Of a stretch of DNA of 64,000 nt, positions 1 through 64,000 are shown in pieces. Source of the DNA: Macrostomum lignano (Eukaryota); NCBI GenBank assembly GCA_002269645.1, contig NIVC01000345.1:77485-141484 (forward strand), given 5' to 3'. How positions within the stretch are numbered: the stretch's first letter is position 1; each line of letters starts with the position of its first letter. The translations under genes were made by a program, and so were the position numbers. Under the pieces are notes generated by a model. That model did not search any database, had not been told where the DNA came from, and saw nothing but the letters and a program-made list of their open reading frames with translations.

Positions 1-128
1 CAACAACAGGTACAATCTCTGTGCATTGGAGTTGGGGGATTTCGGCGTTACGATCTTGCCCATAACTTATCCCCTGCAACTTCATGATGCTGGAGCAATA
101 CGAACTAAAAAATATTTTGATTTTTCAG

Positions 129-3100
129 ACAAGGCACAGAAACTACAGTGCTAAGCCGAGCGCACACGTCGGTAAGCAAAAAGTCTGTCAGCTTTCTGGA
201 ACAAACTGAGGACAATAGTCAGCATCAACTGGCGTCGAGTGAGGCTGTGGAAGCTGAACCGGAACCAGAAGCACAGGTAAGATGTTCTTGAGTTGTGCTT
301 ATCTTTGTCTCAAATCAGTGTTCAAGTAAAGACTAGACTACTGTTAGATAGTGTCACCTGTTGGACAAGATATAGTGACACCTGTTACGAGTACACAGGG
401 GATAGTGTCACACCTGTTAGACAGGAGATAGTGTCATACCTGTTAGACAGGGGATAGTGTCACACCTGTTAGACACGGGATAGTGTCACACCTGTTAGAC
501 AGGGGATGGTCTCACACCTGTTAGACAGGGGATAGTGTCACACCTGTTAGACAGGGGATAGTGTCACACCTGTTAGACAGGGGATAGTGTCACACCTGTT
601 AGACAGGGGATGGTCTCACACCTGTTAGACAGGGGATAGTGTCACACCTGTTAGACAGGGATAGTCTCAACTGTCAGGATCAGGTGCAACCTGTAGCATG
701 AGCAACACTCCTGGTCAATAAAATTTCCAGCCCGAGCCGTCAAAACCCTCTGGTCGTCCAATCGTGAAGAAGACAAAGCAGCCGCAGCAGCCGCAGCAGC
801 AGAAAAGAGCCGCCGCGGCAGCCGAGAAGAGAGCCAAGCAACGCCAGCAGAAGCAGCAGCGTCAGCCACCGCCGCCACCCCCTGCAGCGGCCGCTGAGCC
901 GGAGAAAGACGCAGATGCAGATGCAGAAGCAGCTGCGGCTGAGCAGGCGGAGCTGGACCGCCTGACAGCTGAAGCCGAAGCTGCCGCTGCCGCCGCTGCC
1001 GCCGCAACCGAAGCCGAGGACAGCCTACTGGAGCTTCTAGAAGGTGACGAAAGTTTGCTTGACGAAGAAGAACTCGCCGAGCTGAAGGCGGCACTCGCAG
1101 CCGAAGACCTTGAAGACGAGGACGAAGACGAGGACGAAGGCGACGACAGCGAGGAGGCGCAGCTGCGGCGACGTCAGCGCCGGGAGGAGCGCGAACGGCG
1201 GCGCAAAGCTGAGCAGGAGTTGCGCAAGGCGGAGCTCCGACAGCGCAAGGAGGCCGCCCTGCGACGTCGCGAGGCGGAAGCTCAACGAGAGCGGGAGGAG
1301 TCCGACCGGCTGCAGGACATCGAGGCGGCCCGCCGGGCTCGGGAGGAGCAGCGGCGGCAGCGAGAGGCGGAGATCGCGGCCGCTGAGGCTGCTGCTGCGG
1401 CGGCTGAGCGCGAGGCTGCCAGGGCGGCCGCGGAAGCTGCAGCTCGAGAGGCGGCAGAGGCAGCAGCCGCGGCCGACGCTGAACGACGCCGCGAGCTGGA
1501 GGAGCGGGCCCGAGAGCTGGAGCTGCTGGCCCAGCAGGCTGCCGAGGCCGAACGGCTGAGAGTCGCCGAGGCTGAGCGACTCAGATTGGAGGCGGAGGCA
1601 GCTGCTGAAGCTGCCGCGGCCGCTCTGGCCGAGCAGCAAGCGGCGGAGGCGGCAGCAGCCGAGGCGGCGAGGATTCGAGCGGCTGAAGCGGCCGAGGCGG
1701 CGGCGGAGGCGGAGCGGCTTCGAAGAGCGGCTGAGCAGCGGCTTGAAGAGGCTCGGCGACGCCGGGCAGCCAATGCGGAGCTGCGACGCGAGAGCACCCA
1801 GCTGGGCTGGGCGCAGAGCATCTCGAGGCCGTTTGTGTTCTCCTACTTCACCAACTGGCCCAGGGAGCTGTGGGAGACGTGAGTGGCGACAGATGTTTCT
1901 TTCTTGTAAAACGAGGACATGAATAGGTCGTGCAGAAGAATCTGCCACACAATCGGCTTACAGGAGTCGTTTTAAAAGTTTAAAGTCAATTTCAGAGATG
2001 TCTAAATGGCTGGTTGAAGACCCTAAGAGTGCCGAATCAAGATGGGTTGTCTCGCTGCATGTCTAGTGGTCGAATGGTCTGACGAAATTATTAACTGTAG
2101 TTAGATCTGGTCCAGGCTCCATTCCGATGGAAAACCCAAGGGACGTACATCCGCTCGTAATTGTCTATAGGGCTCCAAGTTTCGATTTTTTTCATGGAGT
2201 TAAGATAGATGTATCATCGACAATCTTAAGAAAATTTGCTAAGTTGCTTGCTAAAATTCGCTCTGCTCCGGAAGCATTTGCTTAAACCTTGTAAATCAAC
2301 TAATGACAAAGCACATAATTACGTCCTTTTGGAGGTCCAGAAGGTGAGATTTTGACAGTTTAGTGCAATTGAAGGTGATTTATTTTCGGTTCGTGAGGAT
2401 GAGGTTAAAACTGTAGCCTACGCTTTGTGATTCCGTTTTTGCTTGATCAGCAAAGCTATAGAGAAATTGTCAACAGGGAGTCGCCTGGTGTCACCCGTTG
2501 AAGAGTGCCGACGGCATCGGGGTGATGATGAATGCTTGAATTGACAGACTTTTTGAGCATACATAGCAGTTGGCGCTTGCCCATTGTCGAAGCTTGATCC
2601 GATACATCTGCTAGATAACTTCGCAATAGGGTGTCCATATAGTCACCTCGAAAGAAATTTTCTGGGGGGGGGAATTCCCGGTATTTCTACTGTTACAAAG
2701 GTAATGGTCGATTTCTTCCGAAGTAGTGTTCTATATTGAAGTAATAAATTATCTCAATAACAATTGTTTCGTGTCAGAAAATGTGACTCAACTTTTTAAA
2801 AATCTATCGTAAGCTAGAATGGTTATGCTCTTTTTAAAAGCACCATCTTCCATATAAAAAAACTTATTTCTGAGTACTTTTAGAACGATAAAGACTTCTA
2901 ACATTCACAAAAACATTTTGCTGGTCTCAAACTACGACTAATTATTGGAACAAATAAATAAACGACATGCGATTATTGTATTTAGTGGAGAGCAGCAGTT
3001 TCAGTTTCCAACCACAGACGAGTCTCGGTAAAGTTTAGCGCCTTATTTCTTTGGAAAAATATCTTTGGTTTGTTTTATTTGCAACAGCTAACTGGGCTGT

Positions 3101-3580
3101 CACGAATTTAAATAAAAAATAAGATTTCTCACAACACCGGTCTTTTTGTCTTGTATACCATACCCTCTGATCGCGACTCTTAAACGAAGTCACAAAACCC
3201 AACAATTGAAATTCGTGCCATAGAACTGGAAAGTCTCAAAAAACTCTATTCGAATATATTTTTTGTTAAAACTGTGTCGAAATTGCGTGTTTTAACTAAC
3301 TGCAGGAAAACGCCGTACAATATAACAGTTCTTGAATAGGTGCTTTCTTGAAATTCCAATGGTTCTATAATGTCTTACAATATACATAGAGTACAATTAC
3401 TAATTTATCTCTCTCTTAATCTTGTTCCACAGACCTATCGGTGGCGGTGTCAACAGGCAGAAGGTGTACAAATTTCCCAAGAAGTCGGCAGAGTCTGCAA
3501 CTGCGCCGGTAGTCGAAGAGGCCACCGGGGCCAATTCACAAGGAGCCGATGCTGTTGGCAGCCAGCCAAGCCCAGGCTAA
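129..3580 (+). CDS. 3' part of an Ala/Glu/Arg-rich coiled-coil protein gene, C-terminal motif resembling KIAA2012/DUF4670-type proteins; 5' exons lie outside the window
   Basis: Exons 129-276 (tttttcag|...cag|gtaaga), 731-1878 (tttccag|ccc...ac|gtgagt) and 3433-3580 (ttccacag|a...taa) join in frame (phases 0 and 2). The middle exon is the 372-aa ORF-track product with (E/A/R)-rich coiled coil and QSISRPFVFSYF. The last exon reads PIGGGVNRQKVYKFPKK...SPG*. AATAAA at 3698-3703. The family assignment is from recalled motif similarity only. Confidence 0.7.
347..670. repeat. 26-bp minisatellite (TAGTGTCACACCTGTTAGACAGGGGA)n, gene 1 intron
   Basis: Period 26 (481, 507, 533). Confidence 0.92.
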
Positions 3581-4877
3581 TTACCTGACTGACACGCAGG
3601 GTTTAAACGTTCCGCTTTGTTTGTGTTTAATTTTTACTGTGTAAAGCATCAAACTACCGCGGTAACCATGGACAACTAAAGTAGATCAGGACAATCTAAT
3701 AAAGTGGGTATGTTTTCACTGCAAAATTAATTCGCGCGAAGTAAGTTTACAGATTTTTTTGAATCTATAGCTATTACCATAAAATCAAGAAAAAAATCTG
3801 TTACTAATTCAGTTTTAATTGGAACTTTAGTCGATGTAATCTCTGTTCAACTGGTAGCATTTCTAGAATTAAAGAAATAGTTTAACTTGTGGTTCGTAAA
3901 GTTTAAATTCGAAAATTACGAGTATACAGCCCAGATAATGGTGCCCTATGTTACAGCTTACGTGTACATGCGATGATGTACAACTGACGGACGGTTACCT
4001 GCACGAACCACCTGATTTATATGCCACTATATATTACTTTTCTTATTGATTTATTGTCTTATTAATCCTCTAATAGTAAAAATCTAACTTACTAATCTTT
4101 TTTAAAACACTCACTGCTTTGTCATTTAATAAAAAATATACGATCATGCACTTAACTATAATTTATATTAACGGTTAGACCGCAACTCGTCCGCCTGAGA
4201 ATTGCGGCCTGTTCCATGGTATCTAATTTAGTTTTGAAGTCAAGAAAGCAAAGATTAAAATTACCTTCACAAAGTTTTTTAATTGCCCTTTTAGGATATA
4301 TTCTCCACAAATGGACATGTGCATATGTAATTAACAGCATCATTGCAATAATGACACAAGACTCCGCTTGCATCACATAAATTCTATCTACTTGAGTTCA
4401 TGTACCATAAATGATGTGCCGTCTACACATTATATGGTACATGTAATTGATTATCTGAAGATCTGCTTTTTTACTTTATATTTTGATGAACTCTCAGCAG
4501 ATCAACACAGGGAAAGAGTTATAACGAATACAGCCTATGTGCAGTTTGTTTTTTATTGTTTTGATCATTAAATAATAAATTTGCATTATGCACAGAAAAT
4601 ATTATGTGTACATTCATACATGTTATATACAAATGTACAAATATGTTATTTGATTAACCTGTGTACCGGCCCAGTGTTGTACAGGAAATCATGTATAAGA
4701 AGTCTCCGCCGATTTGTTATTCAGTTCTTTGTTGTCTGAGGAGACGGGATCTGATATTTAGATCCCTTTTTTGTTCACCGAGGACAATTAAGGTACGATA
4801 AAACATACATGTAACACGTACATTTATAATGTATGCAGCTTGGGATGCATTATGCGTGTCTGGAAATTATGTAAATA

Positions 4878-5022
4878 ATAAACGCCGTTTAATTCACATT
4901 CTGTGGTTAGAATGTCCGAGGCTGCGTTTAATGGTCTCGAGGCGAGCGTAGCGAGCCGAGGACCATTGATTGTAGCCGAGGATATTCTAACCATAGACTA
5001 TGATGAATTAAACGGCGTTTAT
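4878..5022. mobile_element. Short foldback (palindromic) element
   Basis: Perfect 19-bp inverted repeat ATAAACGCCGTTTAATTCA (4878-4896 / 5004-5022), an inner imperfect 20-bp IR and a central GCGAGCGTAGCGAGC. Confidence 0.65.
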
Positions 5023-6773
5023 CATATATTAAATTCGATTGCTCCTGATTTCGAGGAGATTATATGATATAATATCCTAGTTTTGTTAAAAATTACCACA
5101 GACAACACATTCCCGGCTCTGAATAGTACAATTTTTAACGATTAAATAAGCAATCGTATTTTATATATTTTTATAACAAAACATTATATCAAAAACATGT
5201 CTTTGAAATGTGCAAGAAAGCCATGCAAATCGGTTCAGTTTGTTCTGAAAGTGACTGCTGAAAGAATCAGCATTTCTCAGCTTCGGTAATGGGCCGTATG
5301 CAGAAAGCTCTGTCTAGGGTAGTCCGGTCTTGAAAAGCTAGTCTGGACTTGGATTTAGTATGCAGAAACACAAAGTTAGACTGGTCTACTATAGACAGAA
5401 CAAAGGTAGCTAGACCAAAGTCCGGACTACTACTACTACTACTACTAAATAAGTAATATGGCGCCTCAGCCATTGAACAGGCTCTAATTACGCCACTAGG
5501 AATGAATTAGGATCCATGTTGGGAGTGTACTAATGTACACTAGGTTTCTAAGCTAGGCTAAAAGAGGACTGTGGCCATCAAGCCGAGCAGGCGACACCAG
5601 TCGGGCTGAGGGCGCGGGCCCTACCCCCTACCGTCGGGGCGTCGCACCTACTCCAAACTCAAATCAAAACCTCCTCGGGGCTAGAGGGGGTTGAGTGAAC
5701 CAATCAGGGAAGCCCGTGCCTTCTCCTGGGTTAGAATTAGCCAAAAAACCGGTCATATGACCGCCCCCACGGCCGTGGCGACCCGAAGGAACCTCCCCAC
5801 CAACTAAACCCCGGGTACTCTTGCCAGACAGTCTCTCATCTTTGAAGCGGCGGAGGGCTATTCGCCAGGACTGTTTCACCATTTGCTTCGCCAACCCGCC
5901 ATTTTAATAGTGGCCGTGCCAACGGCCCCGTCCTGCTCAGACTCAGTCCTGGTTTTGGCACACTCCAGCTTTAATAGAATCGCTGGTCTGTTCACCAGAG
6001 GACACTCCGAGGGAGACCGTCAGAGCATCAACTGGAACAGGTATAGGCCTGCCTTCCTATACAGCTACCCACAGCCACAGCCCCCTTCCTGATCTACCCT
6101 CTAACCCAGCCTACTAACTCATTACAAGCTTTCAGCCAGGCAGAGACAAGTGTCACAGGAATACTGCGGTTCGGCGTCTCTATGCGAGACAAAACCAACT
6201 ACCCAAGTCCGGACTAGCTAGTCTGGACTAGGCTTTATACATATGGCGCGGCCCAATGTATTTTACAAGTTTTACAAAGAGTCTGTAGACTCTTTTGGAT
6301 ACACATTATTAAAGGTAAACAAACCACTTAAAACAGCAAACTATAAATCAAATCTTTCAATTTCAACTGAATAAGTCGCTTATAGTTTTACTATTTTTTT
6401 CCTTTACGATCATATTTGATTTACTGATGTAACTATTTTTATTATCGCTTTTAACTTTTTTGTCTTGCCTTTATCATCGACGCGCGGCGCGTTTACTGAA
6501 ACATCCCTGATTATTTGTGTTTTGTTGTTTCGCCTATTGTTTGTAACTTTGTACTGGGGCAAGGCCAGCTATCCCTAGCTGGCCAACTCACTAACTAACT
6601 AAGCCGAAAAAAATTGCTGTTTGTCTAGACAGATATATAGGTTTGAGTAATTAGTTGTTGGCTTGTTTTTAGTCGTGAAGTTTTTACTACTGTGGTTCTG
6701 GCGTGTGTGTAGATCATTTCTTTTTTACACTAATTTGTTTCTTAATTCTAAGCCTGCATTATTATATAAAATG

Positions 6774-7044
6774 CAGGGGCGTAGCCAGGATTTTTTTTTG
6801 GGGGTATCGGTTAGCTGTTATCAGAAAGCAAGGGCTTGAGATCCACTTATCCCCTTAATGTATTTCTAGTGCATAATACATATAATTACTCTATTTGTTT
6901 GTTAATTGTTATTCTTTCGATTTGGATACCTTTCTCTTCCTTAGTTAATGGTCACAATTGCAACTGAAAAAAGGAAAAAAAATGTTGCTTTGGAAATTTG
7001 GGGGTATCGGCCGATATACCGATACCCCCCTCGCTACGCCCCTG
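6774..7044. mobile_element. hAT-type MITE (271 bp)
   Basis: 12-bp TIR CAGGGGCGTAGC / GCTACGCCCCTG, 8-bp TSD ATAAAATG at 6766-6773 and 7045-7052, subterminal GGGGTATCGG motifs. CAG termini plus an 8-bp TSD fit the hAT superfamily. Confidence 0.85.
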
Positions 7045-8213
7045 ATAAAATGTTTTTGAACAACACATTGTACTCGTACATCGCATAAAATTGTATCAAG
7101 ATTAAAGAGGCAGTAAAAAGTTGTAAAAAGTATGCAGAATAGGCCCATGCCATGCCATGCCATCGACATCGATAGTATAATTTTTATAAGTTTTATGCCT
7201 ACAGCAAAATAATATTTTGGAATAGAAGGCATATTTTAAACTGGAAATAGACGTTTTTATCATTTTTTATTTGTTTTAGGTCTACATAATAAGAAACTTT
7301 AATTATATATAATAAACAAACTTAATAAAAGGTTAATTATAAATTATAATATGCCGAATTATTTATTAACTATTGATTAAGTCCAGGAGGGCCTCCATTA
7401 TAATGTCTCATTTCAGAATAATGGAAATAAAAAATAATATGTTTTTATTCCAAAAATTAGATTAACTTTTGTTGGATCTATATATGTTAATTAATATAGC
7501 AGTCAGAGATTGCATTGAGTCTTCTAAACAAACTTGTTTTACTATAATAACTTAAGACATTGTATTGTAATAATAGGAAAGTCACCATATCTATTATATT
7601 ATGTGTACCAACTAACTTTTGCCAACCTGGCTAAAATCTAAAATTTATACTAGAAATTTCTAGTGTATATTGCATGATCTCTAATGTAGGTTAGAGACAT
7701 AACAAATTAACAAACAACATATTTTTATTTAAGTCTATTGTAAAAACTTATTATATCCAATCTGTTATATTTATATTTATTTAATGCTATATGCATGATA
7801 TAAACCAAGTTCTTAGATCACCAAGGCTTTATAAGCAATTTTAATAATTTATTTATTATTGCAATCATTATATTAAAGAAAATATTAACATATCTAACTT
7901 AATAACATATTATTGACAATTTTTGACAAAAGTTTAGACAATTTTAGAGATATTATATAAAATAAGAAATATAATAATAAAAGTATAAGACCCATTTGTG
8001 TATTTTTTAGTTAAAGATTAGTAATTAAGCCTTTAAGTGATATTAGTAAAATAAGTTTTTAGTTTTTAAAATAAATTTTATTAAAGCATCAACAGCTAAT
8101 ATTAGCCAAAGATAAGGGTAACAAGGCTAGTAGTTTAGCACATTTGCTACTAAGTTAAGCTAGTAGCAAATGAGTTGGTTAGGTTAGTATATAGCTAAAT
8201 GGGCTACTTGTGC

Positions 8214-8520
8214 TGTCGCGACTTTCCTAGTCATTTCTTAGTTCACCTTCATTTGTCTCTGTTTACTCCGTTTTCTCTCTCTCTGTCTAGCTCAATCTTG
8301 TTATTCTTATCTCTCTCTCCCTTGCTGCGTTCTGATTGGCTCTCCTTTCTCGCCTCTTTCCTCAGTCGCGCACTCCACCCCCTCTCTTTATTATTCTGGG
8401 CTCAGCCCCCCAAAGTTAAATGTTCTATAAATATATCGGTTTGGGCCCTGCGCCCACTTACTGCTCCTTCAATTTAACTCCAATTAAATAGTTTGTAGTT
8501 TAGTTAGTATTTTTTTTACA
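8214..8520 (+). repeat. 5' LTR
   Basis: TGTCGCGAC...TACA; TATAAATA at 8426-8433. The ORF track gives an identical peptide from both LTR copies. Confidence 0.93.
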
Positions 8521-8624
8521 TGGCGCCCAATGTAAAATAATTAAGTCAATTCAGTAAGGCTGGCAAAGGCCATGCCATCGTCATAGTCGTAACCCTCCAC
8601 CAGTCATCTCGTCATCCCGTCTGT

Positions 8625-9250
8625 CGGCCTCATCGCTTCGTTTGTCGGCCTCATCGCTTCGTCTGTCGGCCTCATCGCTTCGTCTGTCGGCCTCATCGCT
8701 TCGTCTGTCGGCCTCATCGCTTCGTCTGCCGGGGTGCGTCCTGCGGTGTCCTCGGTCTCTCTCGTCTCAAATTCTCTGCCGGGGCGCCTCAGGGCTCGCC
8801 TGCCGGATCGTCTCTTCGCTCATCGTCTGCCGGGGGTGCGTCCTGCGGTGTCCTCGGTCTCTCTCGGTTCAGATTCTCTGCCGGGGCGCCGCGGGGCTCG
8901 CCTGCCGGATCGTCTCTTCGCTCGCCTTCCGGATCGTCTCTTCGCTCGTCGTCTGCCGGGGGTGCGTCCTGCGGTGTCCTCGGTCTCTCTCGGTTTCCAA
9001 TTCTCTGCCGGGGCGCCGCGGGGCTCGCCTGCCGGATCGTCTCTTCGCTCGCCTTCCGGATCGTCTCTTCGCTCATCGTCTGCCGGGGGTGCGTCCTGCG
9101 GTGTCCTCGGTCTCTCTCGGTTCAAATTCTCGGCCGGGGCGCCTCGGGGCTCGCCTGCCGGATCGTCTCTTTGCTCATCGCCTGCCGGATCGCCTCAGGG
9201 CTCGCCTGCCGGATCGTCTCTTCGCTCATCGCCTGCCAGATCGCCTCGTT
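8625..9250. repeat. GC-rich internal repeats of the LTR element
   Basis: About 4-5 copies of 21-bp TTCGTCTGTCGGCCTCATCGC, then four 102-127 bp units (GTGCGTCCTGCGG anchors at 8734, 8836, 8962, 9089). Confidence 0.88.
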
Positions 9251-9607
9251 AATTCGTCATTCAATTTTTTCTTTCACCATGTAGTCACAATGTAAAAAAT
9301 TAAATTAATTTTTAGGGGGGAGGGCGGATATATTCAGGGGAGGGAGGGTATATTCAGTCTTTTCAGTCTTCTCATTGGTTCAAAAACTACTCAATAAAAA
9401 TCTAAGTTTAAAATTCGGTCTAAATATTTGCATTCGCTCTACTGTTTTTGTATTCAAATTCTTAGTCATTATGTATTTTTCAAATCGTTTTATACACCAT
9501 TTATTGTGAATGTGTTTTTCAATTTAATTCGACCTAATTTTAACTCATTAATTTCAATTGGTAATGGTACTCGAAAATTCAAAAAATGTTCCATTTTTTG
9601 GGGGGAG

Positions 9608-9914
9608 TGTCGCGACTTTCCTAGTCATTTCTTAGTTCACCTTCATTTGTCTCTGTTTACTCCGTTTTCTCTCTCTCTGTCTAGCTCAATCTTGTTATTC
9701 TTATCTCTCTCTCCCTTGCTGCGTTCTGATTGGCTCTCCTTTCTCGCCTCTTTCCTCAGTCGCGCACTCCACCCCCTCTCTTTATTATTCTGGGCTCAGC
9801 CCCCCAAAGTTAAATGTTCTATAAATATATCGGTTTGGGCCCTGCGCCCACTTACTGCTCCTTCAATTTAACTCCAATTAAATAGTTTGTAGTTTAGTTA
9901 GTATTTTTTCTACA
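9608..9914 (+). repeat. 3' LTR
   Basis: Same 307 bp as 8214-8520; I see one difference (T/C) in the terminal T-run. Confidence 0.93.
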
Positions 9915-10350
9915 TGTGCAAATTACCCAACAGTAGTGAAATATGGCTTGCATAAGAGTTTAAACAAGGAAGTTGTCTATAGTTTGTAGAGCAAACTCAG
10001 TACAATTCAGCCCATTCATATACTAAATTGTTTGTCTGAAATATGTCTAGAGTCAGATTTTTACTATAGAACCTTGGGGATTAGTCCTCAATGGGTGTGA
10101 ATTACATGACAAATCCCAGTCAGTTTTTATGGATAAACACCAATATAGGCTGCTCTACCTCTGGAAATCCCTTTTTGGCATTGTTGTGTCATGACTTATT
10201 TCATTGGGGCTGCAATGGTGAGGGTTGTCAAGTGAGTAGGCTGCATATTAGTACTCTCGTATCATCTCTAGTTAGCACAGTACATCCATTGAAGTAGAAA
10301 CCTTGTTTTTAATTTGTATTTAATGTGTAAAATGGAGTTGCAGACTTGCA

Positions 10351-10594
10351 TAATAATAATGAGAATTGATTACACCTGCATCAATTGGGCTGTTCAGTCC
10401 AAGGACTGGGGGAGGGGGGTTGCCACACACACCCTCAATTACCCCAGCTAATGCTGGCATCCATTTTACAGCTGGGTGAACTGAAGCAATACAGAGTTAA
10501 GCGTCTTGCTCAAGGACACAAATTGTTCCAGTGGGATCGGGAATCGAACCCCTGACCTTTAAGTCGTGAGTCCGACGCTCTAACCACTAGACTA
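10351..10594 (-). mobile_element. tRNA-derived SINE with CORE-like central domain
   Basis: Minus strand: A box TAGTCTAGTGG, B box GGTTCGATTCC, then GTGTCCTTGAGCAAGACGCTTAACTC...CAGCTGTAAAATGG (CORE/V-SINE-like) and an (ATT)n tail. The tRNA acceptor stem is incomplete. Confidence 0.82.
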
Positions 10595-10749
10595 AAAGTA
10601 AAACTGCAGGCTTACAACTAAATACAATAGTTATGATATAGTTATGATATATGCACTTGTTTCCAAGTCTCCTTTATTGATTGAAACTCTCTCCCTAAAT
10701 CTCTGTCAGCACATATTCCAGCAGTCTTAGACAAGCCTTAACTTGTTCA

Positions 10750-13700
10750 ATGCTTCGCGACTCATCATCCGATGACGATGACGACGATTGGGACTACTCA
10801 AAGGGTCCGCCGCCTGGCGCCATCTTCGCTCCGCCAGTGGCAGCCGCAGCGGCAGCCGCTCGCGGTGGTCTCGGCGCTGCAACGGCGGCTGCTGTTGCCG
10901 CCGCCGCTTCCAGCGGTGCCAGCGGTGCCGCACTGTCTTCGCCAGGCGGTTCCAGTTTGAGCTCTCACAGGCCTATCGCCGCTCAGCAGCATCCGCCTCC
11001 GCCAGCGTTAAACATTGAAGCTCCAATTGTTCCGAGGCCAGCAGCTTCCATGGCAAATTCTTGTGCGCCATCGCCTATGCACCAACAGCAGCAGTCGGGC
11101 GGTGCGAATTCGCTATCATCGGCAACAGCAGCTCTCGCTTACGTCGATCAACAGCAGCATAGCAGGCGACGCCAGACTAGTCCATCGCCCAGTATGCAGT
11201 CAGTTCACGTTGGCAACAATTCCAGATCGGCATCTGCAGCTGGTGACAATCCTGAGCAGCAATCGATTGACGAAGAGGCCGATAGGCGACAAAGACTGCT
11301 ATTGTACGTCTTTGTTATGCGTTGCATTGCCTATCCGTTCAATGCTAAACAACCAACGGATTTGGCCAGACGACAGCTCAAGGTTGGTTAGTCTTGATAC
11401 CAAGCAGATGGTTTTGTAACCTCACAACCTGACAGTTTGTGACGTCAAAACCAGACAGTCCGTAGCGTCACAACCAGACAGTTCGTAGCGTCACAACCAG
11501 ACATTTCGTCGCGTCACAACCAGACAGTTCGTAGCGTCACAACCAGACAGTCCGTAGCGTCACAACCAGACAGTTCGTAGCGTCACAACCAGACAGTTCG
11601 TAGCGTCTCAACCAGACAGTTCGTGACGTCAAAATCAGACAGTCCGTAGCGTCACAACCAGACAGTCCGTAGCGTCACAACCAGACAGTCCGTAGCGTCA
11701 CAACTAGACAGTCCGTAGCGTCAAAACCAGACAGTTCGTAGCGTCACAACCAGACAGTCCGTAGCGTCACAGCCAGACACTTCGTGACGTCACAACCAGA
11801 CAGTCTGTAGCGTCACAACCCGACAGTCCGTAGCGTCACAACCAGACAGTCTGTAGCGTCACAACCAGACGTCTGTAGCGCCACAACCAGACAGTCCGTA
11901 GCGTCACAACCAGACAGTCCATAGCGTCACAACCAGAGAGTCCGTAGCGTCACAACCAGAGAGTCCGTAGCGTCACAACCAGACAGTCCGTAGCGTCACA
12001 ACCAGACAGTCTGTGACGTCACAACCAGACAGTTCGTAGCGTCACAACCAGACAGTTCGTAGCGTCACAACCAGACAGTCCGTAGCGTCACAACCAGACT
12101 GAGACAGTTCGTAGCGTCACAACTAGACAGTCCGTAGCGTCACAACCAGACAGTCCGTGATGTCACAAGCAACAGCTCACTAGATCACAACCTGACACTT
12201 CGTGACGTCACAAGCAACAGCTCACTAGATCACAACCTGACACTTCGTGACGTCACAAGCAACAGCTCACTAGATCACAACCTGACACTTCGTGACGTCA
12301 CAAGCAACAGCTCACTAGATCACAACCTGACACTTCGTGACGTGACAAGCAACAGCTCACTAGATCACAACCTGACACTTCGTGACGTCACAAGCAACAG
12401 CTCACTAGATCACAAGCGTAAGACAGAACTGTCATAACCAAACCGTTCACAACAACCTATTATATTGCAGGTGACTCAGTCGCAGCTGAAACAAGTGAAA
12501 GAGCGCTTTCAGAATTTTCTCTGCGGTGACACCGGCATAGTGGCCGATGAAGCATTCAACAACGCCGTCCAGAGCTACTTCGAGGTGTTCCTGAAGTCCG
12601 ACCGAGTAGCCAACATGGTTCGCGGGGCGGCTGTTCCATTCGAGACTTTCGCGAAGTGTTCAAAAACAATATCGAAAAGCGGGTTCGCTGTCTGCCAGAG
12701 ATTGATGGCCTGAGCAAGGAGACGGTGCTGAGCTCGTGGATGGCCAAGTTCGATCAGATCTACCGCGGAGATGAAGACCCCAGACGGATTCAGAAGATGA
12801 ACGCCAGTCAGAGTGAGCTGGTGCTGAGCAAAGAGCAGCTGTACGAGATGTTTCAGAATATCTTGTCCGTGAGAAAGTATGAGCACCAGATCATGTACAA
12901 TGCGTGTCAGGTGAGTCCCCCGGAATGAGTCTGAACTAATTTTGTGTGTTTGCATGTTACTATTGCCCTTCGCACAATCGCCCTTAGATCAGTGATGAGA
13001 ATCGCCCTTAGATCAGTGATGAGAATCGCCCTTAGATCAGTGATGAGAATCGCCCTTAGATCAGTGATGAGAATCGCCCTTAGATCAGTGATGAGAATCG
13101 CCCTCAGATCAGTGATGAGAATCGCCTTCAAATCAGTGATGAAAATCGCCCTCAAATCAGTGATGAAAATCGCCCTCAAATCAATCATGAGAATCGCCCT
13201 CAAGTCAGTGATGAGAATCGCCCTTAGATCAGTGATGAGAATCGCCCTTAGATCAGTGATGAGAATCGCCCTTAGATCAGTGATGAGAATCGCCCTCAGA
13301 TCAGTGATGAGAATCGCCCTTAGATCAGTAATGAGAATCGCCCTCAGATCAGTGATGAGAATCGCCCTCAAGTCAGTGATGAGAATCGCCCTTAGATCAG
13401 TGATGAGAATCGCCCTTAGATCAGTGATGAGAATCGCCCTCAGATCAGTGATGAGAATCGCCCTTAGATCAGTGATGAGAATCGCCCTTAGATCAGTGAT
13501 GAGAATCGCCCTCAGATCAGTGATGAGAATCGCCCTTAGATCAGTGATGAGAATCGCCCTTAGATCAGTGATGAGAATCGCCCTCAGATCAGTGATGAGA
13601 ATCGCCCTCAGATCAGTGATGAGAATCGCCCTCAAATCAGTGATGAGAATCGCCCTTAGATCAGTGATGAGAATCGCCCTTAGATCAGTGATGAGAATCG

Positions 13701-16700
13701 CCCTCAGATCAGTGATGAGAATCGCCCTTAGATCAGTGATGAGAATCGCCCTTAGATCAGTGATGAGAATCGCCCTCAGATCAGTGATGAGAATCGCCCT
13801 TAGATCAGTGATGAGAATCGCCCTTAGATCAGTGATGAGAATCGCCCTCAGATCAGTGATGAGAATCGCCCTCGAATCAGTGATGAGAATCGCCCTTAGA
13901 TCAGTGATGAGAATCGCCCTTAGATCACTGATGAGAATCGCCCTCAGATCAGTGATGAGAATCGCCCTCGAATCAGTGATGAGAATCGCCCTCAAATAAT
14001 TCAGTGATGAGAATCGTTCTCAGATCAGTGATGAGAATCGCCCTCAGGTCAGGGATGAGAATCGCCCTCAGGTCAGGGATGAGAATCGCCCTCAAATAAG
14101 TCAGTGATTAGAATCGCCCTTAAGTCAGTGATGAGAATCGCCCTCAAATAAATCAGTGATGAGAATCGCCCTCAAGTCAGTGATGAGAATCGCCCTCAAA
14201 TCAGTAATGAGAATCGCCCTTAGATCAGTGATGAGAATCGCCCTCAAATAAGTCAATGATGAGAATCGCCCTTAGATCAGTGATGAGAATCGCCCTCAAA
14301 TAAGTCAATGATGAGAATCGCCCTCGAATCAGTGATGAGAATCGCCTTGGCAATTTTGCAGATATTGAAAAAAATAACCAGTTGGATAAAAAAATTTATA
14401 GACTCTTATTAGATGAGCTTTCGGCTGCCTAAGAGTTTAGTGGGAGCAAGAAAACTAGAATAATCCCGGTGAATCCGATTATGATTGAGTTGGGATTTGA
14501 TTTTTTTTCAAAGAATTATTCCTTCTTGCCTTTTGAAAATGTCTCAGAGCTCGGATAAGCATAGGTGTTTTTTTCTTTCGTGTCACTTGTGTCAGCTTAT
14601 GAAATATTCAATGTCCATTATTGCTTAGATAAGCTTGTCATTATTTTTTCTAACCTGAGAAAAAGCTGAAAAAATCTTGATTGATTTTGTGCTGGAGGAT
14701 TTTGTCTCGATCTAATCTTTTTGAGATTCGATTGGTTAATAAACATAAGGAGGAAGTCTATTTAACAAAAAAACTTTTGAATGCCAAGGCGGATATACTG
14801 AAAAGATACATTTTTTCGAACCGAGAGACACTGAGAGATGGAAGCATAGAGGCTGAGAAATGGTAGCTCAGAGGCTGAGAAATGGTAGCTCAGAGGCTGA
14901 GATATGGAAGCTCAGAGGCTGAGAAATGGTAGCTCAGAGGCTGAGAAATGGTAGCTCAGAGGCTGAGAAATGGGAGCTCACAGGCTGAGAAATGGAAGCT
15001 CACAGGCTGAGAAATGGAAGCTCAGAGGCTGAGAAATGGAAGCTCACAGGCTGAGAAATGGAAGCTCACAGGCTGAGAAATGGTAGCTCAGAGGCTGAGA
15101 AATGGAAGCATAGAGGCTGAGAAATGGTAGCTCATAGGCTGAGAAATGGAAGCATAGAGGCTGAGAAATGGAAGCTCAGAGGCTGAGACATGGTAGCTCA
15201 GAGGCTGAGAAATGGAAGCATAGAGGCTGAGAAATGGAAGCTCAGAGGCTGAGAAATGGTAGCTCAGAGGCTGAGAAATGGTAGCTCAGAGGCTGAGAAA
15301 TGGAAGCTCAAAGGCTGAGAAATGGGAGAGAGGCTGAGATATGGAAGCTCAGAGGCTGAGACATGGAAGCTCAGAGGCTGAGAAATGGTAGCTCAGAGGC
15401 TGAGAAATGGTAGCTCAGAGGCTGAGAAATGGAAGCTCAGAGGCTGAGAAATGGGAGAGAGGCTGAGATATGGAAGCTCAGAGGCTGAGACATGGAAGCT
15501 CAGAGGCTGAGATATGGAAGCTCAGAGGCTGAGAAATGGAAGAGAGGCTGAGAAATGGAAGAGAGGCTGAGAAATGGAAGCTCAGAGGCTGAGAAATGGA
15601 AGCTCAGAGGCTGAGAAATGGAAGAGAGGCTGAGAAATGGAAGCTCAGAGGCTGAGAAATGGAAGAGAGGCTGAGATATGGAAGCTCAGAGGCTGAGAAA
15701 TGGAAGAGAGGCTGAGATATGGAAGCTCAGAGGCTGAGAAATGGAAGAGAGGCTGAGAAATGGAAGCTCAGAGGCTGAGACATGGAAGCTCAGAGGCTGA
15801 GATATGGAAGCTCAGAGGCTGAGAAATGGAAGCTCAGAGGCTGAGAAATGGAAGCTCAGAGGCTGAGAAATGGAAGCTCAGAGGCTGAGAAATGGAAGAG
15901 AGGCTGAGAAATGGAAGCTCAGAGGCTGAGAAATGGAAGAGAGGCTGAGATATGGAAGCTCAGAGGCTGAGAAATGGAAGAGAGGCTGAGATATGGAAGC
16001 TCAGAGGCTGAGAAATGGAAGAGAGGCTGAGAAATGGAAGAGAGGCTGAGAAATGGAAGCTCAGAGGCTGAGAAATGGAAGAGAGGCTGAGAAATGGAAG
16101 CTCAGAGGCTGAGAAATGGAAGAGAGGCTGAGATATGGAAGCTCAGAGGCTGAGAAATGGAAGAGAGGCTGAGATATGGAAGCTCAGAGGCTGAGACACG
16201 GAAGCTCAGAGGCTAAGAGATGGAAGGAAAAGAGACTGAGAGCCTCTCTTCCATTGTTTATAATGACTATTGCAGTAATTTTCCGTGAGTAAATTTCAAA
16301 ATCCAGAATCGAAAATCCCAATAAATTGATAAATGAAGCCTAGGCACCGCAGATGAATTTAATAATAAATCTGCAGATTACAGACCTAGAATATAAGTGA
16401 TTAATCACGATTATTCCTAACTGCTGGGCCTAAATGAGTGCCTGGAAGCGGTTTTTATCCACATCGGAGTGTATTTGTTCTGGGTGAGCCGCAGGGAAGA
16501 GGGTCAATCATTTAGGGATAAATACTGAATGCAGTCGCTGCTTACCAACTGATTTGGCCTTAGTTTTCCTTCGTTTCTGTGCGTGCTCTGAAATCAAATT
16601 GCTTTTTTATCCTTCTGTATATGAGATGCACCCTCAGATCAGTGATGAGAATCGCCCTCAGATCAGTGATGAGAATCGCCCTTGAGTCAGGGATGAGAAT

Positions 16701-19700
16701 CGCCCTTAGATCAGTGATGAGAATCGCCCTCAGATCAGTGATGAGAATCGCCCTTGAGTCAGGGATGAGAATCGCCCTTAGATCAGTGATGAGAATCGCC
16801 CTCAGATCAGTGATGAGAATCGCCCTTAGATCAGTGATGAGAATCGCCCTTAGATCAGTGATGAGAATCGCCCTCAGATCAGTGATGAGAATCGCCCTTG
16901 AGTCAGGGATGAGAATCGCCCTTAGATCAGTGATGAGAATCGCCCTTGAGTCAGGGATGAGAATCGCCCTTAGATCAGTGATGAGAATCGCCCTCAGATC
17001 AGTGATGAGAATCGCCCTTAGATCAGTGATGAGAATCGCCCTTAAGTCAGTGATGAGAATCGCCCTCAGATCAGTGATGAGAATCGCCCTCAGATCAGTG
17101 ATGAGAATCGCCCTCAGATCAGTGATGAGAATCGCCCTCAAATCAATTATGAGAATCGCCCTCAGATCAGTGATGAGAATCGCCCTCAGATCAGTGATGA
17201 GAATCGCCCTCAAATCAATCATGAGAATCGCCCTCAAATCAATTATGAGAATCGCCCTCAGATCAGTGATGAGAATCGCCCTCAGATCAGTGATGAGAAT
17301 CGCCCTCAAATCAATCATGAGAATCGCCCTCAGATCAGTGATGAGAATCGCCCTCAGATCAATCATGAGAATCGCCCTCAAATCAATTATGAGAATCGCC
17401 CTCAGATCAGTGATGAGAATCGCCCTCAGATCAGTGATGAGAATCGCCCTCAAATCAATCATGAGAATCGCCCTCAAATCAATTATGAGAATCGCCCTCA
17501 AATAAGTAAATGATGAGAATCGCCCTCGAATCAGTGATGAGAATCGCCCTCAAATAAGTCAATGATGAGAATCGCCCTCGAATCAGTGATGAGAATCGCC
17601 CTCAAATCAGTGATGAGAATCGCCCTCAGATCAGTGATGAGAATCGCCCTCAGATCAGTGATGAGAATCGCCCTTAAGTCAGTGATGAGAATCGCCCTTA
17701 GATCAGTGATGAGAATCGCCCTCGAATCAGTGATGAGAATCGCCCTTAGATCAGTGATGAGAATCGCCCTCAAATCAGTGATGAGAATCGCCCTCAGATC
17801 AGTGATGAGAATCGCCCTCAAATCAATCATGAGAATCGCCCTCAAATCAATTATGAGAATCGCCCTCAAATCAATCATGAGAATCGCCCTCAGATCAGTG
17901 ATGAGAATCGCCCTCAAATCAGTGATGAGAATCGCCCTCAGATCAGTGATGAGAATCGCCCTCAGATCAGTGATGAGAATCGCCCTCAAATCAGTGATGA
18001 GAATCGCCCTTAGATCAGTGATGAGAATCGCCCTCAAATCAGTGATGAGAATCGCCCTCAGATCAGTGATGAGAATCGCCCTCAAATCAGTGATGAAAAT
18101 CGCCCTCAAATCAATCATGAGAATCGCCCTCAAATCAGTGATGAAAATCGCCCTCAAATAACATTCGTGTCAGGGGCTTATCTTTTATCTGGGCGCGTTA
18201 AATTTGGATCCATATACATGAGGTAAACGCAGCGAGCTTTTAACATATAGCTAACGCTCATAAAAATGATCGTCATCCTCTTATTAAGGCCCCGAGCTGG
18301 CACGCTAGCAGAGTAAAATCATTGCAGACACGGAGAATGAAACTGAAGGGGAAAGCGGGTTAGAGGGGAGAGAGGATAGAGAGCAGAGGGAGGACGTAGA
18401 CGAGATGGAGTGGATTTCTGTCCCAGTCTCCTGACATTGGGAACGAACGACGACAGGCTCAAGCCTACTCATATTGTGTTGCGCGTATCTGAGCAGAGAC
18501 CCAATATTCTATATATAGTTAGTATTATCTTCATCAGAAATCCAGTGCAGTATACAGTTTAGGCGTGTCTAAAATTGCGCAGTCTTTAAGATTTTTGATG
18601 GCAGGTCCTATATCTTTATAATAAGACTAGTTTTAAAAAAATATTTTTAAGAATTAGTTTGAGGGCTTGTATACTCTGTGTGAGCTGGCTTAGTGGCCAA
18701 GCAGAATAGGGCATGACTGCTATGGAATGAGCTAAATGGTACACTCGACCAGACTCGTTCCAGTGGTGTAGCACAATGAGATCCGGTGGTGCCGGTGTCC
18801 GCAGCGCGATTCCCCTCTGGAGAGTCCAGGAGGTGGATGGTCGCTTTCTTAGTAGCCCTTGGGTAGTGGATGAGTTGGCAGATATGCTCGGGTCTGAAAA
18901 CGTCGGAGATTTCCGGGTTTAGGCCAAGCTAGGTGAGACTGTCCTGAGGGAGGCGGAACCATCGAATCCTCCATCACGCGGTACAGAGGTACAACTAATT
19001 TATCATATAATTCGTTCACCTTGAACGGCATCATCAAAGCCATGTAAGGCGTGAATAAACATCATTCTTAGGCTCATGTGGTACACACTTCATCGACATT
19101 TCGACTGTAAATAAATCAGTGAGACACGCATGTTGGACTGTCTGCAGACTCGTGCAGTGTCGAATCTTCATTGAAGAGGGTATATATGGGGCGATGCGAG
19201 GTTGCCTCCCGCTGAGGGGGTTGGGAAGACCTCAAAAGAGAGGACAGAGCTCTTGCCAGCCGCTGTATGAATTCTCGTCTGCACTCGCCAGGTCACAGAC
19301 TAACAGCCTGCACGCTTCTCTTCCATCTAGATTCTTGCTCCCCGAGTTTGCTGCCCGCGTTCCTGCTGTTGTTGGATAGCATAGATGACGGCTATAGGCT
19401 AATAAGCCTTTGAGGAGGGAGGCAAGGGCGAAAGGTCAAAGGCGGGCTTTTGGGCAGAGCGGACTCGCTCAATAAGCCTTGCGGCCCCTTCAACTCGCGT
19501 CGGATTCCGCTTCTGCGAGGGGTTAGGGCTTCGGGATAGTGCGCTAGGGTTATTTTTGAATCTCCCTGTCGCTTCTTTTGACCTGTCTGCGCGCATTCAT
19601 TTTTGTCTTCTTTGCCTTCTCTCTGTAGTTCGTTGGCTTGCTTATTCTGCTTCTCTAAGCTGCTTCTGCTAGCTTCCTAAGAGTCATAAGACCTGCTTGC

Positions 19701-22700
19701 CTGTCTGTGCGTTTGTCTTGGTTGTCTGTCTAAGTGTCTGCCTTAGTGTCTGTCTATGCGTCAAAGTGCCACTCTAAGTGTCTGTCTCAGTGTGTCTTAG
19801 TTTCTGTCTTAGCGTGTATCTTAGTGTCTGTGCTAGTGTGTCGTAGTGTCTGTCTTAGTGTCTGTCTTAGTGTCTATCTTAGTGTCTGTCCTAGTGTGTC
19901 TTAGTGTCTGTCCTAGTGTGTCTTAGTGTCTGTCTTAGTGTCTGTCATAGTGTGTCTTAGTATCAGTTATAGTGTCTGTCTTAGTGTCTGTCTTAGTGTC
20001 TGTCTTAGTGTCTGTCCTAGTGTCTGTCCTAGTGTCTGTCCTATTGTCTGTCTTAGTGTCTGTCTTAGTGTCTGTTTAGTGTCTGTCTTTGTGTCTGTCT
20101 TAGTATCTGTCTTAGTGTCTGTTTAGTGTCTGTCTTAGCCTCTGTCCTAGTGTCTGTCTTAGTGTCTGTCTTAGTGTCTGTCTTAGTGTCTGTCTTAGTG
20201 TCTGTCTTAGTGTCTGTCTTAGTGTCTGTCCTAGTGTGTCTTAGTGTCTGTCTTAGTGTCTGTGTAGTGTCTGTCTTAATTTCTGTCTTAGTGTCTGTCC
20301 TAGTGTGTCTTAGTGTCTGTCTTAGTGTCTGTCTTAGTGTCTGTCTTAGTGTCTGTCTTAGTGTGTCTTAGTGTCTGTCTTAGTATCTGTCCTATTGTCT
20401 GTCTTAGTGTCTGTCTTAGTGTCTGTCTTAGTGTCTGTCTTAGTGTCTGTCTTAGTGTCTGTCTTAGTGTCTGTCTTAGTTTCTTAGTGTCTGTATTAGT
20501 GTCTGTCCTAGTGTCTGTCTTAGTGTCTGTCCTAGTGTCTGTCTTAGTGTCTGTCCTAGTGTGTCTTAGTGTCTGTCTTAGTGTCTGTCTTAGTGTCTGT
20601 CCTAGTGTGTCTTAGTGTCTGTCTTAGTATCTGTCCTAGTGTCTGTCTTAGGGTCTGTCTTAGTGTGGGTCTGAATGTCTGTCTTAGTGTGGGTCTGAAT
20701 GTCTGTCTTAGTGTGGGTCTGAATGTCTGTCTTAGTGTGGGTCTGAATGTCTGTCTTAGTGTATGTCTGAGTGTGTGTCTTGCTGTGTGTCTATTGTCTT
20801 AGTGTGTCATTGGTGCTTGAAAGTGTTTTATTACTCTATGAAGTGCTAAATCTTCTCTTTGTTAACGCTGAGAAAGTTCTGGGAATTTCTTCCAAAAATG
20901 CTTTCAGGAATGTCTGTCAGCTTATTTTGTTTCTAATTTAGTCCTCTGTCTGCGTTTCCGTCTACAGTTGTGCTTGACGGTGCCACTTCAGAGGACATCA
21001 AAGGGTTTAGCAGATGTCGTTGAGCCTTTGCAGTGCTGAAGTTTTATAAGAAAAAATAGGTTGCACACGAAATTTTTGTATCGCATTTGCGAAACACCTG
21101 ATGATTTTTGCAGTTATTTTACCAATCATTCATCTTAATAAGCGTCCCATTCGTTTATTGTTTTTACATCGTTTTTTTCTTCACTTTTTTCACAGCTTGA
21201 CAATTTAGACGAGCAGGCTGCTCAAGTCAGACGAGAACTCGACGGTCGACTAACAATGTACGAGGACATGGTTAAGGTGAGATTAAGTGTGCACTTCAGT
21301 TTTATCAAACTATTAAAATTGGGTTATTGTATTTTCGGTGGCAACATCAAAGGATTTAAATTTTTGGGTTATCAGGGCCATTACAGAGCCGGCGGCAACT
21401 TCAAAGGATTTTTCATTTTTGGGTTATCAGGGCCATTACAGAGCCGGTGAAAATTTCAAAGGATTTTTCATTTTTGGGTTATCAGGGCCATTACTGAGAC
21501 AGCGGCAACTTCAAAGGATTTTAATTTTTGGGTTATCAGGGCCGTTACAGAGCCGGCGGCAACATCAAAGGATTTTACTTTTTGCCTTATCAGGGCCGTT
21601 AAAGAACCGGCGGCAACATCAAAGGATTTTACTTTTTGGGTTATCAGGGCCGTTACAGAGTCGGCGGCAACTTCAAAGGATTTTAAATTTTTGGGTTTTC
21701 AGGGCCATTACAGAGCCGGCGGCAACTTCAAAGGATTTTTACATTTTGGGTTATCAGGACTTTTGTAGTGTTGGAAGAATTAAAGTATTTTTAATGTTTT
21801 TGATTTGCAGAACCGAAAATTTCCCAAGTTCGTCGTTAAAGACATGGAGCCACTCTATTACGAGGAGGTGAAATCCGCAATAAACCTTCTAATGACCAAC
21901 CTGGAGAGTGTGCCGGTAACCAAGGGCAACCAGGACACCAAACTGATTGGTCAAAAGCCAAAGAAGCACCAGAAAGGCGCATCTAGCGGCCAGGGTGACG
22001 CTGATGTGGACACCAGCTTCTCTCGGAGCAGCATTCATCTGAACTTCTCTATTGAGGTTTGCTATTGTTTTGCTGGTCTGATTGGGCGCCATCTTCACTG
22101 ATTGAGGCGCCAACTTCACTGATTGAGGCGCCAACTTCACTGATTGAAACGCCAACTTCACTGATTGAGACGCCAACTTCATTGATTTGGGCGCCAAATT
22201 CATTGATTAGGGCGTCAAATTCACTGTTTTTTTGCGCCAACTTCACTGATTGGGGTGCCAACTTCACTGATTGGGGTGCCAACTTCACTGATTGAGGCGC
22301 TAACTTTATTGATTTGGGCGCCAACTTCACTGTTTTTTGCGCCAACTTCACTGTTTTTGGCACCAACTTCACTGATTGGGGTGCCAACTTCACTGATTGG
22401 GGTGCCAACTTCATTGATTAAGGCGCTAACTTCACTGATTTGGGCGCCAACTTCACTGATTTGGGTGCCAACTTCACTGATTAAGGCGCCAACTTCACTG
22501 ATTAAAGCGCCAAATTCACTGTTTTTTGCGCTAAGTTCACTGATTGGGGTGCCAAATTTCCTGCTTAAGGCGCCAAATTCACGGTATGGGCGCCAAATTC
22601 CCTGTTTGGGGCGCCAAATTCCCTGTTTGGGGCGCCAAATTCCCTGTTTGGGGCGCCAAATTCACTGTTTGGGGCGCCAAATTTACTGTTAAGGCGCTAA

Positions 22701-25700
22701 ATTTATTAATTGCACTATATGAAACTATATTTATCTACTTCCTTACATTGCGAAAGTGTTGTTGAACACTAAAGACAAACATGGGCATGCGAGTACACCA
22801 GGAAGCTATAAGGGTACTTGCCTGCACTCGCGCGACTTTTCTTGCAAAAGAAGAGAGAACGCCGAGCTTTGCTTGTAAACACCCACCCCTAGCCCCGCAA
22901 GAAGCCTGCTGCAGGTTGCTTTTTGACCAAAAATTCATCAATCATCGCTCTTTCTTCTCTACCCTTCTCTCTCTCTCTCTCTCTCGTCTGTCTTGAAACT
23001 TGAAATTCTTTGATCTACAGGCTAGAACGATTTGTATGCTAGCATATTTCTTTTGCTTCAAGCTACGACTTCTCAACTTTAATTTTCCATTTTCTTGGAT
23101 GTGCTTTTTTTCTCGGCATGTCTTCACTGCGCTTCATTTTCTTTTGATGTTGATTTCGTCTTTCTATGATTGACTAGATTCTATCATGTCCATCTTTAAT
23201 TTTCCTTGTCATTGCTTTTCGCATCTCAACATCCCTCATCTCCCCATCCCTCATCTCCGATCCCTCATCTCTGCATCTCTCATCTCCCATCCCTCATCTC
23301 CCCATCCCTCATCTCCCCATCCCTCATCTCCCATCCCTCATCTCCCCATCCCTCATCTCCGATCCCTCATCTCCCCATCCTTCATCTCCCATCCCTCATC
23401 TCCCCATCCCTTATCTCCCATCCCTCATCTCCCATCCCATCCCTCATCTCCCCATCCCTCATCTACCATCCCTCATCTCGCCATCCCTCATCTCCCCATC
23501 TCTCATCTCCGATCCCTCATCTTCCATCCCTCATCTTCCATCCCTCATCTCCCATCCCTCATCTCCCATCCTTCATCTCCCATCTCTCATCTCCGATCCC
23601 TCATCTCCCATCCCTCATCTCCGATCCCTCATCTTCCATCCCTCATCTCCCTATCCCTCATCTCCGATCCCTCATCTCCTATCCCTCATCTCCGATCCCT
23701 CATCTCCCATCCCTCATCTCCGCATCCCTCATCTCCCCATCCACCATCTCCCCATCCCTCATCTCCCATCTCTCATCTCCTATCCCTCATCTCCGCATCC
23801 CTCATCTCCCCATCCATCATCTCCCCATCCCTCATCTCCCATCTCTCATCTCCCATCTCTCATCTCCTATCCCTCATCTCCGCATCCCTCATCTCCCCAT
23901 CCATCATCTCCCCATCCCTCATCTCCCATCTCTCATCTCCTATCCCTCATCTCCGATCCCTCATCTCCCATCCCTCATCTCCGATGCCTCATCTCCTATC
24001 CCTCATCTCCGATCCCTCATCTCTGCATCTCTCATCTCCTATCCCTCATCTCCGATCCCTCATCTCCCATCCCTCATCTCCTATCCCTCATCTCCTATCC
24101 CTCATCTCCGATCCCTCATCTCCCCATCCATCATCTCCCCATCCCTCATCTCCCATCTCTCATCTCCTATCCCTCATCTCCGATCCCTCATCTCCCATCC
24201 CTCATCTCCGATCCCTCATCTCCTATCCCTCATCTCCGATCCCTCATCTCCCATCCCTCATCTCCGATCCCTCATCTCCCATCCCTCATCTCCCCATCCC
24301 TCATCTCCCCATCCCTCATCTCCCCATCCCTCATCTCCGCATCCCTCATCTCCCCATCCCTCATCTCCGCATCCCTCATCTCCCCATCCCTCATCTCCGC
24401 ATCCCTCATCTCCCCATCCCATCCCTCATCTCCCATCCCTCATCTCCGCATCTCTCATCTCCCCATCCCTCATCTCCCATCCCTCATCTCCCATCCCTCA
24501 TCTCCGCATCTCTCATCTCCCATCCCTCATCTCCCCATCCCTCATCTCCGCATCCCTCATCTCCTCATCCCTCATCTCTCTATCCCTCATCTCTCATCCC
24601 TTATTTCTCATTCCTCAAATTGTTGAAATATATGCACGAAATGTTAGCACCACACGTATGATTATCAGTTTAGATGTAAAGGGCGGGTTTATTTTAAAAT
24701 TTACATTAAAGCATCAGGGCAACTAGTAAGGCCTCAAGGCTGCATTTAAATTGGTCCGCTAGACGGCAAGGGAGAGTTTTGCTGAATATCGATTTTGCAT
24801 AATGTCGCTGTTCGGCTAGAAAAAATCGAAAAATAGATAGGATATTTCCTGAAATTCCTTCCTTCAAAAAAATTCCGGCAGAGATGGCCGCAGTGTAGAC
24901 TTTTCCTCCGAATTCCAAATTAATTCGTTTTCCGCTTTATCCTCTGTTTACAGCAGATTTTGATAAGCTTGAAATGACTAATGCATACAGTGTTTAAATG
25001 GCGGAGTTATCTGTTAGTTAAATAAGAGTACATCTGTCTGGCGAAATTCTGAGTTCAAAATAATAATGATATAATGTAATAAAGTACAATGGTAAGCATC
25101 GTTGAATCTGCGCGATAACTGAGATAGGGGCGCCAAATTTAAGATCGAGGCGCCAGTTTAAGATCGAGGCGCCAATTTAAGATCAAGGCGCCAAATTTAA
25201 GATCAAGGCGCCAAATTTAAGATCAAGGCGCCAAATTTAAGATCAAGGCGCCAAATTTAAGATCAAGGCGCCAAATTTAAGATCGAGGCGCAAAATTTAA
25301 GATCAAGGCGCCAAATTCGAGATCAAAGCGCCAAATTTAAGATCAAGGCGCCAAATTTAAGACCGAGGCGCCAAATTTAAGATCAAGGCGCCAAATTTAA
25401 GATCAAGGCGCCAAATTTAAGATCGAGGCGCCTAATTTAAGATCAAGGCGCCAAATTTAAGATCAAGGCGCCAAATTTAAGATCGAAGCGCCAAATTTAA
25501 GATCAAGGCGCCAAATTTAAGATCAAAGCGCCAAATTTAAGATCAAGGCGCCAAATTTAAGATCAAGGCGCCAAATTTAAGATCAAGGCGCAAAATTTAA
25601 TATCAAGACGCCAAATTTAGGATCGATGCGCCAAATTTAAGATCAAGGCGCCAAATTTAAGATCAAGGCGCCAAATTTAAGATCAAGGCGCCAAATTTAA

Positions 25701-28700
25701 GATCAAGGCGGCAAATTTAAGATCAAGGCGCCAAATTTAAGATCAAGGCACCAAATTTAAGATCGAAGCGCCAAATTTAAGATCAAAGCGCCAAATTTAA
25801 GATCGAAGCGCCAAATTTAAGATCAAAGCGCCAAATTTAAGATCAAGGCGCCAAATTTAAGATCGAGGCGCCTAATTTAAGATCAAGGCGCCTAATTTAA
25901 GATCAAGGCGCCAAATTTAAGATCAAGGCGCCAAATTTAAGATCAAGGCGCCAAATTTAAGATCAAGGCGCCAAATTTAAGATCAAGACGCCAAATTTAA
26001 GATCAAGGCGCCAAATTTAAGATCAAGGCGCCAAATTTAAGATCGAAGCGCCAATTTTAAGATCAAGGCGCCAAATTTAAGATTAAGGCGCCTAATTTAA
26101 GATCAAGGCGCCAAATTTAAGATCGAAGCGCCAAATTTAAGATCAAAGCGCCAAATTTAAGATCAAGGCGCCAAATTTAAGATCGAAGCGCCAAATTTAA
26201 GATCAAAGCGCCAAATTTAAGATCAAGGCGCCAAATTTAAGATCGAGGCACTAAATTTAAGATCAAGGCGCCAAATTTAAGATCGAAGCGCCAAATTTAA
26301 GATCAAGGCGCCAAATTTAAGATCAAAGCGCCAAATTTAAGATCAAAGCGCCAAATTTAAGATCAAGGCGCCAAATTTAAGATCAAAGCGCCAAATTTAA
26401 GATCAAGGCGCCAAATTTAAGATCGAGGCACTAAATTTAAGATCAAGGCGCCAAATTTAAGATCAAAGCGCCAAATTTAAGATCGAAGCGCCAAATTTAA
26501 GATCAAGGCGCCAAATTTAAGATCAAAGCGCCAAATTTAAGATCAAAGCGCCAAATTTAAGATCGAAGCGCCAAATTTAAGATCAAAGCGCCAAATTTAA
26601 GATCAAGGCGCCAAATTTAAGATCAAGGCGCCAAATTTAAAATAGGGGTGCCCGATCTAAATTATAAAACAAGACGCCAACTCCGTAAGAACAACTTTAG
26701 GTGATTATTACAGATTGCCACCCTAAACCCGCTCTTTCGATTTGCTCAAGGTTGTGGTCTCCGAGGTGAAGAATTTGAAATGCGTGCCCGGCAACCGCAT
26801 CGTCTACTGCACTATGGAGGTGGAGGGCGGCGAGAAACTGCAAACTGATCAAGCTGAGGCCTCCAGACCCATGTGGGACACGCAGGGCGATTTTTCAACA
26901 TCGCATCCGTTACCAATTGTTAAAGTGAAACTGTTCGCCGAAAATGCCAGAATGTTGAGCTTTGAGGATCGCGAATTGGGCAAGGTGAAGAGGTTTAAGG
27001 CGCAGTATTACGGATTTTTTGGGGGGATTAACGAAACGTAAAGGATTAGAGGGATGTACTTTAAAGTATGTTTTGTAGGAATAATTTGATGTACTGTCAA
27101 AGCGATTAAGAGGGTTTCTAAGAGGATCGCTCTCAAACAGATAAAGGTTATTCTCAAAAAAGTGGTTAAGGATTTTCTCAGGGATTATTGATCTTCTCAG
27201 AGGGATAACATACTCGTATTTTTCGAATGGATTAAAAGTGTTCTCAAAGGGATTAAAGGTGTTCTCAAAGGGATTAAAGGTGTTCTCAAAGGAATTAACG
27301 GTGTTCTCAACGGGATTAAAGGTGTTCTCAACGGGATTGAGGGTGTTCTCAACGGGATTAAGAGTGTTCTCAACGGGATTAAAGGTGTTCTCAAAGGGAT
27401 TAAAGGTGTTCTCAAAGGGATTAAAGGTGTTCTCAAAGGGATTAAGGGTGTTCTCAACAGGATTAAAGGTGTTCTCAAAATGATTGAGGGTGTTCCCAAC
27501 GGGATTAAAGGTGTTCTCAAAGGGATTAAGGGTGTTCTCAAACGGGATTAAAGGTGTTCTCAAAGGGATTAAAGGTGTTCTCAAAGGAATTAAGGGTGTT
27601 CTCAACGGGATTAAAGGTGTTCTCAACGGGATTGAGGGTGTTCTCAACGGGATTAAAGGTGTTCTCAACGGGATTAAAGGTGTTCTCAAAGGAATTAAGG
27701 GTGTTCTCAACGGGATTAAAGGTGTTCTCAACGGGATTAAAGGTGTTCTCAAAGGAATTAAGGGTGTTCTCAACGGGATTAAAGGTGTTCTCAACGCGAC
27801 TAAAGGTGTTCTCAAAGGAATTAAGGGTGTTCTCAACGCGATTAAGGGTGTTCTCAACGGGATTAAAGGTGTTCTCAAAGGAATTAAGGGTGTTCTCAAC
27901 GGGATTAAAGGTGTTCTCAACGGGATTAAAGGTGTTCTCAAAGGAATTAATGGTACTTTAAAAGTGTTAGGTGGTTGTGGAATAAAATGTTTATGGAATT
28001 TTAAATGGAATAAAATGTTTTATAGGAGATTACATGCGTTTTAGAAGCATTGACAGATGCTACATTGTAATTAGAATGTACTTATAACTTGCATCAATGA
28101 TTAAGCGCGGCCTGATAAATGAATCGCGGCCACTTGTTTATCTGACTCTCCCCCGCCGCAGGTGCTGATCAGGCCCACCTGCACCACGGCAAAGGGTCCC
28201 GAGTGGTACCGCATGACCACCAGCAAAGGCTGCCCGGATGATTTGCGCATCAAAATTGTTGTTCGAATGGAGAAGCCATCAAATTTGAAGCACTGCGGCT
28301 GGCTGTGGGCCGTGGGAAAATCTGTGTTTAAGAAGTGGAAAAAGCGCTACATGTGTCTCATTCAGGTAATGCGCTTGCCTTGGTAATGTATTGGTGTCTC
28401 AATTATAGTACACGTAAAATGGTTGTTGAGCTGTGGATATTGTGGTGCGTGTAACATTATATAACCATTACGGTATACAATGATCTATCATTGTTTCTGA
28501 TTTGTACTGTGTACAGTGCTTTTATCTGTGTACTTACCTTTGATATTGTGCGTGTATGGTGTACAGTACTTTAATGTGTTAACTAACTTTTGAAATATGA
28601 AATATTTACAGTAGTTACATAGAAAAGATTGTAATATAAACTGTACACTATAATGTAAACTGTACACTATAATGTAAACTGTACACTATAATATAAACTG

Positions 28701-31700
28701 TACACTATAATGTAAACTGTACACTATAATATAAACTGTACAATATACTGTAAACTGTACACCATTATGTTAACTGTACACTATAATGTCAACTGTACAC
28801 TATAATATAAACTGTACAATATACTGTAAACTGTACACCATTATGTTAACTGTACACTATAATGTAAACTGTACACTATAATGTTAACTGTACACTATAA
28901 TGTAAACTGTACACTATAATGAAAACTGTACAATATACTGTAAACTGTACACTACAATGTAAACTTTACACTATAATGTTAACGGTACACTATAATGTAA
29001 ACTGTACACTATAATGTTAACTGTACACTACAATGTAAACTGTACACTATAATGAAAACTGTACAATATACTGTAAACTGTACACTATAATTTAAACTGT
29101 ACACTATAATGTAAACTGTAAAATATACTGTAAACTGTACAATATACTGTAAACTGTACACCATTATGTAAACTGTACACTATAATGTAAACTGTATGCA
29201 GTGTTACTAATTTATAATGCATATATAATGTGCTAGTTAAACTACTACAACAGTTACTACTGAGCAGCTAAATTTCAACAAACTCATTTGTTTATCTTCA
29301 CCCAAAGGAGATGAAAAAGAAACAGTTTCTTAGCAAACTTAATTGGTAAGATTCCATATCTATAATTATCTTCATTGACTTTTAATTAATGGTTTAACAT
29401 GTTTCCTTTGTATTATTGATAAACTAGATGAATGAATGCTTTTTGTTAAACTTTTTTCATTGCACTTCGAGCGGAACGTTGACTTTGGTAGATTTAACAC
29501 AACTTTTGAATATGAGAAATCATTTATAATTGCAAATAGCCCGTAAACTGATTGCGTATAGGACAATCTGAACTTTAATTATTAATTTTTATAAAATTTG
29601 ATATCAAAACTGCAGCATGCACTACTGTTCTATGATTGAAGATCATTTTTGCACGTGTAGCCACTATTAATAAATGAATCTTTCTCTCACATTGCAACAA
29701 ATTTTTTAATTAGTAAAACTTTTTCATTAGTTTGCATTGCATCATTCTGAAAATGGTAATTTAAAATTGCTCTTGTACATGCTAAATTCTATTTGTAAAC
29801 TTAGACAACTTATTATTTTATACAATTTTTTGCCAACAATTTTGTTCGGTCTTTAGTAGCATTTATTAATTGATTCCTTTAATTTTTAATAGATAGAAGA
29901 GCTGGAAGAAAATATTCGATTTTTGTTACTATTATGCGCTATAAGTAGTATGGCTAGAATCTTACGCTGATATTTAAAATAAGTGAAACTAGAGGTTTCG
30001 TATCGTGTTTGTCAACTGAGCGCCGAAATTTTAACATCTTTCTTAGAAAGGGCGATTTTTGGCTCCAAAATAGCATACTTTCAGGTTAGCGCCAAAACTG
30101 TATAGCGTCAGGCTGGCGCCAAAACTGTATGGCGTCAAGTTGGCGCTAAAACAGCATAACTTCAGATTAGCGCCAAAACATTGTACTCGTAGCGTCAGGC
30201 TAACGCCAAAACAGCATAGCGTCAGGCTGGCGCCAAAACATTTTAGCGTCAGGTTGGCGCCAAAACATTTTAGCATCAGGCTGGCGCCGAAAAGGTGTAG
30301 CGTCAGGTTGGCGCCAAAATGTTATAGAGTCAGGTAGGCGCCAAAACAGTATACATGTAGTGTCAGGTTGGCGCCAAACAGTAGTATACATGTAGTGTCA
30401 GACTGGCGCCAAAACTTACTAGTCAGATTGGCGCCAAAACTTACTAGTCAGATTGGCGCCAAAACTTACTAGTCAGATTGGCGCCAAAACTTACTAGTCA
30501 GATTGGCGCCAAAACTTACTAGTCAGATTGGCGCCAAAACTTACTAGTCAGATTGGCGCCAAAACTTACTAGTCAGATTGGCGCCAAAACTTACTAGTCA
30601 GATTGGCGCCAAAACTTACTAGTCAGATTGGCGCCAAAACTTACTAGTCAGATTGGCGCCAAAGTTATAGTATCAGATTAGCGCTAAAATAGTGTAGTTT
30701 TTTATTATTCTGCACCAAAAGCAGAATTTCAATGCCCGACTGTCTTTAACTCGCCAGTTCGAATTTCTCAACCCCTCTGCAGGTCAGTCAGTACAATTTC
30801 GTCATGGCATCGTTTCGAGAGAAGAAATCCGAACCCATGGAGGTGACCACCTCGGCGACTACACCGTTGACTACCTGATCGAGACTCCACCTGAGCTGCT
30901 GGCCGAAGCTGCCAGCGGTAAATTCTGCTTCTTCAACACCGTACGAGAGGGAGATTGCGTCACCTACGCTAGCGAAGACGACACGGACAGGCAGTTGTGG
31001 GTGCAAGCAATCTACAGAGCTACTGGCCAGACTCACAAGCCTGTAGCTCCATCGCAACCGGCTGCTCAGAGGATCTCCAGCACCCAGATGCACAAGATGG
31101 CTGGCGAAGCTGATAAGGCGAAGCGAGCCGGTCTGGAGGAGTTCCTGCACGCTGACCCATGCCAGTGCGATCATGTGGCGCTGTTCCGCAGGCTGCAGGT
31201 TCTCACGTTAGACTATCGATTGAACGATCCCTACACTAGTCTTGGTTGGTTTAGTCCCGGTCAAGTCTTTGTCCTAGACGAGTACTGCGCCAGGTACGGA
31301 GTTCGAGGCTGCCAGCGTCACGTGTTCTACATGGAAGATTTGTTAAACGCCGCCGATAAAGGATTTATGATTGATCCGACTTTGATTCATTATAGCTTCG
31401 CGTTCTGCGCCTCCCACGTGCATGGCAATCGGTTAGTTATGTATATATTATGCTTGCTAACTACTGTCAGTAGCTGTCTAGGGCGGCAATTCGGCCAAGT
31501 TTACATCTGTGGCGCCAAACTCACCTCTGTGGCGCCCAAGTTCTCCTCTTTAGCGCCAAACTCACCTCTGTGGCGCCAAATTTACATCTGTGGCGCCAAA
31601 CTCACCTCTGTGGCGCCAAACTCGCCTCTGTGGCACCAACTTCTCTTTAGCGCTAAACTCACCTCTGTGGCGCCAAATTTACATCTGTGGCGCCAAACTC

Positions 31701-32399
31701 ACCTCTGTGGCGCCAAATTTGCCTCTCTGTCGCCGAATTTATCTTTGTGGCGCTAAATTTACCTCTTTGGCGCCGAATTAAACTCTGTAGTGCCAAGTTC
31801 TCCTCTCTGCCAAGTTCTTCTCTGTGGCGCCAAAAACACTTATGCGGCGCTAAATAAACCTGAGGGACACTAAACTCACCTAAGGGCGCCAAAGTCACCC
31901 GAGAGGCGCCAAATTATCTGAAGTTCTCTAATGAAACGGCAAAAAGCAGACTGATAAAACAAATCCAATTTCAAATTTTAGCCCGGACGGCATTGGCACG
32001 GTCCTCTACGACGAACGAGTTCGATTCGAAGATGTCAAACGACGCCTAAAAGAGTTGTTGATGCGACAAATCACCGAATTCCGATATTATTTTCCTTTCG
32101 GCCGACCGGAGGGCGCGCTCAAAGGGACTTTGTCGCTGTTGGAAAGGGTGATTAACTGGGCTTGTTTTTTTATATAGCAAGTCTGCCGATATGTATCGAA
32201 AAATATCTTTATCAATGTACATTTTTTAAAAACTAATACTAATACAAACAGGTGCTGATGAAGGACATTGTTACTCCGGTGGACGCCGACGAAGTGCGGA
32301 AAGTTGTGCGCAGCTGTCTTGAAGAGGCGGCCAGATTGAATTACAGCAGGATTGCCGACTTCTCCAATATTGAAGGTCTGTCTGTCTGTCTATCTGTCC

Positions 32400-32440
<41 letters not shown>

Positions 32441-32488
32441 CCTGTGTGTGTGTGTGTCTGTCTGTCTGTCTTTCTGTCTGTCTGTCTA

Positions 32489-32547
<59 letters not shown>

Positions 32548-32548
32548 T

Positions 32549-32589
<41 letters not shown>

Positions 32590-32641
32590 CTGTGTGTGTG
32601 TGTCTGTCTGTCTGTCTTTCTGTCTGTCTGTCTATCTGTCC

Positions 32642-32696
<55 letters not shown>

Positions 32697-32784
32697 CGTA
32701 TGTCTGTGTGTGTCTGTCTGTGTGTGTCTGTCTGTCTGTGTGTGTGTGTGTGTCTGTCTGTCTTTCTGTCTGTCTGTCTGTCTA

Positions 32785-32825
<41 letters not shown>

Positions 32826-32872
32826 GTCGGTCTGTCTGTCTGTCTGTTTGTCTATCCGTCTGTCTGTGTGTT

Positions 32873-32941
<69 letters not shown>

Positions 32942-32998
32942 CTGTGTGTGTCTGTCTGTCTGTGTGTGTGCGTGTCTGTCTTTCTGTCTGTCTGTCTA

Positions 32999-33051
<53 letters not shown>

Positions 33052-33055
33052 GTCG

Positions 33056-33097
<42 letters not shown>

Positions 33098-33100
33098 TTA

Positions 33101-33141
<41 letters not shown>

Positions 33142-33142
33142 A

Positions 33143-33177
<35 letters not shown>

Positions 33178-33178
33178 A

Positions 33179-33223
<45 letters not shown>

Positions 33224-36200
33224 GTCTGTCTGTCTGTCTGTCTTAGTGTCTGTCCATCTGTCTTAGTTGTTCTGACAGTATTAACAACCATAGCCGCCAT
33301 CTAATTGCCTCCAAACCAATCCAGTATTGACCACCCAATTGTCGAGCCGGTCGCCCAGCATAAGGAGTGTTTATAACCCAAGTTAGTTGGTTCCAAATTC
33401 TCTCCGTTTATTGACTGTATTGACCACTATCAATATTCCATGGGGGAGATTCTTTGTTTACCTTGGTGTGGAAGGTTCTGGTTTTACTTTTAAATGTCCG
33501 TCATTAGTATCTCTTCTGTTTTAACATTTCACGCAAAATCTTTTTCACCTGTCGCAGAAATTGTCCAATCTGATGTTCCTACGGAGAAGAAGCTGGAGAG
33601 CATTGTACACCTAGCCGAGATGTGCATTGAAGTTTTGCAACAGAACGAGGAACATCATTCCGAGGTAATGTGGTGCTTTATTTACAAAACGAATTTTATT
33701 GACAAGAGAAACAATGAACTTTTGTGCAAAGAAGCTCACCCTCTAAATATAATTTGTCCTTTAATTTTTTCTCTCAAATTTTAGGAGTGCAGAGAGGTAA
33801 ACGCGAAATCCTCCACAAAATCTTTAATATTTCTTTTCTATTTTTTCTCTATTTTTGGATTATAGTGTGATATACATACTACTATATTACTACTGTTAAT
33901 AATGTAAGACATGGTTATTAGTCTATGGCCTTAACTGCATGCAATGTTTTGGTCAGTTATATGTCCATGGGGTCATTTCTAAACTGGTATTAAGACTCGC
34001 TGTTCATTATTGTCTATGGCACATAATAGGGAATGCACGCTAGGCACGCTGGAAGTGTAAGTTGTCAAAATCAAAGTGTTAATTAATACCTAAATTGTCT
34101 ATGGCAATCAAGAAGGCTCTTTCCCGTTTGCCATTCCCATATCTAGTTCGAGCCAACCGACAGACAGTAGTCTATGGTCTGAAACTAACCAATCACAAGA
34201 CAGAATGGCCATAGACACTTTAACTGCTTCACATGTTACAGCCAAGGACAACTCAAGTGAAAGGACGGGAGACTAGCAACGTTTCTTACAGAAAGTTAAG
34301 GAGGCTGCTTTTCGCCGAAAAATACACTATGGCGATAGGAACTTCTCACGTTTTTCATAATAAAATTGTTATTGCTTTTGATGGGAGGAAGACCCTATGT
34401 TCATCTTTTGATATGTTGTGCCTTTCTTATGGCTCTATTGATATTTATAGGGAAAAACATATGATGAGCATAAGATCTGCCTTCTATCAAAAGCAATAAC
34501 AATTTTAATATGAAAAAAACGTGAAAAGTTGTCCTTAATTACAACATTGAGCCCGGAATTCGCTTGCCCAACTTTCTCAAACTGTGTGCTCTCACGGACC
34601 CATTTTGTGTCATTAGACAATTTACGAAAATCCTCAACGGATTGATTCTCAATTGCTCATTTGGCATGGAGAATACTATATTAAAGGATTAACGCAAATG
34701 TTTGTTATAAAGCATTTTAAAATCCTCAGATTTGTAGACCAATACTAAAGATAAAGATTATAATTTATGCGGAAAATTAGTTAACACAAGTTAGAAAGTA
34801 TTAGTAAACATAAGATACTTTCTGCGCAGTGCTTTCACTCTATGTATATACTACTCACTTCAATCGCGCAAAAGTAGTCTACAATCTGTATATAACTTTT
34901 TGAGAGAAAACGTTTAATTATGAGTGCAAATTTTTATACACTATTTCCTAGTAGTTTCTGGGCACTTCATTGCGCTATTTTTTCTAATTATTTCATATAT
35001 GCAAACACTACTTCCTTGCAAGTCGATAGAAATGTCAATCAAGCTGATAGAAATGTCAATCAAGTTGATAAAATGTCAATCAAGTTGATAAAAATGTCAA
35101 TCAAGTTGATAAAAATGTCAATCAAGTTGATAAAATGTCAATCAAGTTGATAAAATGTCAATCAAGTTGATAAAATGTCAATCAAGTTGATAAAATGTCA
35201 ATCAAGTTGATAAAAATATCAATCAAACTAATAAAATGTCAATCAAACTAATAAAAATGTCAATCAAGCTGATAAAAATGTCAATCAAGCTGATAAAAAT
35301 GTCAATCAAGCTGATAAAAATGTCAATCAAGTTGATAAAATGTCAATCAAGTTGATAAAATGTCAATCAAGTTGATAAAATGTCAATCAAATTGATAAAA
35401 TGTCAATCAAGTTGATAAAATGTCAATCAAGTTGATAAAATGTCAATCAAGTTGATAAAAATATCAATCAAACTAATAAAATGTCAATCAAACTAATAAA
35501 AATGTCAATCAAGCTGATAAAAATGTCAATCAAGCTGATAAAAATGTCAATCAAGCTGATAAAAATGTCAATCAAGCTGATAAAAATGTCAATCAAGTTG
35601 ATAAAATGTCAATCAAGTTGATAAAATGTCAATCAAGCTGATTAAAATGTCAATCAAGTTGATAAAAATGTCAATCAAGTTGATAAAATGTCAATCAAGT
35701 TGATAAAATGTCAATCAAGTTGATAAAAATGTCAATCAAGTTGATAAAATGTCAATCAAGTTGATAAAATGTCAATCAAGTTGATAAAAATGTCAATCAA
35801 GCTGATAAAAATGTCAATCAAGTTGATAAAATGTCAATCAAACTAATAAAAATGTCAATCAAGTTGATAAAATGTCAATCAAGTTGATAAAATGTCAATC
35901 AAGTTGATAAAATGTCAATCAAGTTGATAAAAATGTCAATCAAGTTGATAAAATGTCAATCAAGTTGATAAAATGTCAATCAAGTTGATAAAAATGTCAA
36001 TCAAGTTCATAAAAATGTCAATCAAGTTGATAAAAATGTCAATCAAGTTGATAAAATGTCAATCAAGTTGATAAAAATGTCAATCAAGTTGATAAAATGT
36101 CAATCAAGTTGATAAAAATATCAATCAAACTAATAAAATGTCAATCAAACTAATAAAAATGTCAATCAAGCTGATAAAATGTCAATCAAGCTGATAAAAT

Positions 36201-39200
36201 GTCAATCAAGCTGCTAAAAATGTCAATCAAGCTGATAAAAATATCAATCAAGTTGATAAAAATATCAATCAAACTAATAAAATGTCAATCAAACTGATAA
36301 AAATGTCAATCAAGCTGATAAAAATATCAATCAAACTAATAAAATGTCAATCAAACTAATAAAAATGTCAATCAAGCTGATAAAATGTCAATCAAGCTGA
36401 TAAAAATGTCAATCAAGCTGATAAAAATGTCAATCAAGTTGATAAAATGTCAATCAAACTAATAAAAATGTCAATCAAGCTGATAAAAATGTCAATCAAG
36501 TTGATAGAAAAATCAATCAAGCTGATAAAATGTCAATCAAGCTGATAAAAATGTCAATCAAACTCATAAAATGTCAATCCAACTGATAAAAATGTCAATC
36601 GAGCTGATAAAAACATCTATCCAGTTGATAAAATCCAGTGATCCACTTAATTGGGCTTTTGATAACTTGATTAACTACCTGTGCATGCTAACAAATGAGT
36701 AGACTGAATCTTTTTCATCTCGACAAAATAGCTATTTCTCTTTATTTTTTCCTAAATTAACAATCGCGCAAAAGAAGTAAAGATTTTTCATTAATTTGCA
36801 GAGTTTTATATTTATCAATGGAGATTTCATTCCCTTAAGTCCTAATGAGTTGAAGAGTGAGCTAAATTGGCCAGCTTATGAAACTTTACTAACAACTTCA
36901 ATAAAATATTTCTATTCCTTTGTTTCAGGCATTCGCCTGGTTCTCAGACCTTCTAGTTGAGCACGCTGAAATATTCTGGGCCAAATTCGCGGTCGATATG
37001 CTCACGGTGCTTGAGAACCAGCCGCCGGACGTGTGGGACTCGTTCCCTCTGTTCCAACTGCTCAATGACTACCTTAGATCTGATGGTGAGCCTTGCGGTG
37101 ACTCATGCTGCACTCTACTCTACTCTACTCCACTCTACTCCACTCTACTCCACTCTACTCTACTCCACTCTACTCTACTCTACTCCACTCTACTATACTT
37201 CCTCTACTCTATACTACTCTACTCCACTCTACTCTATTCTACTCCACTCTACTCTAGTCTACTCCATTCTACTCCATTCTATTCCACTCTACTTCACTCT
37301 ACTCTATTGTACTCCATTCTACTCCATTCTACTCCACTCTACTCTACTCCACTCTACTCTACTCTACTCTACTCTACTCCACTCTACTCTACTCTACTCT
37401 ACTCTACTCTACTCTACTCTACTCCACTCTACTCTACTCTACTCTACTCTTCTCTACTCTACTCCACTCTACTCTACTCTACTCCACTCTACTCTACTCT
37501 ACTCTACTCCACTCTACTCTACTCTACTCTACTCCACTCTACTCTACTCTACTCTACTCCACTCTACTATACTTCCTCTACTCTATACTACTCTACTTTA
37601 CAGTACTCCTCACTCTACCTAAATTTACCCTAATTCTTCACCAACCCCAACAGCGAACCTTCGCAGCGGCAAATTCCACCAGCAGCTGCGCGACATCTTT
37701 GCTCCCCAAGTGGTTCGCTATGTGGACCTGATGGAGTCCTCCATCGCCCAGTCCATACACAAAGGCTTCGAGAAGGAGCGCTGGACTTTAAAGGGTGCCG
37801 GCTGCTCCAGCAGCGAAGACCTGCTGTGGAAACTGGAAGCTCTGCAGTCGTTCATCTCGGATCTGCACTGGCCAGACCCCGTGTTTGCTGAGCACCTGGA
37901 CAACCGGCTCAAGCTCATGGCTGCCGACATGCTTGAAGCGGCTGGCAAGAGGACCGTGTCCGCATTTGAGACCATCATGAAACGGACTAGCAAGAGTACA
38001 GATTTTCTGCTGCCTGTGGAAGTGTGCGTCATGTTGAATACATGCGTTAGTTTGAAGGCTAGCGTGTTTAAACTCTGCACCATGGGCGCTGGGGAGAATA
38101 TGGTGAGTGACATTGTACTTGGGAAATTGTGGATTAAACTGTTTTTTTACATTCCCGAATGAATTTAGGTGTCAAATGGTAGATTAACTTTTTAGTGAAT
38201 TGTAGAGTGACAGTATAACCGTGTAGAGTGACATTAAAAACTCGTAGAATGGCATAAACATGTAGTGACATTATAAACATGTGGAGTGACACTATAAACT
38301 CGTAGAATGACATCAACATGTAGTGACACTATAAACATGTAAAGTGACACTATAAACATGTAGAGTGACATTATACACATGCGGAGTGACATTATAAACA
38401 CGTTAGAGTGACATTATAAACACGCTGGCGTGACACTATAAGCATGTAAAGTGACACTATAAACATGTAAAGTGACACTATAAACATGTAGAGTGACATT
38501 ATAAACATGCGGAGTGACATTATAAACTCGTAGAATGACATCAACATGTAGTGACACTATAAACATGTAAAGTGACACTATAAACATGTAAAGTGACACT
38601 ATAAACATGTAAAGCGACACTATAAACATGTAGAGTGACACTATAAACATGCGGAGTGACATTATAAACACGTTAGAGTGACATTATAAACACGTTGGAG
38701 TGACACTATAAACATGTGGAGTGACACTATAAACATGTGGAGTGACACTATAAACGTGGAGTGACACTATAAACATGTGGAGTGACACTATAAACATGTG
38801 GAGTGACACTATAAACATGTGGAGTGACACTATAAACATGTGGAGTGACACTATAAACATGTGGAGTGACACTATAAACATGTGGAGTGACACTATAAAC
38901 ATGTAGAGTGACATTATACACATGCGGAGTGACATTATAAACACGTTGGAGTGACTCTATGAACATGTGGAGTGACACTATAAACATGTGGAGTGACACT
39001 ATAAACATGTGGAGTGACACTATAAACATGTGGAGTGACACTATAAACACGCACTCTCCATTCCCGCCTAGCAGCACGAGTACCACACCAAGACAGACGA
39101 ATTCCTGGAAGGCATTCAATCGCGAATCACGGGCGGTATCATCACCCGCTTCGGCGAGGTGCTGGAAGGCCTCCTGGTCAGACTGGCTCGCTACGATGAG

Positions 39201-41414
39201 ACCGCCATGTTCTCAAGTATTCTGTCTATTGCTAAGCCTACTGACGAGATTGGCAAAGAGTACATTGAGTTCTGCAGCTCAAATCTGGAACAGATCAGGC
39301 ATCATATCTATGATGAGCTGCTAGTGCTGAGTCTGTTTGATGTGAGCAGAATCCCAATTCTAAAAATATCTTATTTCCAAATCCCAATTCTAAAGAATCC
39401 CCATTTCTTAATTCCAATTCTAAAAATCCCAATTTCCCAATTCCGATTCTAAGTTTCATAATTTCCTAATCCCGAGTTCCAAATCCCAATTATAAAAATC
39501 TCCCATTTTTCAAATCTCAATTCTAGAAGTCTACATTTTCAAATCTAATTTCTAAAAATATCCCATTCCCAAATCTTAATTCTAAAAATATCCCATCACA
39601 AATCATAATTCTAAAAATATTCCATCACAAATCTTAATTATAAAAATATCCCATCACAAATCTTAATTCTAAAAATATTCCATCACAAATCTTAATTCTA
39701 AAAATATTCCATCACAAATCTTAATTATAAAAATATCCCATCCCAAATCTTAATTATAAAAATATCCCATCCCAAATCTTAATTCAAAAAACATGCCATT
39801 CCCAAATCCCAAACCTCAAAATATCCCATTTCCAAATCCCAATTCTCAAAATATCCCATTTCCTAATCCAACCCTAAAAAGTATCCCATTTCTCAATCTC
39901 AACTCTAAAAATATCCCATTCCCAAATCCTAACTCTAAAAATATCCCATTTCCAAATCCCAATTCTCAAAATATCCCATTTCCAAATCCCAATTCTAAAA
40001 ATATTCCATTCTCAAATCGCATTTCAAAGAATCGCCTTCCCCATTCGGGCTTTCCAGAGCTGGTACAGCCGCCAAATCCGCCTAATTCACGACTGGCTGG
40101 TGAAGGACCGGGCCCAGGCCTCTCTGCACGCCTACCAAGTCACCTGTCTTGGATTTATCGTCAAAAAAGTTCACGGCGACTTTGAATTGCAAGGCGTCAC
40201 TCACGACGTGCTGGACACGAGACAGTATCAATCGCTGATTTCTAGAATTCAGGTTTGGAGTCTGTTTTCTATTGCTTCTTTTGTTTTCCATCTTTCTGCC
40301 ATCTTTCCCTGAGATTCTCCATGAGACTCTCCCTGAGATTCTCCATGACACTCTCCCTGAGATTCTTCATGAGATTCTCCCTGAGATTTTCTATGAGACT
40401 CTCCCTGAGATTCCCCATGAAACTCTCCCTGAGATTTTCCATGAGACTCTCCCTGAGATTTTCTATGAGACTCTCCCTGAGATTCTCCATGAGACTCTCC
40501 CTGAGATTCTCCATGAGACTCTCCCTGAGATTCTTCATGAGATTCTCCCTGAGATTCTCTATGAGACTCTCCCTGAGATTCTCTATGAGACTCTCCCTGA
40601 GATTCTCTATGAGACTCTCCCTGAGATTCTTCATGAGATTCTCCATGAGACTCTCCCTGAGATTCTCCATGAGACTCTCCCTGAGATTCTTCATGAGATT
40701 CTCCCTGAGATTCTCCCTTGAGATTCTCCATGAGACTCTCCCTGATATTCTCCATGAGACTCTCCCTGATATTCTCCATGAGACTCTCCCTGAGATTCTC
40801 AATGAGACTCTCCCTGAGATTATCCATGAGACTCTCCCTGAGATTATCCATGAGACTCTCCCTGAGATTCTCCATGAGACCCTCCCTGAGATTCTCCATG
40901 AGACTCTCCCTGAGATTATCCATGAGACTCTCCCTGAGATTCTCCATGAGACTCTCCCTGAGATTCTCCATGAGACTCTCCCTGAGATTCTCCCTGAGAT
41001 TCCAGCTGAGATTCTCCCTTGATATTCTCCATGAGACTTTCCCTAAAATTACATCGAGTGCTTCCAGGGATTGTCCAAGAGACTCTCCCTGAGATTCTCC
41101 TTAAAATTTCGGATAATTCATCAATTCTTACTGAGGCTTTTGCATCTACTATTAATCAAAACAGCTTTATTATTACAGATTACAATGTAATTCTAAGAAA
41201 CCGCCTCACTACCCTCCCGCACTGCCAGACCGAGGAGGCGACCCAATCGATAAAGATTGGCGAAGCCACCAGTTCGCCCAAGCCGGGCCCGAAGTCTCTT
41301 CTCGGCAGCATGGCCGGCTCATTTTCTTCACTTAGCAACGGCAAGCTGGCCACGTCGGGCCTGTCCTCCATCACCAGCAGTTTCTCAAATTTTCTGCCAA
41401 AATCATCCAATTGA
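10750..41414 (+). CDS. CADPS: Calcium-dependent secretion activator (CAPS/CADPS/UNC-31), about 1380 aa after correcting two -1 frameshifts
   Basis: Exons: 10750-11382, 12471-12910, 21196-21276, 21811-22056, 26751-26984, 28162-28365, 30783-31431, 31982-32147, 32252-32375, 33558-33664, 36929-37085, 37654-38102, 39072(or 39075)-39341, 40058-40252, 41229-41414. All are GT-AG with consistent phases. Hallmark CAPS peptides: [10 protein letters not shown] start, [42 protein letters not shown]2 [33 protein letters not shown]...[55 protein letters not shown]. Frameshifts near 12624-12627 and 30846-30850. Confidence 0.96.
11430..12417. repeat. 23-bp (CAGACAGTCCGTAGCGTCACAAC)n grading into a 45-bp unit, CAPS intron 1
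   Basis: Period 23 to about 12165, then period 45 (12181, 12226) for 5-6 copies. Confidence 0.93.
12965..14348. repeat. 24-bp minisatellite (CTTAGATCAGTGATGAGAATCGCC)n, block 1, CAPS intron 2
   Basis: Octapeptide periodicity (LRSVMRIA) in the ORF track. Confidence 0.95.
14834..16240. repeat. 22/19-bp minisatellite (CAGAGGCTGAGAAATGGAAGCT)n
   Basis: Period 22, with a 19-bp variant lacking CTC interspersed. Confidence 0.95.
16630..18158. repeat. 24-bp minisatellite, block 2 (same family as 12965-14348)
   Basis: Same unit; adds the variant CTTGAGTCAGGGATG and many CTCAAATCAATCATG-type units. Confidence 0.95.
19720..20800. repeat. 12-bp satellite (TAGTGTCTGTCT)n
   Basis: SVCL/SVLV tetrapeptide periodicity. 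Confidence 0.93.
21337..21758. repeat. 55-bp tandem repeat, CAPS intron 3
   Basis: GGCGGCAACTTCAAAGGATTTTTCATTTTTGGGTTATCAGGGCCATTACAGAGCC, about 7-8 copies. Confidence 0.9.
22083..22700. repeat. 21-bp minisatellite with GGCGCCAA core, CAPS intron 4
   Basis: GCGCCAACTTCACTGATTGGG grading to GGCGCCAAATTCCCTGTTTGG; heptapeptide periodicity. Confidence 0.92.
23225..24600. repeat. Pyrimidine-rich 14-15-bp repeat (CATCCCTCATCTCCC)n
   Basis: Direct inspection; S/P/H/I-rich spurious ORFs. Confidence 0.92.
25127..26640. repeat. 20-bp minisatellite (GGCGCCAAATTTAAGATCAA)n, about 75 copies
   Basis: Exact 20-bp register, visible as column alignment across 60-nt lines. Confidence 0.97.
27230..27950. 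repeat. 21-bp minisatellite (GGGATTAAAGGTGTTCTCAAC/A)n, CAPS intron 5
   Basis: LRTPLIP periodicity; degenerate lead-in from about 27030. Confidence 0.93.
28635..29195. repeat. 19-bp minisatellite (TAAACTGTACACTATAATG)n, CAPS intron 6
   Basis: Period 19 (28637, 28656). Confidence 0.92.
30060..30690. repeat. 25-bp minisatellite with TTGGCGCCAA core, CAPS intron 6
   Basis: About 10 perfect GGCGCCAAAACTTACTAGTCAGATT copies (about 30404-30663), preceded by diverged units. Confidence 0.93.
31505..31915. repeat. 20-bp minisatellite (GGCGCCAAACTCACCTCTGT)n, CAPS intron 7
   Basis: Period 20 (31511, 31531). Confidence 0.9.
32376..33245. repeat. (GTCT)n microsatellite, CAPS intron 9
   Basis: Begins at the GT donor itself. 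Confidence 0.97.
34347..34523. mobile_element. Palindromic dispersed repeat (MITE-like); second copy at about 60400-60830
   Basis: AAAATTGTTATTGCTTTTGAT is present as a perfect inverted pair within the element, and again at 60400-60420 followed by a similar (A/G)GGAGG.AGACCC. Confidence 0.65.
35025..36635. repeat. 20/21-bp minisatellite (TCAATCAAGTTGATAAAATG)n, CAPS intron 10
   Basis: Period 20 (35121, 35141), with an extra-A variant. Confidence 0.96.
37108..37620. repeat. (CTACT)n/(CTCCA)n pentanucleotide repeat, CAPS intron 11
   Basis: Direct inspection. Confidence 0.95.
38205..39048. repeat. 21-bp minisatellite (GTGGAGTGACACTATAAACAT)n, CAPS intron 12
   Basis: MFIVSLH periodicity. Confidence 0.93.
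39350..40025. repeat. Degenerate 28-30-bp repeat (AAAATATCCCATTCCCAAATCC.AATTCT)n, CAPS intron 13
   Basis: Decapeptide [10 protein letters not shown] periodicity. Confidence 0.85.
40305..41100. repeat. 24-bp minisatellite (CTGAGATTCTCCATGAGACTCTCC)n, CAPS intron 14
   Basis: LRFSMRLS periodicity. Confidence 0.94.
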
Positions 41415-41534
41415 TTTGAAATGTGCGATCGATAAGTTTTTTTTCTGGCGTTGCTGACTTTATGATTTGATTTGCTTTTAGCATGGTGCGTGGATTAAAC
41501 TTTTTTGAAGTATTGAATTGTGCAGAGTCTAGCC

Positions 41535-42435
41535 TGACTACCCAATCGTCTACGCTGACTAGCTACCCAATAGACTACTTTGACTACCCAATATTGTACT
41601 ATGACTACCCAATAGTCTACCCTGACTTACCCAATAGTCTACTTGACTACCTAATAGTCTACCCTGACTACCAAATAGTCTACCCTGACTACCAAATAGT
41701 CTACCCTGACTACCAAATAATCTACCCTGACTACCCAATAGTCTACCCTGACTTACCCAATAGTCTACTTGACTACCTAAAAGTCTACCCTGACTATCCA
41801 ATAGTCTACTTTGACTACCCAATAGTCTACCCTGACTTACCCAATAGTCTACTTGACTACCTAATAGTCTACCCTGACTACCAAATAGTCTACCCTGACT
41901 ACCAAATAATCTACCCTGACTACCCAATAGTCTACTTGACTACCTAAAAGTCTACCCTGACTACCCAATAGTCTACTCTGACTACCAAATAGTCTACCCT
42001 GACTACCAAATAGTCTACCCTGACTACCAAATAGTCTACTTTGACTACCCAATAGTCTACTTGACTACCAAATAGTCTACCCTGACTATCCAATAGTCTA
42101 CTTTGACTACCCAATAGTCTACCCTGACTACCCAATAGTCTACCCTGACTACCAAATAGTCTACCCTGACTACCAAATAGTCTACTTTGACTACCCAATA
42201 GTCTACTTGACTACCTAATAGTCTACCCTGACTACCCAATAGTCTACTTGACTACCTAATAGTCTACCCTGACTACCCAATAGTCTACTTGACTACCTAA
42301 TAGTCTACCCTGACTACCCAATAGTCTACTTGACTACCTAAAAGTCTACCCTGACTATCCAATAGTCTACTTTGACTACCCAATAGTCTACCCTGACTAC
42401 CCAATAGTTTACCCTGACTACCCAATAGTCTACTG
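41535..42435. repeat. 21/20-bp minisatellite (CTACCCTGACTACCCAATAGT)n just 3' of the CAPS stop
   Basis: GSQGRLF periodicity on the minus strand. Confidence 0.93.
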
Positions 42436-43494
42436 GGAAGTTGTCTAATGCCTTCTAAAATTAAGATGCTCTCAACAAATGCTACTCCAGCTCTACAATT
42501 TATCACTTCACTATCCAATCCAATCTTTGACTTTATTTGATTAAACTATTTTTTTGCGCCTACAATTTTTTTTGTTTGTTTTTTCGCTTTCTTCAATCTT
42601 AACAAAGCAATGCGGCCTATTGACATGTTTTTACCCTCTATATAACATAGCATAGCTGATTTGGTAAGCTGGGGAAAGTATTTTCTCATGTTACCATGCA
42701 ATACACTTCAAAATGTAGTTATCGCTCAGTTACATTGTGTTGTGACTCAAACTTCGGAATTTTTTCTATTGTAGCTCGTAGTTCGAGTTTTTTGTGCAAT
42801 TTTGTGTCTGACACGGGTGAATTTTGATTTATGATTATTTTTGCTGGATCTTTGTTCATTTTTTGAGCAACTGTTGCGTTTTCTAAGAAATGAAAGATTC
42901 GCTTTTGAGCAGCTCTGAATGTGGTGTAACAAAAGTATGTTGCTTGCATTCCCACCATGCTACTGACAGTTTGCCATTTCACAAGTAGCATGATAAGGAT
43001 ATTGATACATTCAACTTTATTCAGTTTCAATTTCGCTTTTACAGTTTCAACAGAATTCCAATCGAGTTCTGCTACTATCAAGTAGCTGTTTGCAAATATC
43101 TACGTTGCAATAAAATATTCTAATTTGCCAGTGGGTTTTTTAATTCCTTGAGAATTGAAAGATTTATTTTTTGTTGTGGCTATCAATGTGAGTATTGTAT
43201 TATTGCTGTTGTCATTTTGTTTAACCGTATTAAAAAGTGGCTGATTTGAATTTGGTTAAGTTATATTTTTGTCTGTGTTTTTTTACTGTTTTTTGGCAAT
43301 AATATTACATGGTACAGTGATACATATAGAGCTGATAGTAGTAACATGAGTCCGTTTTTTGCATAAATTATATTGCTGCTGGCACTGCTCGAATATTTTA
43401 TAGTATCGTGTCTTTTTGCTTTTTCTTGAATCTTTGGAGCTAAATTCAACTTAGAGAATGTTTTTAAGGTACGAGGTATAGGGTCAAGCTGTTA

Positions 43495-45670
43495 GATATG
43501 ACGCCAAGTTGTTATGGGTGTTGAAACTAAACAGGGTGTTAGACACGACGCTAAACAGCGTGTTAAACACGACACTAAAAAGGTGTTAGACACGGTGTTA
43601 ATATGCGTTAGGCACGACGCTAAACAGGGTGTTAGACACGACGCTAAACAGGGTGTTAGACACGACACTAAACAGGGTGTTAGACACGGTGTTATTATGT
43701 GTTAGACACGACGCTAAACAGGGTGTTAGACACGGCATTAAACAGGGTGTTAGACACGACGCTAAACAGGGTGTTAGACACGACGCTAAACAGGATGTTA
43801 GACACGGAGCTAAACAGGGTCTTAGACACGACACTAAACAGGATGTTAGACACGGAGCTAAACAGGGTGTTAGACACGACGCTAAACAGGGTGTTAGACA
43901 CGACGCTAAACAGGGTGTTAGACACGGTTTTGAATATGTGTTAGACACTACGCTAAACAGGGTGTTAGACAGGGCACTAAACAGGGTGTTAGACGGGGTG
44001 TTAAATATGTATTAGACACGACGCTAAACAGGGTGTTAGATACGGTGCTAAACAGGGTGTTAGGCACTGCACTAAACAAGGTGTTAGACACGGTGTTAAT
44101 ATGAGTTAGACACGACGCTAAACAGGGTGTTAGACACGTCACTAAACAGTGTGTTAGACAAGGCACTAAACAGGGTGTTAGGCACGGCACTAAACAGGGT
44201 GTTAGAAACGGCACTAAGCAGGGTGTTAGACACGACGCTAAACAGGGTGTTAGACACGACGCTAAACAGGGTGTTAGACACGGCACTGAAAGTTGTTAGA
44301 CACGACGCTAAACAGGGTGTTAGATACGGTGCTAAACAGGGTGTTAGGCACTGCACTAAACAAGGTGTTAGACACGGTGTTAATATGAGTTAGACACGAC
44401 GCTAAACAGGGTGTTAGACACGTCACTAAACAGTGTGTTAGACAAGGCACTAAACAGGGTGTTAGGCACGGCACTAAACAGGGTGTTAGAAACGGCACTA
44501 AGCAGGGTGTTAGACACGACGCTAAACAGGGTGTTAGACACGACGCTAAACAGGGTGTTAGACACGGCACTGAAAGGTGTTAGACACGACGCTAAACAGG
44601 GTGTTAGACACGGCACTGAAAGGTGTTAGACACGACGTTAAACAGGGTGTTAGGCACGGCACTAAACAGGGTGTTAGACGGGGTGTTAAATATGTATTAG
44701 ACACGACGCTAAACAGGGTGTTAGACACGACGCTAAACAGGGTGTTAGACACGACGCTAAGCAGGGTGTTAGACACGGTGTTAAATATGTGTTAGACACG
44801 ACGCTAAACAGGGTGTTAGACACGACGCTAAGCAGGGTGTTAGACACGGCACTAAACAGGGTGTTAGACACGACGCTAAACAGGGTGTTAGACACGGTGT
44901 TAATATAAGTTAGACACGACGCTAAACAGGGTGTTAGGCACGGCACTAAACAGGGTGTTAGACGGGGTGTTAAATATGTATTAGACACGACGCTAAACAG
45001 GGTGTTAGACACGACGCTAAACAGGGTGTTAGACACGACGCTAAGCAGGGTGTTAGACACGGTGTTAAATATGTGTTAGACACGGCACTAAACAGGGTGT
45101 TAGACACGACGCTAAGTAAGGTGTTAGACACGACGCTAAACAGGGTGTTAGAAACGGCACTAAACAGTGTGTTAGACACGGCACTAAACAGTGTGTTAGA
45201 CACGGCACTAAACAGGGTGTTAGGCACGGCACTAAACAGGGTGTTAGAAACGGACTAAACAGGGTGTTAGACACGACGCTAAACAGGATGTTAGACACGA
45301 CGCTAAACAGGGTGTTAGACACAGGGTGCTAAACAGTGTGTTAGACACGGCACTAAACAGTGTGTTAGACACGGCACTAAACAGGGTGTTAGGCACGGCA
45401 CTAAACAGGGTGTTAGAAACGGCACTAAGCAGGGTGTTAGACACGACGCTAAACAGGGTGTTAGACACGACGCTAAGCAGGGTGTTAGACACGGCACTAA
45501 ACAGGGTGTTAGAGACGGTGTTAAATATGTGTTGGACACGGCACTAAACAGGGTGTTAGACACGACGCTAAAAAGGTGTTAGACACGACGCTAAACAGGG
45601 TGTTAGACACAGGGTGCTAAACAGGCTCTTAGACACGACAGTTAACGCGGCGCAAAACAGATGTTAGACA
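43495..45670. repeat. 24-bp minisatellite (TAAACAGGGTGTTAGACACGACGC)n
   Basis: LDTTLNRV periodicity; includes repeated multi-unit blocks (e.g. about 44010-44290 recurs at about 44310-44590). Confidence 0.94.
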
Positions 45671-46224
45671 CAGCATATTAGCTTTATTTAGCGCCATCAG
45701 GCTTTACACACAGTTATATTTTCTGTTCTTATATGAAATTAATACTAGTACATACTGCTCTTCAAAGGCATTCATACTATAATTTCTGAATGAGTCAGTT
45801 CGTTCCCTGTTAAAATATTTCTCGTAGAAGCGACACAATCAGACGCCACTGCAGTTTGGTGCTACTTTGAACACCAACCAGCATTTTATGTAGCGGAATC
45901 TTGCATGCACTGCGCTAGGCTCAAGCTGAAGAGACTCTCTCATTTTTCCATGCGATTCGTCTTTTAACTGGGAATGAGAGAAATAGTTCTAGCGATGATT
46001 CTATAAAGAAAAATATTGTAACAGTATCTGTCCTCTGCACCGAAGTTCGGGAGGAAAGCGCTTGTGTTTTATTTCAGAAGACTACTATGAGATAAAGAAG
46101 GAAAGAAGGACAGGCACTCGGGACTGACACTAAGACTGACACTTAGTGCTGACACTAAGACTGACACTTAGGGCTTACACTAAGACTGACACTTAGTGCT
46201 GACACTAAGACTGACACTGAAACA

Positions 46225-46633
46225 AGTATTGGTTTTGTCAGCCTAACTGAGAATAAAGCCATCCAAAGTGAGAATCCTGCCTACGCTGACTGCGAAGGGC
46301 CTGGCTGCGTGCAGCCTTAGTCTATGGGCCATAGACTATAAAGGACAAGCAAAGTGATAAAAAGCCATCCAATGTGAGAATCCTGCCTACGCTGAATACG
46401 AAGGGCCTAGCTGCGTCCAGCCTAGTCTATGAGCCATAGACTATAAAGGACAAGCAAAGTTTTAAAAGACCAATCGATTCTCACATTGGATGGCTTTTTA
46501 TCACTTTGCTTGTCCTTTATTGTCTATGGCCCATAGACTAAGGCTGCACGCAGCCAGGCCCTTCGCCGTAAGCGTAGGCAGGATTCTCACTTTGGATGGC
46601 TTTGTTCTCAGTTGGGCTGACAAAACCAATACT
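46225..46633. repeat. Long inverted repeat with internal duplication of one arm
   Basis: Arms of about 157 bp at 46225-46381 and 46477-46633. The spacer repeats the inner part of the left arm. Flanked by degenerate GACACT/ACAG repeats. Confidence 0.85.
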
Positions 46634-47326
46634 AAAACAGAGTACAGACACTACATACAGACACTGCAGACAGTCACTAAAGAAAGACACTAAGACTGTC
46701 AGTAAGACACACCGAGACAGACACTAGGACAGACGCTACAGACAGACACTGAAACAAACCCTACAGACGGATACAAAGACAGACACTGAGACAGACCGAC
46801 ACAGACAGACACTGAGACAGACCCTACAGACAGACCCTACAGCAGACCCTACAGACAGACACTACAGACAGAAACATTTGTTGAAAATATTGCATGCTAC
46901 CCGGCCTGCTTGTTAGCAGCATGCAGGCGCTGAGGCTGAAGTGTGTTAACCGAAGCGCAACTAAGAAGGATCAGAGAGAGAGAGAGAGAGAGAGAGAAAG
47001 GCAGGGCCGCAGCAACCAACCGATGAACCAACATGCAGAGCCAAGCCTGCAGCACTTCATCTTCGGACAGATTTTACCCCAGCTCTGACCCCAAGCGTAC
47101 ATGCAGACCATGCAGTCAACCAAAGCCAACCACCTCAAGCTGACGGGGGTTTACCAGCTTAGTTGCGATGGCATGTTGATAAATTGATGCTGCAGCATAT
47201 TTCGGTAACCAGTCAGTCAGGAAGGTGCTTTAAATTCCTTAGCATTTTGCCGCACCCTCAGTCGGATTCAAGTTGAATTTGTGAAAGGAAATCAATTCAA
47301 ATAATTATTCTTGTTTTGAAACTGAG

Positions 47327-47415
47327 ATGGCCCAGCATCAACAGCATCAGCATCAGCAGCCGGCCCCGCCTCCGCCTCCACCAATTAGGACTACGGCGGA
47401 GCTGCAGCATCATAA
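47327..47415 (+). CDS. Candidate orphan coding exon (MAQHQQHQHQQPAPPPPPPIRTTAELQHH)
   Basis: ATG in gagATGG context, Gln/His/Pro-rich GC-rich frame, perfect aa|GTGAGT donor at 47416, followed by a minisatellite as in other introns here. Downstream partner exon not established. Confidence 0.4.
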
Positions 47416-47529
47416 GTGAGTTTTTGGGTAGACATACGATGGATCTGCTTTTATGGTGCGAAGTTTTTAGCTGTCTCGTTTTAATATCTATAATTTTACT
47501 TGTACATCAAGGTTTTTATCTTCATGGCA

Positions 47530-48110
47530 ATCTCTGCCTACTCTCCTCTCTCCTCTGCCTACTCTCCTCTCTCCTCTGCTTACTCTCTTCTGTCCCCTCC
47601 CTACTCTCCGCTGTCCCCTCCCTACTCTCCTCTGTCCTCTGCCTACTCTCCTCTCTCCTCTGCTTACTCTCCTCTGTCCCCTCCCTACTCTCCTCTGTCC
47701 TCTGCCTACTCTCCTCTGTCCTCTGCCTACTCTCCTCTCTCCTCTGCCTACTCTCCTCTGTCCCCTCCCTACTCTCCGCTGTCCCCTCCCTACTCTCCTC
47801 TGTCCTCTGCCTACTCTCCTCTCTCCTCTGCTTACTCTCCTCTGTCCCCTCCCTACTCTCCTCTGTCCTCTGCCTACTCTCATCTGTCCTCTGCCTACTC
47901 TCCTCTCTCCTCTGCCTACTCTCCTCTGTCCCCTCCCCACTCCCCGCTGTCCCCTCCCTACTCTCCTCTGTCCCCTCCCTACTCTCCACTGTCCCCTCCC
48001 TACTCTCCTCTGTCCCCTCCCTACTCTCCGCTGTCCTCTGCCTACTCTCCTCTGTCCTCTGCCTACTCTCATCTGTCCTCTCCCTACTCTCCTCCGTCCT
48101 CTCCCTACTC
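47530..48110. repeat. 21-bp minisatellite (CTACTCTCCTCTGTCCTCTGC / ...CCCCTCC)n
   Basis: [14 protein letters not shown] periodicity. Confidence 0.93.
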
Positions 48111-49221
48111 TTCTCTCTCGTGTCCTAACTCTCCTCTCCTCTGCCCTATCTCCTCTCTCCTCTCTCCTCTGCCTACTCTCATCTCATCTCTCCTCCCTTC
48201 TCTCTTCCCTCTCCGCTCTCCCCTCTCCTTTCACCCCACACCTCTCTCCTCTCATCTCTCCTCCCTTCTCTCCCCTCTATCTTTTCGTCTCGTCTCTTAT
48301 TCCCTATCACATTTTCACCTGTTTACACCTGTTATTCAAAATGACCTGGAACATTGCCAAACAATATTTGACTAATATTTCAGTTATAAAAGCTCGTGTG
48401 CTATGATTTGGTACATTAACTTTAACCATATTTTTATTGGCAAGGCCGCACAATCATTTAAACAAGCGATGCAGTATACCTACAGAGTAATAAAACCTTT
48501 AACCTTAATAATATCGTTGGGCTTATATTTTGATATATTTTATTGCTATATTTAGCGGTTTTAAGGAACTTCGGGTTTCCAGGGGATTTCGTGTTTCCAG
48601 GGAAACTGCACGCGGGTCTAAGAATAGTCGGAACAACAAATAAATATAATCAAGTATTTTTGAATTAAACAATATTTGCTTTGTTAAGATGCGAGTTTTA
48701 AAAAGCCTGCATAAAAACATTCTAGATTTTTAAGAATCTTTGAGTAAAATTTCACTGAAGCCTTTAAAAGCTTATCTAGCTTAGCAATGCTTGAGCTCTT
48801 TATTCCCTGTGCTTCAACTTGTTTCAATATCAGCTCAACTATATCAAGTCTATTTAAAAGTATATTTTGCAAACCATTGAGCAATCGATCGGTGACAATG
48901 CCCTGCTCAGTACGTACGGAGTTTATTGATTGATTTGACCCCCAGAACAGGTGGCACCAAATGCATTTTTTTAAACGCGTGGGTGCTTTAAAGCTATTAT
49001 ACTAGTATTTTCATTTTTTGCTTTAGTTTCAGCATTGGATTGACATTTTATTAAAGTAGAACTACTAATAGTAGCTTTAATGGACATTACCTGCATATGC
49101 ATCCCGAATTTATAGTGCTTACTAATTCTATACTCAAAATTGTAAAGTATTAAGGCGCTTTTAAAGGCGTAGAGTCCTAGAAAATTGTTTACATCTAATC
49201 GGAAATACATCCGTACATCAA

Positions 49222-49605
49222 TCAACCAATCAAAGACACATTATCTCCAATCAAAGACACATTATCCTCAATCAAAGACACATTATCCCCAATCAAATAC
49301 ACATTATCCCCAATCAAATACACATTATCCCCAATCAAATACACATTATCCCCAATCAAATACACGTAATTCTCAATCAAAGACACATTATCCCCAATCG
49401 AGGACGCATTATCACCAATCAAAGACACATTATTCCCAATCAAAGACACATAATCCTCAATCAAAGACACATAATTCTCAATCAAAGACACATTATCCCC
49501 AATCGAGGACGCATTATCACCAATCAAAGACACATTATTCCCAATCAAAGACACATAATCCTCAATCAAAGACACATCCCCTAATTGAAGACACATTATC
49601 TCTCA
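49222..49605. repeat. 21-bp minisatellite (AATCAAAGACACATTATCCCC)n
   Basis: QSKTHYP periodicity. Confidence 0.92.
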
Positions 49606-50039
49606 TCCAAGACACACACACTATTCTGTCTGTTCCTCAGTCAAGATGTTGAGAAGCCCTCTTCAAAATGACTGCAGGCGCACAAGGCTGTTATCAGACA
49701 TCTTCCTCTCTATAATGTTGAAACGTGTAAATTAATTATTAAAGTGGACAAAGTGAAGTATAGGAGCGAAAAAGAGATGGGATTCTGTTTGACTGTTAGA
49801 GATGTTGATAGGCTTCTTGAGGGGGCGAACGCTCTGGCTGGGATCACGTGATGGAAGCCATCATCAATTCTAAGAGCCTGAAGCTCTATGTGAGTGAGTT
49901 ATTCTGCTATTTCTTGAGTTATTTCTAAATCTGCATGTCCGATAATTATTGCCTCGAATCCCTTTAATCTCTTGCTGAGACTATCGCGTTTAGAAACTAC
50001 TTCTGCCTATCATGGCGGCTTCGGATATGCCCCAACTCT

Positions 50040-50260
50040 GTTGGTCTATCTCTCTCTATCTCTATCTCTCTCCCTTGGTCTATCTCTCTTGGTCTATCTC
50101 TCTTGGTCTATCTCTCTTGGTATATCTCTCTCCCTTGGCCTCTCTCTCTCTCTCTTGGTATATCTCTCTTGGTCTATCTCTCTTGGTCTATCTCTCTTGG
50201 TCTATCTCTCTTGGTCTATCTCTCTTGGTCTATCTCTCTTGGTCTATCTTTCTCTTGCTT
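50040..50260. repeat. 14-bp repeat (GGTCTATCTCTCTT)n
   Basis: Period 14 (50171, 50185). Confidence 0.9.
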
Positions 50261-50599
50261 GTCTCTATCTATGTATTATCTATTTCTCTTTGTCTGTCTC
50301 TCTCTTAGTCTATCTCAGCTGTGTCTATCTGGGTGTATCTCTTTTTCCAATAATTTTTACTTCATTTATTTTTCCATCTACCTACCAGTATGTCTCACTG
50401 TTGTTTACTAATTCCAATTTCACCTGTTAGAAAATATGTAGCAATCAGACTAATAGCCATGTTAGAAAAAGATTGCAAGTAGGGTAATGACTTTTGGGAT
50501 ATCTGCATGAGGATTACGGGATCTAGAATCTAACTTTATGCTTGTTATTCCATTAATGGGCAAATGGGTGTAGTCAGTAGGTTACTTCGTATGCAAGCT

Positions 50600-51090
50600 T
50601 TCTTCATTCATTCATTCAGTTCAAGTATGCGCGCCATGGATGATAAAGCAGTCCTAACCAAGTCTCTGCATTTAGTGATCCATGGTGCACCGGTTGGAGA
50701 TCTCGGTACAGCCAGAGATCGAGAGATAGCCAAGGCATAGAATTCTAGATAACTAACTGGAAGAGAAGGCTCACTTTTTCGTGGGTCGAAAGCGGACACA
50801 ACCGGGCCGAGTCATTTTAGCTTGTTTAAACGGTCTGCCTTTCCCTATCTCAGTCCCACTGACTAAGCGGGGTTTGAGGTGGGCAGGCTCTTCACAAGGC
50901 TTGGAAGTTTTTTGTCCTAGACAGGAGAAAAACCCTTCGGAGGGGAAGGAAGATCCCCGGTAAATCAGTGCTGTTTCTTTGTCTGCGATGCACACGGGGT
51001 AACAGGCCCCCCACTTGAAAGCTGAACGCATGCACATTGGGTGTACATTTGCTCGCATGCTTTTGAGGATGCCTTCTCCACTTCACCCTA
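50600..51090 (-). mobile_element. Probable retroelement 3' end with (TGAA)n tail
   Basis: Minus strand ends ...TGAACTGAATGAATGAATGAA. Segment 50736-50812 recurs inverted at 52592-52658. Confidence 0.5.
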
Positions 51091-51379
51091 AATGAAAAAT
51101 TTATAAAGATTCGATATGATGCATGCTATATCAGAGACTATAGTCAGAGAGAAAGAATTGTTTATAAATACGCAGCTTACAACTACAGGTCTGGATATGC
51201 AACTACAAATAAAAATCCAGCGATTCAATCTTCAGGAGCAGAAAGCAGAATATTTTCTTATGTGCTTCCTTTGCATGATTTTCAACTATTTGAAAAATGG
51301 TCGCGACGAATTCGAAGGGTAAACTACCAACCCACGACAGAATCTCAACTGTGCTCGTTGCACTTTATTGCCACCGATT

Positions 51380-52270
51380 TTCACACAACGTCACAAGATT
51401 CTTGGTAAGCGCAGGAGAAACAGCGACACTCTGAATAAGGAATGATGGTGTGCCGGTGTGCCCTCCATACAACAACAAAATGCGCTGTCAGCCATTCCAG
51501 CGAGTCATGGTCAAGAGAGACAAGGACAACGTCACACGTTTCAGGGCCTGGGCGCGAACCGCCGGCCGCACCGCCGGCAGAGTCCGGGGCGCCGGCATTA
51601 GCCGGCAAGAAGTCGACGAAATACAGACTGCGCGCCTGTCCCCGCCGGTAGGGTGCCTGCAGCGACAGCAGCAGCACTTCCTGCACCGGCTGTGGACTAT
51701 AGGACTCGGCTCGGATGATGTGGCCTGCCAGCTGGAGTCGTGGACGGCGCAAAAGTTTGCTGGGAAGGGACAGGCCAGTGCGGCGATAGAGCCCGCATTG
51801 GTGACGTGCTCGCAGCCGATCTTAAAGACGGCGCGCAGCAGGCCAGCGTGCGCCGCATTGACCTGCTGTTCGAGCGAATCCGTCAGTGTCCAGGTCTCGG
51901 TGTTGTACAACAGGACATCGCCTTGAACAACGCCGCCCTCTAGCGGCAGGCAGGGCCTCGGACTGCAGGACAGCCCTCACGAAACGGAAGGCAACCCAAG
52001 CAAGTCCACGGCGACGTGCTGGGTCCTCTGGAACATCAAGCACCATGGTCTGCAGACCGCCGAGGCAGACGAACTGCTGACAGTGCGGAAGCTTCGGCAC
52101 CTGCCTGTCAGCGTCTCGGTGTTCGAAGCACGACGGTCTTCTGCGTGTTGACCCCCAGGCCGACGCTCGCAGCAACGCTCACAAGCTGGTCCAGCTGGCG
52201 CTGGGCGCGTTCGACGGTCGGCAGGAAGAGACTCGACGAAATCGTCGAGTTTGACCGCGATGTATCAGGT
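51380..52270 (-). mobile_element. 5'-truncated, frameshifted RTE-type non-LTR retrotransposon (RT C-terminal half)
   Basis: Fragments read AQRQLDQLVSVAASVGLGVNTQKTV, QFVCLGG, RRRGLAWVAF, YNTETWTL and RLQLAGHIIR, the typical order of RTE-clade motifs. Confidence 0.82.
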
Positions 52271-53783
52271 GAAATCGATCGCCGGAAAGTACCGCGATGC
52301 AGTGGCGATGGTACCGCGATGTATCTTCTTCATAGATTAGATTAAGCAACTAATTTATGTTCATACTGTGATTTTTTACTGATCCCATCCCATGTGTTTA
52401 CTTTGCGGCTTTGCAAAAATATGAGTTTTGTTAAGATATGTCACAAATACCTTTAGAAACTCTTAATAAGCACTGACTTGTTAATTAAAAAAAATAAACT
52501 TAAAGAATTAATTATACTCTTAATAACAGCAGCCAATTATTAGTGAAAACATTAGTGTTGAATAAGGCAGCAAGAAAACATGCAGGCTCCCACTCGGCCC
52601 GGTTGTGTCCGCCCCCCAAAAAAGCCTTCGCTTCCAGTAAGTTATCTAGAATTCTATGGCCAAGGCCATGAAAATCGCTCTATCTCCCAAATCCCATTCA
52701 CCCAACCCCAACTCGCAAAGCAGAAGTCAGTTTCTCGTCTCTCCCTCTCTCCCCGGGGGTCCCTGGATGGGGAACGCGATCCCTGTGCACGCGACGAGGA
52801 GTTCTAGAATAAATATATCATTAAATTATGGATCTATGAATTATGGATCCACCATCCAGAAAGAATTGTTTAAATATAGGAGTCAAAATAAACGCTAGAT
52901 TCAATTGGGAATGGTGTATTTGTCACAGTAATTCGGTTAGCCAGTGGTATCCTTGTCGTATTCGGTCGTATTTTACAATAATTGATAGTTATTCATGCTA
53001 TTCCAGATCACTGATCCTAGTTGTCCTTGACCGGGTCAACGTACATTTTTTCGCCCTTCCTTCTCTTTTCCCTTCCACCCTGTCTCTCCCCTTCATGCCT
53101 GCAGTGTCCACGCAAAGGCTGTTCAACCCCAACCCTTCCCTAATCCTATTCCCCTTTCCCACAATGTACTTAGCCAAACCATTTCTTCCTTTCTCCCTCT
53201 CCAGGCAGTTCCCAAAAAGCAATGCTGCTGCTCAGAGTCATATAACTGAACCAAGCTGGCCCTGCTGCAGACTGTAGTGTTTGAGGGGGGCTTTAGTATG
53301 CCTGAGCGACAGGGTGGCAGAGAGGAGAGGGAGACACGGAGACAAAAACGGAACGGGGGGTTGATGAAGTGCAGGGGAGGGGGGTAGAAGTGGTCCCTGG
53401 GGTTGCCCACACTGTACAAGCTAGGCAGCTTGGCCAATTTCACCACGCTCTTCTCTTCCCTCTCTCTCGCTCTGTCGCTCTCCGCCGTTCGTTCCAGTAA
53501 ACCCTTTACCGCAAACCCCTTCGTTTCTCCTCTCCTCTCCTCTCCTCCTCGCTCTCTCGCTGTCTTTTCCCCCTCCGTCTGCAGTCGCCCACCATATTAA
53601 TCACCCACCTGCGAGCCCCAACCCCCAATCCCAATCTCTCCCCTCTAACAGACAGAAATTCATTCATTTCTCATTGCTCTCCACTCGCCCTTGTCATCTA
53701 AGCTCTTTCTATTCCGTTAAACAAGTTAATCTGTCGTGTCATCCAAAAAAGTCACAATTACAAGCAAAACCTTACCGACAATT

Positions 53784-56700
53784 ATGTCTCTACTCGTTGA
53801 TGAGAACAGTTTCGGAGAGACGTCCACCGATCCGGACGAACCACAGACGCGAAACACCTTCAACGCAGCTTCGTGCACCGTCAAGTACGCCACTGTCTAC
53901 TTGGACAGGGCCGAGGTCTGTCGGATCCTCCGACCGAAGGTGCACGCTGGTGAAAATGAAATCCTTGTTCGAGGACTGACGCCCGCTATTGATAAGGATT
54001 CCATCAGGTGAGGAAGCACTTTAAAAGCATTTGTACCGATTGGCTTTGGTCTTTTTGGCACCTGCTTCATAAATTCATCATATCCATCAACGTTTCAAAT
54101 GGTCCATCAATATTTCAAATGGTTCATCAATATTTAAAATGATCCATCAACGTTTCAAATGGTCCATCAATGTTTCAAATGGTCCATCAACGTTTCAAAT
54201 AGTTCCATCAATATTTCAAATGGTTCATCAATATTTAAAATGGTCCATCAACGTTTCAAATAGTTCCATCAATATTTCAAATGGTTCATCAATATTTAAA
54301 ATGGTCCATCAACGTTTCAAATAGTTCCATCAATATTTCAAATGGTTCATCAATATTTAAAATGGTCCATCAACGTTTCAAATGGTCCATCAATATTTCA
54401 AATGGTCCATCAATGCTTCAAATGGTCCATGAATGTTTCAAATGGTCCATCAATGCTTCAAATGGTCCATCAATGCTTCAAATGGTCCATCAATGCTTCA
54501 AATGGTCCATCAATGTTTCAAATGGTCCATAAATGTTTCAAATGGTCCATCAATGTTTCGAATGGTCCATCAATGTTTGAAAAAATCCATCAACATTTAA
54601 TGGTCTACTGTGCCTAAATCAATGCCTCCAAAACCTCCCATTCTTAGCCGTTCAGTGAAATATTTCAAAACATATCCTTCAGTCCCATATTAAAATCCTG
54701 CAGTGACACAAACCGTCTCAGTGGCACATAAGCTGTTTCCATTATGATCCTTAAGTGACACCACCTCTTGCTTTGATCCTTCGTAACAAGGTAAAAAAGC
54801 AACTGTCTGAGAATATGACTTTTCAGTGACGCACTCAAACAGTGACTCGTGCAAAAACAATCCACACCAACTTCCCCTCCCCAACCAGAGTGGAAGTCAA
54901 AGGCCCCGCCACCATCGCCGACGTCTCATTTGTTGCTAAGTACAATCGCGACGACGAAGAGAAGAAGGCGGCTCTCCGCGCCCAGACTCAGGCTTCGCTG
55001 GCTGCCGAGCAGCGCGCTTTAGAGAGCCTCGCCAATCGACAGGTTCGGCTGTTGAAACAGCGCGACGTACTAAACAGCTACGCCGACACGCTGATCAAGA
55101 AGCCCGAGCCAGCCAGTGGAAGCGGCGCCGCCGGCCCCTCGGCCTCCGGGGCCGCCGCTGATGCCACCGAGAGTCAGGTGAATGGTTGGGGTAACGTGAT
55201 CATCAGGACTAAATTTGTCACATGGTCTGGACAAACTTGTCTCATGGTTGGGACAAAAAGGTTTCATAGTCCATATACTAAAAGTGGCTCATCGTCGGGA
55301 CTAAAAGTGTGTCGTGGTTGGGACTAAAAGTGTCTCATGGTTGGGACTGAAACTGTCTCATAGTCAAGACTAAAAGTGGCTCATCGTCGGGACTAAAAGT
55401 GTCTCACGTTTGGGACTGAAAGCGTCTCATAGTCAAGACTAAAAGTGTCTCATCGTCGGGACTAAAAGTGTCTCACGGTTGGGACTGAAAGTGTCTCACG
55501 GTTGGGACTGAAAGTGTCTCATAGTCAAGACTAAAAGTGTCTCATCGTCGGGACTAAAAGTGTCTCACGGTTGGGACTGAAAGTGTCTCATAGTCAAGAC
55601 TAAAAGTGTCTCATCGTCGGGACTAAAATTGTCTCATCGTCGAGACTAAAGGTGCCTCATCGTTGGGATAGACAGTGTCTCTTAGACATCTCTATGTCCT
55701 AGTAGCGGTTTCTTATCATTCGGAAAAATTTTGCAAAGATGCTTATTGCTAAAAAAGCCATTCCTTGCAGGACAACGCCTCCAAGTCAACCGGTGGCAAC
55801 AACAACTTGCACGCCGCAATCGACGCCTTCGACCCGAAGCACATGGACACGCTGAACAGCTTCTTTGATCTGTACGAGAAGCAAGCCGGAAAGTTGGACG
55901 ACGATCTGCAGGAGACCAAAGTGAAAATTCAAGCTAAAGAGGAGGCCATTAAAGTGCTCGAACGTCAGCTGCGCGACATTGAAGCTCGTTATGCTGAACT
56001 GCAGAGCCGGTAAGTCACTTTGTATAAATGTTTCAAGTCTTTAAATGCGTATACTCAATAATTAAAAGTATCTGGCAACAATAGAAATCCTGTCTGTTTT
56101 TTCAAGTGCATTTCTTTCAAAGTTTTTTATCATTCAATGCATAAAATGAAACTTTAGCTATGAAACGTTCCTTTCCGGTGCCTTATTCGTGAATTCCCTT
56201 CACCGGTGTAGGGTTCCATCAGTGTGTATATACTTCAATTGAACTTTCACGACCAAATGTACTTAGATATTTGTAAATACTTATTAGGAAGCCACGTGTC
56301 CTGCACGGTAATAGCTTTGCGGTAAATAAATTCCATGCAGACACAATAGCAATTCAGGACACCAGACAGCCAGTTGTTAAACAAAAAACACGGGCCATTC
56401 CGAACCAAGAAGTACATCTCGCATTCCAGTTTTCTGGATTTTCAATATATGCAATTCACTCGCTATACTTGCGCGCTTGGAAGCCACAGCAACGTCCACA
56501 AGAACGCCGACGGTGCCATAAAAAAACTTGTATTTCCATACAGTCATGATAGTTTCCTGCGTGCAGCAGCATCGTGGGAACTCGCGCTCTCCCTCTCTCT
56601 CTCTCTCTGCCCCGTTTCATGAACAGCGTTCGGAACCTCCCCCGAGGGAGACGATGCTGACGAAAGGCTGTGCAAAAAAAGCCAGAGAGAATGAGACAGA

Positions 56701-59700
56701 AGAGAGAAATATGACTATTGGACGGTTGCCCGGCTTCCGTAGAATTACAGCAACGGCTGCAGCTCCGGCGCACAACGCGCCAGCAGATGCGAAAGCAGCC
56801 AAACACAGCGGGAAGCCAGCTCGGTTGGAAATTGTTCGGGGATTGATGCGGCATGCGGGAGGCTGGGAGAGAGAGAGAGAGAGAGACAGGAACTGGTGGA
56901 GATAGGCTACAGCTGGGGCGGCCAGGGTAACGCAGCCAAGCGTTATTGATTTTTTTGACGCGTGCACTTCGGTTCCGAGTGGTTTTCCGGTGCCAGTTCA
57001 GTGCGTATCCTGCACAATGCAATATTATTATAGCAACGTAGTGCGGTCAGCATACATGTAGTGCTACGAGCTACTAGAACTATACTTCTGCGGTAGATCA
57101 TTTTGTGTGACTCTGCTTCCGTTTTATATGCAAGAATCTCATTATGTAGATTTGCATACCACGCTTAGGGATATGATACATTGCCCGCATAAAATAATCC
57201 TGAATTTATTATCTTCATCCTCAGGGAGGTATCTGTGGTTCTGGAAAGCCAGGAGGCCACCCAGCTTGAGTTGCACTTCTCCTACGTGGTGTCGAGGGCT
57301 CGATGGAGTCCGAAGTACGACATCCGCGTGTTCAGCAACGAGTCCGCTATGAAGGTAAGGCATAGAGACTGACGCTTTGTCAGACAAGTCTATATTCTAT
57401 ATTAGCAGGAATGTTCTAGGCATTCTAGAGCAATGCGTTCGACATCAGCTGACTCGTGAACACATGCAAGCGCGTCAATACTGTACGATGGCACACACTC
57501 ATACACGCTCACACAGGGTGTACAGCGATCCTGTCTTTCCCATCGTCGCCCCAGGTACTTCCGCATACTCTGCCCTTTAATCCCTTGCAGATAATCTACT
57601 ACGGCATGGTGCAGCAGAACACCGGAGAAGACTGGGAGAACGCGCAGATCTCGCTGAGCACCAGCATGCCTGGTGTGGGCGGTACCGTACCGCCGCTCAC
57701 GGTTCAAAAGGCTCACTTCAAGTCTAACAAGCCGTAAGATTAAAATAAATCTAAGTAATCCTGCTTATAAATCTGAATTATGATTTAAGGGACAGTCTTG
57801 AACAGCAGCGTAGTTTTACATGGTTCCTTATTGAGGTTATTAACATGAGCTCAACAGTACAACCATTTCAGCAGAACACTTCCTAATGATAGTTGAGGGC
57901 TCTTCAGTGTTAGAATACCTTTATTTTGTGTTCCTGTCTATTTTTATAGTGCTACCAATATCCTTGTCTCATCTAAATTTGCGTTAAACTTATTTGTGTA
58001 CACACGTATTCTGTTATCTAATTGTGCGAAGAGCATTTGGCTCCTGATTCGAAACTGGCCTTGAAGTCACAGTATTCGACAATTATCTTGTACAGGGGTC
58101 AAAACTGGGGTTGTCGAGAATTGAGCTATGTTTCAAGTAGTGCGTAGTCGTTATAATGTAGTTAATATATGTAAAATTTCAATCAGTGTATTGCTAGCTA
58201 ATGTTGTCGACAAGCAATGCTAATTGTAGTGGATGACGCACTGTCGCACCAACTATTTCTAGCAATTCTATATAATTTAGTTCCAGTTTAATCTGATCTG
58301 CGCCACGCGTACGTTAGTTATAGCCTTTGTTTTAACAAAATTAATGCGGTCGTATACGTACGCTCGTAGTAGTCAAGCCACTTGAGGAAAACCGAGTGAA
58401 TCCCCGGTCCTGCGGTTTTAGACGCTCCAATACACCCTACACTGACATGAAGTTGTCCGCTCTCTGACGCCCCCTAATGTCTACACAAGTCTCCGCCTCA
58501 ATATCCGCTCCAATTCACATGATCTTAACTTGACATCAAACTCTGTATAATCGATGGCAATGCCAAGTATATAGCTAGTATCTAAATTTAGGCAACCTTC
58601 ATCGCCATCCATAATGTTTCTAAACAGAAAGCGTACATTAGGCGAATACCATTTGAAATTGACAAAATTATTATTGGATGGCCTTGAAGCCTTCACAAAT
58701 ACCTATATAATAACCTAAATTTACCGAAATCGCTAATCGATATCACCTCAGAATGGCTTTGAATAAAAACAATAAATTATAAATTATAAATCAAGTCATG
58801 CGTTAAAGAAGCTAATTAGAAAGCTATGAAACTCGACCTAGTCGTCTGGCACCTCGCACTATTTTCCTCGGGCAAGCAAACATTATATTAATTCATTTCT
58901 GTCTTCTCGGGAATCCCGGATCATTAGACTGCTACCTGTGCAACATTTGTCACAATTTTGTGTCTGTCAAGTCAATGTTCCGAATGTTATTATTATCTAG
59001 CATGGCGTGTACGTACTTAAATGTCATAGCTACAGAATTAGGTTAATGAACCACGAAATGCCTTCTTCACCCAGCGTCAGCTTTGTGAGCAGCGTTGTCG
59101 GCGGTGGCGGTGGCGTCAGTGGCAGCTCGCCGGTTCGCCGGGCCCAGAGCATGCGCACTGGTGGCAGCTCTACCCTGCGCAAGTCCAAGCACATGCCGGT
59201 GGACGAGATTCTGGCAGTTGAAGCGGCCGACGACGCCTCGATGGCATCGGAGGTAGCGGGGATTTCCGGTGTTTTGGGATTATTTAAATAAAATTTTAGA
59301 TTGAAGTTGAATTGAAAGACGCGATATAGAAAATGTTGTTATTTATAAACTCGCAGGTAAGTGCAGCGTGATTTGAAATTTAACCTCTAACGCCTTACTT
59401 TACGTTTTCCTACTCTATAAATATTTTTGTCACCGCTTTCCGCTTTCAATGTTTACGACAAAAAAGCAAACGCACTCAACAATTAATAGTTTTGTTATTT
59501 TTTCTACTTTGTTTCCCAGTTTTTTTGTTTGAATGTTTGGTACGTAAAGATGCTTATTTTGTAAGAAATCGCTTTTGCTGGATCTGTGCAACATAGTCGA
59601 TTGAACTGCGCTGCTGTTCAGTGTTAACAATGGGAGCAGGAACAGTCAAGATTTTACAAGAATGAAAGCCAGCCAGGCACACTATTCTGCAATTTCACCT

Positions 59701-62700
59701 CGTACTCAAAAACACCCGCGTTCAGCGACTGCACGACCTCAGTGACTCTTCGTCGCAACGCCACCAAGGTAAAGAAAACGCGAAGCGTCGTCAAAGCGCT
59801 GAGTTTCCACGCCGCCAACGATCGCGGCTCGATGGCTCGTCTGGGCGACGATTCACCGGGCCTGGACCCCGACGATGAGTCCTCGCTGATGCTCCGCTCT
59901 CCGACAACGGAGGTGCAGGGCTCGGCCTTGTCTAGCGCTGCAGCTGGCGCGGGTCCATTCTTAGATCTGGCGGCCAGCACCAGTGGCGGAGTAAAAGAGG
60001 TTTCCACTGCGCAGTACTTAGCGATCTATAGTTTAACCAGCTATTCGTTTATCTCAAATTTAGTTAATTTTTTAATTTGTGTTTTTGTCTCCTCGTCAGA
60101 AGCGCTCAAAGTGTTTAATACTGCCGCATAGTTCCGTCCAGTCATCGTTGTGTTGCACACCTCAAATGTTTTAATATAGCTCGTGTCCTTAAACAGCTCA
60201 ATCAATCTATTAAAAATTAGAATCCCTCTCATGAGACGGCATAAATTTGGAGCACTGACCCATAGTTTTAGCGCCTTAAGCTAGTACCAAGGCCTAGTCA
60301 AGTAGAAGGATGAAAAAACGCTTCTTGGAAAGTTTTAAGAGGCCGGTTTTACCGAAACAATACAAGGCTGAGATAGTAGGTTTTTATTTTTCCAGCACAA
60401 AAATTGTTATTGCTTTTGATAGGAGGCAGACCCAGTGGTTATCTTTTGATGTAACTTAGCTATCTTACTTATTTATAGCTCTGGTGATATTCATACAGAA
60501 TTTCGTTTAGAAAATTGAGAGTTTATTTAAACTTTATATCTTACGTACAGGTCCTATGCCGAAAATAATAAGATTTCCCCAACTTGACTGATTATTGGTT
60601 TCATTAATCTTTGCTTCCATTCTGTTGCACATTTTGTTACACAGTCATTAAGCTAAGAATGATAAAATAGATTCCTGAATCCATTTTTGGCACAGATGAT
60701 GTACAATTGTACATAAAATAAAATATTAACATCGAATCCTACTTTTATAGACGAAAAGCTTTACGAATATCCCCAGAACTATAAGAAAGGCAAGACATCA
60801 TTGGTTCTGCCCCTGATCAAAAGCCACGTAGATTTTGTTCTAAAACCTCCTATCTCCGAAATGTATTTTTCGGCAAATCCTGCCTCCTAAAATTTCCCAA
60901 GAAACGTACTTTCCCGTTCTTCGAATTGACTAATCCTTGGCTAGTACTCGTACTAATTTACAGCATTCTATTTTTGGCCTAAGCGTTTGCGATTATCTGT
61001 CGTCATAGCCAACTAGTTTTGATGCCACATGTGCCATTCCGGATTTACATTTTTGTGGGAGATTTTTTCATCTGGGATGTGGCTGACTCTTCTACCGAAG
61101 GGGAACGATATTGAACTCTCACTTTGAAAGCGTCGTATTAAAACTTCTCTAGACTATAGGCGGGTTGTTGACAGCTTTTTAGCTTACAGCTATCGTATGA
61201 GCATAAACCCTCGTAGTCTATAAGCGAAAAAATACAGCCCTGACAGTGAGTGGCCTGGTTAAAAAAAGTACTTCACTCTGGTAGCTAGCGCTGACTCATT
61301 GCTGGCTGAGAGAAGAATTGAATAGCGAAGGGTATTATACGGCGGAGGAAGGAGAGGGGTTTGGCTATTCAGCCTTTGAGAGTGACTGAATGGGCTGACT
61401 GAACAGCAAAAAAGCCCCAAAGTCAATTACCATGCACCCTCGTACCTTGCACAGCGACTGCAAGCCTCTGAATGTCTTCACCACAATACACACCCTACAA
61501 CTAGTGCACCGCTTTGACTGACTCTTGGGCGCTACAGAGAACAAAGTCTAATCCTTCACATATTATCTTTTTTAATAATAAGTTATTAATGCACAACCTC
61601 TCATGAACAGATAATTGAATACAAATCGTTTTTTTGTTATTCATCGCTTCCCAATCCCAAGGCTTAGCTTTGCCGCCAGCGTATATTTTGGATACACTCA
61701 ACTGTCGGACCGAAACTTTAATTTTGTCCACGGCGCAAAGTCTTAAACTATTCATTGTACCTACTCCTGCCCATCAAAGTTAGATTGAGATCAAAGCAGA
61801 CATAACTGAATTAATCGACTGTTTGAAAAAATTAGTTTGTCCCGTAAAACATTCCGCGACGTTGATAGACGTGGCTGGGAAATTGGTACTTTTGCATTAG
61901 GCCGCAGGATGACGATGTTATACGTCGATCGAGCGTCGGTGTAATTTAAAGGTACCTATTTGCCAGTGACATACATCAACGTCGGATTGCTGTACGGGTA
62001 TAATAGATAATCAACGACTGTGATTCAATAGAATAGCTCGTATATCTGGGATGTCGGGATATTAGAAGTTTCTTTAAAGTTATCCGTACCGGATGGAATC
62101 TAGATCTGTCTTTGTAATTACTTTTCGTCCGAGTTCGTATTAAACGGTGATCCCAAATTTTTTGCGTTGTCTTTTTGGAGCCTAGTTTTTTTTAAATAAG
62201 CGTTAATCGCACTATTACTAAAACAACTTTACAGCAAGCTGGTCGCGCCGGAGACACTCTCAGATCGGGCGGTTCCAACATCCAGAGCACCCAGTTCGAA
62301 GTGCCTCGCCTCTTCACTATTCCGTGCGACGGCGAAGAGCACAAGGTGACCATCGCCATTATCGACCTGTGCCCCACATTCGAGTACGAGTCTGTGCCGC
62401 AGAGGGCTCCGTATGCCTACTTGAAAGCTGCCGTTACTAACACGTCTAACTATGCTCTGCTGGCTGGACCTACAAACATCTATGTGGATAACAATTTCAT
62501 CGGAAAGGTGAGAGTCGAAGCATATTTAGTGCCGATTCTAGTAAAACAATTTAACAAAACTGTGCAACAACTATGGAATAATGTAGATTTTCTTTTCATA
62601 GTAACCATTTGAAGAACATTTTATACATGTAAGCCCATCTACGGAAGCTCCTTATTTTCTCTACGCCGGTTGGAACCCCGGCGTCTGAATAAATTTAACG

Positions 62701-63530
62701 GCTGAATAAATTTAACGATAAAAAGAGGTGGGGTCAAGTATCTTGATTGTCTATGGACCGATAGCAGGGCCGCTTAGTACGGAAATATTGAATCAATAGA
62801 AGACATCCGTTGTTTCATAATAATTCGATATCTATATAGTTAAGTCGTTCCTGACGCAAAGCTTAATTTACAGACTGGGATGAATTTTTTGCGTCGGTAT
62901 AATGATCGAAAGCAATTGTAGCTTGGATGTGAAAAATATAGTACACCGCATCGTTATTTACATGCAATATCATCAATTATATTATCGCGTGGTAGTAGTA
63001 CGTAATGGATAATCCATGCTGCAAACATGTATCTGATATACTGTATAAATCACTAAGTGAACTAATTAAATCCATTTATACCTCCGTGCAATTCAGTCGG
63101 AGCTAAAGGCCGCCGCCCCATCTGAGGAGTTCCACTGCCACCTGGGCGCCGATCACGGCATCAAAATGAGTTACAAGCCAATGTTCAAGAAGCGCGAAGG
63201 TGGCCAGTCCAAGACGGCGCTGTTCTCGCACAAGCAGGTGATCGAATTGCGCAACACTCACCAGAAGCCAATCCGAGTTCAGGTCATCGAGCCGGTGCCT
63301 CGCCCTATCGAGGACAAGATCAAGGTTAGACCAGTAGTCATTCTAGTTAGAATTAAAGCAATTAACAGTGTAAGACCACGGGTGCTATCGATGCTAAACA
63401 CTGATCAACAAACATTCTCAGGTGAACATCGTTGAGCCGCCTAAATTGAACTCGGAAAAGTACGACAAGCAGAAACCGATTCGGCTGAGCAAGTCACACT
63501 GCGTCGAATGGGACGTCGATTTGGATGCTG
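53784..63530 (+). CDS. F37C4.5-like protein (DUF4140 N-terminal + coiled coil + DUF4139 C-terminal); last exon not found in the window
   Basis: Exons 53784-54007, 54889-55177, 55771-56009, 57225-57354, 57591-57733, 59075-59252 (or 59726-59999), 62235-62507, 63097-63324, 63422-63530 join in frame. Motifs: VYLDRAEV...GLTPAIDKDSIRVE, SYVVSRARWSPKYDIRV, QQNTGEDWENAQISLSTS, TIPCDGEEHKVTI, YALLAGPTNIYVDNNFIGK, HLGADHGIK. Confidence 0.88.
54085..54595. repeat. 20-bp minisatellite (AATGGTCCATCAATGTTTCA)n, gene 3 intron 1
   Basis: Period 20 (54421, 54441, 54461). Confidence 0.93.
55205..55680. repeat. 23-bp minisatellite organised as 69-bp trimers, gene 3 intron 2
   Basis: Monomer starts at 55389, 55412, 55435 cycle GGGACTAAAA / GGGACTGAAA / AAGACTAAAA. 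Confidence 0.88.
59726..59999 (+). CDS. Candidate alternative exon 6b of the DUF4139 gene
   Basis: GC-rich, stop-free block in AT-rich intron. Acceptor gttcag|c at 59725, donor gag|gtttcc at 60000 (alternative gag|gtgcag at 59913). Same phase-2-in/phase-0-out as exon 59075-59252. Confidence 0.55.
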
Positions 63531-64000
63531 GTAAGCGAGGTTTTTAGAGAAAAATCCTTTGCTTACTGGAGATAATATTTCATATTGTCATGCAAAAACT
63601 ACGTAATATTCTTTCTGAGTTAGCTTTACCAAAGCTCCATGCTCTACACCAGATCGTCAGGCCAAAAAGTACTAAATAATGTCGATATGAAATAGTCCGA
63701 TTTATTTTACCAAGTTGCACGTTTCTGTCAAATCTAGCGGAATTCTTCAGCTGAAGACAACAAAATTATGCAGAATGGATAAATTTAATTTCCCTTCTTA
63801 GGATACTTTTCAGGCTATTTAGAATAATTATTATTACCAGATACAATTAATCACGGCTTCTATTCAGCGAATAACTTTTTGTTCATTATGACCAACGTAT
63901 AGCTTAGATGCTGTACTTGTACGGGTTTCATATACATATATACATGTATGTATAAGTAAAAAATATTAAAAATGGTTATGCTATGATGATTAAATTTCAC

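Follow-up and report, generated by a model that had tools for sequence, protein, structure and literature searches.

The tandem arrays in the window, the whole 64-kb stretch of DNA that we analyzed, have a real and non-random preference for repeat units of 19 to 26 bp. By a combination of TRF and autocorrelation, we detected 31 distinct arrays between approximately positions 343 and 55681 of this one window, and 24 of the 31 have a base period in that band, with a mode of 21 bp and a second peak at 24 bp. What had been read as unrelated arrays separated by spacers proves to be a single CAPS/CADPS gene, with the arrays as introns and the spacers as exons, together with its neighborhood. Shared cores, one array split in two, and two arrays carried by an LTR element show that the likeness in period is partly inherited, so that not all of it is convergent. 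As to what sets the length of the unit, we infer a threshold in DNA repair acting together with this partial common ancestry, an account that we regard as quite possible though short of probable.

Distribution of array periods

The base periods are 4, 5, 12, 14 (two arrays), 19, 20 (three), 21 (eight), 22, 23 (two), 24 (five), 25 (three), 26, 29, and 54 bp, so that the pattern is one of a band and a valley: 4 and 5 bp, then 12, 14, and 14 bp, then the 24 arrays at 19 to 26 bp, and finally 29 and 54 bp. The first-pass annotation had placed about 20 of 28 arrays in the band, which is near our census, its counts for 20, 21, 24, and 25 bp being off by one or two; the wide differences in GC content that it described are also seen, the arrays spanning 0.25 to 0.68. 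The clustering is beyond chance. It persists once relatives are merged: the range of 19 to 26 bp takes in 12 of 14 similarity components (P = 7e-7) and 8 of the 10 units that have no detectable relative (P = 1.6e-4). Twelve arrays have periods of 20 to 22 bp and 10 have periods of 23 to 26 bp, and there is an excess of 21 and 24 over 22 to 23 bp, with multiples of three accounting for 12 of 23 in-band arrays (P = 0.005, post hoc). Because the periods are so far from a smooth decay, a length-dependent process is needed, and to this extent the earlier proposal of some length-setting mechanism stands. One specific version, in which slippage events or patches have a set size of approximately 21 bp, is at odds with the higher-order repeats within arrays, which measure 41 to 45, 52, 76, 84, 92, 105, 126, and 284 bp and so represent many amplification step sizes.

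Arrays with at least 10 copies number 25 in the 64 kb, or approximately 390 per Mb, and no arrays are present in the final 8 kb of the window or between 0.7 and 8.2 kb. At their edges, the arrays degrade into degenerate units of drifting length. In the 37.6 kb of unique sequence, we found 13 strict two-copy duplications of 8 to 9 bp, 8 of 10 to 11 bp, 4 of 12 to 14 bp, and 1 of 17 bp, where approximately 2 in total were expected, and none of 19 bp or more. Since all of these duplications are of 17 bp or less, the preference for 19 to 26 bp is invisible at the two-copy stage.

Arrays in the introns of a CAPS/CADPS-like gene

Exon-intron reading, tblastn maps, and Pfam place a CAPS/CADPS-like gene (neurosecretion), closest to Macrostomum lignano, on the forward strand at 10750-41411. 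Exons 1 to 5 lie at 10750-11382, 12471-12910, 21196-21276, 21811-22056, and ~26713-26984; exons 6 to 10 at ~28171-28366, 30783-31431, 31982-32147, 32252-32375, and 33558-33665; and exons 11 to 15 at 36929-37085, 37654-38102, 39075-39341, 40058-40252, and 41229-41411. Thirteen of the 14 mapped introns contain at least one array, arrays make up 67% of the intron sequence, and the only array-free intron is 104 bp long. This gene context, in which the arrays are introns of one gene, had been overlooked in the first-pass annotation.

A 23-bp array (11422-12415; arrays are given without strand) whose 3' third has a 45-bp higher-order repeat occupies 994 of the 1,088 bp of intron 1. Intron 2 has four arrays. 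A 24-bp array there is broken in phase, with a CC overlap, by a 2.28-kb insertion (14347-16630); its left half (12976-14346) and right half (16631-18156), identical in unit, are one array split by the insertion, in which unique sequence, 484 bp on one side and 404 bp on the other, flanks the insertion's own 22-bp array (14831-16226; unit CTGAGAAATGGAAGCTCAGAGG). The 12-bp array TGTCTTAGTGTC (19714-20792) is related to the 25-bp arrays at 46.1 to 46.9 kb (46122-46872) and has the reverse-complement orientation. In intron 3, a 54-bp array (21336-21758) has GGCG(G/C)CAACTTCA in common with the 21-bp array at 22078-22688, which has a GGCGCCAA core and starts 21 nt past the intron 4 donor. Intron 4, with three arrays, also houses a pyrimidine-rich 14-bp (2 x 7) array (23230-24617) and a 20-bp array with the GGCGCCAA core (25129-26640; 75 copies, 93% identity). 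Intron 5 holds a 21-bp array (27229-27954), a relative of the 23-bp array at 55199; intron 6 a 19-bp array (28632-29196) with a 76-bp higher-order repeat and a 25-bp array with a TTGGCGCCAA core (30081-30689) and 35- to 38-bp variants at its 5' side; and intron 7 a 20-bp array with a TGGCGCCAAA core (31494-31915) that takes up 422 of 550 bp. The first GT of a (GTCT)n microsatellite array (32376-33263) is the intron 9 donor. Introns 10 to 14 contain, in order, an AT-rich 21-bp array of alternating 20- and 21-bp units (35019-36634), an (ACTCT)n array (37112-37618) filling 507 of 568 bp, a 21-bp array with a GACACTA core (38201-39049) that ends 25 nt short of the acceptor, a 29-bp array (39350-40018) that starts 8 nt past the donor and fills 669 of 716 bp, and a 24-bp array that is a diverged 2 x 12 dimer (40306-41036).

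Across the gene, arrays start 0 to 65 nt past the donor in nine introns and end 25 to 72 nt before the acceptor in seven. No units span an exon boundary in these introns, and a donor is touched only by the (GTCT)n array. Donor-like GTRAG words in the intronic arrays number 0 on the sense strand and 31 on the antisense strand, an asymmetry that comes from three arrays only. The non-array remainder of five single-array introns is 47 to 128 bp (as small as 47, 61, and 94 bp), and an M. lignano CAPS paralogue has matching intron positions that are array free, and at three positions its introns measure approximately 86, 192, and 236 bp. The small remainders, the 104-bp array-free intron, and the short introns of the array-free paralogue suggest that the ancestral introns were short (~100 bp), with approximately 50 to 300 bp of non-array sequence remaining in each, and that each has been swollen to 0.5 to 8 kb by at least one locally evolving minisatellite. 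That the arrays evolved in situ is indicated by the unique spacers, the lack of TIRs around the arrays, and the degenerate, drifting edges.

Arrays outside the CAPS/CADPS gene

Upstream of gene 1, a 26-bp array with the unit ACAGGGGATAGTGTCACACCTGTTAG (343-690) has degenerate 5' edge units of approximately 17, 24, and 32 bp, so that its earlier start, approximately 347, was close to the edge units seen from approximately 343. A young non-autonomous LTR retroelement lies on the forward strand at 8214-9914, recognized by its LTRs, TSD, PBS, and PPT. The 307-bp LTRs (8214-8520 and 9608-9914) run from TG to CA and are 99.7% identical, the TSD is TGTGC, the PBS TGGCGCCCAATG is at 8521, and the PPT GGGGGGGAG lies ahead of the 3' LTR. 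The interior, without coding capacity, consists mostly of arrays, one of 24/27 bp (8794-9247) with 51- and 126-bp higher-order repeats and one of 21 bp (8618-8732; 5.5 copies), in confirmation of the LTR element and its 21-bp interior repeat noted previously. The element is like TRIM/LARD-like non-autonomous LTR retroelements (short LTRs, TSD, PBS, PPT, no ORFs, array interior), but it houses just two of the 31 arrays; the rest lie outside any LTR or TIR setting.

Past the final mapped CAPS exon lie a 21-bp array (41526-42433) and a 24-bp array (43527-45637) with a 284-bp higher-order repeat, the latter a relative of the 26-bp array at 343-690. A foldback or MITE-like element (46219-46640; 158-nt arms, 97% complementary; TSD ~AAACA) sits between two related 25-bp arrays of the GACACTAAGAC family, at 46122-46218 on its left and, in degenerate form, at 46644-46872 on its right. 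Beyond it are a pyrimidine-rich 21-bp array (47532-48282; 84-bp higher-order repeat), a second 21-bp array (49226-49616; 105-bp higher-order repeat), and a pyrimidine-rich 14-bp array (50041-50341). No exons were found in the 41.5- to 50.3-kb stretch. A DUF4140/DUF4139 gene on the forward strand (53736-62540; exons include ~53736-54011, 54836-55176, 57456-57737, and 62301-62540) has arrays in its first two introns and none in later introns; these are a 20-bp array (54083-54593) that starts 72 nt past the donor and a 23-bp array (55199-55681) that starts ~21 nt past the donor and has a 92-bp higher-order repeat.

Relatedness among arrays

The description of the arrays as unrelated holds for ten units without a detectable relative, and in over 85% of the pairs the two units resemble each other no more than shuffled units do. 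It fails for the 18 of 28 distinct units with one or more significant relatives: alignment at p <= 0.01 is reached by 17 unit pairs (3.8 expected), and words of at least 9 nt are common to 11 array pairs (1.2 expected). With these relatives, the split array, and the LTR-borne 21- and 24-bp arrays, the further claim that sequence-specific spread would not explain the periods was too strong. Two core motifs recur among the units. A group of five arrays with a GGCGCC core occupies consecutive introns in a 10-kb span, and its units are the five best matches to the LTR-end/PBS/leader junction of the element at 8214-9914 (best match 16/20, p ~0.008, uncorrected). Periods within a related group vary widely (12 to 26 and 20 to 54 bp), mostly still in the band, and core positions are conserved no better than the remainder of the unit. 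The flanks of related arrays have no sequence in common, the spacers being unique; nor did we find TIR or TSD signatures around the arrays or isolated copies of the cores.

Origin of the unit length

From the mechanisms listed in the first-pass annotation, a threshold in a repair process is the option that we favor. The base period would be set at the founding tandem duplication, an event that would become steeply rarer with length, and later amplification in register would keep the period and generate higher-order repeats of 2 to 12 units; the higher-order repeats of 41 to 284 bp point to in-register amplification of this kind. Growth would depend on a one-unit slippage loop that exceeds the capacity of MutS-beta mismatch repair, ~13 to 16 nt in yeast, and on a unit that supplies ~15 to 25 bp of homology for out-of-register re-annealing in replication, SDSA, or sister-chromatid exchange. 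Only units of at least ~16 to 20 bp would evade mismatch repair and have the homology to expand, and the product of a falling birth rate and a rising establishment rate would be a narrow band above the threshold and a valley at 7 to 18 bp. The true microsatellites of 4 to 5 bp would form a separate class with very frequent slippage, and descent from older arrays would strengthen the clustering. In the 1997 work of Sia et al., the exact boundary reportedly lies at 13 versus 16 to 20 bp.

The two-copy duplication spectrum indicates that units of at least 19 bp are nearly never met at the two-copy stage and that short duplications stay two-copy. Large slipped loops evade MutS-beta repair (PMC8145212), and a passage of PMC3618361, citing Sia et al. 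1997, states that a minisatellite with a 20-bp unit was not destabilized by MMR mutants in dividing yeast. Units of 16 to 18 bp are permitted by a limit of 13 to 16 nt, yet none occur in the window; the valley has exceptions, with arrays of 12- and 14-bp units attaining 1.1 to 1.4 kb; and the excess of 21 and 24 over 22 to 23 bp is not predicted by the threshold model. An absence of two-copy duplications of at least 19 bp is also expected if new arrays begin as several units copied out of older ones. MMR loop limits are near universal, but three arthropods have no comparable multi-family peak in published period tables, so the threshold view must additionally assume that births or expansions are more frequent in this lineage or at this locus. 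The array-free last 8 kb, the array-free 0.7- to 8.2-kb segment, and the array-free M. lignano paralogue point to a locus-specific factor beyond the model.

It is also conceivable, though we think it rather unlikely, that the period is simply inherited: a few units from existing arrays would seed new ones, by ectopic templated repair or aboard array-carrying mobile elements, and then diverge under concerted evolution, with indels altering length slowly, so that the band would mirror a few ancestral unit lengths. The excess of aligned pairs and shared words, the clustered GGCGCC-core arrays and their match to the LTR junction, the 21- and 24-bp arrays aboard an element with nearly identical LTRs, and the lack of long two-copy duplications all fit such a history, as does the unexceptional conservation of core positions, which is expected from ancestry and not from constraint. 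However, a constraint is needed to keep the varied periods of related groups mostly in the band, eight of the ten relative-less units fall there too, most unit pairs are no closer than shuffled units, and the unique flanks, without TIR or TSD, leave no visible vehicle for most arrays. A constraint of another kind, which we judge improbable, would be a ceiling imposed by splicing: if the introns were originally ~60 to 150 bp, selection might cap the unit because only 20 to 40 bp between the 5' splice-site and branch-point/3' regions could be duplicated without taking splice signals along. The placement of arrays close to donors and acceptors, the small non-array remainders, the absence of sense-strand GTRAG words, and the lack of units across exon boundaries agree with this, but the GTRAG asymmetry has its three-array basis, the band is also found in the long multi-array introns 2 and 4, upstream of gene 1, inside the LTR element, and in the exon-less 41.5 to 50.3 kb, and the upper limit would be explained but not the lower.

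Alternatively, a unit two helical turns long, or one built from two one-turn sub-units, might be favored for phasing protein sites, DNA bending, or nucleosome contacts. The mode at 21 bp and the 12 arrays at 20 to 22 bp would suit such phasing, as would palindromic sites in some units (e.g., TTGGCGCCAA and TGACGTCA) and a half-unit sub-periodicity whose overall level exceeds chance (mean z = 1.0, P = 0.003) and which five arrays (19, 21, 24, 24, and 25 bp) display strongly. Yet the clearest half-units are of 12 bp, not 10.5 bp, cores are not preferentially conserved within arrays, and arrays so wholly unlike in sequence and GC content make a common binding protein implausible. With no arrays at the harmonics of 10 to 11, 31 to 32, 41 to 43, or 52 to 53 bp and ten out of helical phase at 23 to 26 bp, the helical phasing put forward earlier is contradicted, and we consider a structural or functional role of this kind decidedly improbable. 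The siRNA/miRNA size of the units is a coincidence that had suggested small-RNA-templated copying; small RNAs might template or guide copying, or the arrays might be sources of small RNAs, and the oppositely oriented relatives at 19714-20792 and 46122-46872 could pair as RNA if co-transcribed. This suggestion found no support: no Rfam family was found in the window, hairpin potential is not general (nine units with z < -1, four with z > 1), there are no inverted array pairs within 6 kb, and the units reach 26 bp, with the second peak at 24 bp. No animal mechanism is known to us in which genomic tandem copies are made from small-RNA templates, and a small-RNA link seems to us very unlikely indeed.

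Comparison with known systems

The nematode "satellite explosion" (holocentric hosts; Subirana and Messeguer 2013, PMC3634726) likewise comprises numerous independent arrays, each with 10 or more copies and most with units below 50 bp; they are scattered in gene-rich DNA, are built on short core motifs that recur in combination with other bases, lack interspecies sequence conservation, and have species-specific, non-smooth periods whose peaks "correspond to related sequences." The density in the window, ~390 per Mb (25 arrays), is approximately tenfold that in nematodes (7 to 47 per Mb), and, in this flatworm host, the cores have no isolated copies, the peak persists among relative-less units, and the arrays track the introns of a single gene. 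The minisatellites or "mirages" of amphioxus (Adh3 and globin genes; PMC3087553) are also lodged in the introns of ordinary genes, and those of Adh3 have units of 10 to 72 bp, concerted evolution, and apparently undisturbed splicing. Mirage units cross exon-intron boundaries, whereas here none do and only (GTCT)n touches a donor; for amphioxus, there is no known report of a narrow period band, and here hardly any intron of the gene is spared. The classical minisatellites of vertebrates and yeast (VNTRs, 15- to 100-bp units) share the head-to-tail arrangement, variant repeats, higher-order structure, origin by local duplication, and expansion by slippage or recombination, and in dividing yeast mismatch repair does not stabilize repeats with units of this size. 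Human hypervariable minisatellites are GC rich, with a chi-like core and subtelomeric clusters, whereas the present arrays range in GC content from 25 to 68%, are built on different cores, and saturate the body of a gene.

Among arthropods, period maxima lie at 10, 12, 17, and 24 bp in Daphnia pulex, in which tandem-repeat density peaks in introns, and at 21 to 24 bp in Drosophila (Mayer, Leese and Tollrian 2010, PMC3152781). These maxima rise only slightly above a decaying curve and often stem from a single repeat type, and units of 19 to 26 bp make up 7 to 22% of the density for units of at least 7 or at least 12 bp (PMC3152781), compared with 86% here.

Unit lengths of the tandem arrays cluster between 19 and 26 bp

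With Tandem Repeats Finder (TRF) run over the whole window and autocorrelation as an independent check, we found 31 distinct arrays, from about 343 to 55681, with base periods of 4, 5, 12, 14, 14, 19, 20 (three arrays), 21 (eight), 22, 23 (two), 24 (five), 25 (three), 26, 29 and 54 bp. The band from 19 to 26 bp holds 24 of the 31 (median, 21; interquartile range, 20.75-24), so that the periods separate into 4 and 5, then 12, 14 and 14, then the 24 in-band arrays, and finally 29 and 54, with a valley at 7-18 bp. The first-pass annotation had placed about 20 of 28 arrays in this band and the first array near position 347; the tally was essentially right, and so was the start, degenerate edge units beginning at about 343. 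The wide spread of base composition that it described was also borne out, the GC content of the arrays running from 0.25 to 0.68. By TRF and autocorrelation, 29 of the arrays are head-to-tail repeats of 12- to 54-bp units in 3.8 to 96 copies, that is, minisatellites (VNTRs). Identity among the copies inside one array is 72-97%, and marks of concerted evolution are present in the form of variant repeats, higher-order repeats of 41-284 bp and degenerate edge units.

As chance baselines for the band, we used either 7-22%, from the density of tandem repeats whose units measure at least 7 or at least 12 bp in three arthropod genomes (Mayer, Leese and Tollrian 2010, PMC3152781), or the 20% given by a flat distribution over 10-50 bp. 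Under every baseline, P was below 1e-12 for the 24 in-band arrays out of 28. The clustering persisted when similar arrays were counted as one component (12 of 14 components fell in the band, P = 7e-7) and among units without a detectable relative (8 of 10, P = 1.6e-4). We concluded that the clustering of unit lengths in the 19- to 26-bp band is real for this one 64-kb window, a single haplotype. The in-band periods lean towards 21 and 24 bp at the expense of 22-23 bp: 12 of 23 are multiples of three (P = 0.005 in a post hoc test against 25%), even though the arrays lie in introns.

Arrays account for 38% of the window and for 53% of the stretch from 11.4 to 55.7 kb, and 25 arrays with at least 10 copies, flanked by unique sequence, occur in the 64 kb. 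No long arrays were found in positions 670-8200 and 55682-64000 (16 kb, including the later introns of the DUF4139 gene), whereas 53-67% of the adjoining CAPS gene body is array. The array load is locus-specific.

Arrays fill the introns of a CAPS gene

Homology searches identified the array-rich gene as CAPS/CADPS (calcium-dependent secretion activator), and tblastn with full-length homologues resolved it into 15 exons on the + strand, from 10750 to 41411. Its N-terminal region is 80% identical to CAPS fragments, and exon-by-exon tblastn gave a Macrostomum lignano protein as the closest full-length homologue, with 70-90% amino-acid identity per exon. Together with the LINE fragment and the dispersed repeat described below, this homology makes it most likely that the window comes from a macrostomid flatworm related to the sequenced M. 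lignano line and distinct from it; our searches turned up no closer sequence, an exact look-up of the exon-1 ORF and a homology search with an array-encoded ORF both giving no match. The M. lignano paralogue carries Pfam C2_CAPS, PH and MUN, and the window gene has N-terminal, C2, PH and MUN regions in this order on one strand. When the first junctions were read, the spacer at 12416-12975 turned out to be a coding exon bounded by canonical splice sites. Two isolated 1-bp frameshifts (12626-12632 and 30842-30848) interrupt exons that are otherwise well conserved; they could possibly mark a decaying gene copy and are most likely indel errors of long-read assembly.

At least one array is present in 13 of the 14 CAPS introns, and arrays occupy 17.9 of the 26.5 intronic kb (67%). 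Intron growth can thus be driven mainly by tandem arrays, not by transposons, which bears on the evolution of intron size. In intron 1 (11383-12470, splitting ...RRQLK/VTQSQL...), one 23-bp array fills 994 of 1,088 bp; five introns with a single array retain only 47-128 bp outside it, and the sole array-free intron is 104 bp long. Arrays start 0-65 nt past the donor in nine introns and end 25-72 nt ahead of the acceptor in seven. All arrays lie inside introns, at least 8 nt from exons, with the sole exception of (GTCT)n: the donor of intron 9 (32376-32377) is the first GT of a (GTCT)225 array, which thereby supplies the transcript with over 200 additional donor-like sites of the form G/GTCTGT. 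In the intronic arrays (11422-41036 and 54083-55681), we counted 31 strong donor-like words (GTRAG) on the antisense strand, all from only three arrays, against 0 on the sense strand; this asymmetry suggests selection against cryptic donors. The DUF4140/DUF4139 gene (53736-62540, + strand) begins at about 53.7 kb, and the last two arrays lie in its first two introns.

In the M. lignano paralogous CAPS locus (L002, NIVC01003397.1), introns occupy the same positions and are essentially without arrays, measuring about 86, 192 and 236 bp at three positions against 2,416, 550 and 972 bp in the window. An orthologue-like M. lignano gene model (P0121, UniRef A0A1I8IMF2) reads through tandem repeats at residues ~790-1100, translating them as SHQNLSQKSS, EEQFQPEPQP, EEPEEPQP and EVHQELRDEQP, with periods of 10, 10, 8 and 11 residues (~30, 30, 24 and 33 bp); this stretch is probably an annotation artefact of stop-free arrays. 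Since the repeats come after the exon ...SSFLPKS, the same exon that precedes the window's 21-bp array at 41526, arrays are present at the corresponding place in M. lignano, with different units. In the CAPS locus of another animal (L001), where no minisatellites were found in 20 kb, exons 1 and 2 are fused into one continuous exon (10001-10831). L002 (8390-9816) has an intron at the intron 1 position, so that this intron is either lineage-specific or was lost in L001. Together, the three comparisons indicate that the arrays were added to short introns already in place and turn over fast. Macrostomum genomes are reported to contain 15% simple and tandem repeats and to have introns averaging 0.6-1.4 kb, and the publications explicitly leave these repeats uncharacterised (PMC5730564; PMC10468722); our search found no paper on the unit lengths of minisatellites in Macrostomum or in any other flatworm. 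Such arrays make these genomes hard to assemble and annotate, the read-through in P0121 being one instance.

Upstream of the CAPS gene, a GC-rich (59-77%) open frame at 764-1882 (+ strand) encodes a low-complexity protein rich in Ala, Glu, Arg and Gln, probably coiled-coil and with no Pfam match; a 26-bp array lies ~100 bp upstream of it.

The arrays are mostly, not entirely, unrelated

Exact words of at least 9 nt were common to 11 unit pairs against 1.2 expected, and cyclic local alignment matched 17 unit pairs at p <= 0.01, where 3.8 were expected, 18 of the 28 distinct units having at least one relative. The first-pass description of the arrays as unrelated is therefore only partly true: they are mostly, not entirely, so. 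Two different cores recur, each limited to a subset of arrays. The core TGGCGCCAA is found in five arrays in consecutive introns (starting at 21336, 22078, 25129, 30081 and 31494, with periods of 54, 21, 20, 25 and 20 bp), and the core GACACTAAG or TAGTGTC in the arrays at 395, 19714, 38201, 43527, 46122, 46644 and 55199, with periods of 12-26 bp. In the window's unique sequence, GGCGCCAA has 0 copies (0.6 expected) and GACACTA has 1 (4.9 expected). The related arrays at 19714-20792 and 46122-46872, 26 kb apart, are in opposite orientation (TGTCTTAGTGTC against GACACTAAGACA) and could pair as RNA if they were in one primary transcript.

We found no common sequence in the flanks of related arrays and no terminal inverted repeats (TIRs) enclosing arrays, which argues against a general vehicle, and the spacers share no homology save one LTR pair and one dispersed repeat. 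A common mobile element as carrier was accordingly rejected for most arrays and holds only for the LTR element at 8214-9914, which carries a 21-bp array, as the first-pass annotation had noted, and a 24/27-bp array. This element is young, its 307-bp direct LTRs being 99.7% identical (TGTCGCG...CTACA, with TG..CA ends), and is flanked on both sides by the target-site duplication (TSD) TGTGC. It has a primer-binding site (PBS), TGGCGCCCAATG, at 8521, which we take to be that of tRNA-Lys, and a polypurine tract, GGGGGGGAG, at 9599-9607. No gag/pol coding capacity was found in it and its interior ORFs are only repeat-derived, which makes it a non-autonomous (TRIM/LARD-like) element. When we compared its LTR-end/PBS/leader junction (8505-8540, CA/TGGCGCCCAATGTAAAAT) with 26 units, the best matches were exactly the five GGCGCC-core units (21336, 22078, 25129, 30081 and 31494), the best of them being the 20-mer at 25129 (16/20, p ~0.008 before correction). 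As a lead, not proof, this sequence match raises the prospect that the five arrays may derive from a retroelement leader. A tRNA-derived origin of the TGGCGCC core was rejected, ARAGORN finding no tRNA-like sequence.

Candidate mechanisms for setting the unit length

What sets minisatellite unit length is an old and little-tested question, on which this one gene provides ~30 independent or semi-independent arrays. The first-pass annotation had considered a length-setting mechanism likely, an interpretation that is partly supported: the clustering itself stood, and most of the specific candidates were not borne out. Helical phasing predicts a harmonic series, yet 0 arrays were found at 10-11, 31-32, 41-43 or 52-53 bp, and next to the 12 arrays at 20-22 bp there are 10 at 23-26 bp. 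Some units consist of two half-units that have diverged from each other (mean z = 1.0, P = 0.003; a strong signal in five arrays), the clearest halves being 12 bp, not 10.5 bp. A fixed patch of ~21 bp conflicts with the higher-order repeats of 41-284 bp. For a small-RNA link, we found neither a known RNA family in the window (Rfam, gathering thresholds) nor inverted array pairs within 6 kb, and hairpin potential was unremarkable: when four tandem units were folded as single-stranded DNA against unit-shuffled controls, z-scores centred on 0 (nine units with z < -1, four with z > 1), with a single clear outlier, the 25-bp array at 30397 (z = -4.2). Hairpin-driven slippage is, by the same scores, not a general property of the units. 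Arrays of constrained protein sites are argued against by wrap-around alignment, in which core positions were conserved at 93.9% and the rest of the unit at 91.3% (P = 0.28); as isolated copies of the cores show no enrichment either, we rejected the cores as constrained binding sites. A length preference at birth was not visible among strict two-copy tandem duplications in the 37.6 kb of unique sequence, which are all 17 bp or shorter: 25 were found at 8-14 bp against ~2 expected, one at 17 bp and none of at least 19 bp. Short duplications are thus born often and stay small, and in-band duplications are nearly never seen at two copies, which implies either quick expansion or multi-unit seeding.

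As the best explanation, we infer that a repair threshold shapes the band. In this model, a founding event would set the base period, which in-register amplification would then freeze. Longer founding duplications would be rarer, and establishment would need a unit long enough to evade MutS-beta loop repair and to pair stably out of register. A falling birth rate multiplied by a rising probability of establishment would concentrate periods in a narrow band just over the threshold, leave 7-18 bp sparsely filled and set microsatellites apart as a class of their own, a predicted pattern that matches the observed one (4, 5; 12, 14, 14; 24 arrays at 19-26; 29, 54). Partial common descent of arrays would add to the clustering, and where introns are very short, unit length may be capped by the room left between splice signals. 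MutS-beta does not repair large slipped loops (PMC8145212), and a passage of PMC3618361 citing Sia et al. 1997 states that a 20-bp-unit minisatellite is not destabilised in mismatch-repair mutants of dividing yeast. Because the host genus includes M. lignano, a laboratory model amenable to transgenesis and RNAi, the repair-threshold idea is directly testable. Sia and colleagues are said to have drawn the loop-repair boundary in 1997 between 1-13 bp and 16-20 bp. The model leaves without account the heavy load at the CAPS locus, which its flanks and the M. lignano paralogue do not share, the absence of 16- to 18-bp units and the preference for 21 and 24 over 22-23 bp. Macrostomids, or this lineage, might own a length-selective array generator that turns short introns into kilobase introns, through an odd repair balance or through a reverse-transcriptase/tRNA-primer route, of which the PBS-like TGGCGCCAA core gives a hint. 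We consider this unlikely; if true, the 19- to 26-bp band with its sub-peaks at 21 and 24 would be a genome-wide signature across hundreds of unrelated families.

Resemblance to known systems

Colonisation of introns by minisatellites is known; what is new here is the unusually sharp band of unit lengths. Of the situations described so far, the 'satellite explosion' in holocentric nematodes (PMC3634726) comes nearest; it shares with the window many dispersed short-unit arrays in genic DNA and recurrent cores. In those nematodes, period distributions are species-specific and non-smooth, with peaks due to related sequences (PMC3634726); in the window, relatedness is also in excess, yet the peak persists among relative-free units. 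The window differs further in an array density ~10 times higher, in the occupation of one gene's introns one by one and in cores that lack isolated copies (in the window only), whereas nematode cores are also frequent as isolated genomic copies. Human-type hypervariable minisatellites have GC-rich units with one chi-like core, in contrast to the two cores and broad GC range found here. Amphioxus intron minisatellites and 'mirages' (PMC3087553) have the intronic setting in common with our arrays, but 'mirage' units span exon-intron boundaries and the window arrays do not, (GTCT)n touching the intron 9 donor.

Insertions and other mobile elements

Two 24-bp arrays with identical 24-mers proved to be one older array, split in phase by a 2.28-kb insertion (14347-16630) that has its own 22-bp array. 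At its edges this insertion shows only a CC overlap, with no recognisable TIR, LTR or long TSD, and part of a unit sits inverted (CTGAGAG/CCTCTCTTCCAT) at the right edge of its 22-bp array. Between two related 25-bp arrays lies a foldback/MITE-like element (46219-46640) with 158-nt arms that are 97% complementary and an apparent AAACA TSD. TIRs of 36 nt (94%) at 50736-50771 and 52623-52658, 1.85 kb apart, surround a LINE fragment (51381-52175, - strand), the C-terminal part of a reverse transcriptase, 5'-truncated and frameshifted, whose best match is a mis-named M. lignano protein (73%). Finally, a dispersed palindromic repeat of foldback type occurs at 34232-34517 and 60288-60940 and, in both orientations, at 3575-4284 of the M. 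lignano contig L002; with 68-79% nucleotide identity, it appears from these matches to be a family common across the genus.
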